Positions 1 through 64,000 of a stretch of 64,000 nucleotides of DNA are shown here, piece by piece. Origin of the DNA: Ylistrum balloti (taxonomy: Eukaryota). Every line of letters starts with the position of its first letter. The stretch's first letter is position 1. The notes under the pieces are model-generated. The model was not told the DNA's origin. It searched no databases and was given only the letters and a program-made list of their open reading frames with translations. The stretch is taken from positions 124,001 through 188,000 of the forward strand of contig NW_026782467.1 of NCBI RefSeq assembly GCF_031769215.1. The letters run 5' to 3'. Both the position numbers and the translations under genes were made by a program.

Positions 1-46
1 CCGACATGAACAAAAGAAAGATATATTCAGAAACCCCTTAACAATA

Positions 47-120
47 CACAAGGAGGATCGGACCAGGTGATCTGTAAGGGTCAGCGTCTTCTTCATCAGC
101 GACACCAGACATGTAAATCT
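47..120. mobile_element. Interspersed repeat fragment, probably the 3' tail of a non-LTR retroelement (reverse orientation)
   Basis: acaaggaggatcggaccaggtgatctgtaagggtcagcgtcttct aligns by eye with acaaggagaataggcccaggtgttccggaatagtaacagtcttct at 60232-60277. It resembles a recalled abundant bivalve LINE-tail motif (ccaggtgctccggaagggtaagc); the family assignment is not verified. Confidence 0.35.
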
Positions 121-660
121 TAGTCCAAATCCAAATGGTATCACGTGAGAACAAAACAACAAAGACCATACCAACATGTCAACAAAATCCTAATTCAAAA
201 CCAAAGTTGTTAAAATGAGGGCAAAACATAAAAGAAAAAAATGACACATCGACACCTGAAAAAGTATAAGTTAATGTAAACCACAAGAAATACTAGGCTG
301 TATAATTTCCCATCACACAAGGAATCTTAATATAAACAACAGTTTCTTTATCAAAATGTATCCTTCGAAACCCTTTGTCGTGAGTTTTTTTTTTCAGCTA
401 GTGAGAAATTTCACACAATTCTTATGGTATTTAGTGTTAATGTTAAGGAGAGGATTGGACTAGCCCAGCCTCGCAAGACCGTTTACCCAAAATACTCTGC
501 ACAGTAGGCGATGAGCCTCCAGTATGTTGTTCAGGTCAGTAGCCAACAGTCACTAGGAGCGAATATCGCCTTGAATGGCTACAACAAAATAACTACCTAT
601 ATGTTTTTTCATCGTCCGATTGTTTTCGTTTTAAGTATTCAAAGTTTTGTGACAACATAT

Positions 661-760
661 AATGTTGTTCAGTGTTAACTTCGGCGTAAAAAGATCCTAC
701 AATGGTGTTCAGTTTTATGTTAGGCGTAAAAAGATCCTACAATGGTGTTCAGTGTTAGGC
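661..760. repeat. 40-bp tandem repeat, about 2.5 copies
   Basis: ggcgtaaaaagatcctacaatggtgttcag starts at 683 and again at 723. Confidence 0.85.
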
Positions 761-2760
761 AGAAAATATCCGATTTTGACGTTCAGCATCTTCTTTCCCT
801 ATGCCATTATGAGTAAATTGTAGAAGTTTCAGAACCAATACTGATAAGGTCAGTACGTGGATATTTTATTTTTAACAATAGATTGATATTTTGAGAACAG
901 TTTCTCGAGAGCAGGACCGCATTCTCAATATAGTTGTTAGCCTCAGTAAAGGGCTTGAGACTAACAGGTTAACCACGTTGAATGAAGTAAGAGCACGTTA
1001 CAGAAAGGCAAAGGCTAACTTTGGTTTTAACGTATTTTTGACGATATCTAATGTAATTTATAGAATTACGTCTTTATATAATTTAGTTATGGCGACACGT
1101 GGATATTTTCGAGGAAACACGACACTGACCTGTGTATATTGTACCACTGTACTAATGACTATAGAGGCAAGCTTTTGGTGCGGATGCTTTTAAAAATAAA
1201 CAAATATTGCTAAATACGATATATGTATTTAAAGCATTACACATCTGTTAAATGCAGTGATTTATCGGATCTTAACAGCGATTCATATAAATATCAATTT
1301 GGAAGGATCGTTTATCACGCACCTGAAACTACGTGCTGCATCACATTAAGCACCACAGGAAATCGCTTTTGACTTCTATTTGAGAAATAAATAAACTAAT
1401 AAAATATTAATTATTTCTGAGCAGTCAATACCATGTTTCGTTATAACACACGGAAGTTGTGAATCCACCATTGTCCTGACCTGTATGTATGTTTGAATAT
1501 TATATTTACTCGTGTATTTATCTATTGGTTATTTGTTTATCTATTTGTATACTTTGTATTATTTAGGGTGACAAGCGCATTGTATACTGCGCTTTTAAAC
1601 CTTAGGAGTATTTTTACAACAATTGAACCTTTAATATAAATAAAATGTAAACATGTCGGTCTAAAACAGAGGAATATATGACGTCACAGAATGTATCATC
1701 AAAGTCCACCAAGTGTCGAAGTATATATTGTATCTAAATGATGATAGATTTCTGACACAGTAAGACTAATGTTATATTGTGGAGATAGTTGAGATGATGT
1801 CGACGTCAAGCTGACAATCTTAAATCAGACCTTGTGGCTTATCCTCGGAAATTGATAGAAACCTTCGGATTTTCCGTGTCATTTAAGTAATATTTCAAGG
1901 AAAGGAAAATGACTTCTATCGAACGTAATGAAATTATCTCCCCTAGACCAACTTGATCGATAGTTGTTCGCTTGGTGGATGATTTACGGTCTGACATCAC
2001 GAAACATCAAACAGAAACACAGACATTAAACTTTCCATACTGATATTTGTTTTATTATGTGGAGTAAACAAGTCACTGTAGAACAAACAAGTCACTTTTA
2101 GAATTAGCCTCAAAGCCCTTGTCACGAAATTGTAAAAATCAAAAACAAACCCACTGTTTAATCTTGTAAACGAGAGAAACGGAAGGGGGTGCCATATTTT
2201 GCAGGCGCAATCTCTGTGTTATTATAAACATGTAGTGGAACTTGACGATGAATTGCAGGTTTTTCTCTAATTTCATTTGTGCTGGTTTTACATACCTCTG
2301 CACTTGGGCTTTTAATACATAATATGAATTTACATCAGTAAGTAATGTATCAAAACTATCTACACAGTATAATATCAAAAGTTATAAACTGTTTCAGCAG
2401 AAAACATACGATGTTATCGGGTGAGGAATTTTGAGTGGAAGCAGCACAGATTGCTATAGTAACCCTGCTGTCTGATAACTAAATAAAACATTACATAATG
2501 TATAGTTAAATTCAAGTTTAAAACAACGGATGCAGCACTTTTATATCGGCTGTCTAAGTTCACTCGATCACACAGTACATGGAACGTTGATTTTAGTGAA
2601 ATGAATATATTAATATACTCATTCACATGGTCAAGTTTACTCGGTCAAATGTGGCGTGAAGTTGGTCCAATCAAAGGTCGCTCGGTCAAATGTGGTCTGG
2701 TGTTGGGTCAATCATAACTTTACTACGTCACATGTTGAGAAGATAGACCGATCCGTTTTT

Positions 2761-4900
2761 AACATGTTTGACCTACCCCTACACAACATGTGACTAAGTG
2801 ACTATCTGTTTGACCTACCCCTACACAACATGTGACTAAGTGACTATCTGTTTGGCCTACCCCTACACAACATGTGACTAAGTGACTGTCTGTTTGGCCT
2901 ACCCCTACACAACATGTGACTAAGTGACTATCTGTTTTACCTACTCCTATACAATATGTGACTAAGTTAACATCTGTTTTACCTACCCCTATGCAACATG
3001 TGACTAAGTGACTATCTGTTTGACCTACCCCTATACAATATGTGACGAAGTGAACGTCTGTTTAACCTACCCCCTATGCAACATGTGATTAAGTGAACGT
3101 CTGTTTGACCTACCCCCTATACAACATGTGACTAAGTGACTATCTGTTTTACCTACCCTTATACAACATGTGACTAAGTGAACATCTGTGTGACCTACCC
3201 TATACAACATGTGACTAAGTGACTATCTGTTTGACCTACCCCTATACAACATGTGACTAAGTGACTATCTGTTTGACCTACCCCTATACAACATGTGACT
3301 AAGTGACTATCTGTTTGACCTACCCCTATACAACATGTGACGAAGTGAACGTCTGTTTAACCTACCCCCTATACAACATGTAATTAAGTGAACGTCTGTT
3401 TGATCTACCCCTATACAACATGTGACTAAGTGACTATCTGTTTGACCTACCCCTATACAACATGTGACGAAGTGAACGTCTGTTTAACCTACCCCCTATA
3501 CAACATGTAATTAAGTGAACGTCTGTTTGATCTACCCCTATACAACATGTGACTAAGTGAACGTCTGTTTGACCTACCCCTAGACAACATGTGACTCAGT
3601 GAACGTCTGTTTGACCTACCCCTATACAACATGTGACTAAGTGAACGTCTGTTTGCCTACCCCTATACAACATGTGACTCAGTGAACATCTGTTTGACCT
3701 ACCCCTATACAACATGTAACTAAGTGAACGTCTGTTTGACCTACCCCTATACAACATGTGACTAAGTGACTATCTGTTTGACCTACCCCTATACAACATG
3801 TGACGAAGTGAACGTCTGTTTAACCTACCCCGTATACAACATGTAATTAAGTGAACGTCTGTTTGATCTACCCCTATACAACATGTGACTAAGTGAACGT
3901 CTGTTTGACCTACCCCTAGACAACATGTGACTCAGTGAACGTCTGTTTGACCTACCCCTATACAACATGTGACTAAGTGAACGTCTGTTTGACCTACCCC
4001 TATACAACATGTGACTCAGTGAACATCTGTTTGACCTACCCCTATACAACATGTGACTAAGTGAAGGTCGGTTTGACCTACCCCTATACAACATGTGACT
4101 AAGTGAACGTCTGTTTGACCTACCCCTATACAACATATGACTAAGTGAACGTCTGTTTGACCTACCTCTATACAACATGTAACTAAGTGAACGTCTGTTT
4201 GACCTACCCCTATACAACATGTGACTAAGTGACTATCTGTTTGACCTACTCCTATACAATATGTGACTAAGTGAACATCTCTTTGACCTACCCCTATACA
4301 ACATGTGACGAAGTGAACGTCTGTTTGACCTACCCCTATACAACATGTAACTAAGTGAACGTCTGTTTTACCTACCACTATACAACATGTGACTAAGTGA
4401 ACGTCTGTTTGACCTACCCCTATACAACATGTAACTAAGTGAACATCTGTTTGACCTACCCCTATACAACATGTGACTATATGAACGTCTGTTTGACCCA
4501 CCCCCACACAACATGTGACTAAGTGAACGTCTGTTTGACCTACCCCTATACAACATGTAACTAAGTGAACGTCTGTTTGACCTACCCCTATACAACATGT
4601 AACTAAGTGAACGTCTGTTTGACCTATCCCTATACAACATGTGACTAAGTGAACGTCTGTTTGACCTACCCCTACACAACATGTGACTAAGTGAACATCT
4701 GTTTGACCTACCCCTACACAAGATGTGACTAAGTAAACATCTGTTTGACCTACCCCTACACAACATGTGACTAAGTGAACATTTGTGTGACCTACCCCTA
4801 CACACTATGTGACTAAATGAATATCTGTTTGACCTACCGCTACACAACATGTGACTCAGTGAACGTCTGTTAGACCTACCCCTATACAACATGTGAATAG
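2761..4900 (+). repeat. 42-bp minisatellite, about 51 copies
   Basis: Unit tgtttgacctacccctatacaacatgtgactaagtgaacgtc. The 14-aa periodicity of ORFs 3825-4952 confirms a 42-bp period. Confidence 0.97.
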
Positions 4901-4914
4901 GTGACTTCCCACTA

Positions 4915-5172
4915 AAGTTCACTTGTTTACACTTTGTGTAGGGGTAGGCCAATTAAAAGCTCACTTGGTTACACTTTGTGTAGGGGTAGGCCAATTAAAA
5001 GCTCACTTGTTTACACTTTGTGTAGGGGTAGGCCAATTAAAAGCTCACTTGGTTACACTTTGTGTAGGGGTGGGCCAATTAAAAGCTCACTTGGTTACAC
5101 TTTGTGTAGGGGCAGCCCAATTTAAAGCTCACCTGGTTACACTTTGTGTGGCGGCTAATTTCAAACATGTTT
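4915..5172 (-). repeat. Diverged inverted copy of the 42-bp minisatellite, about 6 copies
   Basis: The reverse-complement unit tggcctacccctacacaaagtgtaaccaagtgagcttttaat matches the left-array unit ttggcctacccctacacaacatgtgactaagtgactatctgt, with the same 42-bp period. Confidence 0.9.
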
Positions 5173-6089
5173 AGAAGGTAAGAGCTCTACAAATTCTTTC
5201 GATATTTAATATAAAATTAAAAAAAACAATTTCTGCCTCAGTTAGGGGATAACATATACTAGAGATAAGATAATGAATTTTGTCATTTGAACACCCGACG
5301 CAGGTTTTGAAATATTGTGACAAATTTATGATTTAATCTCCAATATACACATGAGTACTATCCCCATTTTAAAATAATTTGAACAAAGACCTGTTCAGTT
5401 ATGTTTGAAGAGGTTTCTCACATTATCATAGCCAATCAAAACACTCCTTTCAACCATTGAAGGTGTAAAAGCTCCATCCACTTTCCCAGTGAAGTTGTCG
5501 ATAGATTCGGGTCAAAATGTAGGTTGAGACGTTTGGAAAAGCTTAAAATGTTCATCTGCACGAATTATTCGTCTAAATCGTTGTTGACATTAATTCCTTG
5601 TGTACATATCATAAATCCATATCTATCTCTGAATGGTAAAGGTATTTGCCCACTAAAGTAGATCGATAAAACAACGACATCGGGGAGAGGCATCGACAAG
5701 AGACTCATCTGATGTTTTCAATTTGTCTGAAATGGAGATTGGAATCTATGTGTCATTCTATGAGTTATTATCCAGTAGAGGTAGGAGACCATATCATGTG
5801 ACATGAATTAATTTAGTGTGATATATTAAAACTGAAGTTGATCCCTGAATCGAGAATATCACATATCAAATATCTTCTTTATCGTCATTCTGACATTACA
5901 GACAAACTCACTTGAAGCGGAGCGGAGAAAAGTCAAATGGAACAAGAATGGTGACACATATCAGCTCTCTGTTTCAAATCTTGGTGACACATTTAAGCAT
6001 AGAGTTATAATAAATTTCTCCAATGTCGATTCCGATCATCTGCCTCAGTCGGAAATAGGGCTGCTACTGTAGTGACGTGATTATAGTGA

Positions 6090-7450
6090 AATACACCGTA
6101 CCATCGATAGTGGCACAACAAGAGCCATGCTTACAACTACTGCTGTTGGGCTTGTATGTGACGTGTAAGACCTAGTCTGCACACCAGGCTGAAAATCTTG
6201 TGTAAAAGGCAGGCTACTTTGTCTCGTGATGGGCATTAACTCTATTTGAGGGCTTGGATGTTGAGAATCTTGACTCCAACATTCTAGCAGGTATTCCTTT
6301 TATGGAAGCAAATTATGACCTTATCCGTCCAGCCAAAAGGTAGGTAACCATCCGAGGTCAATCTTCATACTCCTGAAGTTCTCGTGGAGTTTTGCTGATG
6401 TTTTCATCCAGACAGTTGCAGGATACAACGGGTGCAGTGAGCGAGGATATCTCAGTACTCACGTAACCATGAGGGCGAGCTTCAACAGAAATTTGACGAC
6501 CTGGCGGGTATTGATGTATTTAGGTGATCGAAAGACGTCAACATCGCGGTTGATTATGTAAACCCATCATTCTTGATTATGAAACCAAATGGTGGTTTCC
6601 GTCTGGTTACCGCCTTTACTGACGTTGGTCGCTCGGCCATATCACAACCATCACTTATGCCTGACGTGAACTCCACCTTTCGCCCGATTGTACAACGGAA
6701 ATTCATCATCGACACAGACTTCATTACGGCATGTCAATGAAATACTGTGGGAAAGTTACGCCATTCATGGGCATTCGAATTTGTGTCAAGGACATGCCAG
6801 GTTCAGAAACCGCCCTTGAAGTACTCGGTGGTCTTGTGGAAAACGGGTTTATCGCGAACGACGTCGATGACCTATATTGTGGCAGAGTTGTTTAATAACT
6901 GGACCAAGATCGTGATAGCTCCCAAGCAAACATCAACATTAGGACGGACATGGTATCTTGAAACACTCAGGACCAGTCCCCATCGAATTTCTACTCTTTT
7001 CATATGCCCGAGTCCTTCAGTTGTCCTAGCAACAACAAATAATCCGACATAGGAAATATTTGTTTTTTAGGGGAAACGTGGTAACGCCAATATTGTGTAT
7101 TATGTTTCCGGATCTACTGTAGGTAAAAGCATCAGAGTGTGCAGGTTGTATTCCTGTTTAGGCCAAGTAAAGTCTCGTGTCAATTATTCTAGTGCGCTTG
7201 GGTTTTCTGTCACATACTGGCGCCCAAAACATCTCACCTTTACTCGAGTTTTATGTTAGTTGAGAAAAATAAGGCCGCCAATTTCTCGCTGGATTTTTTC
7301 CAAACGAAAACATCACTTTCCCTTTGCTGAAATTTCTTTAAAACTCTGTCGACTGTGCTACACCCAATCCTTTGGCTATTTCGTTCTTTTAACACTCTCA
7401 AACATCCGTTCTTTTATCTCATTTGTCAATTATCGGCCATGTCGTACCTT
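6090..7450 (+). mobile_element. Degenerate Ty3/Gypsy LTR-retrotransposon pol fragment (protease, reverse transcriptase, RNase H remnant)
   Basis: Hand translation across frameshifts. Protease: TIDSGTTRAM (6100-6129) and [21 protein letters not shown]: [47 protein letters not shown] (from ~6470), [37 protein letters not shown]. RNase H-like LAGFF near 7285. Many stops and deletions; no LTRs found. Confidence 0.85.
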
Positions 7451-7992
7451 GTTTTTCACCGTCAAATTATATCGGATATCGTCTGCTTCTTGAACATCCG
7501 GCATTTCACGTCACAACCCTTGAAATATGTCGCGGTAAAATTTTGACCTCATCAGTAAAATGACAATAAAGAAAACGATCAACAACGTCACTTGTATCTT
7601 CAAGGTTACAAAAGGTCATACACTTTTATATTAAACAGTAATGCGGCGATTAAATTGATTTGTTTATCTTGTTCACTCAATGCTAGCGACATACCTTGTA
7701 AACTGCTTTATGTTCTATATTTAGATATGGTGACTCTGAATGATATAATTTTAGATCAACCAAGGCGATGAGCATGCTGAAATAGGTGTTCTTTCATTGT
7801 AAATCACTTACACCTTTCTTAATATACTTGTTTTATAATGTATAATATGCGATCAAAATGTTCAACGGCGGTCGTCAAAGGAAGTACTGATATTCTTTAA
7901 ATGTACAATTTTAAGCGACAAACAGTGTGCCGCTTTTTGCACTAAACGTATTTCGCTGAAATATCATTGAACAATATCGTGTAATTGAAAAA

Positions 7993-8150
7993 TGACAGAA
8001 TATTGACTGAATATATTGACGGAATATTGACAGAACATATTGACGGAATATTGACGGAATATTGGTTGAAACATGTTGACTGAATATTAACTTATCATAT
8101 TGACTGAATATTGATTAAACATATTGACGGAATATAGACTGAACATATTG
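7993..8150. repeat. Degenerate 12-14-bp tandem repeat
   Basis: Repeated aatattgac(g/t)ga and catattgac motifs. Confidence 0.8.
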
Positions 8151-9289
8151 TAAATTTTCCGTGCTGTATTGAACACTAAGAAGATGTCGATAGTCTCAGT
8201 TATGTGTCCGTGTGATAAAGACAAGGACTCTCGAACTTGAGAGGCGTTTGAAATTGCACTTTCGGTTTTCTATCAATTATCGCCCCTGGTCCGCGTGGAT
8301 CCATCTTGTGTCAGACTTTGCCCCTACATTTACACATACACTACGTGCGGACTGTCGTTTTTACTGTGCAGAAAGGATCTTCAGGTGATGCTATTTCACA
8401 CAACAGTCACGCAAAAGTTTCACGTCTCCGACCAATCTTACAGACTCGACTATCAGATCTAATGAGTGCGCGTTTACTTACATGGTGTAATGCAATTTAT
8501 AGTCAACAGGGCGGCACAGGAAGGCGCGAACTAGCACCAGTCAGTGTGGCGCAAAGGGGTTTTACCAATTCTTCAGACTTTATAAATCGGCGCCCTATTG
8601 ATTCGTGCTAAGTTGAATCGTATCACTTAATGCAAGCTAACCAAAGGACAAATAGCAACAGGCATTTCCAATCTTTGTCACCGTCTATTTATTTTGTACC
8701 GGTTAAACGTAAAGAGGTGTCAGTGTTATAGAAGCGCTTGCTTTGTATTGACTGTAGCTTTGACATTGATCAACTTCGATTGTTCAGAACAAAATAACGG
8801 CCATAAACAAATGAGATTCCGTCCCCTGTCAAAATTTCAAAACGACTTCAACAAATGAAAGTTGCACGAAACCTTCTATTCGCAATTCGGTTACATGTAA
8901 AATGTTAGAACATGGGAGTGAGTGCAATTAAATGATGCATCTAGAATGGAACTTTGAATTGAATATCTGCCATTCTTAAGTGAGACTTTTATAACACAGG
9001 TTTGTACTTATATGTAGGCCATTGAACCTCTTTGTTGATATTGACACTGTGACCATAGAGCTGCATGACGACTTGGAGATTCATTCTTGAATTGAAGAGT
9101 CAGGTTTGTATATAAGTTACTCTGTCGATATTTACCATGTGCTCATTTACCTAGGTGATGAGTTGGGGAGCCAGGTCTGTATTTAAGATATCGAAAGATA
9201 ACACTTTTGATATTGACCTTTAACCTACAGACATGTATGGTGAGTTTTAGAGTCATTCTTCTATATATATACAGTCTATTGAATCTCTT

Positions 9290-10315
9290 TATCGAGGTTG
9301 ACCCAGGTCCATATATACCTGTATAATGAGTTGGAGAGTCCGGCTAACGAGCGTGTCTGGAGATATTGACCAAGGCCCATATAGTCCGTCTATCGAGCGT
9401 GTCTGGAGATATTGACCCAGGTCCATATATACCTGTATAATGAGTTTGAGAGTCCGTCTAACGAGCGTGTCTGGATATATTGACCCAGGTCCATATATAC
9501 CTGTATAATGAGTTTGAGAGTCCGTCTATCGAGCGTGTCTGGAGATAATGACCCAGGTCCATATAGTCCGTCTATCGAGCGTGTCTGGAGATATTGACCA
9601 AGGCCAATATAGTCCGTCTATCGAGCGTGTCTGGAGATATTGACCAAGGCCCATATATACCAGTATAATGAGTTGGAGAGTCCGTCTATCGAGCGTGTCT
9701 GGAGATATTGACCAAGGCCAATATAGTCCGTCTATCGAGCGTGTCTGGAGATATTGACCAAGGCCCATATATACCAGTATAATGAGTTGGAGAGTCCGTC
9801 TATCGAGCGTGTCTGGAGATATTGACCAAGGCCCATATAGTCCGTCTATCGAGCGTGTCTGGAGATATTGACCCAGGTCCATATATACCTGTATAATGAG
9901 TTTGAGAGTCCGTCTAACGAGCGTGTCTGGATATATTGACCCAGGTCCATATATACCTGTATAATGAGTTTGAGAGTCCGTCTATCGAGCGTGTCTGGAG
10001 ATAATGACCCAGGTCCATATAGTCCGTCTATCGAGCGTGTCTGGAGATATTGACCAAGGCCAATATAGTCCGTCTATCGAGCGTGTCTGGAGATATTGAC
10101 CAAGGCCCATATATACCAGTATAATGAGTTGGAGAGTCCGTCTATCGAGCGTGTCTGGAGATATTGACCAAGGCCCATATAGTCCGTCTATCGAGCGTGT
10201 CTGGAGATATTGACCAAGGCCCATATATACCTGTATAATGAGTTGGAGAGTCCGTCTATCGAGCATGTCAGGAGATATTGACCCAGACCCATATATACCG
10301 GTATACTGAGTTGGA
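9290..10315. repeat. Composite minisatellite of 46-bp and 68-bp units with a 456-bp higher-order duplication
   Basis: Core gtccgtctatcgagcgtgtctggagatattgaccaaggcc, with or without a 22-bp insert. Diagnostic variants recur 456 bp apart (ggagataatg 9541/9997; ctggatatat 9471/9927). Confidence 0.95.
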
Positions 10316-11057
10316 ATATAAAGCTATCCAACTCCTTTGTCGATATTTACCTTTGACCACACAATGTTCTTTACACTGATCGCCGTCAACTCCATACTGA
10401 TAATATCACACTCCTTTAAAGCAATCAGCAAGTTAACTTTGAAATTAGTTTTATCTTGGTCCATGTATATTTGATGAGCTGGTATAGTCGCTGGTCGTCT
10501 TCTCTTTCCGGCCTCAATTTGTCATTAGCTAGTTCCGATGCTGACTGACCAACATGCAGCTATCTCGAGGATCCGGGCCACTGGGCAATGAGATTAGCGG
10601 TGTAGTTCTACATAAAATGCATACAACATCAGTAACTGGAGTCTCAGATCACCATAATTACTGTCGAACCACTTCAGGGTAATGACGCCACTTCGGCAAA
10701 ACATACAGTGATCAATTTAAAGAGAGTTAATTGTCTTCGTCAAGTATCACCCTATATAGTAACGTCGGTGAGGTGTAAAGGTGGAAATGTTTCTGATACT
10801 GATCCCTGTGATGTTCTTTCTTAATATTCGCATTTCAAACATATTAAAACTTATTGGATAGAGTTCGATTGAATGGAAGGTTATCAGAGGCGGGCACTTC
10901 CTTTGTCATGCTTGTTTCTGTGTTGCATGTATTGTTTACAATTGTATCTGCAGTCAGACAATACGTACCAGACGTTCTGACTTTGAGATTTGATTTTTTT
11001 TCTCTTCTTCTCCAGCAATTTTTTCCCCTAATATTTCCCTTAACACTGCATCACTTC

Positions 11058-11388
11058 TGGCCGTAAGCCGTGCGGTCGCCCATGGGTTTGGGGTATTGTC
11101 TTCTGGTCTTAAGCAGTGCGGTCACCCATGGGTTTGGGGTATTGTCCTCTGGTCTTAAGCAGTGCGGTCGCCCATGGGTTTGGGGTATTGTCTTTTGGCC
11201 TTAAGCAGTGCGGTCGCCTATGGGTTTGGGGTATTGTCTTCTGGTCTTAAGCAGTGCGGTCACCCATGGGTTTGGGGTATTGTCCTCTGGCCTTAAGCAG
11301 TGCGGTCGCCAATGGGTTTGAGGTATTGTCTTTTGGCCTTAAGCAGTGCGATCGCCCATGGGTTTGGGGTATTGTCTCCTAGCCGTAA
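11058..11388. repeat. 46-bp minisatellite, 7 copies
   Basis: Unit cttaagcagtgcggtcgcccatgggtttggggtattgtcttctggt. Confidence 0.95.
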
Positions 11389-11517
11389 CATATATTAAAC
11401 TAGTTGGTCGCTAGTAATTCCTGCTTAACGCTAAGCGTGATTATAGTATAACGACAAGTTTACCTGTTTTCAGCATTGGGTGTCCTGCTGGAGGCATCAG
11501 GCAGTTATATTAAGAGT

Positions 11518-11755
11518 GGTCGGGTGGCGCAGTGGTAACACACACGCCTTTCACCTAAACTTTCGGGGTTCGATTCCTGAAGCGGACGTGAAAAGATATG
11601 GTTCGCCTGCCCGACCACGCAGGTTTCCCCCTGGTACTCCGGTTTCCTCCCAAAGTGACACCTTCGCACGCTTCAATCTTGGCCAACAAGAGTGATTAAT
11701 ATAAGATTGAAACTTGTTTCGCAATTGTCTTAAAATAAATGAAGTTTATTTTAGT
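11518..11755 (+). mobile_element. tRNA-derived SINE with a V/Meta-type central domain
   Basis: Pol III A box TGGCGCAGTGG (11525-11535) and B box GGTTCGATTCC (11567-11577). Conserved core ggtttccccctggtactccggtttcctccca (11622-11652). A/T-rich tail aaaataaat. It does not fold into a full tRNA cloverleaf. Confidence 0.8.
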
Positions 11756-12282
11756 ATTCTTCGGTGTGATAGCACTATAATGTCGCCTTTAGTTCTCCAC
11801 TATATCACTACGTCCAACAAATACACACAAGCAATACAATCACTCATCCTGCATACATAGGGCGTTAAGCAACATAAAACCAATCACCTTATTGAAAAAA
11901 GTCTTACTAACGACATTGATTTGGTCATAATAAGATTACAGAGAAAACATGTTTTACGTGTATTAAAGAAGGCTGTGTACAAGATCATCTATCTAAAATC
12001 TCGCTTTGAATTCAGCATAGCACTTTTAAGTATTCCCTTTCCTTTGTCACATTTAAATCGGATTTTTTCAAAACTGCGGTTTGAATAATCTTAAGGAATA
12101 CATCTATTTGCAGAGGTCTCTGGGGATAATTTGTGGCATTCTATTTCTTAATCTTTTTTTTTTATAATTTTTCGTACTTTACTCTGTAAAGACAATTTAC
12201 ACATCTTTATTGTCCGAATGTTCAATTCTTAGATAAGATATTGAGGCAATAACCAAACCACTTACATACCTATCGACATGGT

Positions 12283-12332
12283 AGTAGAAAAATATTAAGC
12301 TCGGCCTTCGTTCTCAGTCAATATTTTCTACT
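12283..12332. repeat. Imperfect palindrome, possibly the internal hairpin of a non-autonomous DNA element
   Basis: gtagaaaaatattaagctcgg-ccttcg-ttctcagtcaatattttctac. A related gaccgtgcctcgcctcggtca occurs at ~47102-47122. Confidence 0.4.
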
Positions 12333-12844
12333 GGGTTGATAAATCATCATACTGATTTCATCAAATGTCCGTAATTGAAAACCTGCCAATGATTTACAAG
12401 CGGTAAATCTGTAGTGTATGAAGTTTAATAGAAGGATTTTTAGAAATATAAACAAGAACAAACACAAAGCTAACGGTTGCGTGCAAATGAAAAACCTAAT
12501 AAAGGTAATCAACTCTAACACAATCTATAGTAACATGTATAGTAATGTAACATATGACATTAACCTATGAAGACAAACTGATTTTTTTTTTATTTAGAAC
12601 AGAAATGGATTTATTAGGATAATGTGCTTGCGCCGTACATGTACTGAAGGAAAAGTGATTGTTTTGAATAACTTTTTTACAGTAAGTTAATTTTGTTTGT
12701 ATCTGTTGTTTATAACATCAACTTTAACGATGTATTTCTATTCCCGGCACCAGTCGTTTGTTACCGTTTGAATGCGCCTACTGTGTTCGGCCTAACTGAC
12801 AATTAAAAGCCTTTACTCGGTGAGATCACCAGTTTGTCAGTTGT

Positions 12845-12990
12845 TAAATGCCTCACTTAGTTGTTCGATTGGTGAAATGGGTCGGTGTGTTCCTCGTTGA
12901 ATGATGACCTGTTATGTAGAGTTATGTCCCCTGTCCTGTAGATGTCGCTGTATTACCCGATACATCCATCATCCGGTACGGTAGCAGCAC
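12845..12990 (-). mobile_element. Possible highly decayed Tc1/mariner transposase fragment
   Basis: The minus frame reads ...VIQRHLQDRGHNST*Q...PISPIEQL, reminiscent of Tc1 FLQxxGxxxxFQQDN...PDLSPIEHL. Short and weak; no TIRs identified. Confidence 0.25.
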
Positions 12991-14125
12991 CGCGTACCTA
13001 CCAATTAAAGCACTTTGACATGGACTGATGCTTTCTCTGAAATAGAACTAAGGATTTTTTAACAGTACTACAAGAAGCTGGAGGTTTGGCGGTGATGAAT
13101 CTGCGGAAGATTCATTACAGAACTTGACAACCCATGATCATGGGTGCACAAAAACAAATTTTATAATGAATTTGTCCTAATCAAGAAAAAGAACTGCTTG
13201 TAAAAAGTTCATGCGTCGAGTTATTTTATTTATGTTAAATGGCATCACATGCAGTGAGTAATACGTCGATTACAACACGGTTCGAGTAGGGACAATGTTG
13301 TCAATGATCAAGAATAAATGGTATCATTACTGTTGAGGTATACAAGTACATGTGTATCGACTTTCTGTTGCAAATCCCTACATAAAGACTTGTAATAGAG
13401 GAACATGGATTTTTATGACTATAATTTACGGATAGAGCTAGATCAGGAAGCTTCCGATCCTTTACGTAACTTACAGAAAATGTTAAACGTCGTTCCAGCG
13501 ATGTTATTTTCGACAACGATACATTGCTTACAAATGGTGCTACATGACAATCTTGTTCGTGGCGCACACAGGTAAATGACTTAGATCTAGTGCGTGACAT
13601 TGTTCGTGCACCGATGAATGGAGTCCGGCAATTTTAAATTCAAATAAAAAACAATGGTTATATGTGATTAGATATATGCCAAGATTTTAAAATAAAACGG
13701 AATCTATGAACTTCTTTGCTTGTTACCAAGGAAATACATGTAAGCGGAGTCATGCTGTCTTTGAATTGACGTCAGATAAATGGATGGTGGAATCATGCAT
13801 AATAGCAACTGTTAGATGAAATATTGCCTTTAATTCTCTATGAATAATTCTATATGAATTTCACTTAGGAGTTACACAATTAGAATGTAATACATGTTTT
13901 ACATCTAGATCCGTACAACAAAACACCATATATATCACTATCATTTGTTCTGACAATATTCCCAGACTGATAATACCTCGTCTCGATTCTTCCATCGTTA
14001 AACTCTGCATAATTATCGATTTGCTTTTGATACCTAGTGTATAGTATCTTCGTCTTTGATATAATTTTGCATAATTTCAAATTTACGCAATGAAATTCAC
14101 AATGAACGATTTTTTATCGTTAATT

Positions 14126-14313
14126 AGTTGCATAACTCACTAATCACGGTTAGCAAAGTAAACGCTTACATGTATGTGATTCTATTTTCCTATTATACCC
14201 GTCATATTAGTACCAAACGAAGTTGCATAACTCACTAATCACGGTTAGCAAAGTAAACGCTTACATGTATGTGATTCTACTTTTCTATTATGCCCGTCAT
14301 ATTAGCACCAAAC
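14126..14313. repeat. 95-bp tandem duplication, 2 copies
   Basis: agttgcataactcactaatcacggttagcaaagtaaacgc starts at 14126 and 14221. Confidence 0.92.
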
Positions 14314-15805
14314 CGGATTACAGATAATAGTTGTCTCTCCTTACTTTGTATTGTAAAATTTTCTCTCATTTCTACTTTTTCTGTCCATGACCATACACCC
14401 AGGTTCGCTGTTCTTGTATTACACACCAAATCATCAAATAAGGCACGTGCGCGTAGCGGTGTGACGTGTCCCTTCTCAATTGACGTCATCGCCTGATACA
14501 ATATATACACTTTTGTGTACAAATAGTTATTTGCTGTGACTGTTTAAATTTTGTTTTGAATTACAAAATTTGCCAAATCTAGGCACGGATAATTAATCTT
14601 CTGTGTCAATTTGTCGATCAATTGCATAATAGAAATATAGTTTTTGTGTAATATGGGGTCCTTTGTAGTATACTGTTGACGTCTGAAGCTATGTTAGAGA
14701 AAATACAAAAAGTCGGGCGAAGGGTGGGTTATTTTTATCATCGCAAAATGTGGTAAAACCCTCGGCAAATCTCTGATCTTACGGTATTTTGTGACCCTGC
14801 AGATGGAATTGCCTTTCCCTACACCTCGACACACGAAAAAAGTCTTATAATACATCCCTGGTGTACAACAATTCCGATATTGTTTATTTTGTAAATGGTT
14901 AAATACCAACACACTAAAGAGAATTTTAATCCTTGGACAGCAGGAGAGTCCAGCTGCTTATTTCTAATCCATCAGGTCTGAACCCAGACGGCACTGTTTG
15001 ACATTTGGTGGACAGAAATTAATTAATATAAGCTTTTGTCTTGTTTTCCAACCATTTATTTATTTGTATTTAAATTCATAATGAGAAATATATAGAAATA
15101 AAATATTGTTTAAACTCACATTCCGCACTAATTCACGGTACACGAGCACTGCATGAGAACCTACTACCAGCATCTGAAAAAATGCTCGTAGTCTGAGAGT
15201 TCATGTTGTATCATATCCCGAGGAAACTATCAAGTTATTTCTGTACGGTACGTCTTCCTTCTTTAATATAGCGCATCTCGATATCAACATAAATATTCAC
15301 AAAAATGACATTTTAATTAGCTTGTTTATGTGGATTAAGTCATATTACTTATTTTTGTTAATGGCAGATATAAATGACATTTACGGTAACGTCTTTGAAT
15401 CAGAACTTAAGGAGATGAATTTGCTATCTTTGAAGTGCTTTACCTCGGTAGAAATTAAAACTTCATTACACTTGAACTCTTACGTGTTATATATAATGTT
15501 GATTTACACAGTAGAAACTGTAAGTCCATATTTATTATGAATGGTAATGAGTTACGGATACCGTTGTTGTTAACTTTTAACATTAGTGCTGATAGCGCTC
15601 AATGTATTGTGACAGTCATTGATAAATGTTAAGTGAAGTTTTGTGATAATATGTAACAAGTGTCCTCGACTTGATCTATTGCTACTGGTAACAATCTTTG
15701 AAAAAAGGTGCAATTTCTATCTATTCGTGACAGCATATGACAAGTATTGTCTGCTGAAACATTTTGTAACAGTCTTTGAATAGCGTCGCCGGCATGACTC
15801 TTTTG

Positions 15806-15970
15806 ACATTGTACATTGTACAGGACAAATGTCGCAGACTGGGTCTGTTTGTGACAAGCTTTGACAAGTGGCGTCGACAGGACTTTTTTGAAATTGTACA
15901 TTGTGCAGGACAAATGTCGCAGACTGGGTATATTTGTGACAAGCTCTGACAAGTGGCGTCGGCAGGACCT
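15806..15970. repeat. 85-bp tandem duplication, 2 copies
   Basis: caggacaaatgtcgcagactggg at 15821 and 15906. It contains tttgtgacaag/tgacaagtg motifs related to the 39-bp array downstream. Confidence 0.85.
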
Positions 15971-16129
15971 ATTTGAGATGGTACTTGAAAAATGTCATAC
16001 TACTTCTGACAGTTTTTTTATAAGTGTCGTCATCTAAACCAACTTGTTATAGTCTTGGTCGAGTGTTAACTAGACCTATTTGTGACAGCGTTTGACAAGT
16101 ACCCTCTGTGACAGAAGTAGTTGGCTGGG

Positions 16130-16668
16130 CCTTTTTGTGACCGTTTTTGACAAGTGTTGCCGACTTCACATGTTTGTGACCGTCTTTGACAAGTGTTGCC
16201 GACTTCACATATTTGTGACCGTCTTTGACAAGTGTTGCCGACTTCACATGTTTGTGACCGTCTTTGAGAAGTTTTGCCGACTTCACAGATTTGTGACCGT
16301 CTATGACAAGTGTTGCCGACTTCACATATTTGTGACCGTCTATGACAAGTGTTGCCGACTTCACATGTTTGTGACCGTCTTTGACAAGTGTTGCCGACTT
16401 CACATGTTTGTGCCCGTCTTTGACAAGTGTTGCCGACTTCACATATTTGTTACCGTCTATGACAAGTGTTGCCGACTTCACATGTTTGTGACCGTCTATG
16501 ACAAGTGTTGCCGACTTCACATGTTTGTGCCCGTCTTTGACAAGTGTTGGCGACTTTATAGATTTGTGACCGTCTTTGACAAGTGTTGTCGACTTCACAT
16601 ATTTGTTACCTTCTATGACAAGTGTTGCAGACTTCACAGATTTGTGACCGTCTATGACAAGTGCTGCC
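16130..16668. repeat. 39-bp minisatellite, about 13.5 copies
   Basis: Unit gtctttgacaagtgttgccgacttcacatgtttgtgacc; 13-aa periodicity in ORFs 16047-16706. Confidence 0.95.
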
Positions 16669-16771
16669 GTCTGGTTCTATTTGTGGCAAACACAATTAGT
16701 TATTAAAGTTCCGAAGACTAACCGGTTTTATACCGCGATATAATTTATTAAAATGTGTAGTTGACTTTGAC

Positions 16772-17700
16772 AACAAGAGATTCCAGAGGGATCTTGGCGT
16801 CCACCATTGTTTGATCTTTATATGCTCTTTGAAAGTTGGATCTTTTCCTTTTTCTCTCTCGTCTTCTCTGTTTGCTCTTAAAGATAAGACATTTGAAAAT
16901 TCCTTTGCAGAAATAGTGATGATAAAATCTACTTGCCAAATCCAAACTGGCCACCTGGAAGCCCCAAAATCAACCAAGCACAAGGAGACACAAAATGAAA
17001 CAAACGTATGTAATTTGAGATATTCATTCAGTACTTCTTAAGAAATAGCAATAACAATCTTTACAAGGCTAATTCCAATATGGCTGCCTGTCTGCCATTT
17101 TGTTTTTCTGATCAGTCCCAAACTACAACAGGCACAACAAACCATCTAAAGAAACATATACAAGAAATTTGAGAAAGATCTATAGAGTAGTTCTCAAGAA
17201 ATAGTGATAACAATCTTTCGACGTCAAAATCTAACATGGCCGCTTATGGGGCATTTTATTTCTTCTGATAAGTACCAAAATCAAAAAGGCACAACTAGGA
17301 ATCAAGGAAAGCATACACATGAAATTTGAGAAGGACCTATGCTGTAGTTCTCAAGAAATACGATAACAAACTTTCTACGTCATAATCTAGGATGTCCGTC
17401 TGTCTGCCATTTTGTTCCTCTGAGCAGACCCAAAATTCCATGGGCACACCTAGAGACCAAGGGAAACCTGCGCATGAAATCTGAGAGATCCATCAAGTTC
17501 TTCTCAAGCAATAGCAATAACAATTTTTCAAAATCAATCCAAGATGGCCGCCTGTCAGCCATTTTGTTTTTTGATCAGACACCAAATCAAAGGGACACAA
17601 CAAGGGACCAATGGGAACCTACATATGAAAGATATGAAAGATCCTTCCTGTCCAACTCAAAGTCAAAATCTAAGATGGTCGCCTTTCGACCATCTGATGA
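16772..17700 (+). mobile_element. Non-autonomous Helentron/HINE-like element carrying about 5 diverged ~155-bp satellite monomers
   Basis: 5' end aacaagagattccagagggatcttggcg contains a hairpin (agattcc/gggatct). The anchor ttct(c/t)aag(a/c)aata at 17036, 17191, 17348 and 17501 gives periods of 155/157/153 bp. Each monomer carries an aaatccaagatggccgcc...gccattttg-like motif, as recalled for bivalve ~160-bp satellites. The 3' end was not clearly identified. Confidence 0.6.
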
Positions 17701-18198
17701 TGGTGGATTAAAAATATAAACAGTTCTTAAACGAGATGTAAGTATTACGCTGACATACACTGTAATAATGGTTTGTAGTCTGATTGTTTTCACATCAGGA
17801 CACCATTCAAACAAATAGATGGATAAACATTAAAACTGTACAAGTGTTCTTTTTTTATGAAAATGTGGCATAAATACTCTAGATGAGTCGTCCTTCTAGC
17901 ACACCTCTGGTTCAAATCTGACACTTCACGATCGGGACAGATTTTGCCCAATCGTTTGGAATTAATTAAAGGACTTAATTTAACCCATGATACTTTCATC
18001 CGTAAAATACGCAAAATGCACCAGGATAGGAGACACCCTGCCTATTTGCGAGTTTATTAAAATGTGTACATCTTTAAAAAAAATAAGCAAGAATGGCATA
18101 AAAATAGCGAACATCACATAACAATGTTAATCAAATTTGTTAATTTGTAAGTATTAAATATAATGAGAGCATATACATTTTTCTACACTAATCCGTAA

Positions 18199-19314
18199 TT
18201 AAGTGCTAAGATCTGATAGTTCTGTGGACATAGGGTTCGAAACCTCAGTGTTTGCCGGACTGTGGCCATTGTGCGTCACTTCCGTCGATAGGTTTGCCAC
18301 ACTGACGTATTCGTCCTCAAACTCACTCACACCTCGACACACTTTGAATGTGAGCAGCCTCCTGAACGCCATTCTGAACCCCCTGTTAAAGTTGTAATAG
18401 AGAAAGGGATTGAGCATGGAGTTGAGATACCCTAGCCACAAGGCCACTGTCCAGGGGATGTACGGAATTGTGTAGCCAATCATTGGATCAATGATATTGA
18501 GGATGAAAAACGGAAACCAGCACACACAGAAACATCCCATAATGATCGAGATCGTTTTCGCAGCTTTTGTCTCCCGTTTCAATTTCCCGGTGTGATGCTT
18601 GTGCAAGTTAAGTTCTAAACTACGGATATGTTTTGCTTGTTTTTCTGCTGCTATATATATTCTTACGTTGCACACAATCATAAAAATAGTCGGGAGGTAA
18701 AACGCTATGGTAGAACATACAACGGCGAAAGCGGTGTTCACCATGAAACTACAAGTCGAATCATCCGGAAACATACAATGGTACAAATCTTCGATTCCAA
18801 ACAGGTTCCATTCGTTCATTATTGGAACAAATGATATCAAAATGGGCGTGAACCAACAGCATACGACCATGCCAGCGATCACTGAATTGTTAAGTCGTTC
18901 ATGGAGAAATGGACGACAAATGGCAAGGTATCTGTCGATGGCGAGACATGACAGATGTATGATGGATGTCGTTGTAAACATAACGTCTAAACTCGTCGAT
19001 ACCAGACAAAGTGTGTGACCAAGCGCCCATGACTTATTACTAAGCTGTTGATATACTCCGAACGGCATCACCGACAGTGCCACCATGCAGTCGGCAAGCG
19101 CTAGAGACACCACGAACACATTTGTGATGGTGCGCAAGCGTTTATGCGTGAACACAGCTACTATCACAAGCGTGTTTCCGAAAAACGTAAGCACAGGAAA
19201 TAACGTCAGAATTAGACCGAGCACAGCCCGAACTTCCACCGAATAGAATGGCGGGGGACCCTGTTTGCCCTCCAATAGGACAGAACAGTTCACTTCCGGC
19301 GTTGTATTTAGCAT
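18199..19314 (-). CDS. HTR4: 5-hydroxytryptamine (serotonin) receptor 4-like class A GPCR, 371 aa, intronless CDS
   Basis: Seven TM segments with GN (TM1), LAxAD (TM2), D3.32 in LDVMFTTTSIIHL, DRY, CWFP and NPFLY. HTR4-like stretches: ISFVPIMNEWN, CSFMVN, CSTIAFYLP (C5.42/S5.43/A5.46), ETKAAKT...IIMGCFCVCW, NIIDPMIGY, LWLGYLNS. N-glycosylation sites NTT and NCS. An in-frame stop lies upstream of the ATG. Orthology to HTR4 is by recalled similarity only. Confidence 0.9.
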   Translation of the reverse strand: MLNTTPEVNCSVLLEGKQGPPPFYSVEVRAVLGLILTLFPVLTFFGNTLVIVAVFTHKRLRTITNVFVVSLALADCMVALSVMPFGVYQQLSNKSWALGHTLCLVSTSLDVMFTTTSIIHLSCLAIDRYLAICRPFLHERLNNSVIAGMVVCCWFTPILISFVPIMNEWNLFGIEDLYHCMFPDDSTCSFMVNTAFAVVCSTIAFYLPTIFMIVCNVRIYIAAEKQAKHIRSLELNLHKHHTGKLKRETKAAKTISIIMGCFCVCWFPFFILNIIDPMIGYTIPYIPWTVALWLGYLNSMLNPFLYYNFNRGFRMAFRRLLTFKVCRGVSEFEDEYVSVANLSTEVTHNGHSPANTEVSNPMSTELSDLST

Positions 19315-19601
19315 TCCTTGAAAAACATCAAACGCACACTGGTCAGTGGTCTATTCTACTTTGACACGGGTTTGATGATCGTTACATGCAACTGTTCTTT
19401 GTTAGCATTGTTTTTCATTTCATAACTGGAACTTCTTTCGTTGTTGTAGAACTTCCGGTCCATTCAGTAGTAGTTTTACCTCCTTTAATGGAAATCCTGT
19501 GATGGGCACACACAAACAAGGCCGATACTCACTACTGCTTTCCTTCTGGTGTCCAGATATCACAGCAATGTCTGTATTTCATCTGAGAGCGTCTGAAAAA
19601 T
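19315..19601 (-). promoter_or_regulatory. Putative 5' UTR part of the coding exon, with a splice acceptor and three uORFs
   Basis: Minus-strand ...aatttttcAG (AG at 19594-19593) would open the exon at 19592. uORFs at 19582-19532 (16 aa), 19463-19356 (35 aa) and 19328-19308 (6 aa, overlapping the main ATG out of frame). Confidence 0.45.
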
Positions 19602-20329
19602 TAGACATTCCATGATTAACAATGATATTAATACTAAACACATATATAATCAGATGCTAGTTTCTTATTACAGCATTTCCTTTTCCATCTAGATGTGAAA
19701 GGTCAGACGCCTGTAGGTTGAATAACCTTTGATATCTGGTCGGTTATTATTATGTAATTTATATAAAAGATCTGGAGAATTCTTCCAGTTGAATGGTACA
19801 AGTAATAAACTCTCATTATACTGACAGGAATTAATAAAATTTGTGACAGATTTCTTAATTACAATGTTAATACAAGTGTATCTGTAAGGTAATCATGATT
19901 AACTGTCTCTATCTCGTATTCTAGCACTTGATTTAAATTAAGATCTTGTTTCTGTCGTCCCGTTTTGTCTATCAGACAGCCTTACCTTCCCATGATAACA
20001 CCCTAGTTATGCCCCCTGTCCTAACATGTCGTCTTTACATCAACTTTTGTAACATGTATCCTCCAGTCTTAGGTTCCTGCCTTAGTGTTTGAAACCCTCA
20101 ACTTAAACCGTTTAGTGTCACCTGTCACCTGATCGTATTCGTCAAACTTGATGCGTGTTTTAGAATCCTGTCATCAAACTCGCGTCTTTGTCGTCCAATC
20201 TTAAAATTCTGAAGGCTTTGCTTAGTTTTAACAACCTTTCGATCCAATCTCAACCCTAGTTTAGTCATAAATGCCTTTTACTGACATCTTATTCTACAGT
20301 TGGCCTAGTCTTAACCACATTTGATTAAC

Positions 20330-20900
20330 CTCCTATCTTAGCATCAGCTTAGTTTTATCAACCTTTGCTTATCTCATGAATTAACCCCAGTCTAGTCATA
20401 GCCATATTTCACGAAATTCCTTTCTTTACCGAAATATAGTCCTAACAATCTTTTAATAACCTTCTATCTTAACATCAACTTAGTCTCAATAACATTTTAT
20501 TAACCCTTTGTCTTAACATCAGTTTAGTCTCAACAACCTTTTATTAACCCTCTGTCTTAAAATCAACTTAGTCTCAATAACAATTTATCAACCCCTTGTC
20601 TTAACATCAGTTTAGTCTCAACAACCTTTTATTAACCCTCTGTCTTAACATCAGCTTAGTCTTAACAACCTTTTATTAACCCTCTGTCTTAACATCAGCT
20701 CAGTCTTAACAACTTTTTATTAACCCCCTGTCTTAACATCAGCTTAGTCTTAACAACCTTTTATTAACCCTCTGTCTTAACATCAGCTTAGTCTTAACAA
20801 CTTTTTATTGACCCCTTGTCTTAACATCAGCTTGGTCTTAATAACCTTTTATTGACCCCCTGCCTTAACCTCAGCCTGGTCTTAATAACCTTTAATAACC
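20330..20900. repeat. 44-bp minisatellite, about 10 good copies with decayed edges
   Basis: Unit ttaacatcagcttagtcttaacaaccttttattaaccctctgtc; anchors at 20469 and 20513. Confidence 0.92.
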
Positions 20901-21879
20901 TTCAATCTTGTTTTAAGTCTAGTCTCTTAGTCACATTTCAGTAATTTCCTAATCTTAACCTCGGCCTAATAATTACAACATTTACAGTCTTTCTTACCCT
21001 CCTAACTTCCTAACTGTTTTCTCCTGTTACATAAAGCCATACTTTCACCTGTCTGATGCACGCATAGCGTTTCTGTCTTAACCCACTAGTTTAACATCTG
21101 TAAAAGCTATTGCCTTGATATTACATCTCCCTGTTTCACTTTCTTACCTTAACTTCTATTCTTCAAACGTCTTATTTGTTTGGATTTTACTTTAAGATAA
21201 ATGAATAAACGTCTACAACGCCATTATTTTTAATCTCGTTTCCAGCCTGGTTTATTACACGGCCAATCACAACTCCAGATCTTGTGTTATATATCTATAT
21301 TCACTGTAAAACTTCAAACTTGCTTCTCTAATCTTACTTAGTGTCTTATTGTCCTATATCTTAACTCTCCCGTCCAAATGTCTTGTCTTAAAATGTCCGC
21401 CTTAACCGCTACAATAACCTTTTATATTAGCAATCACACAGTCACACTGTAACACAATGCTGGTTTTAATTTTAAATAGTTTAAACCACCTTGTGATAAC
21501 AAAGGTAGAGGTAATCATTATGGGCAGAGTGTGACACGTTTACATTCAAATGGTGTATCATTTAGTATAAAAGTTTAAACATAACGGATTTTTGTCGGAT
21601 TTAACCACGGGCAATGTAATTTACATCAAAATAAATTTCGTCTTATCGTTTTCATATCCACCAAACCCCAGGCATCGCCTCTGTGCATACATATTAATGA
21701 AATTAATCAAAACAATCTGGTGTGTGAGGAACACAGCTGTTTGCCTAGTCAAGGGGGTCCATGGATTTCCATAGGTCGCTCTCCGTTTATCATGCTCTCT
21801 AAAGACAGAAAAAACCTCCCGCTTTTCATTGTACTTAAAAGTTACAACTCACACACAAGCATGTATGTCAACAATCTGT

Positions 21880-22070
21880 GTTTGGTTGTTAACAGCCACG
21901 ATCATTTTGAGGCGCGGAGCTGGTGACTACATTACCGAACAACATACGGGAAGCCAATACCATGACATTCCAAACAAATTGGGGTTAAGTGTCTTGCCCA
22001 AGAACACGACCATTACAGACCAAGACAGTCCGCATCTCAACTTGTTTAGAAAGAGATAACGCTGCTAGTA
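21880..22070 (-). mobile_element. CORE-type SINE remnant
   Basis: The minus strand has gtgttcttgggcaagacacttaacccc (21981-22007 on plus), matching the MIR/CORE motif gtgaccttgggcaagtcacttaacc. It is followed by a tail cgcctcaaaatgatcgtggctgttaac resembling bivalve SINE tails. Confidence 0.65.
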
Positions 22071-22712
22071 GGAAACAAATCTTCGATCATCTACCTGTTA
22101 TTTATCTATATATTGCTGTCCCTATTATGGGCAGGACTACGGGTAATGGAAGGTGACTAATGATTAAAAAAAAAGCTCCTCAGTCATTACGAGTGACATC
22201 ATTAATCATCGTATTTTTAACCCATTCCAACTCAATATACAGAGTTCAGAGCAATGTTAGTGATTACTACCGGGGCACATACAGGAAGTAATGATCTATC
22301 TACATTTTACGGCAGCTAAGCCTCAGAAGATTCTGTGAAATTCCCATAACCACATATTCTTACCAAATGTTTACATGTTTATGAGAACTATAAAATATAA
22401 GACAGATTTCCTTTGAAGAGTTTCCAAAGTAAGATACGCGAACAAAAAGTATATGTATACATGTAAATCAATTAACAGGCTTCACTAAGAGGATGGCATT
22501 TTCTTAATTATAACGATCAGTCAGACACACGAAACGCCGGTTAATGAGAATTAGCGGTGCTACACGAAAAACGATTCAATCATGCGTGAATTTAAAGTCA
22601 AGATAAAATTGAAATGCTTTACAAAATACACTATGCCGTTAACATTCTAACATATGTATTTAGTTTCTTACAGAATTTAAAGTATATATGTGATAAAGGG
22701 GAGCCGAGAACT

Positions 22713-22714
<2 letters not shown>

Positions 22715-22756
<42 letters not shown>
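22715..22756. repeat. (CT)21 microsatellite
   Basis: Perfect CT run. Confidence 0.98.
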
Positions 22757-22758
<2 letters not shown>

Positions 22759-24952
22759 AAAAAACCATGAGTTAAAAGATAGAAGAAGCAATATCAATTA
22801 TTATAAGCTACTGACCATCAGTGCCTTATACACAGACAAAAGATGCTTCTAGCGTTTTTCCATCATTGCTCCATTAAATGGAATACAAGAAAAGAGAGGT
22901 GAAGGTCGCCATTCCGTTTTCGGAGCCACGCCTACAAGTACGCTGTAACACGTCCTCTGATAATGAGATATTTCTTAAATGTTAAACTTTAAGCTTTATT
23001 GCATAAAATATAAAATATTGCAAATAAAATCTGACACTAAGTTAAGTAATTCAACAAAAAAGCAACTATGGTTCGACAACAGTTAAACAATTATTGTAGA
23101 CAATCTCGGGTATCTAATGTTAATCGGAAAAGTTAACAAACTCAGTGAATAACGTCGGTCGTTAGTTTGCGACGAAACACTATTTTCTTACAAATTCGAT
23201 CAGTGACCAGTAAGTCGCATCAGATGATGGCAAACCCTCTCTGTGGTCTGCTGATAGTTGAATACGCCAGCTGACAGGCTGTGCGGGAGTGCTTAGCTAC
23301 GGTGCACAACCATGTGTCATTAATGTGAGAAGTAATGCAGGCGATGAAGGCCAATGGGGATGATACGATATCTAAATAAAAACAACATTTATACAGATTC
23401 TTACAGCGTTATATGCCACAGTTGGCATGATATGATGTAGTCCCACATGTGATCTAAACTAAAACAAAGAAACATGTTATAAGTCCTGTCATTTTATCAA
23501 GAGAGTATCGTATCGACGTCGGTGTCAAAAGCAAGAGTAAAAAACAGCGACTTAAGTACATCTATGGAATTGAAAATTACATTTTGGCCCGATTTTATTT
23601 TCAACGATGAAGTTCAAACATTCTTGAATAAAAATACTTATAAGATATTAAAGATATTAATCCATTCCCTTTAAATGTAACATTTCGTAGCCAACAGGAC
23701 TATATTTTAGAGCGTGCCGTATCAGATGGTTTCTGTAAGATGTCGCTGGTATGTCTCACAGATGAAAATCGAATGGAATGAAAGAAAACATTAATTACAC
23801 TCAAAGAAGTCAAAGTGACATCGTTCAGGATACCGGATAAATACTGTTGATTGATATAAAATACAACATTTCACCATCTTTGAAATTGAGGTGTCGAAAA
23901 TTTAAACACTAGACATTCTGTTGACGGTAGCTATCATGGTCTTGGAGATCCTGGGGTGGGCTAGTCATCACAGTCAGGGGAGGCAGGGGCGGTGAAAAGG
24001 AACAGAGAAACAAAGACATGCATTCATTACGTAACCATGTGATCTCAAACAGCGTGACGTTACGGTAAAACTCTACACGTGATGTATAGTTGTATTTCCA
24101 CCCCCTGACGTCTGCAATTGTATGTCATACATATTAAAATGTATAAAACCAAAGAATAAATAGTGACATACATTGTGGTCCATTTCTTCTTCGATATTCA
24201 CAATATCATTGGTTAATTAATCTGTGGTCATATAAACCAATTTGTTAACATTGAACATAGATTAAAATGATAATTGATTCGTACGAGACACGTTCTATTT
24301 TATACTATTTTCTTATACTTGTCTGTTTTACTTCCTTATCGCCCGCCTGAAGATTTCTAGATAACGCATAATACACATATCACGCTAGATAATCACCGTT
24401 AGATCTAAAAATGAGTTACTAATGTAATAACGATCAGCCTAAATGGAGGTTGTGGAAGATGAAAGGAGACGATATGCTTAGCAAGACAAATGAAAACGTT
24501 ACGCTGGATCTCTGTATCGCCCTCACACATCACAGAAGTGTTCTCTTCAGCAACTGATTGGCATCCAAGGACGAAGCTATATATAAAGTGACATAGCAGA
24601 TTGGCAAAAATTCCAACGTGCTAAAATCACGCAAACTTGTCGAGGAAATGTGAGAGTAAATCTAAATAAAATCATAGCGTTCCACTATATCGTCCTGATT
24701 GACGTATTCAATATTCGAAGAATAATGAAATAATACCGTGATGTGTCGAAGAAAGACAAGATTAAAAAAAATACAAGTTCACATAAAATTTGCCATACAG
24801 ATTTTTGCGCATCTTAATCACAAGTCATTTGATATCAGTATCATAGAGACTGCGTTTTAGATAGAACTGAAATATGTGTGTGACAAGTGATCCTTGAAAC
24901 GAAAAGTGAAAAATAATTGCAGATTATTGTCTTTATAGACGTACAGGCGATC

Positions 24953-24990
24953 ATGACGTCATCAACATTGTGACGTATTACGTCATGACG
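24953..24990. promoter_or_regulatory. Cluster of CRE/ATF-like elements
   Basis: TGACGTCA (24954-24961), the palindrome TGACGTA-T-TACGTCA (24971-24985) and TGACG (24986-24990). Function unknown. Confidence 0.35.
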
Positions 24991-25740
24991 AGCCTCACTC
25001 TGAGACTATTCGGGCCGTCGTCTTGAATTCAAACGTTCCAGTCCGGAGATGATGACTATCACACGAAGTTCAAACAAAACATTTTGACGAACCAATCATC
25101 ATTACAATGTAGTGGTGATCACGTAAGAATGATCTCAAAACCATCCACATTGTTGTTTTGTGTCACCGGTCAGCGGACACATTCCATTTTTGGTTTTATC
25201 CATTTATTTATTATCATAACACCTGAAGAGCGTTGGTTCTGTATGTAACACGTAAATGCACCGTTGACAGTCATGCACAACTCGTTATTTTTTTTTTAAA
25301 TTGCACAACAATATAGTGTTTTGTATTAGATACAATAATTAGTTCAAAAATTTGTGAACGATGTCTTTTATGTGTCATTTTGTGATCGCTGTCATATTTT
25401 AAGCAAACCTAAAAAAGAAAAAGAAAATTAACTCTGTGTTTGTTCCCTTACGTTTGCGACTACTTTCAATTTAAGCTAGTTCAGCAAACGAGAATTAAAT
25501 AACAAATTTTCATTTGTCAGATTTTTCATACGAAATATAAGGTCATTTATCTGTTTATGTAGAAAAGGGAAAAATAATAAATTTACGTTTGTTTTTCTCT
25601 AACGAACTTGAATGCGAAAATCTCTAGAAACATCTTTGAAATGTTTTGATTAATTTTCATGCATGGTTCATTTGAAGGATACAGTTATATGTTACCTTTA
25701 TCCTTTCCCTGTTCTTGGAACGTAGCCTCTATTTGTGGGC

Positions 25741-25793
25741 GCCGCCATTTTCAGTCAGTTTGAAATCAATGGTATGTTTACGCCACCTAGCGG
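25741..25793. promoter_or_regulatory. Adjacent YY1-like and CTCF-like motifs
   Basis: GCCGCCATTTT (25741-25751) and CGCCACCTAGCGG (25781-25793; reverse complement CCGCTAGGTGGCG). Motif match only. Confidence 0.3.
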
Positions 25794-28700
25794 TAAGCAT
25801 TTTCAACGTCAACGTTTTGGCGTCAAAACTGACCATGTGACAACCGTCATCTAAAATATCATTCGACAAATCATTGCGTCGATTTTCCTCGTTGCATAAA
25901 TTTTGTATTTCAACAAAAAAAAACTTCAATCAACTGATACGTATATTGAACTATTAGTCTTATATTTTAATTGTTTATATTTGTAAAGAATAGAATGATT
26001 ATCTAATAAAAACATCATAAACCTTTTATAAGCAACGAAATAAAAATCCAAAGCAAATTTTGTTTTTGTCTCCGCTTTTTTTTGTTCACATGACATACAG
26101 GTTTTGACAGTACCGACGTGTTTGTTGTGTGTACGATCGCTTCAGAAACAACCCATCGGGTAGGTGTATGATATGGCAAGATGAACATTTTTTGTTGTTG
26201 TTGATCCTCGAAGAAAATTACTGACTGATACCTCAATAGACATACAAGTAACTTCAATGCAAAATGATTTTTTAATAACACTATGGAAGAAGATCCCATT
26301 TTAATAACTTAAAGACAGACTTTCTAATTATCGACCTAACGTTTAGCTTCAACAGGATCGCCATACCCTGTATATAGTGTAGCCTATACCTTTAGATTAT
26401 ATTGTGATAATCAAGTTCCACTAAGTTGTGTACCAAACAGACGTGGTCGAAATCATCGATATATTGTGTTGATTTCACAACAGTTGCCGGGCAAATCATC
26501 GCTGAGCAAATTTATTTCTTATCCCTGTTATTTTATTTCACATCGAATAATTCGCTACAGGGCATCATTTACGATAAAACCACAAGGTCTGAAAAAGCGC
26601 CCTTAGCGATGTAAAATATCAATAATGTGTGTTAAGCTCTCTGCTGAAGGCATTAAAAGTTTCATTTTTTATTCCACACAGACATATAAATGAATAAAGA
26701 AATACAACTAAGAATTTGCTATGAAACATATCCCTGACTTTAAACGTATGAGACCTAACCGCACAAAATTAATATGAAAGATAAATATAGATTTTTTATA
26801 ACGACTCGCTATGTGATAGAGCCAGTTGCATATTGTACATAGAATTGAACTTTCTGCAAGAGCTGTAATGAACTTCCGTTAACCAATGAACGACCCTAGA
26901 GTGTTTATATCCGGAACTCATCTTGGTCAGACTACTTGTTAATCATCAGTGACCTTGAAAGATACTTGACACCGTACTCACTCTCAACAGTCTTCAATCG
27001 AACACACATTAAATTCAACTGTTCCCCTCTATGTTCAGACCTGGTAAAATCTGATCAGTCTAAATGTTAAAGAAAACGATAAAGGATTCAACCAAGTTCT
27101 GTGAAGAAATGACACACGCTGACATAAATATATACTTTTAAACGGGCCTCGTGAAGAGTAAAATAGATACCAACAGATGAGATGAAGCGGATCTCTAGTC
27201 TCCTGGTGGGTTGATGTAATCACATCTTTGGATTCCCGCAGCTGATTGGGAGATGATCGATTTTTGATGTATAATTCATCTATAAGTCACCCCTCCTAAG
27301 CTATATACACACACTGACGAATATTTAACTGATAATGAATGCTCGCCTGTTTCCTTTGAAGTCACAGTTTGTAGTAATTCCAAATCTCTTTACAACAAGG
27401 CGTTGTGAATGAAATCATGTTATAGTTTTATTTTTCTGTATAGAATTCAATTGATATTCTTTAATTTAGTTGATGACCAACTTAATGTATAAGAAATATG
27501 TTGTATTTAGTGACTATGTTTTGGTAATTAAAACCAACTTCAGTGGAATCTAATTTCCCAAAGCTGTAAAGACTACGAAACATCGATCTGTAGGGACACC
27601 ATAAAACTGCTGGAAGCTGTACCGCGTGTAGCATCGTTAGAACATTCATTAAATCCAAGGTTGCTTAACAGAATATTCAAGCAAAGTACCTTCCTTACGC
27701 AGTCGGAAAACATCCCCCGTTTTTTGTTTTACACGAAACAGTTTCGTCTCCCATCTTATTAATCAGAATAAAATTCATCTAGCTTCGATATTGCATATTT
27801 ATCAACAATTTTATACAAAGAGCGAAAATACCATGAGTAAATAAATGTCAAAGAGCTCGACCAGAAATACATCCGCGTATTTAGTACGTACCTAACTGAA
27901 ATTCGAAAAGTCCCGGTCCAACAAATGTAATTGTGTTAAGGTATTTTTATAGTGCTCAGTATTACTAAAGCTACGTTCCTAACATTGCATCGTCGAAATT
28001 CCTTATTATACTGACAATGAAGGATAAAGTGCCAGTTATTTACCGCTTATCTCCATGATTCCTTTCACTATGCTTATCTTTTTGCTTACCGTGTGTTGAT
28101 ACATTAAAATTCCAAACTCAGAAACATTATCCCCTCTCTTCGGACGTCCGGTTTTTGTTGGCGTATAAAGTGTACACAGTTTCCAAGAAATTATACATCC
28201 AAAGTTGACACTGTAATAGAATCAAAATTTGTCATCAATCATGAATATGTTCTGCGATCCCAAGTGATTTATAACACTAACGAGTCAGTGAAGTTACGCT
28301 TTGTTATATTACAATAATAAAACATCATTCACGAGTACTAAGGCGAGCGGAATGATTCAAGTGACGTCAGAAGTATATTTCCACTCCCTTGTAGACGAGA
28401 GTTATCGAACACGCTTTTCATTTCAGGTATCCATAATCTTCTCTTTTTAGAAGTCCAATAGGAGTGCTGTTTGGCTTTTTGTATACATTGGTTACCTATC
28501 ACAACCACTATGTTATGATTAACCGGTATCGAACGCGCCAAATGACGATCAAAACGAATGCACCTGTATACTCCACAATATCATTTTTGTATTGTCATAT
28601 CTTGGAACAGTTTTCATGTAGAAGACTTGTCGCTCCTAATGCTGGTATAATCACGCTGTATATATTTATAGGTCGAATTTCCGTTCTGTCCCACACAAGT

Positions 28701-29815
28701 ATAACAGCCTCACGTGCGTTACCCAGCGTCTCCCAAACAGAAATGGAGAAACTAGTCTTTTTTACAACATATATATTCTACCCCAAGTCTCTGTAGCCCG
28801 TGGGGGCTCCACATGGGGTATTGTAGTTAGCACAAATATCATAAGTAGTTATGCTGCAATTGTCAGTAAAAATTAGCTCCCCTAACGACCTCCTGCCAGC
28901 GTGTTATGTTAACGCATTGGTATTTTTGTCATGTATAGAATGGGGGATTCGAGGCACGCCGGGACTTGTGGGGAAAAACTCCAGTTAGACAATGCTACCA
29001 GGCAGTACTCATGTAACATCAGCGTATTGTATCCATGGAAATTCTCAACATCCAACAACAACTCGTTATATATGTATCTCTGGTAAACTCATACATCTAC
29101 GGTAAGACGACTCCCCAAAACTTGTCTAGAGCATATGGAATATTGTGTTTGGATCCTGTGTGTAGTCCCGGTCTCGTAACATAGTTAATACTTAGGTAAT
29201 TCCTCAGAGATGATACTGGTCGGTTCTTAGTGTTGAAAGTAGAGTTCCTTTTGGTAAAACGATTTTCAGTATTTTTATGTACACCGAGTCTAATCGTGTT
29301 GCCAAACGCGCAGCAAAGTGTTTCTAACGTGCACATAACTGCTGCAATAAAACTCCATCAGAAACAAAAATGGCCCTGCTTTTTTTTCCCTCTCTCTCTC
29401 TTTCAGAAAAAAGAGTATTCTCTGTTCATAACCATATCGTAGCTTGTCACAACGTGATGAACACACAAGTGCGGAATCCCATGGATTGTACGCCAGTCAA
29501 ATGATACACTAATACACACTACCACACTCTATCGTGTGAAAAATGCAGCGTGCTACAACTCTTGATAGTCTGCAGGGTTTAGTTCAGATATCATATAAGC
29601 AATAGAAACACTTATGATACAAGTAACGGACTCTAATATACTTGCCTTTTGAAATTTAAGATCTACTTCCACTTTCCCAATAAACGTTTCACAAGACTTG
29701 TCAAGCGGGAATGTGCATTTATATGAAACAGTGTGATCCTTGATTAACGGATCGATCTGTAACGATCTTAGTGGTTCACGTGCCCGTCAGGGAACCAGAA
29801 TTGTTTATGTCAGTA

Positions 29816-29829
29816 CCACTAGGGGGGCC
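29816..29829 (+). promoter_or_regulatory. CTCF-like motif
   Basis: CCACTAGGGGGGCC versus consensus CCACYAGRKGGCRS. Motif match only. Confidence 0.25.
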
Positions 29830-31610
29830 ATCACGCTCACAACGGACAACGGTATTGAGAAATAAAATCTAATTTAGCACTAAAGAATAACATTACATTT
29901 CTGTTAATGTTGACCGCTACAACAATTATAAATATATAATACGTGTTATATGTATGTACACAATATACAGGAGACAAACATGAGTAGGTAATAAATAAGT
30001 AATTAATTCCGTAAAATACGTCACGTTTTGTAAATTTGAATACGTTTTCAAGGAGAAATAATATTTGGACAATGAGTGACTGATCAAACATTATTTGTTT
30101 GTCGTCTAAATTGCTACTTGACAATGGGAAATCTTCCTACGGGACAATGGAACAGCAGAAAATGTATCGAATCTCCTTACCGAACAATGGAGCAGCGCTT
30201 AATGTATCACCTTCCAGAACGGTGAAATGTCAAGTTGTATGTAGAAACGCACGAGTGCAAATAAACGATTTAAAGGGTCATTGTGACAAATTACCCGTAC
30301 AACACAGGTCGATGTTTTGATTACAATCGACACTTCTTTGACAATCAGTTCTGTATCTCGGACATAGCTCATTGACATCGTCATGTGAAATAAACAAAAT
30401 CTCTATGGTATTCGGACCTCTCGAATATAAAAATAATCTCTGAAGTATTTCGATTTCTGTACAATAAACAAGATGCCTTAAGAATTCTGATCTCTGTTAA
30501 ATGAAATGAACAAAAGCACTCTACCATTGTGATCTCTGTAAAAAATTCCATCTACAGATTTGTGTTTAGAAAATGGTTAGGAGATTCTTGTTATAAAATA
30601 GATAAAGGAAAAACGATATTGTCATTTACAGGATATCTTAATATTATGATAGAGGACCACATATTAAGTCCATGAATCAAATGACAAGTCTCTCTTTCAC
30701 CAACACAAGTACTTATTATCCAAAATATATTCCACTTTGGGAGTGTATTCCACTTTGGGAGGGGGGGGGGATGGTTGTCGATTGTGACAATTCTCCGTGA
30801 CGCGGGTTTCTCTTAATTATCCTGACATGATCTACACAACACTGTTACGACGCATTGTGACCATGGTCTTTGATCCCTGATTCAGACAATAACTAGAGTA
30901 TGTTCCGTACTAATAGCTTGGCTTTCTCCCAACCATTTTAGGTGTTTTACAACGAAGGACAGACGGACGGACGACACATCTAGCGAGTTACAGATACAGA
31001 GTACACACTTAATAGCTCTGATCTGATATCAACACCTCTAGCTAGTAATGTACCAGTAGTTCATTTATAACATGTATAAGGACGTCTGGACAGACGAGTA
31101 GCATGGTTACATAAAACCTACGGATCTTTACCAGGCGTTTGATAATCTTTATATATGTATAACAAATTTAGATAAAGCAACGTACACATTGTTAGACAAA
31201 GCATATGAAAAATATCAAAACAAAGAAATGTAATAATTTGTCTTTTACAGGTCAACAGCTCCATAAAATGTTGATTTCATGTTAAAACAATCCTTACATT
31301 TGACATTTACAAGCGTCCTGTTGACTCCGTTATATATAGCTTGTTTTTATGTTGATTACAAGTGCTATATGAAAAAGTGTTAAACATTTATTTTTAACTC
31401 ATTGAAATATCCAGTCGCTTTGAAATATAATACCTGCGTGTCACGTTTCATTCGGATAGCTTCACGCACGCACACATGGACTTAAAGTTCTTTTGAAATC
31501 ATTCTTTACTGAAAGTTATGAACTTTATTGAACGCCATAAGCGTTTTGATATTTATTTTGATCGAATTTTGTCTTCAGCCCTTGCAAAGTTTCAAACGAT
31601 GGTCCTTAGA

Positions 31611-31785
31611 ATCACTGACGAGACCTAGAAGGACGAAACGGCTGTATAATGTATCATCACTGACGAGAACTTGAAGGTCGAAACGGCTGTATGATGTATC
31701 ATCACTGACGAGATCTAGAAGAACGAAACGCCTGTATGATGTAGCATCACAGACGAGAACTAGAAGGACGAAACGGTTGTATAAT
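31611..31785 (+). ncRNA. Tandem array of four 45-nt minimal type-I hammerhead ribozyme motifs
   Basis: Each unit reads CATCA-CTGACGA-GnnC-T(A/T)GAA-G(G/A)nC-GAAA-C-GGCT-like loop-G-TA|TGATG-TA(T/G). Cores at 31615, 31660, 31705 and 31750 (the last is CAGACGA, mutated). Predicted GUA cleavage after 31646, 31691, 31736 and 31781. Confidence 0.85.
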
Positions 31786-34700
31786 ATTGTAAGATTTGCC
31801 ATTTGGCTCTATGGTTTCTAATTCTAATTTGTATCAAGAGATGTCTTTTGTTCAAGCTTTAAGTGTAACGGTTTTTTATCATATAAGTATTACAATGCAG
31901 GTCCCCATATGGTGACGTGGATGGCTGATGACTGGTTGAGTTGCTGGTTGGTTGACTCTGTCGACTTGGTTGGTTGACAGGATTTTCGTCTCTGCGACTC
32001 CTCCTGTGTCTGGGTATCGTCTCACCGACGGACGGATTGTTTATATAAACGGACGGGTGTAAACAGGGACATTGCAAGTGAAAAAAAGCAAGGGAAATAT
32101 CAAGATCCAAAGTGTTGCAATGAGGACAGCGCCTTTATCTAGATATCTTCAATGTCCTCTTGGTAGATAAACCATCCGATTCTCCAAGTGGATCACTTTT
32201 AATAATGAGGCAGTAGAATGCAACGTCCCTATTCTCTTCGGTGGCTCCTAAATAGAAGACATCAGAGAAGTTCTGTCCGTCCTGCTGACTTGTCCCATAA
32301 GTATTGCCTCTCCCGACATGTAGTAAATATACAGTAATGATAAGATTACATCTGATCTTGGTCAATAATCGGTAAAGTCCTATTACTTTTATCTCATTCC
32401 ACATCTGTTTAAATCATGGTACAACTTAACCTTGTGTTCTTGTCTTTACCCATTGCACAATGCTGTTTTCATCTGTATATATGTAGATAGCGATTTAAGT
32501 AAACTACTTCAGCGTGTAATATGCTGTTCAATTCTATAATATGTTACATTATGACCCATGAAATATGTTCCATATTTACTTTCATGTATAATATCTTACA
32601 GAACTATTTTTCTATAAGGTGTTTAGTATTCTGAGCTCAATTTGTTTATTTGAATTTTAAGCGTGCAGTTATGTACATTATTGTACTTCTGTGCCATTAT
32701 ATGACATAAACAATCTGTTTTTGTTTAGGACTAACGACTGCCGCCCTATGTTATCATTTGCGTAAGTGTGTTATAACTTACACAGACCCGTAAAATTATA
32801 CCAACAAGTACCATCACAAAACTACTTGAACGTACAGCGCAGCCGTCGACCTTCCATATCTGAGTCTAGTATTCAGATATACTCAACTGCTACTGGCAAA
32901 TCGGATCTGAATAAAGGCTAAGAAAATGATGCGTTTTTATGTATTGAAAACGACTGTGCAGACAACACGAGGCATTAACTTCTAGATTGTAGGTTTTTCT
33001 ATAACTCTTATTTCCATATGATTACGAATAAAATTTTGTTGCGAGACTATGGAAATGCATGGACAAGGAATGGAAAGAAATGTACAAGTGTATAAAAAGG
33101 AAAAAAACAGCGATAGATTCGACAGACCTGTCATTTTTTCATGCTGCCTTATGCATGGACAACAAAGATGAAGATATCTATATTTTTAATGTAAATCAAA
33201 GACACAATCATTGGCATTGGTAATAATTTAATAAAACGAGAAAACTGGCATGAAATCATCCCGCTTTCTTATAGAGTAACACTGTGAATTTGTTATTACA
33301 TAAACGATGAAAAATACACAATTCAATTAATGAAGCGTGGTTTTGCTTGCATGGCTGATTGATGTAGGTTGGAAGACTTAGTTCTCACGAAGTTCTATGA
33401 CGAGGGAACAGATATTCCTCACACCAAAAGATCAAAGAATAATGCCGAACTTTGATTTCTTTTTCGCGTTCATGAATGACCAGTCCTCCTTCTATCACAC
33501 CACCAATATATTCTCTACGTTCTTTCTCCTATCCTCCTAAGTCGTTGTTGTTTACTAGATACTTCTCGCAACATCAACCACAGCAGCTAGTTATAAAGAA
33601 TATTGGCAAGTAAACATATCTGTGAACCTCAGGATCCCAATCAATAACAGAATCATCTCATGTAGATCAAACGTTCAGATGAATCTTGAACCCACCTGTG
33701 TATTAACAGGCATCAACGTTATTTGTTTGTAATTTGTCTTCCCATTAACTGATAGCGTGCTACAGAGACGTAGAGATGTACATAAGATGACAAGAATCAA
33801 CACCACTCTGATCAAATGTTAAGAATTCATCAGGTTAGATCTAGTTGTTATGTAATATTGTTAGACTGGTCAGATCAACATTACAGCAAAATATATAAAA
33901 CATTGCCGTACAGAGATTTATATAAAAGAGCCTCATATGACGGATTATATACCATTTCGCAATTCCTCGCTGTTGTGTTTACCGTCGGTTGCCACTAGCT
34001 ACGAAATTCGACCTATGAGAGGTCACTCTCCTATCATGGTGGATAGAAAGATTATTCAAAACGTCACAAATGTCACGAATTTTCTTCCGTAATACAGACG
34101 AAGAAGCCTACTTAATACCCTAAACTATTTTAATATGACATCAAGTGTGTGTTTTGATGTGCGAACTACTTCCGACACGAATGCTCTCAGTCGAAAACAC
34201 GTCTGATGGGTTGGTAGATATACATATGTATAGATATATAGATAGATTAGTTGTTTGCTTCAGCTCGGACGTCTATCAAGCGCTAGTTATAAATTAACTC
34301 AAAATTGCTTAATGTCTAATCCATAACCATACTGAGTAACATTTATTTAATTCTATTATTTACATTCATAAATCTTATATTCGTCCTTCAAATAGCCTTG
34401 AATAGCTTCCCAAAAAACCTGGGATAATTTAATAATCACTTCACAAAACTATTTTGTGAAATGCTAATCACAGTGTTAATTATCATAAACAGATCAAGGC
34501 CACAAGATTCAAAACTGTTTGTCCCTTGTCGAGACAAATCAAACAGAATATTGAAATAGTTCCTACAGGAAATAAACATTATTTCTGCGTAATTGACCAT
34601 CACGTAAGGGATTAAGTTTTGCTGTGGTAACTCACATGTAAACAACTGAAGCCAAATCTGACATCATGAGGCGGTCTTACGTAAATCTCTCGACGATGTT

Positions 34701-37604
34701 TGTTTACAAATTTAAACTAATCCCGTTATATTAAAGAAATATTGAGAAAATTATTACCAGCGATGTTTTGGAATACAATGTTGTCCTGATCTTCAGCGTA
34801 CATCTTCCAATAAGGTAAAGCTGACTTTGTATTACGTATGTGAAAAAAAAATATTGCGTGTATTTCAAGAATGAAGACGAAAACATTGTAAACATGTCTG
34901 GAATTTTCTAGAAAAGATATTGATGATTTAGGAACTATATCTAGAAGCTGATCAAGTTAAATACAGAACTATAATGATACAATGGATAAACACATAACAA
35001 ACAGGAGTCTTATAAAACATGGATATCTGATAAAGATAGAATATTATCGATAACTGTGAAGTTCTCTGGACGTTACAGATAAATACACGCTTCCATGGCG
35101 CCCAGTGAAATATCCGACACACTTTTAAGATAGCCATCATCTATTCGAGCGTGCCCTGATATTTGGATTTATCATTGATAATGCGAAGTAACAGAGATTT
35201 CCAATAAAGCTATCCCAAGATAATGATAAAAAAACTTAAGTAAAATATACAACACCACTGAAGAAATTCACCAGTAGATCTTTGTCAATGCTTAACTTTT
35301 AGGTTTTATTTAGAGTAAATGCTTTCTCGGATCACGTGAGTAGAGTAGAGCACAAAATGATCGTAGGACTTTCGAGTATTTAATATTGCTTATGTTATAA
35401 ATGACAAAGGTGCCAAAGACGCCGAGATTGAATCTATCTCATTCATATTCGTTCAATGTAGACAACGGGAGTCTTTCAGAGACGTGGAAGACACCCGTTC
35501 CTGATACAAATTGTCCGTCCTTAAAGTCACTGATCTCTGCGCAGTGATTGGTATTGTCACCTAGATCACCTCAAACATGTGCTAATTAGTGGAACACAAA
35601 AGTAATTTTAGATCACTAGCGGATTATTTCGAATAAAAGTATCATGACCCAAGATAAAGACAAAAGGATTGAACGAGGACTGAGTCGATAAATTTGGAGA
35701 ACGAACAATGTCATTGATCTGTGTGAAAGAGACGACGATAAAACTGTACGATTCAAATTCCAAAATGTCTTAAGGTAGATAAACATTGCGAATTGATTAC
35801 TAATTCAGACAGATCTGCATCTGTTATGAAAATGGAAGGGTTTTCACGAATCATTATGTTACTATGGTCAATAGGAAAGAAACAGTTATCGTGCTTTCTA
35901 CATTACAAGGTACGTTGTAAGAACTGAAAGAAACACGTCATACTTTGTCATCTAACTGATGATATCCATATAAGATACATTTGTTCAATATCAAATTGTT
36001 GAGAACGTCCTACACAAGATCGATCTCCCTTTATTTTAAACTAAGTATCTAATTGCTACATCCTTTGATTACTCCCGTGGCGTTTGTCGGACTCTTTATC
36101 CGTGATTGGCAACTGCGCTCGGTGTCAAGGATGAAACAAAGCTGGCCTACTATTGGAAGATGACACAGTTGACTGTAAACATTTCAGTGTAAGAATAAGG
36201 GCACCCACATAACAGTACTAAAGATACAATAAGAAAGGTCACGTATCGTGGCCAAGGGTCATATGTCGCCATTAGGACTAGACTATCGAAGAACGAAGAA
36301 CATGGAAAGAAAACAGGCGTCAAAACCCCAATCAACTGGCGACATTATCACTAACGGAACTATAAAAGTACACTTAACGATATAGTATCCATCAACCAGT
36401 TGTACATGTAGATGTATAAAAACGTGTAACTGCATGTAATTTTTATGAATACGATCAACTGTAGAAACAAAATCCATATATTTTTGAAGCACCTGCTTTA
36501 GTTCTCGATTTTACTCCACTGGCAAACTTCTCTCATTTTTAGAATAGACATCCCTATGTAATAGGAGACTACAGCTGAGAGAAAATACTCATAGCTACAG
36601 AGCTCCTTCTTCATATTGTTGCGATAAAAAAAGATCTACAGTCTACCATGCTCTAGTATTGCTTCTTGATATACAGTTTTTTCTGTAGGTTATATCCCCA
36701 TAGCATATTTACATATACTCACTCTACCCACAGTCAGATCACAAGAGCTGTTTTACCCGCTTTAACTTTTCATCCCAAAATTTTTAAAACTTTTTCAGGA
36801 GTCTCCGTGTAAATCTTTCTTTTGTTCATATTTTGTTTTATGAATTTGAGTTTGAATAATGTTGTCATGTTAATATTTTCTTGATGTTTTTTTAATGACG
36901 TCGTAAAGCGGTGCCATGAAGATATTTGCTATAAGACCCGCTAACTTGAATTTTAGAATTACTAGGATTATTGATAAGCGACATACTGAGCGTGACGGAA
37001 AAACCGCTTCCGGAACTTCGTGGTTTATTCTTTCGTACACAATGCATTTATTGTTTTCTCGGTGTCTCCTCTGCTCTTATTGAAATGTTATCCTGGTTTT
37101 TGATGCCATGATATTAAATGCATTCTTTCTGCTCCGTGTTTAGAAATATTTTCGGACATAGCTTGTCTCCGCCGAGTATCCTTTCTGAAAAAGATTAGGC
37201 ATGATGTATCCCATATTATGACGAAAAACTGTACCAGTGACATATGTCTAACCAAACCATCAAGAGTTGGTGCACACTAAATTTTATAAATGATACAAGT
37301 AAACTGTGCTGTGTAATGCAAATTTAGAATTATATACGGAAGACCCCGATGAGAACTTAATTTGCATCATACAGCTATTTTGACTTTCTAGAATGCTGTG
37401 GGCCTAAATTGTTGAAACATAAGTTGGTCGAAAAAGACGGTCGAAATCCATGCTAAGAACCATCCGGTAAGGTGTGCTAGCTTCAGAATTCAATAAATAC
37501 ATACATTTGTATGTCAGAGATCTGCTTTCAAATGAACTAACGCTTGTGTTTATACTGAACAAACACATATTTCATACGAAGGAGACAACCTTGACGACAA
37601 CAAA

Positions 37605-37649
<45 letters not shown>

Positions 37650-37725
37650 ATGGCGACGGCGGCGATGGTGTGGTGGTGGCTGTGGTGTAGAGATGATGAT
37701 GATAATGATGATGATGATGATGATG
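37605..37725. repeat. Compound (GAT)n microsatellite
   Basis: (GAT)15 at 37605-37649, a GGC/GGT-rich spacer, then a second GAT run to 37725. Confidence 0.95.
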
Positions 37726-38643
37726 CCATTGAGAAACTGAGTATGACGATAGCTGTCATACTGTTTCAGCATAACAGCATCCTCTTTACAAGTCTATCAG
37801 AGTGTAGGGAATTTGAAAGATATCCGATAACTATCATAGGTTTACAGTGTATCAAATACAGTACACTGATGCGAAAATAACGCTACTAGAGTGCTTTCAT
37901 TATATGTATCAAATGTTACCAAAGCTTCCATCATTAACCACCATTTAATTAACAGAGGAAGAATACAGCCTGCAATGTTTCTGTGGACTGCCTTTGACCA
38001 GGCTCTAATCCCTGGAGTGTTGGCCTAATGTGCGATAGTTATTATAAAGCTATACTTCACTGCCCACCAATCCTCCTCAGGATGTACGATGTTCACGAAT
38101 GGAAGTTACTGATTATAACTAAGCATCGATATGTCGTTACGGACTGGGAACGTATCTGTGTTAACGAAGCAATCTAAACGACTAAAGGTGCTCTAAGCTT
38201 CGTGTGATTATATCTTAAATGTCTTGTTTACAAACAATGAGTACACTCAACTTTTATAAGTAACGGACACATCATAAGAATATCTACACACCATGTTTTA
38301 TTTATGCATTAAAAAAGTGTTCGCGATTGCTTTTAAAATGAAACCTAACTAAGCTGTGACTGACCTAAATAACCTTAAGATATAAAAAGAAGCACTACTA
38401 CACTAAATGACCCTGGGTTATGAAAGATCGAGATCAATAACTGATAAATGAGGATGGAGCAGTCGGAGTGACACTCTAGTCATATAGGCAGTGAAGAGTG
38501 TAGGGGATTTAATATCAGTCATAGTAATGACACGCGTAAGTTTCAAATTAACAAAGTATGCGCCACCCAATTTTGTTGTTTAACTAGGCATTCCTTATTA
38601 GTGTTGTTAGGGTCTGTTGATATCAACTCAACACTTTGTGCCC

Positions 38644-39027
38644 GCTGCTGTGGCAACGTCACAGGGTCAAACGCTGCTGTGGTAACGTTTCAGTGCCAAA
38701 CGCTGTTGTGGCAACGTCTCAGGGTCAAACGCTGCTGTGTTGACGTCTCAGGGCAAACGCTGCTTTGGTAACGTCTCAGGATCAAACGCTGCTGTGTTGA
38801 CGTCTCAGGGTCAAACGTCTCAGGGTCAAACGTTGCTGTGTTTGCATATCTGGGTCAAAAGCTGTTGTGGTAACGTCTCAGGGTCAAATGCTGCTGTGAT
38901 AACGTCTCAGGGTCAAACGCTGCTGTGTTGACGTCTCAGGGCCAACGCTGCTGTGGTAACGTCTCAGGGTCAAACGCTGCTGTGGTAACGTCTCATGGTC
39001 AAAAGCTGCTGTGGTAACGTCATAGGG
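38644..39027. repeat. 29-bp minisatellite, about 13 copies
   Basis: Unit gctgctgtggtaacgtctcagggtcaaac; anchors at 38644 and 38673. Confidence 0.95.
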
Positions 39028-40235
39028 ACATTACAAGAATAACTGAACACTGACAAAAAAATCGAAAGAAACCGAACAAATGAACGTCTTTCTAGAATGC
39101 TTAGAAAAAATTGTTTAAATTCCTAAAGATAATATTATACCAATACTAACATATTTGTGCTGTAACATTATACCATTAGCAAAAATAGCATTTTTATCGT
39201 TTGTATACCTGATGCATGAGTAACATCACTGTGATATTGCTCTGAGACACCAATATAAAATCATTGTAAAGTATAACAACTCCTGATGGTTGTATCTCTT
39301 TTGTGGAAGGTTTGGTATTTGTAATCATCTGTGGGCTATTGGTTGCTATGGGCAAAATCGTGACCTGAACTGACCTTAGTGTTGATGAACTCCTGTATCA
39401 TATCTTTAAGCAGTAGCACTTAGCAACAGTAGTGTTAATACTTATACCATTTTGTATTAGTAAGTGAATATTGTGAATAGATAATGAACATACTGTGTTT
39501 CTGTGTGTTTCTATTTCTAGGTTTTATGCCAATAATTAATAAGCTCGTCCCATGACAATTATCGTTGTACCTCAACAACCATTCATCTATGTTGTGTTCC
39601 AGAATCTATACAATGTTCTACCTTTTTATAGACCTTCGTTTTCCCGGTGAACCGAGGCCAGTAGCGAAGGTAATGACCGATACAGCCTATTTTACACGTG
39701 CTTTACACAACGAGTGTGGTAGTAGACCCTACCGCCGGCAAAGTAACCATGATGGATGAGATTCTCAATGAACACACGCTGATTCCAGGGTCTAATTGAA
39801 ATGTCCCGATCACCCTGACGGACGATGGGGTGCATGGATGTATGCATTACGACCTAGCTTCCAACAGGTATATCTAAGAGTACACACCTATATTGTTATA
39901 TTCAAATCTATTTCAACTGAGGTTCAAGATAGCCACTTGTACACCGACGTCGTTTCCAGATATCATTGAGATGAAAGGGAAAATGATTGTAGCCAGCTGT
40001 TCATTGGTACATTCTGCTTGCTGGAAGTATACATTAATATATATACTCTGACAAATATCTGTGAATAGTCTACAGGAGGTCCCTGTTATTGACGGGTTTT
40101 CAACTTACAACGCTTACATTGTTTGTTGGCCTGGGATTGTCGAGTAATCACACATACGTGATATGACGAACGATTCACTACAAATGCAATTTATATTGTA
40201 TATGACAACGGAACTCGACACACTCTTTTTTATAA

Positions 40236-40390
40236 GTCATAAAACGCCGAACCAAAGTGACATCTTTTGTCGGGATATTTCGCTACGTCATAAAACGCCG
40301 AACCAATTTGACATATTTTGTCGGGACATTTTGCTACGTCATAAAACGCCGAACCAATGTGACATGTTTTGTCGGGACATTTCGCTACAC
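40236..40390. repeat. 51-bp tandem repeat, 3 copies
   Basis: Unit gtcataaaacgccgaaccaaagtgacatcttttgtcgggatatttcgctac; 17-aa periodicity in ORF 40163-40459. Confidence 0.93.
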
Positions 40391-41902
40391 CATATGACGT
40401 TGAAACCTACATTAACTTCTACACCAAGTGATTCACTAAACGTTGTCATTTTGAAATAACAGACGAGTCGAAAAAATCCTATTTATCTCAAAGCAGTTAA
40501 TACAGAAACAACCCTACCTTACCTTACCTTGAAATGAACAGACTAGTAAAGTGCTATATTTAGATTCATTTGACAGACAGTAGGATACTCAATATAGAAA
40601 TGCTTTTGGCTGTTGCTAAACAACAAACCGATCTAAAAACACTTGAGAGGAGAGTTGTGACGAGCCCTAATGTAGAGCATATTTGACTTAGGGCGTAACC
40701 ATGCGTCTAATTCACTTTTAAGAAACGTTACGTGTTCTTCACGGGACTTTTTTGTATTCAAGAGAAGATTACCCTTTATGTTTTGACGGTAATAAGATCA
40801 AACTGATCCTATTGTTAGGAATGAAAGGGCCATTTTGAATGGCTTTATTTCACACATCTATAGACAAAGCGTGTAAACTGATGGATATTGATCTATATTT
40901 GTGTTAGTATCAAATAAATAAAGCCTTATAATCGCTCTCAGTTCGTGAATATCGACACGGCGGCTTTTAAATTACGCCACCCAAATCACGCGGGCAATTT
41001 AGGGGCAAATATCGGTCCATTTTCAGTCATCTCCAATGTTTATTTAGATAAACCGAGCAAAATTACTTCCGTAATATTGTTATGTTGTGTAATAGAAATG
41101 GACCATTTCATCTTTTTGTAAGGAATGAGGTTGAGAAAAATGTGCATGTGATATATATGAAGAATGTGCCTTTTAATGTTTATCAATAAAACATTCCAAG
41201 AGATGTTCTTGCTCTGAATCAAAAGTAAAATTAGTTAGTTGAAGTTGCATATTGCAACCCCACCCTTCTCTTGGCCACAAGGTGGAGCTGCAGGCATCCT
41301 ACGCTGTACTTCCTTCTGTGTTACACGTGCTGACGCGAATGATGTCAGATATTATCTATGAACTTGTTTTGACATTTATTAAGCCAGTGTTATAAGTGTG
41401 ATCTGAGATTGGCAGAGAGGATACAAACATTCTTCATATATCTTTATAGAAAATCATGACTATCAGTCTTCAATCTTGAAGGTTTAGTAACACTTTTACT
41501 TGTTTTGTGTGATATCACCACACAGACACGACCCGCGTAAGAACATTCCTTACATAAGTAAATTTGTAGATACATGTGCACTTCCTGATGTGTGCTACAA
41601 TTTATTACTGATCCTCGTAACCACATTTATTTATGATTTACTAATTATATCTTTTAAAACGTGTTATTTTTCATAATAAAAAAAACAGATAGGGTGGAGA
41701 GTAATACCGGATATCTATTCTAATCCATCTTGAAACACATTTGAACAATTGACAGAATGCGGAAACGTGCAAACCTCTTGCTAAGTAAATAAACAGCAGT
41801 TATGGGTTGTTCAAATGCAAAGGATATCTTTGTAAAGATCTGTCTTCTGTGTAAAACGCCTGTAAATTGTTCAAAAAGACACAAACATGATTAGCATTTT
41901 CC

Positions 41903-42006
41903 GATACAAATTAAGAGTTAGATACAGTAGAGCCAAACAAAAACAAAAAATCAAAGTCGTTTCGTCCTTCTAGAGCATAAATTTCAAAATCTGGCGACTG
42001 AGGAAA
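41903..42006 (-). ncRNA. Truncated member of the hammerhead-containing repeat family
   Basis: The minus strand reads ctagaaggacgaaacgact...gtttggctctactgtatctaactcttaatttgtatc: the 3' half of the ribozyme plus the shared 3' flank. The CTGAnGA core is missing. Confidence 0.7.
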
Positions 42007-42857
42007 ATTCAAAGTTATAAAAAATGATAAAATCTTGTTGAGAGATGGTATCGCCCATATTTCAATAACTGCTGTAGTTTTCATGTATCTGATAATTTAA
42101 AAACAAATATTTCAAGTACATGTGTAGATTCGAAAACAAGCCACTATCCGAATAAATTAAAACTTAGAATGCAGGTTTTATAAAAATACTCGAATACAAT
42201 ACATTGTACTACGCGCTACTTTCCAGCAATCAACGGTATCAAATCATCCCGCTTTTTCACTTGTTGATGTTGAATATTTTTCCTAAAAAAGTACAAGAAA
42301 CAGAATTCGATGTAGTGATACACTAATACAATTCGTGATACACTGAAGCATCATTTCACTGATAACTCGCCGGTAACGACTCTCCAGTGACACGTTTATC
42401 TAGAGTTTTACAGAATTCTATGTGAATTTGCGGCATTTAAGTGCTTGCCTGTACAATATATGTGGTCTTTCTGCAGGAGTATATGTAACGGTCCCAATCA
42501 ACACTGAAATCGACTACATAGTATTGCCAATGAAAGCTATTTCAGTTTTCATCGTAGACAGAAACCATTGAAACAATGTCTATTTTTCTAATTTAATTTT
42601 CTGATTTAAATGTTTAAGAAGTTCTCTAAAGCAGATTCTCTATAATGTAAATAAAAGAATCTACAAAATAAAGGAAATTGGTTTATAAATGATATCAAAT
42701 ATCAATTTATTTGTTCATTGGTAAATATATTCTTAAAAGATTATTAAGATTATCATTTGACCTTTTTAGAACATATCTGATTTAATGGGCTGTTAAAGCT
42801 ATCGTCTAATTTTGTAACATTGTTGTGTGAATATACTATTAATACTTTCGTCTGTCT

Positions 42858-43570
42858 TTTTATGACATTATCGTTCGGTTGGTCGTTAGATTTTATGTCT
42901 ATCGTTTGTCTTTATGTCTATCGTTGTCTTTATGTCTATCGTTTGTCTTTATGTCTATCGTTGTCTTTATGTCTATCGTTTGTCTTTATGTCTATCGTTT
43001 GTCTTTATGTCTATCGTTGTCTTTATGTCTATCGTTTGCCTTTATGTCTATCGTTGTCTTTTTATGACATTATCGTTCGGTTGGTCGTTAGATTTTATGT
43101 CTATCGCTTGTCATTATGTCTATCGTTTGTCTTTATGTCTATTATTGTCTTTATGTCTATCGTGTGTCTTTATGTCTATCGTTGTCTTTATGTCTATCGT
43201 TTGTCTTTATGTCTATCGTTGTCTTTATGTCTATCGTTTGTCTTTATGTCTATCGTTGTCTTTATGTCTATCGTTGTCTTTATGTCTATCGTTTTTCTTT
43301 ATGTCTATCGTTTGTCTTTATGTCTATCGTTTTTCTTTATGTCTATCGTTGTCTTTATGGCTATCGTTTGTCTTTATGTCTATCGTTGTCTTTATGTCTA
43401 TCGTTGTCTTTATGTCTATCGTTGTCTTTATGTCTATCGTTTGTCTTTATGGCTATCGTTGTCTTTATGTCTATCGTTTGTCTTTATGTCTATCGATTGT
43501 TTTTTTTATGACATTATCGTTCGGTCTGTATTTAAACCTATTGATCGACTCTTTATAGCATTATCGTTCG
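42858..43570. repeat. 18/19-bp minisatellite with an interspersed longer cassette
   Basis: Unit gtctttatgtctatcgtt(t). The cassette atgacattatcgttcgg(ttggtcgttagat) occurs at 42862, 43064 and ~43509. Confidence 0.95.
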
Positions 43571-44445
43571 GTCTGTATTTAACACTACCGATTGATTTAA
43601 TGTAATGAGAGGTCAGTACTACCATTTGAATGTTTACAACATAGTTTGACACTTACTAACACCTAGTTTAATGGGTCATTAAATTTGTCGTTTGACTTTT
43701 CATTACAACATTTTTTAGTTGTCTGTCGTTTGGCTTTTCATTACAACATTGTTTAGTTGTCTGTTTGACCTTTCATCGATATTGTTCCAATGGGCCGTTA
43801 AGAGTACATTTTGCACATTATAACATCATTACATTGGTAGTCATTTAAAACTACTTTTTTGATTCCATGTTGTTTTTGTGAATCAATAAAGAAAAATATG
43901 TCGAACTGGTTTGAAATGGTTTTCATCAAGGCCATCTGTCACTCACCGTTTGCAAACAATATCGATTTACGCTGAGCTATTCGAGAAAGTTCTCAAGTTA
44001 AAAACCATTGACTGGTTTTATTACACAATACAGGTGAGTAAAACACCCACTCATTGTTAGTAATCGTTGTTTAACAAAAAGGTAATTTAATAGTAATCAT
44101 TTGGTGATCTTTCTGTAACATTACTTTAGGAAAATGTCCCTACTCTGAGAGGTAGTATAGGCTGAATCTGAAAAATCAATGTCTGCGTTCCTTAGTACAG
44201 GATAATACTACGCGACTTTGATCTGAATTGCAATCGATTTCTCTAAAAATATTGTCACATTATATCAAGTCTGAAAAACATAAAATGTCTGGACAAAAAC
44301 AACAAATAGTTAAGGAGCATTTTCAATTCTAATTTATATTACTATGATATAAGACTATAAATCAATCAATTACGGTTTGATTTGCATAACTTCTAATGGT
44401 TTTAATGTACCCGATGATAAATAATGGAAACCGTGATGGCCTATT

Positions 44446-44766
44446 GTGTAGGTCCACGTCCCACAACACTGACGTTGGTTGGTGAGACAATGCCCAGTGA
44501 TAGGGCAAGTCAAGAAGATGACAAGCTGTAACCAAACAACCAACCATGGACTATTTTGTAGGTCCACGTCCCACAACACTGACGTTGGTTGGTGAGACGA
44601 CGCCCAGTGATAGGGCAAGTCAAGAAGATGACAAGCTGTAACCAAACAACCAACCATGGACTATTTTGTAGGTCCACATCCCACAACACTGACGTTGGTT
44701 GGTGAGACGACGCCCAGTGATAGGGCAAGTCAAGAAGATGACAAGCTGTAACCAAACAACCAACCT
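44446..44766. repeat. 110-bp tandem repeat, about 3 copies
   Basis: caacactgacgttggttggtgagac at 44464, 44574 and 44684. Confidence 0.95.
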
Positions 44767-47700
44767 GTTTTTCCGAGGTAGCCAAAAACTCGAGAATATA
44801 AGGACATTACAAAATCATGAGAATAGACATGTAGTCACTTACATAATTAAACCTGCAATCGCAATAAGCCGCCCCTTATTTCCGAGTTTTTAGGGTATGG
44901 TACAAGCTATCATTGCGTATATCACAGACGTAACTTCCTCCCCATCGATATAATACTCTACCAAGTCAGACGTCGGCCTAATAACATATATTTTACCCTT
45001 TAAAATAATTGTGGTGAACGCCTGATACCACAGTTTGCCCGTTTAACCGTTCGACGACATAATTCATCATTCATGAACATCATACTTATTTCGTTTCTTA
45101 TGATTTGTAACCGGCCATGTTTGATGACGGAAGCCAACAAACTAATACCTAATTGTTACCAGTCAGACCGTCTTATAGATAGAACTTTATCCAGTTTCCA
45201 GCTCTCCATATTAAAGTCGATTACTGGTATCACCCGTCTACGAACTATAAACTTATAAGTAAACCAATTTAAGACGCAGAAAATATTACAAAACAGGCTG
45301 TTTCATTGCAATACAGATTGCCTACGTATCAGCTTGTATGACCTTCGGCAAGTACAAACCGACAATTCTCAAGACATGAAAGTGTGTTAAATTGATCTTA
45401 CTCCCTTGTAGATATGAAAGTCACAACAGGTCCCATCTAAGAAAACCAAGATTCTCTCAGAGAAGATGTAATTTTTTTGTGCATGTGGAAGGTAGGTGCA
45501 CAGAACAAATAAATGCTATAGTTAGGTCACACAATGTAATTTCTGTCGCCAACGTGAAAACAAAAACACATCAATAGATTAGTTAAACTACATACCTTAT
45601 TACTTTTGTTCTGGTACCGAATTGTTCTGTGTAGATATTGATTCTACAAAATCCGTATGTAAAAACAATATATGTTTTTTTTTTAATTTCTATTTCATTA
45701 CCTTTTTATTCATTGTTCTGAAATTGCACTAGGTATTGTTATGTTTCTTACAATCAAATAACATCTGTCGCTATTTTATTATGATATTCCGTTGCGGTAA
45801 AGAAGCATTCTGCTACAACACGTAAATGTCGATTTATCATCAAAGAGTTTGGCAGAGAGTGTCTGATGGTCACTAATTTACACATCTTCTGTCGAGTGTC
45901 AACACTGTAGATAAATAATTGACAGCAATAACCAGTCCTATAATTAAATTGACAGCGGGGTGTGGAATTCAGTTTGTAAACAAGTCACATCAAGTTCACA
46001 TTGGGACGAGTACATGACTTTAGAGTACACTAGAGCACGTGACATCTGTATTCTATATAGAACTTATAAATCAGAAAAGGAATATAATTATAGAAATATG
46101 TCTGCTCCATTTATGCTTTGAACATTCCGTAGAAAAGTTTGCAATAAGAATCCAATGTGCCCAGCAAGTTGCATGCTCTGACACGTATTTTTAGTGTAAC
46201 TTTTAGGATACAAATGCAAACAAGTCTGAATTCACACCATCTGGTAAGGCACAGGTATCACAACGGCTACACTTTTCTTCTTCTACTTCTGAGACGGACG
46301 AGTATCATATCATAAACGGAAAAAGTATTGTCAAGAACTGTAAACATGACTTCCTCTTTATCAGTGAAGACAGAGATGAACGATGGTAGTTCCCCAACAG
46401 ACCGGGAGATTTGGCGGCTGCTTTAGAGAAAAGAGACTGTCTTAAACCAGGTATCTAGGTCCCTCCATTCTATCTGTAGAGATTTAAGTGGCTATATGAT
46501 AAATCGGGACGATATGATCTTGTGAGACAAGAATCGGGGTAGAACGTTTTGACAGCCATGCCACATCCGTTACCTTAACATGTCAGACAGAATATCCCCG
46601 CGTTGATAAACTTTGTACGGAAGATGCGGAGAGTGCAAGATGGATAGAGAGAGGTTCCATTTCCATCTTGTATTTTTCGAATGTTTTATTTCTAATCCTT
46701 GATATCACGATCGAACTCTAGTACACAATTTGAATATATGTCAGATAGTAGCGTTCATAGAATGTACGTACAATGTAAAAATGAAAATTTCTAATTCCTA
46801 AATCAATTCTTGGCATGTCCTATTTTTTCAGATTTTCAAATATTTCAAAAATACAAATTAGTGAAATAGGAAACAATGTACATAAATATCAGTCTGTTTG
46901 AATCTTCCTGGATCTGTCATATATCTTATGATGCGGAAAGAGATGCACCGGCTTCATAAATTAAGTTACCGGTGGAATTTCCTTCCCTGCAAACGTAAAT
47001 AATGCACACATCGCTGCCATTTCGAGAACCATTTGCCACTGGCCATGAATTGTTCAGGACAGAATTGTTCCCTTACGTATAAAATGAATATCGTCCGAGA
47101 CGACCGTGCCTCGCCTCGGTCATATTTATAGCTCGGATATAAAACTGCAGAGATAAACACCGGTTATCGCCTTCATGGATAATTAACCGCAACAGGGGGT
47201 TCCGAGTAGATCGTATGGAAAGACTATGGAAATGGAAATCACGAACGGAAATTCCAAAATTGACATAATGCTTATGCAACAACTGTTAGTTTGAAACTTC
47301 GTTTTTGTATCAGCATTGTTCTCAATACTTTCCACATATCTCTAAAAGTGGTTACGACATAAAAACCAACATTAAAAACAGTATATGTGTGAATGAGAAA
47401 GAATGGTAGAACATCGGAAATAGGAAATGTATGATTCATACAGCTGCTTTGATTTATTGAGTCACTACAGAAATCGGGAAAATAAAGGCTCTGTCGCTGG
47501 GATGTTACACCATCATCAGATCAAATCGGTACACATACAGAAGGTCAAAATGTCGTTTTCCATTCATATCAGGAGACACACAATGGTCATACTTTAAAAA
47601 TGACCATTCTGCAATCTATAGTGAGGTACAGAGTAAACCGAATATTAAGAAGACGTTTGTATTCAAATACCCGGGAATGTCTTGGTTAAACATTGCTTCT

Positions 47701-47830
47701 ATATATATGTACTTGACGTTGTTCTAAAATTATCTGATATATGAAAATTGCAAAGTTTATCTAATTTTTTGGGCAAGTGCATCTCTCTGTCTAGATGTTG
47801 ACTCCTAGGTTTCAAAATTTTGGACCCTTA

Positions 47831-47919
47831 GCGTCACTGACGAGTACTAAAAGGACGAAACAGCTGTATGATGTAGCATCACTGATGAGTACTAAAAGGA
47901 CGAAACAGCTGTATGATGC
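47831..47919 (+). ncRNA. Tandem dimer of 45-nt minimal type-I hammerhead ribozymes (best-preserved copies)
   Basis: GCGTCA-CTGACGA-GTAC-TAAAA-GGAC-GAAA-CAGCTG-TA|TGATG-TA-GCATCA-CTGATGA-GTAC-TAAAA-GGAC-GAAA-CAGCTG-TA|TGATGC. Both cores are intact. Stem I of the second unit is a perfect 6 bp (GCATCA/TGATGC); stem II has one A-G mismatch. Predicted cleavage after 47868 and 47913. Confidence 0.88.
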
Positions 47920-48608
47920 ATTTTTCTTGTTTTCGTCTACTGTATGTAACTATAAATTTGTATTAAAAGGTGTTATTCACTTGTGTCTTTTGTACAATGC
48001 TCTATTGCTAACAGAGAATATCCTGGATATCCTCTAAACTCTGTGATATAAAAAGACAATGGATTGCTCATTTACATATATTAAAACAAGTCATATCCAA
48101 ACATTGACAGAAATTATCTGTGTTCTGTGACTGAATTTTTCTATTTTGTTATGTTACATCCCTTATCGCCAAGCTAAACATCGATCTACCGCCTCGTCAT
48201 TTAGAATCCATATCTTTATTAATCATAATCACAGCTTCTGTACTTTGTATCTTCAACGAGCCAATTAAATTCAGAGCATTGCCCTACAGAATTGTAAAGA
48301 TTATAAGATACCCATAACTAATAAAATCAGTTTTACGGAGATAACTTACTGATTTTAGGCAACAGCCATTCTTTCTCACCAATATGGAGAAGGTAATCAC
48401 TGTAAACGACAGTTAATGTCCATGTTTGGTGTTAAAGACGTTTCCTTTCCATAAACAGTGGTAAAGTTACTATGTCTTTGTTTCAGATATCTCTTGTCAT
48501 AGGGACTGACATTTTTTCTTCCAATTTTCGTATCCTCCTCCCCGCGGCCTCTGTATCCCCCTCCCCGCAGCATCTCTCCGCCTCTCCTAAGTTTCAAAAT
48601 TCAGCATA

Positions 48609-48652
48609 GCATCACTGACGAGTTTTATAAGGACGAAACAGATGCATGATGC
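48609..48652 (+). ncRNA. Single minimal hammerhead motif, probably inactive
   Basis: GCATCA-CTGACGA-GTTT-TATAA-GGAC-GAAA-CAGATG-CA-TGATGC. Stem I is perfect, but the cleavage triplet is GCA instead of GUA. It shares the family flanks (48584-48710). Confidence 0.78.
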
Positions 48653-49496
48653 AATTTAAAATAATTCATAATTTGGCTCCACTGCATCTTAATCTAATTT
48701 TGTATCAAAAGTGCGATTCACTTGTTTAATTCTTCCTTCAGTTTTAACTAGCCTATGTGTAGGTAAATGAATGTTTTACTGGATACAATAACGCCTATAG
48801 TAGAACTGTGTCTGAAGATATCAGAGCATGACTACTAAACTCATGGATGGTTCGTATGTACAACCTCAAGGTATGTACAACAGCACTTAACAAAGAAAAC
48901 ACGTGAATCAGGAATAAAGGTTTTATAATGGCTTAAAATTTGTGGTGTTATTGACTTATATAAATGCACATAAAATACACTTTTACATTACATTTATATA
49001 TATAAGTGAACAGCTACATGAAGAAAAGAACAGTGTAGATTTATCGAAAGTATAGACATTGATAAAGCGAACAGTATATAGAGAGGCAGCTAGAAATAGA
49101 AAGACGAATTATACCTGTACGGTCACCAAAAAACAGATGCCCACCAGCACCACTAACCCACATTCCGTCAGACGGGACAGAAAATGGTGGTCAGTGTGAA
49201 GATGGCAAACGTGATCTCTCTGTGGCTTTTCGAAAAAGAGCAGGCGCGATAACGTCAGCCCAGAGATTAGAGCTAGGTTAGGAATGTGGATTATTTATTC
49301 AATTATTTTGACGGACTTAATAAATATCATCAACATGTCAGAATTTATCTAGTTTAGAATCATCTTCCTCTTCCTCCCTGTCCATAACCAATCATCTTGC
49401 TGCGACGTGTTCAGTGTTAGATTTGGTCTACAATTAGGGCAGGGTGTTGCCTTCTAAATTATAGTTTAAGAACAGGTCAAGAAGCATAGACGGCCC

Positions 49497-51268
49497 CTCT
49501 CTACCTCTTCTCTGTATCCCACTCTCTACCTCTTCTCTGTATCCCACTCTCTACCTCCTCTCTGTATTCGACTCTCTACCGCCTCTCTGTATCCCGCTCT
49601 TTACCTCCTCTCTGTATCCCACTCTTTACCTCTTCTCTGTATCCCACTCTCTACCTCCTCTCTGTATTCGACTCTCTACCGCCTCTCTGTATCCCACTCT
49701 TTACCTCTTCTCTGTATCCCACTCTCTACCTCCTCTCTGTATTCGACTCTCTACCGCCTCTCTGTATCCCGCTCTTTACCTCCTCTCTGTATCCCACTCT
49801 CTACCTCCTCTATGCTACCCACTCTCTACCTCCTCTCTGTATCCCACTCTCTACCTCTTCTGTGTATCCCACTCTCTACCTCCTCTCTGTATCCCACTCT
49901 CTGCATCCTCTCTGTATTCCACTCTCTGCCTCTTCTCTGTATCCCACTCTCTACCTCTTCTCTGTATCCCACTCTCTACCTCCTCTCTGTATCCCACTCT
50001 CTACCTCCTCACTGTATCCCACTCTCTGCCTCCTCTCTGTATCCCACTCTCTACCTCCTCTCTGTATCCCACTCTCTGCATCCTCTCTGTATTCCACTCT
50101 CTGCCTCCTCTATGTATCCCACTCTCTGCATCCTCTCAGTATCCCACTCTCTACCTCCTCTCTGTATCCCACTCTCTACCTCCTCTCTGTATCCCACTCT
50201 CTGCCTCCTCTCTGTATCCCACTCTCTGCATCCTCTCTGTATTCCACTCTCTGCCTCTTCTCTGTATCCCGCTCTTTACCTCCTCTCTGTATCCCACTCT
50301 CTACCTCCTCTCTGTATCCCACTCTCTGCATCCTCTCTGTATTCCACTCTCTGCCTCTTCTCTGTATCCCACTCTCTACCTCTTCTCTGTATCCCACTCT
50401 CTACCTCCTCTCTGTATCCCACTCTTTACCTCCTCTGTATCCCACTCTCTACCTCCTCTCTGTATCCCACTCTCTACCTCCTCTCTGTATCCCACTCTCT
50501 GCCTCCTCTCTGTATCCCACTCTCTACCTCCTCTCTGTATCCCACTCTCTGCCTCCTCACTGTATCCCACTCTCTACCTCCTCTCTGTATCCCACTCTCT
50601 ACCTCCTCTCTGTATCCCACTCTCTGCCTCCTCTCTGTATCCCACTCTCTACCTCCTCTCTGTATCCCACTCTCTACCTCCTCTCTGTATCCCACTCTCT
50701 ACCTCCTCTCTGTATCCCACTCTTTACCTCCTCTCTGTATCCCACTCTCTACCTCCTCTCTGTATCCCACTCTCTACCTCCTCTCTGTATCCCACTCTCT
50801 GCCTCTTCTCTGTATCCCACTCTCTACCTCCTCTCTGTATCCCACTCTCTACCTCCTCTCTGTATCCCACTCTCTACCTCCTCTCTGTATCCCACTCTCT
50901 ACCTCCTCACTGTATCCCACTCTCTACCTCCTCTCTGTATCCCACTCTCTACCTCCTCTCTGTATCCCACTCTCTGCCTCCTCTCTGTATCCCACTCTCT
51001 ACCTCCTCTCTGTATCCCACTCTCTGCCTCCTCTCTGTATCCCACTCTCTACCTCCTCTCTGTATCCCACTCTCTGCCTCTTCTCTGTATCCCACTCTCT
51101 ACCTCCTCTCTGTATCCCACTCTCTACCTCCTCTCTGTATCCCACTCTCTACCTCCTCTCTGTATCCCACTCTCTACCTCCTCTCTGTATCCCACTCTCT
51201 GCCTCCTCACTGTATCCCACTCTCTACCTCCTTTCTGTATCCCACTCTCTACCTCTTCTCTGTATCCT
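49497..51268. repeat. 25-bp pyrimidine-rich minisatellite, about 71 copies
   Basis: Unit ctctctacctcctctctgtatccca. The 25-aa repeat in ORFs 49812-51341 equals 3 units. Confidence 0.97.
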
Positions 51269-52640
51269 AATCTCTGCCAGTGCTTCCTATATTTCCCTTC
51301 TGCTCATTTTTCTATCCTTCTCCTCCACTGAATGGCCGTAATAGTATACGAAAAAACCCGTTTAGTAGATAAATAACATGTTATATAAAACAGCTGACAA
51401 TAAATACTTATAAGGTGAATCTGTAATGATGCTGTACATTTATATTGCAGTATTTAATGTCGCAGTCATGGATTTAATCTTGAATTCGTAAATTTACAAC
51501 TGAGTGACTACAAAAATAAAACGAGCGCGTTGTTGTATGATTGGAGTACAGTGTGCTGAGTGTATGAACCGCTGTGTAATGTATATACCAGTACATGTAA
51601 CACATCATAACGTCACGTATACCCACGCCAAAGTATACAAGGAACGTCAATGTTGTCAAATAAGAATTTGACGTTTTACGGCAGCTTACTGCGAACGCCC
51701 TAGACTTAAATGTCAGCACAAACAACGGTCCTTGTGTGTAAATTTACAGAGTACAAAACAAAAACTCAAAAAATAAAAACACGATCCATGCTGCTATCAC
51801 ATTTGAAAAGTGTTAGTATGTTTCTTCGAAACAATAAAAAAGTCCCGCGTGCGCACGCGATCGCCTTTGGCTAGACAGCTATGTTCATTCTATTGCAGTA
51901 TACATGATACATATGATACATATGGAGCAGGTGTAATGCGATTCCGGTGGAAAGATAATTCTGTCCTGTTTAATCTAATGCCCATGACATGCATGGTAAA
52001 GTCAAAAACATTCGCATGGTAGTTTGCACGTGTGCCGTACAATGACTCTATGGACAATGGACCAATAGATACTAGCCCCTTATTTGGGCAAAAGAACACT
52101 CTAATGATAAACATTGGTCAATAACCAACTACCAGTAACCAAGGACGATAAACTAGGCCATAAAATATCCGAAACGCTGTGTCCTCACGGCTACGAAATA
52201 TTTGAAGGGTGTATCAAAAGTCGTTCCTGATTCACATTTACGTTGCTCCTGGGCTCATTTATTGTATTGGTTTATTTTGGTTGATAAACTTTTTCTTGTT
52301 TGCATTTAATTTACATAAATGTCTTAAAGGACCGGAATCCGAATAGAATTAACAAGAAAATAAAGGACCTTAATTTGGCAGCCTTTATTCTGTTCTAATC
52401 TGTAGCAGTTATTGCTGCGAAAATTACGTAAACTAGAACAAAACTGTTTTAACACGTTACTGAAATTGTCAAAACTTTTCTCCAAGACATATTGTACATA
52501 CCTTGATGTTCGATTCTATTGGAGAATTACAGACCTGATTTGGTATCCCAAACATGGACTGTACAAAACGTACACAAATGAATAGCGCCTTCCAATACAA
52601 ACTTAGTTAGATACAGTATAGCATAAACGTGAATTAAATT

Positions 52641-52681
52641 GCATTATATAGCCGTTTCGTCCTTCTAGGACTCAGTGATGC
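52641..52681 (-). ncRNA. Minimal hammerhead motif with a 3-nt core deletion
   Basis: Minus strand GCATCA-CTGA-(nGA deleted)-GTCC-TAGAA-GGAC-GAAA-CGGCTA-TA-TAATGC. Stem II is perfect, and the shared 3' flank ctgtatctaactaagtttgtatt is present. Confidence 0.75.
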
Positions 52682-54758
52682 CTAAATCTCGATGCTTATG
52701 AGGCGACTGAAGAAAAGCAAAGTGACGAATGAAACGTCAACATATTTACGGGGAGATGCACTACCCCATGATTCAGGAAATTTCGTTATTTTCATATATC
52801 AGATGATTTTAAAACATCGTCATGTACATGTGTAAGGGCAACGTAGAGACTGAACGCCTGTATAGAGATCAAGATAACATGATGGCAGGTATAATATTTG
52901 AGTTGTATCTTATTGTATTTGGTGTACGTCTGTTACATGGCATTACAATTATCTTGGACAATCACAGACAAACCCTCCATAGCACTGTCGGAATAGACTT
53001 TTAGATTACATTACTGCTATGTTTCACACTGTTGCCTCTCTGATTTAAATTTTGTTTGCTTTCCATGTTGTAACTAATTTACAAATGTCAAGAAAGAAAT
53101 TGTTTCAAATTTAACACGAGGTTAGCTCTTCACCATTGCATGTTGTTTCCAATCCCGTCACTGCAGAGCGTCTGATCCCTCCAACATACAGGTTAATCTT
53201 TGACTTAAAGATGCTCCACGGTTTGATCTACACAGTTTAGCCTCTGGTGTTTAAATGTGTCAGATTCTATAATGTTGGATATTTTCACAGCATTAGTATT
53301 ATCTCTAATAAAGGAACCAGCGTAACTACTTCTCCGGAATTTCGAATACTTGACGCTTGCGCTATTCGATAAACATGTGCAAACGCCGGATCAATGTCAA
53401 CAGTTCCCCGCTGGAAATCGGAGAGATTCCAGGTTTTATTTAACGTTGGCATGGTGTTAAGATAGATTCCAAATTGCATTTTCTCCAAAACTAATCATTT
53501 CTACTAATTGAATTGTCTGCTTTCTGTGTATTTCGCCCTATGGAAAGCAATACATGTCGAAAAGAAGATTACTCTAGTGTAAACAGCTCTAAACTTCCAA
53601 TGGACAATCTGATCGTATACAATGTAATTCGGAATAAATCATATATTGCAACATATTTACTGTTTCGGTATACGCACACGATAAATGGATATAAGTTACT
53701 CACCAAATTGTTTAAAGTTTCATTCCCTTTATACAATGAAAACGTTTACAGAAATTTTAAGAAATACCAATTTATCGTGTTTCGGTAAGCAAATACTATG
53801 ATTTATTTAACATTTTTGTTTTATACTCAGTTTTATTGAGCTTTCATGAATCAATATACAGTGACGTATTTAGATCTAACTTTCTTGTAATATGCGATGC
53901 TCGGAGGGAATACAGAGACCAATCATTTTCAATCGATTACATTAAAATAAATAAACAAGGACCGAATGTTAGCCTTACTTTAGTATTGCTGTATTTACCG
54001 GAACCGGAAGTCGACTTGACTTTACCTAAAAATGATACGTAGACAGTATATCGTCTCCTGGATAAAACTCATAGACGTCATTGCCAAACGTTACCAAGTG
54101 ATGCCAGAATATGGATCTATTTTTAATCCGATGTACACTAGTGTCAACCTGTTGGCACTGAGCACCCGTCTGTTTCCCCAAACAACTGTAAATAGAACGC
54201 CGGGATCAGCATCCACATATTGCCACACGTGTCGTTACAAGACAGCTGCCAACACGCTTAGTAGTGCATATAATTAAATCTTTATCACTTCGTTTCTCTA
54301 AACACAAACATGGAGAACAACATAATGAAAAAATATCAGTCTTGAATCTGGATTGCTGTGAAGTGGGTGTAAATGTGTTGAAATTCGATGGTAATGGAAT
54401 TTCTAATAATATCATCCATTATTTTCGTGAAATATACTCTTCAAAATAGGCTCATCCAGATGGTTACTTGTGTTTCGTCCGAATCTCTTTCTTTGTATTA
54501 TTTTGATATTTGTTGTAAACATATCTTACTGAAATAATTAAAATTTATTGTTATTAAATTGAATAAGTAAAATCCTTGTATTATATTCAGAACGACGTTT
54601 TACAGCAGTAATCTATATAAATAATATATAATAAATAACTCACGTGACAAGAAATCAGAGAAATTCATCAAAGCAAATCTCTCAATCCTTAAATCGACAT
54701 CCATTGATGACATGCATGAATTTAGCTGGTGTATGTACTGGTATAACGTGTAAGCGAT

Positions 54759-55595
54759 TACGTTTGTCTAATGTGTTTAGTGGTATAAAGTGCTGATGTG
54801 TCGATCATACGAACCTCCGTGTACGTTTGTCTAATGTGTTTAGTGGTATAAAGTGCTGATGTGTCGATCATACGAACCTCCGTGTACGTTTGTCTAATGT
54901 GCTTAGTGGTATAAAGTGCTGATGTGTCGATCATACGAACCTCCGTGTACGTTTGTCTAATGTGTTTAGTGGTATAAAGTGTTGATGTGTCGATAACACG
55001 AACCTCCGTGTACGTTTGTCTAATGTGCTTAGTGGTATAAAGTGCTGATGTGTCGATCATACGAACCTCCGTGTACGTTTGTCTAATGTGTTTAGTCGTA
55101 TAACGTGTCGATGTGTCAATGATACAAGACTGTACGTTTGTCTAATGTGTTTAGTAGTATAAAGTGTCGAGGTGTCAATGATACAAGACTGTACGTTTGT
55201 CTAATGTGTTTAGTGGTATAAAGTGTCGAGTTGTCAATGATACAAGACTGTACGTTTGTCTAATGTGTTTAGTGGTATAAAGTGTCGAGGTGTCAATGAT
55301 ACAAGACTGTTCGTTTGTCTAATGTGTTTAGTGGTATAAAGTGTCGAGGTGTCAATGATACAAGACTACGTTTGTCTAATGTGTTAACTGGTATAAAGTG
55401 TCGAGGTGTCAATGATGCAAGACTGTATGTTTGTCTAATGTGTTTAGTAGTATAAAGTGTCGAGGTGTCAATGATACAAGACTGTACGTTTGTCTAATGT
55501 GTTTAGTAGTATAAAGTGTCGAGGTATCAAGGATACGAGCTTCTCTGGTATAAAGTGCTGAGGTGTCGATAATGCGAGTCCCTGTGTATGTTTGA
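54759..55595. repeat. Minisatellite switching from 63-bp units (5 copies) to 59-bp units (about 8 copies)
   Basis: Anchor tacgtttgtctaatgtg at 54759, 54822, 54885, 54948, 55011, 55074, then 55133, 55192, 55251 and onward. Confidence 0.95.
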
Positions 55596-58500
55596 TCTGC
55601 ACTAAAATTGTTACATTCTTGGCAAAACCTGGGCATCAATGTTGATTACCAGTTAGGTATGTCAGATGTTAGGCAGACGAATGTTTTTTTGACTGGTGAT
55701 AGGTAGAGAGGCAATTACATGTTGTATATATAGATTGTGCGCGTGCATAACTTTGTAACATGTGTGTAGAATATGCAATAAAATGTATGTGTTGATCACG
55801 CGCTGACAGAAGAAAGTTCTCAAATTGGTTCACACCTCAACTTACCTTATTCCTTACACTTTTGGCAGTGAAATATAGGAATTTACCAATTTAATAATGT
55901 GTATAAAAAAGCACTTTTCTCGGCCTTTATAGACAGGTTTAAATGTAGCATCAATATGCAATGTAAATGCTTCAGTGATGATATAACCTTTCAGGATTTG
56001 ACCAATCACAGCGGTGCTTTTAAGTCACTGCATTGAATCCGTTTCCATGTCTGGACGTAAATGAAGCGTAGGTTGAATAGGTAGGTTTTTCATCGAATAA
56101 TTCCCGTGTACATTTTTGCTTTTTTTTTCTACTTATTTTATTTCTTGATTTATTTTGTCTTGTTTTCCTGCAGAATGTAACGAAAAGAGAAATTAAAAGG
56201 AAAACTCGTGTCACAGAATATGTATATATATCATGAAAATATCTCTAACAAATTCGGGAAATATGATAGTGAACGGGGAAACATTCTATATCCTCTATAT
56301 AATCGTAAATACATAAATATATTCTTCTAACTCCTTTATGTCTTTGACTTCCTGACATTAACGCTAACATGGCACCCGGAGGTAAAATAAAACCTGATGT
56401 ATACTACAAAAGGGGTCGTTTAACACGTAATCGTTATCGTTTTCCCCCAAAAATCGGCTTTCCCTAATGTCTCTTAGTTTTACCTCTATTTTGGCATGGG
56501 AAAGTGAAGAAGGATATGGGCCCTGTTCCCTAGTCGTGACGCACCAAAAACATTCAAATAGTTCATCATTCCCCAAAGGATGGGGTTTACGAGGATTTGT
56601 TAGCTTGTTATCAACGTATCCAGGTTAAAACATTTCAATAGGATAGTACTATATAAGTGCCTGTTAGTGACCCTATCATCTATGAAACCGTCTTCACGCA
56701 ACACTTGTAGTTGCGGAGACGTTTAATTCCAAACAAAAAACATAGCACCATACCAGATTAAACGTTTTGTGCAAGTTCAACAGACAGGGTTGGAGTCAAT
56801 CCATCAAATCACTCCCTTGTGACAACACTGGATATTAACATCAATATACAAGAAGTAGGACAGAAGCTACTACAGCCAAAACTAACAAAGTGCTTTGGAG
56901 AACACAATGGATTAGTCCGTACGATGCCCGGTTCAAGTACAAACATCAAATACTATCAACAGTTAACCTTTGACTACATTACGGGTATTTTAAAATTAGA
57001 ACTACGATCAGATTTAAAAAAAAACTGCATTTATAAATTGGAAATAGAAATGAAGATTGATTTTTCAACGGTTAGAAACAGAACAACGATGAAAAATCGA
57101 GTTCTGTTTTGCTTTTTTGTTGAATCTGCAGTATTCAAACTGTCAGTGCGTTTTAACATTACCATAAACACAATTTGATTCAATTGTTGTTTTGAGTTAA
57201 CCTTAAGCACAACATACAATTCTAGCAAAGCTATGCGCCATTCCACCAGCGTGTTTTATTGGCCAATTTCCGTAACGAGGCCAAAACAATCTTAAGTTCT
57301 GCTGTCCTACCTAGAGAGGACAGTGGCCTGTAAAACAACGAGACCATACTGAAGATGCCAACACGAGAATTAGTAGTAATGACGTCAGTGTAGTAATTAC
57401 CTTTACGTTAATTTAGTGGAAGTCTTTACAGTCAGTCACGTGCTCGCCAATGATTTATAATCATGTGGCACTACTATAAATATAAATATCTTTGTGGCGA
57501 CCCATCTTCATTGGTCGGACTATACGGTAGGTGGCTTCCGGAAAAAGTCCTAGCACATCTGGTATTCGATAGACTTGACTCTTTTGATCTTTTCGTAAAT
57601 GTAACATACCTGCGAAGGAGGAATTTGCAAAATAATGGATCCAGTTAATATCATATTTACATAGAAAGACGTAAAGATACTGAGTCATTACACCAACGGT
57701 ACCAAGCATTACCTCTACTGGGAAAATAAAAATATCCCATTAAGTATTCTTCTGATCATGAAAAGAGAAATCATACACTCATGCGTTGTCTATTCCACCT
57801 GCCATTTGTAGATGTAAGATGCAATGCAATGCAGATGACTAAACATTTAACATTTTCATTGACCGCATAATTACCGATGACAACATAACCAAAACAATCA
57901 AGGACAACGGATACAGAGGTTTAAACTGTACTCGCGAAGATGTAGTTTCCATTGTTGAAAATATATTGATGCCAGACATAATATGTGCAAACGTTATAAA
58001 GGGTATTTTTCTATTAAAAAGTTTTCCTTTTGAATTACAAGAAAATTGCTGAGTTGACATGTTCTGAACGTCACTTGTATTAAGTTTGTTTCCGTGGCGT
58101 CACTCATATCAATCACGTTCCCTAAGCGTCCAAAATGTGGGCGTCGTTCCCTTCTTGTCGAAAATGTTGACGTTGTTCCTTTGGCGTCATTGACAATAAC
58201 GTCGTACCCTTCCCGTCAACAATGTTAACGACGTGCCATTGGCGTCAAAATTTCAAGGCATTAATTTAGCAAGAGGCCGAGCCAGGATAACAAAGGGAAA
58301 AGTTCTCGCATATTTCAATTAACATCGTTGATGATGTTTTTTGTACAAGTGTTCATTAACACAAAGATAAATTTACTGGAGTTGTTACAACGTTAGGTAT
58401 AAAGGTTTAAGTAACATTACTTTACTGATAATTTGTTTTTGTAAATACATGTACATTGTATTACAACAGATGTAATAAAAGAAAGGCATTTCAACGAAAG

Positions 58501-59580
58501 GTAATTATATGCTGTACACCGTTCTTTAAACTTTAAAAAAAAAAAGAAAAAAGAAAGAAAAAGATAGTCCTCTTGTTTTATTTGTTAACGAAACTGTCGT
58601 TGACGGAACATGCTTTCATGATCAACAGCAGTGAGACTTTATCAAGAGTACCGATGTTTTCTAAAATTATCAAATAGCGCCATTCCCTTATGAGGTTAAA
58701 AGTAATTGGAAACAAAAAACGTGAAGTCAACGCGAAAGTCGTCCGATTCCGAACGGATATCTTGTCCACAGCGAGGGAGTCTCCGAAATAATTTATATTG
58801 AAATAAGGGCTTCGGGGGAAAATCCGGGTATGGAATCTTCTTTTTATGTCTACCATATTTCTTAGAGTATGTTCATCTTAACGCTCACAGCACTCCCAAT
58901 TCCCATTACATCGTGCCATTTAAACAAACCGATCATTTATCAAGTAGGACTGTTTTTTTCTACAAGCAACGAAGCCTTGCCCGAGACTTTGAAATACTGC
59001 CAAACAACATATCAATTTAGAACAAATTAGAAACATAAATATTGTCGGAAAAATAAAGACTTTCATTTTTAAAGTGATTTGAAGACAAGGCCATTTTAGG
59101 AACCCGTTTACTGAGATTTATCTGGGATGTTTTGTAATCACGACGATTTAGGCTGACAGTTGAAGGGATTAGTAGTTGAAATGGCGTGTGGGTTTATGTG
59201 TGTTTGTAGTTTAAAAGGGAGAGAATGTTTTAAAGTTTAGGCGTTAATATCGTCACGCTTATGTACTGAAGGTATATCGTTATATATAAGGATTCGCTTA
59301 CGATTTAACGAATCTATTCATTGTTATTTAAGTGTTACACCTATAAAATCAATTAGATTTCGTGAAATATATGTAAGCACCGATAAATGAATAGAATGAA
59401 TCACTTACTTTATTTCGCGGACTAACCTCTTCTCTAATCCAGAACTAACTTTAAATTTGTGAATGATGACCTATTAAATCCTATTAGATGCCTGTATTTT
59501 ACAGACTTCAATATCGTCGGTAACCGATTGAACATGGAAGCCATGGATGTCATCCAGAGTTATTTTCGTACAAACAATCG

Positions 59581-59611
59581 CCCCCCCCCCCCCCCCCCAC
59601 ACACACACACC
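59581..59611. repeat. Poly(C) run followed by (CA)n
   Basis: About 18 C followed by acacacacacacac. Confidence 0.9.
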
Positions 59612-60079
59612 TGTCCCCCACCTTTCTTTGATGACCTTATATTTCTGTATTCTTTTTCATCTTTCCCAACTATAAGTAAAGCGCAGTAATAACAGCTGTA
59701 AAATGAATAACTTTAGGATAATCCTTTCTTCAATATGTTTTCGACGCTCGGCTACTCTATACATATTCTTATATGTACTTCCGTTGTAATGGGATTTTAA
59801 TTTGTATAGGAAGGCTTTTATTAACCTTTGTGTGTTTTGTACCATCTTCGAGATGGCAGATGGTACACACTGCTTATGGACTTTTAAGTCCCAGAGGTTT
59901 GTCTTTACCTACATACGATGTTTTAAACGTTAGAATAGTGATACGGTTCAGAGCATACACATGTATGTTCTTTTCAGATAATTCAATATTGAACGTAACG
60001 AGTTTGATTGAATATTAAGGTTAGTACACCTTCCCATCTCGGATTGGACATGTATAGGTTTTGTTATTTAGGACCTTAC

Positions 60080-60122
60080 CATCACTGACAAGTCCTACAA
60101 AGACGAAACAGCTGCATGATGC
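60080..60122 (+). ncRNA. Minimal hammerhead motif inside a ~119-bp direct-repeat unit, probably inactive
   Basis: CATCA-CTGACAA-GTCC-TACAA-AGAC-GAAA-CAGCTG-CA-TGATG, with core G8>A and a GCA triplet. The upstream ggacat..ggttt.gttatttaggacctta.catcactgac is repeated at 60046 and 60165. Confidence 0.75.
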
Positions 60123-60231
60123 AGATTGTTTGGCTCTATTGTACGATCTAATACATGAGAGATAGGACATTTACAGGTTTCGTTATTTAGGACCTTAACA
60201 TCACTGACTTACACAGAGATTCGTGAAAATG

Positions 60232-60290
60232 TACAAGGAGAATAGGCCCAGGTGTTCCGGAATAGTAACAGTCTTCTACTTCAGCGTGTA
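60232..60290. mobile_element. Second copy of the LINE-tail-like fragment seen at 47-120
   Basis: Aligns by eye with 47-102. Confidence 0.35.
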
Positions 60291-62334
60291 GTATCGCAGA
60301 GAGTAGTTATTGCTTTTGTCTAGGCTACTCATGGAGTGTATGAACAGGAAACTAGAAGCAGATTGTCCGAAACAATTTTCATACCAGCACCTCGACTATT
60401 CACCTAAACATCTGTAGTCTACAATCGTCGTCATAGTAATATATACATTCCCTCGTGCCCCTTTTCTGGCACGTGAGAGCTCGTGCTAAGGATGTCCCTG
60501 CTAATTTGTTCGAAAGGAATGCTGTACTGTAACCACATTTTTACTTCCAGGGAATGTTTTTGTCTGTGCCCGACGCCAGATTGGATTATTATACCCTAGA
60601 TACAATACAAGATGAAGGAAGGGTCACACATTCATTGATTATCATACAAAGGGAATCAAAGCTGATACACACGTAGTAATACCAGATATTTATCCATCTG
60701 TATCACCTGAACCCTATTCACATCCTATACCTTAATTTTATCCTCTCTTCTGTTTAGGATGTTCCTTCCATTTTTGCCCTCCAAACACGGACATGCATTC
60801 TATAAAAAGAATATCGCATGCCATAGTTCAACACGTGTACTAGCATGACAGCATCATGCATAAAGAAAACAATCTTTTGTCATTGTACAACGTCTGCTCA
60901 TATAGGATCAACAAAAAGTAAACTATTTTTGTAAACGATCTTTATCTCTGAAGGCCTCTTATTCATGGTCTCAAACATGTATAGGGGAACAAGACGTCGT
61001 AACGCCTACATCCTCAGCTCGGCCGAGAAGAAAATAAGTGATGTTTATTATGTGAAAGAGAAATGTGAGGCATACAGCACAACAATAATGTGAAGGAAAT
61101 CACATTGTTATCTACGAGAGAGAGAAGTTTATGGTCCAAGAGAGGAATAAAATAAAATAACACAAACCATGTATCTTTGGTATGTACAGTTGGAATGCTT
61201 TTCGGTACAAAGATCAGCTAGTGTGTAAAATTTTATAGCTTAATAAACGAATCTATAATATAACAGATTCTCAAAGAAAGAAATTGGAACTGTAGTACTT
61301 TGACGAAAGGAACATACATCTTTAAGACAAAATGTGTAATGTTGTTCCGAGAGAGTTTTCCAGCAGTGCTAAAAGGCATTAACACTGATTCACTTTTTAC
61401 GCGTAAACATGCAATGAATTGGTTTCGGATCACACTAAATATCAACATCTGATAGTAATACAAGTTAGAAGTGCAAAACATTTATATAAAGGGCTACATA
61501 GATATGAAAGGGTGTCGTATACATATAATACTCTGGTATACACCGGTTAGTGACACCGAGTATGTTATACAACAGGATTATGATATATCCATGTCTATGT
61601 ACACTATCTACATCCTTTATCACTAACATCGACCAAAATAGTAGGAGATAATTGGATGCCGATTCGTACAAAGATCTCGGGTTATGACGAGGTAGATGTA
61701 GAACTGATGACTATGAGTCTAGAATGTACTGCCAGTGGACTTACTTCACCTCTGTCTGGGCCATTCACTTACATGTCGTTGTGATATAAGCGTATCAATT
61801 AGAACAAACATTCCGGAGCATGTTTTTATTCTCGCGCCTCCCAATTATGGAGTTGGTCGGGAACCAGTTGTTCAGCATATTGTTGGCACCTTCAGACACA
61901 AATCATCAAACTCTACCGAAGTATAAAGGCACAAAAGGTTTTCTGTGTGAAATTCAGCGCAGCAAGTCCTAATACAAGGTCGCTGCTATAACTGCTTTGA
62001 TGTATTAACCAAGAGATAGATTAACAAAGGGCAGTTGGTGGGAAATCATATTTTTGACATAGGCACTTGCAACTCGAGGAAGTAACATTTGCAAAAGTCA
62101 AAACTTTTAGCGAATATTATTCTTGGATTTAAAATCGACGCAAGATGGATAAGATAGAGCAACAGCAAACCGCTGCCACAGAAGAAATATTTACACGGAG
62201 ACCCCTGGAAAAAAAACAAGGAGAAAAGACGAGGTGTTCCGGGAGAGGAAATGCAAATCTTGGTCAATCCAAGTACATTTATGTAATGCCACCACTGTCC
62301 TGATGAGTGACAGTGTTAAATCACAACGTTGGAA

Positions 62335-64000
62335 AAGATACTCAGTGTGAGAATAAATCCACACTGATACATGTATTAATGTCTATCACAGGAAACGTAA
62401 GATACTCAGTGTGAGAATAAATCCACACTGATACATGTATTAATGTCTATCACAGTTAAAGATACTCAGTGTGAGAATAAATCCATACTGATACATGTAT
62501 TAATATCTATCACAGGAAAAGTAAGATACTCAGTGTGAGAATAAATCCACACTGATACATGTATTAATGTCTATCACAGGAAAAGTAAGATATTCAGTGT
62601 GAGAATAAATCCACACTAATATATGTATTAACGTCTATCACAGGACATGATACTCAGTGTAAGAATAAATCCACACTGATACATGTATTAATGTCTATCA
62701 CAGGAAAAGATACTCAGTGTAAGAATAAATCCACACTGATACATGTATTAATGTCTATCACAGGAAAAGTAAGATATTCAGTGTGAGAATAAATCCACAT
62801 TGAAACATGTATTAATGTCTATCACAGTAAAATATACTAAGTGTGAGAATAAATCCAAACTGATACCTGTATTAATGTCTATCACAGTTAAAGATACTCA
62901 GTGTGAGAATAAATCCACACTGATACCTGTATTAATATCTATCACAGGAAAAGTAAGATACTCAGTGTGAGAATAAATCCATACTGATACATGTATTAAT
63001 GTCTATCACAGGAAAAGATACTCAGTGTGAGAATAAATCCATACTGATACATGTATTAATGTCTATCACAGGACAAGATACTCAGTGTGAGAATAAATCC
63101 ACACTGATACATGTATTAATATCTATCACAGGAAAAGTAAGATACTCAGTGTGAGAATAAATCCACCCTGATATATGTATTAATATCTATCCCAGGACAA
63201 GATACTCAGTGTGAGAATAAATCCACACTAATATATGTATTAACGTCTATCACAGGACATGATACTCAGTGTAAGAATAAATCCACACTGATACATGTAT
63301 TAATGTCTATCACAGGAAAAGTAAGATACTCAGTGTGAGAATAAATCCATACTGATACATGTATTAATGTCTATCACAGGAAAAGATACTCAGTGTGAGA
63401 ATAAATCCATACTGATACATGTATTAATGTCTATCACAGGACAAGATACTCAGTGTGAGAATAAATCCACACTGATACATGTATTAATATCTATCACAGG
63501 ACAAGATACTCAGTGTGAGAATAAATCCACCCTGATACATGTATTAATATCTATCCCAGGACAAGATACTCAGTGTGAGAATAAATCCACACTAATATAT
63601 GTATTAACGTCTATCACAGGACATGATACTCAGTGTAAGAATAAATCCACACTGATACATGTATTAATGTCTATCACAGGAAAAGTAAGATATTCAGTGT
63701 GAGAATAAATCCACATTGAAACATGTATTAATGTCTATCACAGTAAAATATACTAAGTGTGAGAATAAATCCAAACTGATACCTGTATTAATGTCTATCA
63801 CAGTTAAAGATACTCAGTGTGAGAATAAATCCACACTGATACATGTATAAATATCTATCACAGGACAAGATACTCAGTGTGAGAATAAATCCACACTGAT
63901 ACATGTATTAATGTCTATCACAGTAAAATATACTAAGTGTGAGAATAAATCCACCCTGATACATGTATTAATATCTATCCCAGGACAAGATACTCAGTGT
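62335..64000. repeat. 60/64-bp minisatellite, about 27 copies, running off the window end
   Basis: Unit aagatactcagtgtgagaataaatccacactgatacatgtattaatgtctatcacaggac; 20-aa periodicity in ORF 63367-63702. Confidence 0.97.

What the first reader, a model, noticed from the sequence alone, without database searches (positions are those of the whole stretch)
31588..60212. Dispersed retrozyme-like family: six hammerhead loci on both strands with shared flanks
Seen: loci at 31588-31840 (+), 41903-42006 (-), 47802-47970 (+), 48584-48710 (+), 52594-52716 (-) and 60046-60212 (+). They share a 3' flank (tttggctct(a)ctgtatctaa..t.taatttgtat, partial at 60.1 kb). Several also share 5' pieces (gtttcaaa...gg(a/t)ccttag; tcagtcgcc). 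About ten ribozyme motifs in 64 kb imply a high genomic copy number. No ORF, TIR, poly(A) tail or clear TSD is visible. Inference: a short (~120-170 nt) non-autonomous retroelement, likely mobilised by a Penelope-like or other RT in trans. Reconstructed ancestor: GCATCA-CTGAYGA-GTCC-TAGAA-GGAC-GAAA-C(A/G)GCTG-TA-TGATGC.
Basis: partly seen in the sequence, partly recalled or inferred. Interest (0 to 1): 0.75.

Follow-up and report, generated by a model that had tools for sequence, protein, structure and literature searches.

The report
Decayed hammerhead retrozyme family, ~400-nt unit

Summary
All six loci are copies of one dispersed family with shared flanks and hammerhead (HHR) motifs. A seventh copy lies at 37282-37560(-).

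Its unit is about 400 nt: linker (~112), arm (~155), a 45-nt type-I HHR (1 to 35 copies) and an 84-nt tail.

Across 76 copies, the 3' end is fixed at ...TTGTACAATC(TT). The 5' ends are ragged and often run through the tail-to-linker junction into a second, partial unit. There is no ORF, poly(A) or TSD. This is the footprint of reverse transcription from a fixed internal site on a template longer than one unit. It matches non-LTR retrozymes and Penelope-like (PLE) mobilisation.

Intact RT+GIY-YIG PLEs exist in this genome. Their sampled 3' regions carry a different, minimal HHR and share nothing with this family, so the family is not simply their pLTR.

The family looks old and inactive:
- Tails differ pairwise by about 27%.
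- About half of the units keep the catalytic core.
- There is no covariation.
- No window copy reaches Rfam thresholds, although intact arrays elsewhere do.

The 45-nt arrays look like DNA-level minisatellite growth. Earlier notes of this scan already reported such arrays elsewhere in this genome. Expression could not be tested.

The parts
31431..31833 (+). Family copy, 5'-truncated (unit HMM 64-367): arm, four 45-nt HHR units (31609-31788) and a decayed tail
   Evidence: nhmmer with the unit HMM. TRF finds period 45, 3.9 copies. Three of the four units keep the core, but all have stem II mismatches.
37282..37560 (-).
   Evidence: nhmmer E=5e-12; sequence read.
41867..42177 (-). Family copy (unit HMM 64-402): linker end, arm, half an HHR (CTGANGA part lost) and tail
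   Evidence: nhmmer E=9e-34.
47701..47998 (+). Family copy (unit HMM 114-403): arm, two HHR units (47831-47920, all core bases present, one A.G mismatch in helix II) and a complete tail ending in TTGTACAAT
   Evidence: Rfam Hammerhead_1 scores 24.6 and 20.9 bits, below the gathering score of 34. The centroid fold shows the 8-bp inter-unit helix III, but the z-score is -0.23.
48581..48727 (+). Short 5'-truncated copy (unit HMM 247-389): end of arm, one HHR (48609-48653; GTA changed to GCA, weak helix II) and tail
52557..52834 (-). Family copy (unit HMM 115-404): arm, one HHR with 3 nt deleted from the CTGANGA box, and a complete tail
   Evidence: nhmmer E=8.5e-49.
59690..60143 (+). Copy longer than one unit: remnant of an upstream HHR end and tail (about 59690-59846), tail-to-linker junction at about 59846/7, linker, arm, one HHR (60079-60123, core broken: CTGACAAG) and a truncated tail
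   Evidence: nhmmer places 59844-60143 on HMM 3-350. The upstream tail and junction were read.
60144..60212 (+). Local partial duplication of the arm end and the start of the HHR from the preceding copy
   Evidence: Sequence read.

Best explanation
These loci are fossil insertions of a non-coding, non-autonomous retroelement of the animal 'non-LTR retrozyme' kind. One unit is about 400 nt: linker, arm, a canonical type-I hammerhead, then an 84-nt tail.

Shown here:
- The 3' end of copies is fixed at ...TTGTACAATC(TT).
- The 5' ends fall anywhere in the unit. In roughly a tenth of copies they lie beyond the tail-to-linker junction, inside a second upstream unit, with nothing between the units.
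- There is no ORF, poly(A) or TSD.

Inferred:
- New copies were made by target-primed reverse transcription. It started at one internal site of a template longer than one unit (an uncleaved tandem transcript or a circularised monomer) and stopped early at random.
- This is how Penelope-like elements behave (internal initiation, partial tandems), so a PLE RT-EN acting in trans is the likeliest driver.
- The hammerhead has a 6-bp helix I, a 4-bp helix II, and a 2-bp helix III capped by a palindromic loop. It would cut multimeric transcripts into unit lengths and needs a neighbouring copy to form a stable helix III.
- Where the 45-nt HHR is repeated head to tail, neighbours supply that helix and each boundary reads as a type-III hammerhead.
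- These arrays (1-35 units) grew at the DNA level inside inserted copies, as many other minisatellites in this genome did.
- The family is old and now decaying neutrally.
For: Unit and junction: 25 or more copies show tail, linker, arm, HHR and tail contiguous.

Ends: 48 of 76 uncut copies end at HMM positions 400-408, while 5' starts are spread over the whole unit. Among 29 copies picked by the junction alone, 17 end within 7 nt of the same position. Copies that appear to 'start at 1' in fact continue into an upstream tail.

No TSD. No RT or EN next to the copies. GC is 37-40%.

Hammerhead identity: the consensus has every core base and three helices, with 89.8% of pair cells canonical. Intact arrays pass Rfam thresholds: Hammerhead_3 50.5 bits (gathering score 48.5), read across the unit boundary, and Hammerhead_1 37.2 bits (gathering score 34).

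DNA-level array growth: units within an array are more alike than units between arrays (4.2 against 5.6 differences). Core-killing variants fill whole arrays, for example G9A in 19 of 24 units and G12A in 23 of 35. The window holds about ten other 19-60-nt minisatellites.

PLE availability: 72 GIY-YIG hits, and a 755-aa RVT_1+GIY-YIG frame in at least 6 copies that are 99-100% identical.

Literature:
- Mussel retrozymes are 350-390 bp with type-I HHRs, and PLEs were proposed as their mobilisers (PMC7229834).
- A PLE RT initiates internally (PMC11167929).
- Retrozymes have been described as PLE derivatives (bioRxiv 10.64898/2026.07.22.740005).
Against: - No sequence link to any PLE was found. 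Eight sampled PLE clusters share nothing with the unit, and those with a recognisable hammerhead carry a different, minimal one. Only their 3' 1.5 kb could be read.
- There is no covariation, and only a weak excess of core conservation (6.4% mismatch against 7.5-10.5% in stems and loops).
- Circular folds of 11 units are no more stable than shuffles (mean z -0.4).
- The two units of one copy are not clearly more alike than random pairs (0.76 against 0.73), so origin in a single event is not proven.
- Copies of more than about 2 units were not seen, whereas typical retrozymes form longer tandems.
Confidence: 0.68

Rival explanations
1. The family is simply 5'-truncated debris and solo pLTRs of an autonomous Penelope-like element that I did not sample, not an independent non-autonomous element.
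For: PLE insertions are usually heavily 5'-truncated and leave a single terminal repeat (bioRxiv 10.64898/2026.07.22.740005, discussion). The fixed 3' end and ragged 5' end fit that pattern.
Against: In every junction-spanning copy the tail is followed directly by the linker of the next unit, with no ORF between them. No RT or EN lies within 1.5 kb of 58 family loci. The eight PLE clusters sampled share no sequence with the unit beyond chance neighbours; three carry minimal hammerheads with a long helix II and the others show none.
Confidence: 0.1
2. It is a SINE-like element copied by a LINE-type (stringent, 3'-end-recognising) reverse transcriptase rather than by a PLE.
For: A fixed 3' end with 5' truncation is also the LINE/SINE signature. 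Earlier scan notes report other RT-bearing elements with hammerhead-like 3' ends in this genome (unverified).
Against: There is no TSD and no poly(A) or microsatellite tail. Run-on into a second unit, and a hammerhead of the retrozyme type, are not LINE/SINE traits.
Confidence: 0.1
3. It is a DNA-level repeat. It could be a rolling-circle (Helentron-type) or MITE-like carrier of an internal tandem array, as described for bivalve 'satellite-carrying' elements. The hammerhead would be incidental cargo.
For: Conserved left and right flanks around a variable internal array, with no TSD, resemble the oyster Helentron-borne satellite repeats (PMC7492417). The arrays themselves did grow at the DNA level.
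Against: Ragged 5' ends against one fixed 3' end, and read-through from tail into linker, are not expected of cut-and-paste or Helitron-type copies. No terminal inverted repeats or 3' hairpin/CTRR-type end were seen at the termini.
Confidence: 0.06

Closest known systems
Animal non-LTR retrozymes (Cervera & de la Pena 2020, PMC7229834), e.g. the 350-390-bp Mytilus galloprovincialis retrozyme
   Same: Non-coding unit of about 400 nt with low GC. Canonical type-I hammerhead with a short helix III and a palindromic loop. Units joined head to tail. Thousands of copies. Coexists with PLEs. Also found in a mollusc, if the earlier notes on this genome are right.
   Different: Most copies here are single, 5'-truncated fragments with one fixed 3' end, and none exceeds about 2 units. 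The HHR alone is expanded into spacer-free 45-nt arrays inside the unit. Expression and circRNA are untested, and the family looks extinct.
Penelope-like element pLTRs with minimal hammerheads (Cervera & de la Pena 2014, PMC4209133; Frangieh et al. 2024, PMC11167929)
   Same: Partial-tandem insertions, 5' truncation, a fixed internal start of reverse transcription, hard-to-find TSDs, and a hammerhead that works as a dimer.
   Different: No RT-EN ORF lies between the repeats. The hammerhead is the canonical type (6-bp helix I, 4-bp helix II), not the PLE minimal type with a 7-8-bp helix II that this genome's own PLEs carry.
Newt satellite 2, Schistosoma Sm-alpha and cave-cricket pDo500 hammerhead satellites
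   Same: Tandem DNA repeats in which each unit encodes a type-I hammerhead that needs a neighbour (a double hammerhead) to cut.
   Different: Those units are 330-500 bp with long spacers. Here the array unit is the 45-nt ribozyme itself, nested in a dispersed element.
Short retrozyme families in vertebrates (consensus lengths down to 51 bp; bioRxiv 10.64898/2026.07.22.740005)
   Same: Tandem units little longer than the ribozyme itself.
   Different: Those are reported as stand-alone tandem families in vertebrates. Here the short array sits between the conserved arm and tail of a 400-nt unit.

Membership tests
Hammerhead ribozyme (Rfam clan CL00010) | Conserved catalytic core (CUGANGA ... GAAA, A15.1-U16.1, cleavage after UH) | tested here: met
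   Present in the family majority sequence and in 48% of 513 units. Five of the eight window units keep it.
Hammerhead ribozyme (Rfam clan CL00010) | Three helices around the core | tested here: met
   Helix I has 6 bp, helix II 4 bp, and helix III 2 bp (8 bp between neighbouring units). 89.8% of pair cells are canonical, against 12-48% when partners are slid.
Hammerhead ribozyme (Rfam clan CL00010) | Score at or above the curated Rfam gathering threshold | tested here: inconclusive
   Window copies fail (best 27.5 bits against 34). Intact members elsewhere pass: Hammerhead_3 50.5 against 48.5, and Hammerhead_1 37.2 against 34.
Hammerhead ribozyme (Rfam clan CL00010) | Covariation supporting the helices | tested here: not met
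   11 double compensatory changes against 11.0 +/- 3.0 in column shuffles. All copies descend from one recent ancestor, so the test has little power.
Hammerhead ribozyme (Rfam clan CL00010) | Self-cleavage | not testable with these tools
   Needs in vitro transcription of monomer, dimer and array constructs.
Non-LTR retrozyme | Non-coding unit of about 170-400 nt with a type-I HHR, low GC, and no LTR, PBS or PPT | tested here: met
   Unit is about 400 nt, GC 37-40%, with no ORF.
Non-LTR retrozyme | Head-to-tail tandem organisation (dimers to multimers) | tested here: inconclusive
   Units join directly, tail to linker, in 25 or more copies, but none exceeds about 2 units in +/-1.5 kb. About 540 junction matches stand against 2,474 tail matches.
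Non-LTR retrozyme | Expressed as linear and circular unit-length RNA | not testable with these tools
Non-LTR retrozyme | Coexistence with autonomous PLEs | tested here: met
   72 GIY-YIG hits, and a 755-aa RVT_1+GIY-YIG frame in at least 6 near-identical copies.
Penelope-like element pLTR | Repeat flanks an RT-(GIY-YIG) ORF | tested here: not met
   Tail is followed directly by linker. There is no RT or EN within 1.5 kb of 58 family loci. PLE loci hold only chance neighbours of the family, beyond the PLE's own 3' end.
Penelope-like element pLTR | PLE-type minimal hammerhead (long helix II, short helix I) | tested here: not met
   The family HHR has a 4-bp helix II and a 6-bp helix I. This genome's PLEs carry the minimal type.

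The most novel reading that the evidence does not exclude
The spacer-free 45-nt arrays are not only DNA slippage products. Their transcripts would cut themselves into 45-nt ribozyme monomers that are ligated and copied (RT template jumping or rolling circle), making them the smallest retrozyme-like replicating unit known. The second hot spot of tandem growth, a 47-nt unit exactly at the reverse-transcription start junction, would then also be an RT footprint.
Probability: 0.05. Interest if true: 0.8.

Novelty: new member of a known kind. Interest (0 to 1): 0.38.

Why it matters
The family gives a clean genomic footprint for how animal retrozymes were copied. It shows one fixed internal start site, templates longer than a unit, ragged 5' ends and no TSD. 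That agrees with the internal initiation shown in vitro for a PLE, and with the recent proposal that retrozymes are PLE dependants.

It also shows that a complete ribozyme can become the unit of an ordinary minisatellite, and that it goes on expanding after its catalytic core is dead. This is a caution against reading every hammerhead array as functional.

For annotation, about 10^4 copies and at least 19,000 ribozyme cores in a 648-Mb genome should be masked as one repeat family.

Tried and rejected
- Rfam at gathering thresholds found nothing in the window.
- The TSD search found no signal.
- The covariation test found none.
- Folding of the best window dimer (z -0.23) and circular folds of 11 units (mean z -0.4) gave no excess stability.
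- Intra-copy against inter-copy tail identity, used to test for single-event origin, gave no clear difference.
- An apparent cluster of 5' ends near the hammerhead cleavage site dissolved on inspection. It is part of a smooth decay of 5' ends with distance from the junction, and the ends are not at the cleavage site itself.
- Family fragments lying 3' of EN domains in L051, L054 and L055 looked like a PLE link. They lie beyond that PLE's own 3' end, at varying distances, so they are chance neighbours.
- Open frames in the family loci are repeat artefacts or host genes, not RT or EN.
Full-length PLEs, including ORF starts and 5' pLTRs, could therefore not be read.
- The organism was not identified by me. 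'Scallop' and 'bivalve' come from earlier scan notes only.
Full report
OBSERVATION

The window contains hammerhead-like cores far above chance. The pattern CTGANGA N6-30 CGAAAC occurs 6 times against 0.12 expected. Rfam finds nothing at its curated thresholds. At permissive thresholds it reports Hammerhead_1 at 31609-31697, 47876-47919 and 47831-47874 with 27.5, 24.6 and 20.9 bits, against a gathering score of 34.

ANATOMY OF THE FAMILY

The genome is 648.5 Mb in 1,372 contigs. A DNA search of it with the 47.8-kb copy gave 3,763 first-look candidates. From 58 fetched family loci I defined a unit of about 400 nt:
- a linker of about 112 nt,
- an arm of about 155 nt,
- a 45-nt hammerhead, present 1 to 35 times head to tail without spacer,
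- an 84-nt tail ending ...TTGTACAATC(TT).

A profile HMM of 11 single-hammerhead units was used only for annotation. The copy at 59.7-60.1 kb is longer than one unit. It begins in the remains of an upstream hammerhead and tail, and crosses the tail-to-linker junction at about 59846.

ENDS OF THE COPIES

Of 76 copies not cut by a locus end, 48 end at HMM positions 400-408. The 5' starts are spread over the whole unit. Among 29 copies chosen only because they contain the junction, 17 end within 7 nt of the same position.

Copies that seem to start at unit position 1 in fact continue upstream into a partial tail. A search with the junction itself returned mostly hits covering the tail end and linker as one piece. 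The unit therefore has a defined 3' end but no defined 5' end, and templates longer than one unit were copied.

Pattern counts give a rough measure. There are 2,474 tail-motif matches and 540 junction matches, the latter inflated by junction arrays, with zero for the reversed controls. Roughly a tenth of copies cross the junction.

There is no poly(A). There is no TSD: the longest shared string between 5' and 3' flanks averages 5.28 nt, against 5.37 nt for mismatched pairs. Open frames near the copies are array artefacts or host genes, not RT or EN.

THE RIBOZYME

It has every core base, a 6-bp helix I, a 4-bp helix II, and a 2-bp helix III capped by a palindromic loop. This is the canonical metazoan type-I design, which needs a second copy to build a stable helix III (PMC4209133).

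In arrays the neighbour supplies that helix. Rfam's type-III model reads across the unit boundary and scores up to 50.5 bits (gathering score 48.5). The type-I model scores up to 37.2 bits (gathering score 34). The family is therefore a hammerhead by curated criteria, although no window copy is.

Only 48% of the units keep the core. In the window, five of eight full-length units keep it, and all of those have helix II mismatches or weak helices. Three further loci have internal deletions in the ribozyme.

SELECTION AND AGE

Within the family there is no covariation. There are 11 compensatory double changes against 11.0 +/- 3.0 in shuffles, and 89.8% of cells are paired against 89.7%.

Core positions are only slightly better kept than the rest. 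Core mismatch is 6.4%, against 7.5-10.5% for stems and loops, and the worst core positions are CpG sites.

Tails of different copies are about 73% identical. The best non-self matches reach 85-90% identity. Exact tail motifs are about as rare as uniform old age predicts.

Circular folds of 11 units are no more stable than dinucleotide shuffles (mean z -0.4). The same holds for the best window dimer (z -0.23), although its centroid does show the 8-bp inter-unit helix III and the helix I hairpin.

The family is an old burst now decaying neutrally.

THE 45-NT ARRAYS

Units within an array differ less than units from different arrays (4.2 against 5.6 differences; adjacent units 3.7). Array-wide private variants include core-killing ones: G9A in 19 of 24 units of one array, G12A in 23 of 35 of another, and A10C and T8C in others. 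Arrays therefore kept growing from dead units, which argues for DNA-level expansion and against growth through self-cleaved RNA.

The window alone holds about ten unrelated minisatellites with 19-60-nt periods, so this genome makes such arrays readily.

The tail/linker junction has also become a 47-nt minisatellite at several loci. I note this without an explanation.

WHO MOVED IT

A fixed internal start, ragged 5' ends, partial tandems and hard-to-find TSDs are the signature of Penelope-like elements. Internal initiation has been shown in vitro for one PLE (PMC11167929).

The genome has 72 GIY-YIG hits. [quoted passage not shown]

I found no sequence link to the family. Eight PLE clusters were sampled over 1.5 kb on each side of the EN domain. 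Three carry Penelope-type minimal hammerheads with a long helix II; the others show none. None shares anything with the unit, apart from family fragments that lie beyond the PLE's own 3' end at varying distances.

PLE mobilisation is therefore an inference from anatomy and from the literature (PMC7229834; bioRxiv 10.64898/2026.07.22.740005). It is not a demonstrated link.

COMPARISON AND VERDICT

The closest known things are the animal non-LTR retrozymes, in particular the 350-390-bp mussel family (PMC7229834). This family matches them in unit size, composition, ribozyme type, lack of coding capacity, head-to-tail joining and coexistence with PLEs.

It differs in three ways. It is mostly dispersed as truncated single units. 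It carries secondary arrays made of the ribozyme alone. It is apparently extinct.

Very short retrozyme units (51 bp) have been reported in vertebrates (bioRxiv 10.64898/2026.07.22.740005). Earlier follow-ups of this same scan had already noted 45-nt hammerhead arrays elsewhere in this genome, and reached the same DNA-expansion reading. I checked that reading independently here.

I file the finding as a new member of a known kind.

LIMITS

- The organism was not identified by me.
- I built no full-length consensus or ancestral unit (see referred steps).

Noticed in passing
L074:1632-1951; L086:1279-1504; pattern hits at 47-nt spacing at G000 C212:31450-31803, C233:1197216-1198468, C1002:52510-53615, C52:1307182-1307769, C246:415617-417847: A second minisatellite born from the same family. 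A 47-nt unit spanning the tail-end/linker-start junction, which is the inferred start site of reverse transcription, is expanded into tandem arrays at several loci.
   Followed up: partly
window 2765-5149, 9298-10295, 11054-11388, 16134-16669, 20437-20900, 38643-39021, 42892-43504, 49497-51275, 54759-55536, 62331-64000: The window is packed with unrelated minisatellites of 19-60-nt (and 114/456-nt) period. The 42-nt array at 2765-4904 is followed by an inverted arm at 4914-5149. Several arrays create long spurious ORFs.
   Followed up: no
window 18199-19314 (-): Single-exon 371-aa ORF of a rhodopsin-family GPCR (7tm_1, E=4.6e-61). The ORF at 16092-16706(+) matches Galaxin-like repeats and coincides with a 39-nt tandem array.
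   Followed up: partly
G000 C422:240415-261997 and C129:48748-51996, 66035-69283 (L036, L037, L042-L045, L059): Canonical EN+ Penelope-like element with an open 755-aa frame (RVT_1 plus C-terminal GIY-YIG) in at least 6 copies that are 99-100% identical. At C422 the copies form a head-to-tail array with a 5.36-kb period. It looks potentially active.
   Followed up: partly
L038, L040, L041, L046, L047, L049, L053, L058 (about 0.8-1 kb 3' of the EN domain): Three PLE clusters carry Penelope-type minimal hammerheads (long helix II, short helix I, CCGG/CTAG-type palindromic helix III). These are clearly different from the hammerhead of the family studied here.
   Followed up: partly
L034, L048, L050-L052, L055-L057 (oriented positions about 1220-1970): A young (96-98% identical), heavily 5'-truncated PLE-like family. 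Its copies end about 210 nt after the GIY-YIG domain, next to (TA)n microsatellites, which suggests a (TA)n target preference.
   Followed up: no
G000 C19:1174706-1175810: Exact hammerhead cores recur every 180 nt (4 units) over about 1.1 kb. This indicates a higher-order repeat inside one 45-nt array.
   Followed up: no
window 60144-60212: Local partial duplication of the arm end and the start of the hammerhead, directly after the truncated copy at 60.1 kb.
   Followed up: no

What the first reader, a model, noticed from the sequence alone, without database searches (positions are those of the whole stretch)
31611..31785. A minisatellite whose 45-bp unit is exactly one hammerhead ribozyme
Seen: four tandem 45-nt units, each with the hammerhead core (CUGAnGA...GAAA...GUA) and stem I CATCA/TGATG. 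Stem II keeps its closing G-C pair in every unit. Stem III is only 2 bp around a near-palindromic loop. Units are joined by only TA(T/G), with no cargo sequence. Established: minimal type-I hammerheads with a palindromic loop III occur in Penelope-like elements and animal non-LTR retrozymes, whose monomers are typically a few hundred nt. Inference: self-cleavage of a read-through transcript would release 45-nt monomers (TGATG-TAT-CATCA-core-...-GTA). Once circularised, a monomer forms a closed hammerhead with all three stems capped. The array is what rolling-circle copying of such a circle would leave, and the monomer is far smaller than the retrozyme monomers I know. Units 2 and 3 look closest to functional; unit 1 has a weak stem I and unit 4 a core mutation.
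Basis: partly seen in the sequence, partly recalled or inferred. Interest (0 to 1): 0.88.

Follow-up and report, generated by a model that had tools for sequence, protein, structure and literature searches.

The report
Decayed hammerhead-ribozyme minisatellite in mobile element
Four head-to-tail 45-base copies of a self-cutting hammerhead RNA motif sit where an old ~365-base mobile repeat carries its ribozyme. The family is huge in this genome and its ribozyme-only repeat seems undescribed, but this copy is worn and looks like ordinary repeat growth, not the footprint of a 45-base RNA circle.

Summary
Window 31610-31789 is four 45-bp units, each a minimal type-I hammerhead (HHR) joined by 3 nt. 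Units 1-3 keep the catalytic core; unit 4 has CAGA for CUGA.

It is not a lone oddity. The genome holds 7,922 near-consensus units (reversed control 0), in arrays of 2 to at least 119 units. The family consensus is a perfect HHR with an 8-nt palindrome at helix III. It passes Rfam's curated thresholds both as type I within a unit and as type III across unit junctions.

The rolling-circle reading is not supported. Every array sits in a fixed phase at the ribozyme position of a dispersed ~300-365-nt non-coding element with conserved arms, and single-HHR copies lie in this same window. A ribozyme-dead 30-nt unit and another part of the element have also been tandemly amplified. About 18% of the window is unrelated minisatellite.

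The window array is old: 87% identity to consensus, stem II mispaired in all four units, below the Rfam threshold, and no better folding than shuffles.

One point stays open: HHR units are far better conserved between loci (~90%) than their arms (~60-72%).

This scan had already noted the same family elsewhere in this genome, with similar verdicts. I class it as a new variant of a known kind (HHR-bearing retrozyme-like repeats).

The parts
31433..31609 (+). Upstream arm of the carrier element. It ends ...GGTCCTTAG immediately before the first hammerhead unit.
   Evidence: nhmmer hit 31484-31610 to the up-arm profile built from other loci (E 3.2e-6). The 5' extension to about 31433 (CCTGCGTGTCACG...) is shared with copies at window 42106, L033 and L046.
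31610..31654 (+). Hammerhead unit 1. Core intact. Helix I has 3 of 5 pairs (A1, A39). Stem II has one A.A mismatch. Predicted cleavage after 31646.
31655..31699 (+). Hammerhead unit 2. Core intact, helix I 5 of 5. Stem II is G-C, A-U (A14/T24), A.G, C-G. Predicted cleavage after 31691.
   Evidence: The monomer folds at -4.8 kcal/mol, z +0.71.
31700..31744 (+). Hammerhead unit 3. Core intact, helix I 5 of 5. Stem II is G-C, A.A, U-A (T15/A23), C-G. Loop III is GCCU, which is not palindromic. Predicted cleavage after 31736.
   Evidence: The junction of units 2 and 3 folds at -4.5 kcal/mol, z +1.65.
31745..31789 (+). Hammerhead unit 4. Core dead (CAGA in place of CUGA). Helix I 3 of 5. Stem II has two mismatches. 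Its last bases merge into the downstream arm.
31790..31876 (+). Downstream arm of the carrier element (...TTTGGCTCTATGG...TTTGTATCAAGAG...).
   Evidence: nhmmer hit 31793-31876 to the down-arm profile (E 4.8e-8); alignment
47714..48007 (+). Second copy of the same element. Up arm 47714-47831, two hammerhead units 47832-47921 with the perfect ACAGCTGT palindrome, down arm 47926-48007.
   Evidence: Rfam Hammerhead_1 scores 24.6 and 20.9 bits, below the threshold of 34.
48584..48727 (+). Third copy, 5'-truncated, with a single hammerhead (48610-48654) and the down arm.
52547..52821 (-). Fourth copy, with both arms and a single hammerhead whose 5' core is partly deleted.
41867..42106 (-). Fifth copy, with both arms and only the 3' half of the hammerhead left.
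60080..60124 (+). Further single hammerhead-like unit (9 mismatches to the unit consensus) with short arm remnants.
37277..37352 (-). Isolated remnant of a down arm.
   Evidence: E 5.8e-7

Best explanation
Window 31433-31876 is an old, decayed copy of a very abundant non-coding mobile repeat. The element is about 300-365 nt long: an up arm, one canonical metazoan type-I hammerhead, and a down arm. It resembles a retrozyme.

In this family the 42-nt hammerhead plus a 3-nt linker has been tandemly duplicated inside the element. This gives 45-bp arrays of 2 to more than 100 units.

Inferred: copy number then changes mainly at the DNA level, by replication slippage or unequal exchange. This genome does the same to many other short segments.

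Mechanistically, a lone unit has only a 2-bp helix III. Two neighbouring units pair their ACAGCUGU palindromes into an 8-bp helix III, while UGAUG-UAG-CAUCA closes helix I. Each unit junction then forms a complete type-III-like hammerhead, the classical double-hammerhead. The fold and the Rfam matches are shown; cleavage is inferred.

A transcript of a young array should therefore cut itself into a 45-nt ladder. The hammerhead is the conserved module of the family, which points to constraint in the source copies, followed by neutral decay after insertion.

The four units here share a stem-II-breaking change and one has a dead core. This locus is most likely inert or at best weakly active.
For: The family is real and large:
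- 7,922 matches to the 32-nt consensus core with at most 1 mismatch, against 0 for the reversed control.
- At least 272 matches to the 175-nt array.
- Arrays of 2 to 119 or more units at about 20 sampled loci.

The hammerhead is bona fide:
- The consensus of 789 units has a perfect core, a 4-bp Watson-Crick stem II and the ACAGCUGU palindrome.
- RF00163 hits reach 41.6 bits against a gathering score of 34.
- In L036 there are 51 type-I hits at or above gathering. Ten junction hits also match Hammerhead_3 at 50.3 bits against a gathering score of 48.5.
- A consensus junction folds as the three-way junction at -16.4 kcal/mol, z -2.9, with 0 of 200 shuffles folding as well.

The array is embedded in an element:
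- Flanks are conserved and in the same phase at every locus.
- Arm profiles hit 21 and 40 times in about 330 kb, including seven copies in this window.
- Single-hammerhead copies occur in the window.
- Partial head-to-tail arrangements [down][up][HHR][down] occur at L033, L035 and L040.

Growth at the DNA level:
- A 30-nt unit lacking stem II and half the core is repeated three times in tandem in L036.
- The down arm itself forms a 72-bp tandem array at L047:3021-3366.
- About 11 kb (18%) of this window is other minisatellite, mostly with periods of 19-160 bp.
- Units within an array share variants, for example A14 and G31 in all four units here, and T1/C21/G31 in L050.

Decay after insertion:
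- There is no stem covariation. Six double-compensatory changes were seen against 8.5 +/- 2.6 in shuffles, and 371 broken pairs against 368.7.
- Only 69% of units have an intact core and 48% are fully intact.

Constraint in source copies:
- None of 14 array-consensus changes falls in the core (p 0.015).
- Units between loci are about 90% identical and array consensuses 96%, against 60-64% for the arms (nearest neighbour 72%).

This locus is worn:
- Units are 87% identical to the consensus, and arm identities to the arm consensus are 0.63 and 0.71.
- Rfam scores are below threshold.
- Fold z-scores run from 0 to +1.7.
Against: - No transcription or cleavage data exist for any copy.
- The link to an autonomous partner was not made. 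No Penelope-like ORF lies in the roughly 330 kb sampled.
- Variants such as A14 occur in several units at 7-10 loci. This fits arrays inherited from array-bearing source copies, or made during reverse transcription, as well as in-situ DNA growth.
- Array consensuses stay almost identical to the family consensus although the arms are very diverged. Simple neutral in-situ turnover does not predict that.
- The sampled loci were picked by similarity to the array, which favours well-kept arrays.
- Whole-element RNA is not more stable than shuffles (z +0.46 and +2.23), unlike the highly self-paired retrozyme circles described in PMC7229834.
Confidence: 0.68

Rival explanations
1. The arrays are made, or resized, at the RNA-to-cDNA step. 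The reverse transcriptase that mobilises the element (presumably from a Penelope-like element) slips or switches template between identical hammerhead units. Each new insertion is then born with its own copy number. DNA-level change afterwards is minor.
For: - Variants such as A14, A15 and A45 are present in several units at 7-11 independent insertions, as if inherited from array-bearing source copies.
- Array consensuses have no core changes (0 of 14).
- Units are much closer to the family consensus than the arms are.
- Intact 755-aa GIY-YIG frames in 5.36-kb head-to-tail tandems show that Penelope-like elements are present in this genome.
Against: - A ribozyme-dead 30-nt unit is locally triplicated, and the non-repetitive down arm is tandemly amplified at L047.
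- The genome makes minisatellites from many unrelated sequences.
- Alternating-variant patterns inside L050 look like block duplication in place.
- No autonomous element was tied to these arms.
Confidence: 0.2
2. A 45-nt hammerhead RNA is released by self-cleavage, circularised and copied by rolling-circle reverse transcription. The arrays are the genomic products of that copying, making this a minimal retrozyme whose whole genome is one ribozyme.
For: - The unit is exactly one hammerhead, and junction hammerheads pass Rfam thresholds in young arrays.
- Arrays look younger and more uniform than their arms and stay close to one family consensus. This could be read as repeated refreshment from a common RNA pool entering existing hammerhead sites by homology.
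Against: - All arrays examined sit in the same phase between the same two arms. None was found without arms.
- Single-hammerhead copies of the element mark the ancestral state.
- Dead units are also amplified.
- There is no covariation or other sign of selection on units once they are in the genome.
- No RNA data exist.
- A 45-nt circle closing all three helices would be severely strained, and nothing of that size is reported for retrozymes (150 to over 1000 nt, PMC7229834).
Confidence: 0.05
3. The array at this locus has been taken over by the host. For example, it might act as a self-cleaving module that truncates or destabilises a read-through or intronic transcript, or as a source of small RNAs.
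For: Three of the four units keep the catalytic core. Two stem II changes in this array restore or keep pairing: A14/T24 in unit 2 and T15/A23 in unit 3. Each of these two pair types occurs only once among the 789 sampled units.
Against: - The copy is one of the most diverged in arms and units.
- All four units carry a stem II mismatch, one core is dead, and the folds are no better than shuffles.
- Six further decaying copies lie in the same 64 kb.
- No gene model was tied to the site. The nearest clear gene is a GPCR about 12 kb away on the other strand.
Confidence: 0.03

Closest known systems
Animal non-LTR retrozymes: tandem repeats carrying type-I hammerheads and expressed as circular RNAs (Cervera & de la Pena 2020, PMC7229834; Li et al. 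2026 preprint, 10.64898/2026.07.22.740005)
   Same: Both have a canonical type-I hammerhead with helix II of 4 bp and a 2-bp helix III capped by a 4-nt palindromic loop. Both are non-coding, AT-rich and present in thousands of copies. The carrier element of about 300-365 nt matches the 350-390-bp mussel retrozyme repeat in size. Partial head-to-tail copies occur.
   Different: In retrozymes the tandem unit is the whole 150-450-bp element. Here the unit that is repeated is the 45-bp ribozyme alone, inside an element that is mostly dispersed as single copies. Element RNA is not predicted to be highly self-paired. Circular RNA was not tested.
Classical hammerhead satellites and the double-hammerhead: newt satellite 2, Schistosoma Sm-alpha and cave-cricket pDo500 (Forster et al. 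1988, as cited in PMC4209133)
   Same: The hammerhead is encoded once per satellite unit. The short helix III makes a lone ribozyme weak, and two copies pair to form an extended helix III. Here that is the 8-bp ACAGCUGU duplex.
   Different: Those satellites have units of about 330-500 bp, with the two ribozymes hundreds of nt apart. Here neighbouring ribozymes are 3 nt apart, so every junction is itself a compact type-III hammerhead of about 51 nt. No tRNA-like head of the kind I recall for Sm-alpha (not checked in a paper here) was detectable.
Minimal hammerheads of Penelope-like element pseudo-LTRs, which act as dimers (Cervera & de la Pena 2014, PMC4209133; Lunse et al. 2017, known to me by title only)
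   Same: Both are retroelement-borne hammerheads that need a partner copy, are massively abundant in invertebrate genomes, and occur in partial tandem insertions. Penelope-like ORFs are present in this genome.
   Different: As described in PMC4209133, PLE min-HHRs lack helix III and loop 3 and have a long helix II of 7-8 bp. This unit has the canonical architecture. No RT/GIY-YIG ORF was found next to any sampled array.
Minisatellites born inside mobile elements of bivalves, such as tandem-repeat-bearing MITE- or Helentron-type elements (from my own knowledge, not checked in papers here)
   Same: An internal segment of a dispersed element is expanded into an array of variable length between conserved arms. 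Many such arrays occur per genome. The window is about 18% minisatellite.
   Different: Here the amplified segment is a complete catalytic RNA motif, and it is the best conserved part of the element.

Membership tests
Hammerhead ribozyme, type I (Rfam RF00163) | Conserved core CUGANGA ... GAAA ... U-H at the three-way junction | tested here: met
   Units 1-3 of the window array have the full core. Unit 4 has CAGA. The family consensus is perfect, and 69% of 789 sampled units have an intact core.
Hammerhead ribozyme, type I (Rfam RF00163) | Score at or above the curated gathering threshold (34 bits) | tested here: not met
   The window array scores 27.5 bits, from an alignment that splices units 1 and 2, and nothing reaches gathering. 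Other copies of the family do pass: up to 41.6 bits genome-wide, and 51 hits in L036.
Hammerhead ribozyme, type I (Rfam RF00163) | Helices I, II and III formed by base pairing around the core | tested here: inconclusive
   Helix I is 5 of 5 in units 2 and 3, and 3 of 5 in units 1 and 4. Stem II has one or two non-standard pairs in every unit. Helix III is 2 bp. The MFE folds of the window units and junctions are not hammerhead-like or are no better than shuffles. The consensus units do fold correctly.
Hammerhead ribozyme, type I (Rfam RF00163) | Site-specific self-cleavage after H17 | not testable with these tools
   No transcription or cleavage assay is available. Predicted sites are after 31646, 31691 and 31736.
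Hammerhead ribozyme, type III (Rfam RF00008), formed across unit junctions | Closed helices I and II and an open helix III, with a score at or above 48.5 bits | tested here: not met
   Not reported for the window arrays. It is met by ten junctions of the young array in L036, at 50.3 bits, and by the consensus junction fold at -16.4 kcal/mol.
Animal non-LTR retrozyme | Tandem repeat in which every unit carries a type-I hammerhead | tested here: met
Animal non-LTR retrozyme | Monomer of about 150-450 bp comprising the ribozyme plus non-ribozyme sequence (PMC7229834) | tested here: not met
   The repeated unit is 45 bp, made of a 42-nt ribozyme and a 3-nt linker. The carrier element of about 300-365 nt fits the size but is mostly dispersed. 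Only partial head-to-tail copies were seen.
Animal non-LTR retrozyme | Expressed as highly self-paired linear and circular RNAs | tested here: inconclusive
   Expression cannot be tested here. The predicted stability of element RNA is not above shuffles (z +0.46 and +2.23).
Penelope-like element pseudo-LTR hammerhead | Located in the terminal repeat of an element that encodes RT plus a GIY-YIG endonuclease | tested here: inconclusive
   No such ORF lies in about 330 kb around 20 arrays or in the window. GIY-YIG frames of 755 aa exist elsewhere in the genome, but their flanks could not be fetched.
Penelope-like element pseudo-LTR hammerhead | min-HHR architecture: no helix III or loop 3, and a long helix II of 7-8 bp (PMC4209133) | tested here: not met
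   The unit has a 2-bp helix III with a 4-nt loop and a 4-bp helix II.

The most novel reading that the evidence does not exclude
Young arrays of this family (for example L036, with over 140 near-identical units) are transcribed and cut at every junction into 45-nt RNAs. These are ligated into circles or copied as multimers. The resulting cDNA re-enters existing hammerhead sites by homology. That would explain why arrays are much younger and closer to one family consensus than the arms around them. It would also make this the smallest natural ribozyme-only replicating unit known.
Probability: 0.07. Interest if true: 0.9.

Novelty: new variant of a known kind. Interest (0 to 1): 0.48.

Why it matters
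Hammerhead-bearing satellites and retrozymes are known, but their repeat units are reported as 150-450 bp. My literature searches found no case in which the ribozyme alone is the repeat unit.

With units only 3 nt apart, every junction is a compact, self-contained hammerhead. A single internal duplication therefore turns a weak lone ribozyme into a competent one. This gives a simple, testable route from a mobile-element ribozyme to a satellite.

At about 8,000 near-perfect units, the family is also a natural library of hammerhead variants. The sharp contrast between the conserved ribozyme and the fast-diverging arms bears on what hammerheads do for the elements that carry them.

On the practical side, the 45-bp (15-codon) unit is open in one frame on each strand, so long arrays can be miscalled as genes.

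The locus in this window is a worn copy and has no evident role of its own.

Tried and rejected
- tRNA-derived SINE head in the up arm. I noticed box-A/B-like strings, but ARAGORN found no tRNA in five loci and Rfam found no tRNA-like hit in a well-kept copy. Dropped.
- Rod-like retrozyme fold of the whole element. It is not supported (z +0.46 and +2.23).
- Covariation as evidence of selection on genomic units. None was found.
- A Penelope-like ORF beside the arrays.
  - The 527-aa ORF between the two arrays of L040 is a host LRR-Ig gene.
  - Other long ORFs near arrays are a Ty3/gypsy pol, a Mab-21 gene and a DDE transposase fragment.
  - All other long ORFs are read-through of the repeats.
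- Fetching more loci, including the flanks of the GIY-YIG hits.
- Other species or samples. Two exact-pattern scans of the metagenome contigs gave 0 hits. This says little, since animal DNA is sparse there.
- Literature. Searches for hammerhead with minisatellite, oyster, Crassostrea, scallop or bivalve found no description of a 45-bp ribozyme-only repeat. Lunse et al. 2017 is not in the library and could not be read.
- My first fuzzy-regex unit finder missed most units. I replaced it with a Hamming scan.
- One repeat finder was swamped by a 25-bp satellite and gave nothing useful.
- The organism was not identified. Animal origin rests on GPCR, LRR-Ig and Mab-21 genes. 'Bivalve' or 'scallop' comes only from earlier notes of this scan and was not checked.

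Full report
**1. What is there**

TRF reports 31611-31785 as 3.9 copies of a 45-bp unit with 87% matches. Read in register, the units start at 31610, 31655, 31700 and 31745.

Each unit reads, in order:
- CATCA (helix I, 5' strand)
- CTGACGA (core)
- a G...C-closed stem II with loop TAGAA
- GAAA (core)
- C-GGCT-G (helix III and its loop)
- TA (U16.1 and H17)
- TGATG (helix I, 3' strand)
- a 3-nt linker

Stem II keeps its G-C closing pair in every unit. Helix III is 2 bp. The linkers are TAT, TAT and TAG. Unit 1 has a weak helix I, and unit 4 has CAGA for CUGA.

A loose hammerhead pattern hits five times in the window against 1.03 expected. All five hits lie in this array or in a second two-unit array at 47832-47921.

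Rfam finds nothing at gathering in the window. A local search gives Hammerhead_1 at 27.5 bits against a threshold of 34, from an alignment that joins unit 1 to unit 2.

**2. It is one copy of a very large family**

The 175-bp array finds at least 272 matches on many contigs of this 648.5-Mb genome. A 32-nt consensus core with at most one mismatch occurs 7,922 times, and its reversed control occurs 0 times.

In about 20 loci that I fetched, arrays range from 2 to at least 119 units. Several are cut off by the end of the fetched stretch.

The consensus of 789 units (315 distinct) is a textbook minimal type-I hammerhead. A reference unit is L036:4142-4186. Its features are:
- a perfect core
- a stem II of four Watson-Crick pairs
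- a helix III of A-U and C-G around AGCU, so that ACAGCUGU is an 8-nt palindrome

Rfam's Hammerhead_1 model passes its curated threshold on genome copies, with a best score of 41.6 bits and 0 of 14 control genomes matching.

In the young array of L036 there are 51 Hammerhead_1 hits at or above gathering. A further ten stretches of 51 nt spanning unit junctions pass the type-III model, at 50.3 bits against 48.5.

A consensus junction folds as the three-way junction at -16.4 kcal/mol, z -2.9. This is the double-hammerhead known from newt and viroid RNAs (PMC4209133, citing Forster et al. 1988). It is compressed here so that each junction is a compact hammerhead.

**3. The array sits inside a mobile element**

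At every locus the array begins after the same flank (...GGCCCTTAG) and ends into the same flank (TTTAATTCATTGTTTGGCTC...), always in the same phase.

Profiles of the two arms hit 21 and 40 times in about 330 kb. The up arm is 155 nt in the profile and extends to about 220 nt in some copies. The down arm is about 95 nt. The whole element with one hammerhead is therefore about 300-365 nt.

The arms of the copy under study are 31433-31609 and 31790-31876. The window holds six further copies or remnants:
- 47714-48007, with two units
- 48584-48727, with one unit
- 52547-52821 on the minus strand, with one broken unit
- 41867-42106 on the minus strand, with half a unit
- 37277-37352, a down arm only
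- 60080-60124

These are shown. Single-hammerhead copies show the ancestral state. The 45-bp repeat arose by duplicating the hammerhead together with three flanking bases.

Three loci show [down][up][hammerhead][down]. These are partial head-to-tail copies, as seen in retrozymes and Penelope-like insertions (PMC8557442, PMC7229834).

The element size matches the 350-390-bp retrozyme repeats of mussels (PMC7229834).

**4. How the arrays grow**

Several observations point to ordinary DNA-level tandem duplication.
- A 30-nt derivative that lacks stem II and half the core is repeated three times in tandem in L036.
- The down arm forms its own 72-bp tandem array at L047:3021-3366.
- By my sum of the non-overlapping TRF rows, about 11 kb (18%) of this window is unrelated minisatellite in 16 arrays, most with periods of 19-160 bp.
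- Units of one array share variants. A14 and G31 are in all four units here, and T1/C21/G31 run through L050 together with alternating sub-variants.

After insertion the units decay without visible constraint.
- Double-compensatory stem changes number 6, against 8.5 +/- 2.6 in shuffles. Broken pairs number 371, against 368.7.
- 69% of the sampled units keep the core and 48% are fully intact.
- Within arrays the core is hit at 0.72 times the rate of other positions (p 0.002). This is a weak effect that base composition could explain.

**5. What does not fit simple neutral growth**

Array consensuses differ from the family consensus at only 14 positions in 21 arrays, and never in the core (p 0.015).

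Identities between loci are as follows (Wilcoxon p 9e-5 for units against arms in the same insertions):

| Compared between loci | Mean pairwise identity | Nearest neighbour |
|---|---|---|
| Single units | ~90% | not computed |
| Array consensuses | 96% | 99% |
| Up arm | ~60% (shuffled control 58%) | 72% |
| Down arm | ~64% | 71% |

My loci were chosen by similarity to the array, which favours well-kept arrays. But the unselected copies in this window show the same trend: hammerheads at 86-90% (by my count from the alignment for the single-unit copies, and for the arrays), and arms at 63-84% for the two arrays.

Two explanations are open:
- The hammerhead is under selection in many diverged source lineages. 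I favour this one. It matches the heterogeneous retrozyme populations reported in mussels (PMC7229834).
- Arrays are renewed after insertion.

Variants such as A14, present in several units at 7-10 loci, show that at least some arrays or units were inherited from array-bearing sources. Growth during reverse transcription therefore cannot be excluded.

**6. This locus**

The four units are 87% identical to the family consensus and 85% to each other. The arms are among the most diverged.

All four units carry A14, which breaks the second pair of stem II. Unit 2 restores that pair with T24. Unit 3 keeps the third pair through T15/A23. Each of these two pair types occurs only once among the 789 sampled units, so I treat them as chance.

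Monomer and junction folds are no better than shuffles, with z from 0 to +1.7, and are mostly not hammerhead-shaped. I expect little or no self-cleavage here.

**7. Relation to known systems and novelty**

The motif is the canonical metazoan type-I hammerhead (PMC4209133). The carrier looks like a non-LTR retrozyme or a derivative of a Penelope-like element (PMC7229834; preprint 10.64898/2026.07.22.740005).

Retrozyme monomers are reported as 150-450 bp. My searches found no description of a repeat whose unit is the ribozyme alone.

I could not tie the element to an autonomous partner. GIY-YIG frames of 755 aa in 5.36-kb tandems exist in the genome, but their flanks could not be fetched.

I class the family as a new variant of a known kind, and this locus as a worn member of it.

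Earlier notes of this scan describe the same family at other places in this genome, and the second array of this window, with similar verdicts. I reached my reading before seeing them, and I tested the shared claims myself.

**8.

In vitro transcription remains the right experiment, best done on a consensus array.

Back-spliced GTA|TGATG reads are not informative, because every genomic unit boundary already has that junction.

The spread of the arrays is explained by the carrier element rather than by 45-nt circles.

Noticed in passing
window 1-64000: About 11 kb (18%) of the window is minisatellite, in 16 separate arrays. Examples are 42 bp x 51 at 2765-4904, 25 bp x 71 at 49497-51275, 60 bp x 27 at 62331-64000, 39 bp x 14 at 16134-16669, 44 bp x 11 at 20437-20900 and 19 bp x 33 at 42892-43504. 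The genome seems unusually prone to tandem amplification of units of 20-60 bp.
   Followed up: partly
window 18199-19314 (-): An intronless 371-aa ORF for a rhodopsin-family GPCR (Pfam 7tm_1, E 4.6e-61). It is the only clear host gene that I identified in the window.
   Followed up: partly
L042:7296-9269 (-), L036:5532-6878 (+), and other long arrays: The unit is 45 bp, which is 15 codons, and is open in one frame on each strand. Long hammerhead arrays therefore read as ORFs of up to 658 aa, with 15-residue repeats such as ...SLTSPRRTKQLYDVA.... Gene finders could miscall these.
   Followed up: no
window 49465-51338 (+): The CT-rich 25-bp satellite is open in all three forward frames for 600-620 aa. 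This is another likely source of spurious ORFs.
   Followed up: no
L047:3021-3366 (-): The down arm of the hammerhead element is itself tandemly repeated at least four times, with a 72-bp period, away from any hammerhead.
   Followed up: partly
G000 contig C422:240415-261997, and C129:50248 and 67535: GIY-YIG domains lie in open frames of 755 aa. On C422 they are repeated five times at about 5.36-kb spacing. These are probably intact Penelope-like elements in head-to-tail tandem. Their flanks could not be fetched.
   Followed up: no
window 31655-31744: The only A-U at stem II pair 14/24 and the only U-A at pair 15/23 among the 789 sampled units both lie in this four-unit array. I read this as chance, but it is an odd coincidence.
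   Followed up: partly
L032:2-1735 (+); L039:8136-9518 (-); L040:3128-4711 (+): Near other arrays lie a Ty3/gypsy-type pol fragment (RVT_1, RNase H, integrase C-terminus), a Mab-21 family gene and an LRR-Ig gene. None is related to the hammerhead element.
   Followed up: partly

What the first reader, a model, noticed from the sequence alone, without database searches (positions are those of the whole stretch)
47831..47919. Intact tandem double hammerhead with perfect palindromic ACAGCTGT helices, multimerised in the same 45-nt register
Seen: two units 45 nt apart, both with intact cores and GUA sites. Each carries the perfect 8-nt palindrome ACAGCTGT at stem III. The 31.6-kb array has ACGGCTGT/ACGGTTGT, still self-complementary through G-U pairs. 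Units within each locus share locus-specific variants (TAAAA loop and AGCT here; TAGAA loop and GGCT at 31.6 kb), yet both arrays use the same unit boundaries. Established: hammerheads with unstable stem III cleave as double-hammerhead dimers via palindrome pairing (newt satellite 2, ASBVd). Inference: the two arrays multimerised independently (or were homogenised separately) into the arrangement that rescues catalysis. This points to a ribozyme-linked mechanism or selection rather than random slippage.
Basis: partly seen in the sequence, partly recalled or inferred. Interest (0 to 1): 0.82.

Follow-up and report, generated by a model that had tools for sequence, protein, structure and literature searches.

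The report
Decaying two-unit hammerhead ribozyme repeat
Two back-to-back copies of a 45-base self-cutting RNA motif (a hammerhead ribozyme) sit inside an old copy of a very common short mobile element of this bivalve-like genome; the pairing that lets two copies work together is real, but it is a family-wide inherited layout and this copy is weakened.

Summary
Positions 47829-47918 are two 45-nt type-I hammerhead units with intact cores, GUA sites and the loop-less palindrome ACAGCUGU. In the folding ensemble the two palindromes pair with P about 0.85.

- The units lie inside a dispersed element of about 300 bp (5' arm, HHR x n, 3' tail). The genome holds at least thousands of copies, with n from 1 to at least 35.
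- The 45-nt period (373 of 406 spacings) and the inter-unit junction TGATG-T-AGCATCA (346 of 373) are the same in every array sampled. The shared register is therefore most simply inherited from one founding duplication, although recurrence is not excluded.
- ACAGCTGT and the TAGAA loop are the family consensus, not locus marks.
- Non-ribozyme modules of the same element also form arrays in a shared register (tail about 71 nt, spacer about 47 nt).
- Inside arrays, mutations ignore base pairing, and 45% of units have broken cores.
- Both units here share an A.G mismatch in helix II and score below Rfam's threshold. Well-kept relatives pass it.

No RNA data could be had, so cleavage is untested. 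This scan noted the same 45-nt hammerhead arrays before on other DNA of this genome. I found no paper describing spacer-less 45-nt hammerhead arrays.

The parts
47707..47828 (+). 5' arm of this copy of the dispersed element
   Evidence: Aligns to other copies in the window (47707-47996 against 52829-52560; alignment A1) and to the family consensus (arm identity 0.82).
47829..47873 (+). Hammerhead unit 1. Core is intact. Helix I 5' strand is GCGUCA, helix II is GUAC/GGAC with an A.G mismatch, and the loop is UAAAA.
   Evidence: (RF00163, 20.9 bits).
47874..47918 (+). Hammerhead unit 2. It has the same private helix II mismatch and loop, and differs from unit 1 at two CpG-type positions.
   Evidence: RF00163, 24.6 bits; identity 0.956.
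47860..47867 (+). Palindrome ACAGCTGT of unit 1 (helix III strand). The predicted cut is after A47868.
   Evidence: pairs with 47905-47912, P 0.81-0.88.
47905..47912 (+). Palindrome ACAGCTGT of unit 2. The predicted cut is after A47913.
47919..47996 (+). 3' tail of the element, with a small deletion relative to the consensus
   Evidence: tail identity 0.93.
31607..31786 (+). Four-unit array of the same family in another element copy. It is decayed: every unit has a helix II mismatch, and unit 4 has the core mutation CAGA.
31787..31840 (+). Diverged 3' tail of the 31.6-kb element copy
   Evidence: 31742-31840 against 48607-48711; tail identity 0.76.
48584..48725 (+). Single-unit copy of the element (unit at 48607-48651). 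The octamer is ACAGATGC and the site is GCA, so it is not cleavable as written.
52560..52829 (-). Single-unit copy of the whole element, with the HHR decayed and the GGCT variant
59799..60143 (+). Partial tandem: tail end piece, spacer, arm, one HHR (core broken), short tail piece
41866..41973 (-). Decayed copy (3' part of the HHR plus tail)
37281..37391 (-). Decayed copy (HHR remnant plus tail)

Best explanation
The finding is one old copy of a short, AT-rich, non-coding interspersed element whose central module is a type-I hammerhead ribozyme (Rfam Hammerhead_1 kind).

Shown:
- The full unit is a short tail-end piece, a spacer of about 109 nt, an arm of about 170 nt, HHR x n, and a tail of about 81 nt. 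Most copies hold only arm, HHR and tail.
- The hammerhead's helix III is a loop-less 8-nt palindrome. One unit cannot fold it, but two units on one transcript can pair their palindromes into a double hammerhead.

Inferred:
- The spacer-less 45-nt junction between units most likely arose once in the family.
- It then spread with the element, or by recombination or gene conversion between copies.
- Unit number changes locally by unequal exchange or slippage. That keeps the register and lets private variants, such as GUAC and UAAAA here, come to occupy both units.
- If transcribed, a well-kept multimer would cut itself after each GUA into 45-nt pieces. This particular dimer is weakened by a helix II mismatch in both units and is probably a poor ribozyme or an inactive one.
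- The element was probably mobilised by Penelope-like-element machinery, as proposed for animal retrozymes.
For: Element and copy number:
- There are seven copies in the window, most with one unit.
- There were 3763 first-look candidates genome-wide, and arrays run from n = 2 to at least 35.
- In the tail-anchored sample almost all copies have one unit.
- The consensus of arm, HHR and tail is 296 nt with GC 0.34.

Membership: well-kept units pass the RF00163 gathering score, 34.1-38.2 against 34.

Fold: the consensus dimer's minimum-energy fold is exactly the double hammerhead at -30.1 kcal/mol. In the window dimer the palindromes pair with P about 0.85, but the full structure is only -14.1 against an MFE of -18.3, with z = -0.23.

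One junction: the period is 45 in 373 of 406 spacings and the junction letter is T in 346 of 373. T dominates in every array, and the outer junctions are always the same.

Arrays not grown from old monomers: 0.45 fixed private differences in arrays of 5 or more units, against 9.7 of 45 in monomers.

Local turnover: private variants are shared within short arrays, and first units are more diverged than inner units, 6.5 against 3.5 differences.

General DNA-level array formation: tail arrays of about 71 nt occur at four loci and spacer arrays of about 47 nt at two loci, each in one register. TRF lists 103 tandem-repeat rows in 64 kb. Arm-(repeat)n-arm elements are a general bivalve feature (PMC7492417).

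Neutral decay.

PLE-like traits: partial tandems with a repeated tail end (PMC8557442). PLEs with their own min-HHRs coexist in the genome, as reported for retrozyme-bearing animals (PMC7229834; bioRxiv 10.64898/2026.07.22.740005).
Against: - No RNA data could be had, so transcription and cleavage are untested.
- The flank-only tree is a star. Multi-unit and single-unit copies are not separated (15 changes against 15.1 in shuffles), so one origin of the junction is inferred from junction uniformity and is not shown by phylogeny.
- HHR units in arrays are clearly less diverged (92% identity to consensus) than the tails (82-87%) and arms (70-76%) of the same loci. Simple inheritance plus neutral decay does not predict this. 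It needs exchange between loci, late array import, or some selection.
- Loci were chosen by similarity to this window's copy, and units by a core-biased pattern, so the samples are not random.
- No autonomous partner was tied to the element. The PLE loci inspected carry different hammerheads.
Confidence: 0.68

Rival explanations
1. Recurrent, structure-guided duplication. The hammerhead module is re-copied again and again at the same boundaries because a polymerase or reverse transcriptase that reaches one foot of helix I switches to the other foot. Independent loci would then end up in the same register. This is.
For: The unit boundaries lie within 1-2 nt of the two feet of helix I. Short arrays have units that are much more alike than their flanks are to consensus, for example L004 with identical units and L009 and L011 at 0.978. 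Multi-unit and single-unit copies are interspersed on the flank tree.
Against: The tail and spacer modules have no such fold but also form arrays in a shared register at several loci. The junction letter is uniformly T, where independent events at the AG microhomology should often give C. Long arrays carry almost no fixed private differences, although monomers of similar flank age carry about 10.
Confidence: 0.1
2. Selection for catalysis. Arrays are kept by the host or by the element because only multimers self-cleave, and they yield functional 45-nt RNAs.
For: Units are better kept than their flanks. Loops vary 1.5-2 times more than core positions. The unit is extremely abundant in an independent DNA data set (a rough measure). 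Dimers are the active form of such ribozymes (PMC4209133, PMC7229834).
Against: Variant positions keep pairing at the shuffled rate, and compensatory changes are at or below chance. Only 240 of 439 cores are intact and only 157 of 439 units are fully competent. The core's slightly lower divergence is biased by the pattern used to find units. Both arrays in this window carry helix II mismatches in every unit.
Confidence: 0.1
3. RNA-circle origin. The 45-nt pieces released by cleavage are circularised, copied by rolling-circle reverse transcription and inserted as arrays, as in the retrozyme model shrunk to the ribozyme alone.
For: The retrozyme model exists for units of 170-400 nt (PMC7229834). 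Arrays are strictly periodic.
Against: Nearly every array whose edges could be read is flanked by the same arm and tail with the same outer junctions, so the arrays are internal to the element. The unit junction lies 5 nt downstream of the cleavage site and not at it. A 45-nt circle made of one hammerhead is a poor template with no known priming site; that point is inference.
Confidence: 0.04
4. A plain local slippage duplication of no wider meaning, unrelated to other arrays.
For: The genome is rich in short tandem arrays. The two units differ only at two CpG-type sites.
Against: The same period and junction recur in all 33 arrays sampled. Random slippage would give varied boundaries.
Confidence: 0.05

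Closest known systems
Rfam RF00163 Hammerhead_1 (type-I hammerheads of animal repeats: newt satellite 2, Schistosoma Sm-alpha, cave cricket)
   Same: Same core, same 4-bp helix II (GUCC/GGAC in the family consensus), same helix I of about 6 bp, and the same loop-less helix III drawn as <<<<>>>> in the model. Well-kept units pass the gathering score.
   Different: The two units of the finding score 20.9 and 24.6 bits, below the threshold of 34. The repeat unit here is the ribozyme alone, 45 nt, and not a repeat of a few hundred bases.
Double-hammerhead (dimeric) cleavage of newt, axolotl and ASBVd hammerheads and of PLE min-HHRs (Forster et al. 1988 as cited in PMC4209133; PMC7229834)
   Same: Helix III is unstable or absent, with a palindromic sequence that pairs between two copies. 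Tandem copies on one transcript give the active fold. The predicted ensemble here shows that pairing.
   Different: In those cases the partner copy lies a few hundred nt away or on another molecule. Here the partners abut with no spacer, and the helix I strands of neighbours form a hairpin with a 3-nt loop. Activity was not tested here.
Animal non-LTR retrozymes (PMC7229834; bioRxiv 10.64898/2026.07.22.740005)
   Same: A type-I hammerhead in a short, AT-rich, non-coding repeat (GC 0.34). A unit of a few hundred nt (about 405 nt with spacer), close to the mussel's 350-390. PLEs coexist in the genome. Some head-to-tail copies exist.
   Different: Most copies are dispersed singles, not long tandems of the whole unit. 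What is multimerised is the 45-nt ribozyme module inside the element. CircRNA expression is unknown.
Penelope-like element pLTR min-HHRs (PMC4209133; PMC8557442)
   Same: Dimer-type hammerheads tied to retroelements. The partial tandems and a repeated terminal 'tail' piece resemble PLE insertion signatures.
   Different: The PLE loci of this genome carry other hammerheads, with 6-nt palindromes, a long helix II and a bulged base. No RT/GIY-YIG ORF adjoins the copies studied.
Bivalve mobile elements carrying central tandem repeats (Cg_HINE/Pearl; PMC7492417)
   Same: The layout is left flank, variable number of short repeats, right flank, dispersed through the genome, with a constant arrangement that those authors read as one founding event.
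   Different: Helentron hallmarks (subTIRs, terminal palindrome) were not looked for. The repeat here is a ribozyme, and the partial-tandem signature points to a retroelement instead.

Membership tests
Hammerhead ribozyme, type I (Rfam RF00163) | Conserved core CUGANGA ... GAAA and a cleavable NUH site | tested here: met
   Both units have CUGA(C/U)GA, GAAA and GUA.
Hammerhead ribozyme, type I (Rfam RF00163) | Score at or above Rfam's gathering threshold (34 bits) | tested here: not met
   The window units score 20.9 and 24.6 bits, and there were no window hits at gathering. Family relatives score 34.1-38.2 bits and pass, so the family is a member and this copy is a degraded one.
Hammerhead ribozyme, type I (Rfam RF00163) | Helix II of 4 standard pairs closed by G10.1-C11.1 | tested here: not met
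   G-C, U-A, A.G and C-G in both units: three of four pairs, with G10.1-C11.1 kept. The family consensus has all four.
Hammerhead ribozyme, type I (Rfam RF00163) | Self-cleavage | not testable with these tools
   No RNA run was available. This needs an in vitro transcription assay.
Double (dimeric) hammerhead | Helix III cannot close on its own and is self-complementary, so that two copies pair | tested here: met
   ACAGCUGU is a perfect 8-nt palindrome with no loop. Pairing between the two copies has P 0.81-0.88.
Double (dimeric) hammerhead | The whole double structure is the favoured fold | tested here: inconclusive
   The centroid shows it. Its energy is -14.1 against an MFE of -18.3, with z = -0.23 against shuffles. 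The consensus dimer folds into it at -30.1.
Animal non-LTR retrozyme | Type-I hammerhead within a non-coding, low-GC repeat of 150-450 bp | tested here: met
   About 296 nt without the spacer and about 405 nt with it, GC 0.34, and no ORF.
Animal non-LTR retrozyme | Whole units arranged head to tail, from dimers to long multimers | tested here: inconclusive
   Only pairs or partial tandems were seen, in 6 of about 60 loci plus one in the window. Most copies are single.
Animal non-LTR retrozyme | [quoted passage not shown] | not testable with these tools
   No RNA run.
PLE pLTR min-HHR | Lies in the terminal repeat of an element encoding RT and a GIY-YIG endonuclease | tested here: not met
   No ORF of 120 aa or more outside the tandem-repeat arrays lies within 26-54 kb of the window. 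Of 30 GIY-YIG loci, 10 carry recognisable min-HHRs, all of other sequence families; element copies near four of them look like chance neighbours.
PLE pLTR min-HHR | Long helix II (6-8 bp) with an unpaired base after A9, and a minimal helix III | tested here: not met
   Helix II is 4 bp, there is no bulged base, and the palindrome is 8 nt. Compare the PLE-type motifs.
Bivalve Helentron-derived repeat carriers (HINE) | SubTIRs, internal inverted repeat, 3' palindrome | not tested
   Only the overall flank-repeat-flank layout was compared (PMC7492417).

The most novel reading that the evidence does not exclude
The 45-nt arrays are live ribozyme cassettes. When transcribed they would cut themselves into 45-nt RNAs that are nothing but one hammerhead, possibly circularised. 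The arrays would be kept near consensus, far better than their own flanks, because of that activity or through RNA-mediated renewal. This would be the smallest retrozyme-like unit known, with the multimer layout itself being what restores catalysis.
Probability: 0.12. Interest if true: 0.7.

Novelty: new variant of a known kind. Interest (0 to 1): 0.34.

Why it matters
Dimer-dependent hammerheads in animal repeats and Penelope-like elements are well described. This locus adds no new principle, and its two units are damaged.

The family it belongs to has an unusual layout. The repeated unit is the ribozyme alone, with neighbours sharing helix I and helix III and no spacer between them. I found no paper describing this; published ribozyme repeats are about 170-400 nt. 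The family could serve as a natural test bed for the double-hammerhead model and for how satellite-like arrays arise inside mobile elements.

One observation is still unexplained: array units are much closer to the family consensus than their own flanks are.

Tried and rejected
- **Rfam at gathering threshold on the window:** no hit. The units appear only with the permissive threshold.
- **RNA evidence:** no RNA run holds the locus. The one run available is a DNA-like contig set whose contigs stop at 47736 and restart at 47957, so it can neither confirm nor vary the unit number. Its summed depth is only a rough sign of abundance.
- **Flank-only tree to test one origin of multimers:** a star tree with no supported inner branches and labels not clustered, so it was uninformative.
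- **Link to an autonomous PLE:** GIY-YIG loci were found, but their hammerheads differ. Element copies near four of them look like chance neighbours of an abundant repeat.
- **Subfamily explanation for flank divergence:** the consensus built from the array-bearing loci themselves is the same as the monomer consensus, so this was rejected.
- **Polarity of array growth:** tail-side units look youngest. The loci were chosen with a query of two units plus tail, so I do not interpret it.
- **Further loci for the tail and spacer arrays:** Their shared register is read from hit coordinates only.
- **Literature searches for a 45-bp hammerhead satellite in bivalves, scallop or oyster:** nothing found. 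The library misses most subscription journals.
- an incomplete script with no result.

Full report
**1. What is there**

The sequence at 47829-47918 is two head-to-tail 45-nt units (TRF: period 45, 2.0 copies, 95% matches; sequence).
- Each unit reads: a helix I 5' strand, CUGA(C/U)GA, a short helix II hairpin, GAAA, the octamer ACAGCUGU, A, then the helix I 3' strand.
- The predicted cuts, after GUA, fall at 47868|47869 and 47913|47914.
- Rfam's type-I hammerhead model (RF00163) aligns to both units end to end, but below its threshold: 20.9 and 24.6 bits against 34. Nothing in the window reaches a gathering score.
- The core pattern is found 7 times in the window against 0.5 expected.

Three details need correction.
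- Both units carry GUAC/GGAC in helix II, an A.G mismatch, so 'intact' applies to the core only.
- ACAGCTGT and the TAGAA loop are the family consensus and not marks of a locus.
- The 31.6-kb array (31607-31786, four units) is more decayed than described. It has a helix II mismatch in every unit, one octamer that is not self-complementary, and a core mutation in unit 4.

**2. Context: a dispersed element**

A self-comparison of the window showed that the units lie inside a repeat with conserved sequence on both sides.
- Further copies lie at 48584-48725, 52829-52560 (minus strand), 59799-60143, 41973-41866 and 37391-37281. Each has one unit or a remnant.
- In the whole assembly (648.5 Mb) the dimer query gave 3763 first-look candidates. 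Many loci have long arrays, from 2 to at least 35 units.
- A sample anchored on the 3' tail alone, which does not favour multimers, gave about 20 dispersed copies, nearly all with a single unit, mostly decayed.
- The consensus is an arm of about 170 nt, one 45-nt hammerhead and a tail of about 81 nt, with GC 0.34.
- In six loci and once in the window, two copies lie head to tail, joined by a conserved spacer of about 109 nt. Often only the last 20-45 nt of a tail precede the spacer.
- That partial-tandem layout with a repeated terminal piece resembles what is described for Penelope-like elements (PMC8557442).
- There is no ORF of 120 aa or more outside the tandem-repeat arrays within 26-54 kb of the window.

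**3. Is it a hammerhead, and a double one?**

Well-preserved units from other loci pass Rfam's gathering score (34.1-38.2 bits), so the family belongs to Hammerhead_1. That model itself draws helix III without a loop.

Folding gives three results.
- The family-consensus dimer has the double hammerhead as its minimum-energy structure, at -30.1 kcal/mol: outer helix I, two helix II hairpins, an 8-bp helix III between the two octamers, and an inner helix I hairpin with a 3-nt loop.
- For the window's dimer the two octamers still pair with probability 0.81-0.88, and the centroid shows the double topology.
- However, the full double structure is worth only -14.1 kcal/mol against an MFE of -18.3. 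The sequence also folds no better than its shuffles (z = -0.23).

The shared helix II mismatch has cost this copy most of its stability. The principle that such hammerheads work as dimers is established (PMC4209133; dimeric axolotl constructs in PMC7229834). Cleavage here is untested.

**4. Did the two arrays multimerise independently?**

Across 33 arrays:
- The period is exactly 45 nt in 373 of 406 spacings.
- The sequence between the cut site and the next core is TGATG-T-AGCATCA in most cases, with the junction letter T in 346 of 373.
- T dominates in every array and no array is all-C. Yet a fresh duplication using the AG microhomology of the single-unit element (CCCT-T-AG ... TGATG-C-AG) would give C at three of the four nearest breakpoints.
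- The outer junctions with arm and tail are the same in nearly every array whose edges could be read.

Arrays of five or more units have on average 0.45 positions fixed away from the family consensus, and 15 of 22 have none. Dispersed single units differ from that consensus at 9.7 of 45 positions. Arrays were therefore founded by near-consensus units and did not grow out of old, diverged local monomers.

Together these results favour one founding junction that was passed on.

Local turnover also happens.
- Short arrays share private changes between their units: C18A and G22A at 47.8 kb, T17A and A34G at 31.6 kb.
- Units abutting the arm are more diverged than inner ones, 6.5 against 3.5 differences. 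This is the usual trace of unequal exchange, which keeps the register.

The flank-only tree could not test the single origin. It is a star, and multi-unit and single-unit copies are not clustered (15 changes against 15.1 in shuffles).

**5. Is the mechanism tied to the ribozyme, or is there selection?**

Controls from the same element argue against a ribozyme-linked mechanism.
- The tail, which has no ribozyme, forms arrays of about 71 nt at four loci. All cover the same part of the tail (query 18-20 to 79-80).
- The first 42 nt of the spacer form arrays of about 47 nt at two loci.
- By count of loci, these are about as frequent as hammerhead multimers in the tail-anchored sample.
- The window alone gives 103 TRF rows. 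Bivalve genomes are known for dispersed elements that carry central tandem repeats (PMC7492417).

Within arrays there is little sign of selection on the RNA.
- Divergence from the array consensus is nearly flat: core 4.7%, stems 5.5-6.1%, loops 7-10%, CpG about 10.6%. My unit finder favours the core.
- Only 240 of 439 units have an intact core and 157 are fully competent.
- Where a helix position varies, it remains paired in 30%, 18% and 28% of cases for helices II, I and III. With shuffled partners the figures are 29%, 19% and 28%. Double compensatory changes are at or below chance.

I therefore find no support for selection on the RNA fold or for a ribozyme-linked origin.

**6. What remains unexplained**

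In the same loci, array units are 92% identical to the family consensus (91.5% at positions my pattern does not fix). Tails are 82-87% identical and arms 70-76%, even against a consensus built from those loci. Neutral decay since insertion does not predict this.

Possible explanations:
- Exchange between arrays at different loci. Within-array identity of 0.896 is barely above between-array identity of 0.860.
- Import of arrays into older copies by conversion.
- Sampling bias.
- Some selection that my tests missed.

**7. Relation to known systems**

- The genome's GIY-YIG (PLE) loci carry their own hammerheads of the PLE 'min-HHR' kind: 6-nt palindromes, a long helix II and a bulged base. These differ from this family.
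- The element is closest to animal non-LTR retrozymes and to the Sm-alpha or newt type of hammerhead repeat. It differs in that most copies are dispersed singles, and the multimerised part is the 45-nt ribozyme itself.
- Published ribozyme repeats have units of about 170-400 nt (PMC7229834).
- PLE hammerheads 'in tandem' are mentioned there, and artificial dimers and trimers were assayed in PMC4209133.
- I found no paper on natural spacer-less 45-nt arrays. The library searched is incomplete.

**8. Earlier notes of this scan**

Other windows of this genome had already been noted to hold 45-nt hammerhead arrays, and the 31.6-kb array was noted on this window. One earlier follow-up concluded that an array grew by ordinary DNA repeat expansion inside a dispersed element. 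My own tests agree with the DNA-level reading. They add junction uniformity, the module controls, the pairing test and the unit-versus-flank discrepancy.

The earlier notes call the animal a scallop or bivalve. I did not verify the species.

**9. Verdict**

This is a real but weakened double-hammerhead dimer. It is one decaying member of a very abundant hammerhead-bearing element family. The shared register is most simply explained as inherited and not as convergent. The locus itself is of modest interest, and the family's spacer-less ribozyme arrays are the part worth following up with RNA data.

Noticed in passing
L068:~2558 (-), L070:~2558 (+), L071/L076/L077/L088:~2534-2550, L069:~1062, L079:~2533, L083:~2341: GIY-YIG (Penelope-like element) loci of this genome carry their own minimal hammerheads about 0.8-1 kb past the endonuclease domain. 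They have 6-nt palindromes (ACAUGU, ACCGGU, ACUAGU), a helix II of 4-7 bp and a bulged base. There are at least three sequence families.
   Followed up: partly
G000:C422:240415-261997 (L072-L075, L089): Five GIY-YIG matches spaced about 5.3 kb apart on one strand, four of them in open frames of 755 aa. This looks like a tandem array of near-intact PLE copies.
   Followed up: no
L041 (G000:C473:1283600-1284363); also C515:302099-302876, C473:339649-339847, C246:438662-438789: The non-ribozyme 3' tail of the element forms its own tandem arrays of about 64-72 nt. Each unit runs from tail position about 18 to the element's 3' end.
   Followed up: partly
G000:C389:270936-271212 and C1243:113220-113402: The first 42 nt of the element's spacer form tandem arrays with a period of about 47 nt at two loci.
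   Followed up: no
array-bearing loci L002-L030: Hammerhead units in arrays are much closer to the family consensus (92%) than the tails (82-87%) and arms (70-76%) of the same element copies. This is unexplained.
   Followed up: partly
window 60055-60200: A segment of about 105 nt holding the arm end and the start of the hammerhead is duplicated just downstream of the 60.1-kb copy (..TTTAGGACCTTACCATCACTGAC.. and again ..TTTAGGACCTTAACATCACTGAC..).
   Followed up: no
window 2765-4904, 9298-10295, 16134-16669, 20437-20900, 42892-43504, 49497-51275, 54759-55536, 62331-64000: The window is packed with other short-period tandem arrays (periods 19-126 nt, up to 71 copies). None of them is hammerhead-like by the core pattern.
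   Followed up: no
units across L001-L030 (e.g. linker variants TGACG, GCGTCA): Helix I variants GCGUCA/UGACGC occur beside the commoner GCAUCA/UGAUGC. Two CpG decays on opposite strands would turn the first into the second while restoring the pair, which would be a possible neutral route to an apparent compensatory change.
   Followed up: no
window 59581-59598: A run of 18 C followed by (CA)n lies just upstream of the 59.8-kb partial tandem.
   Followed up: no
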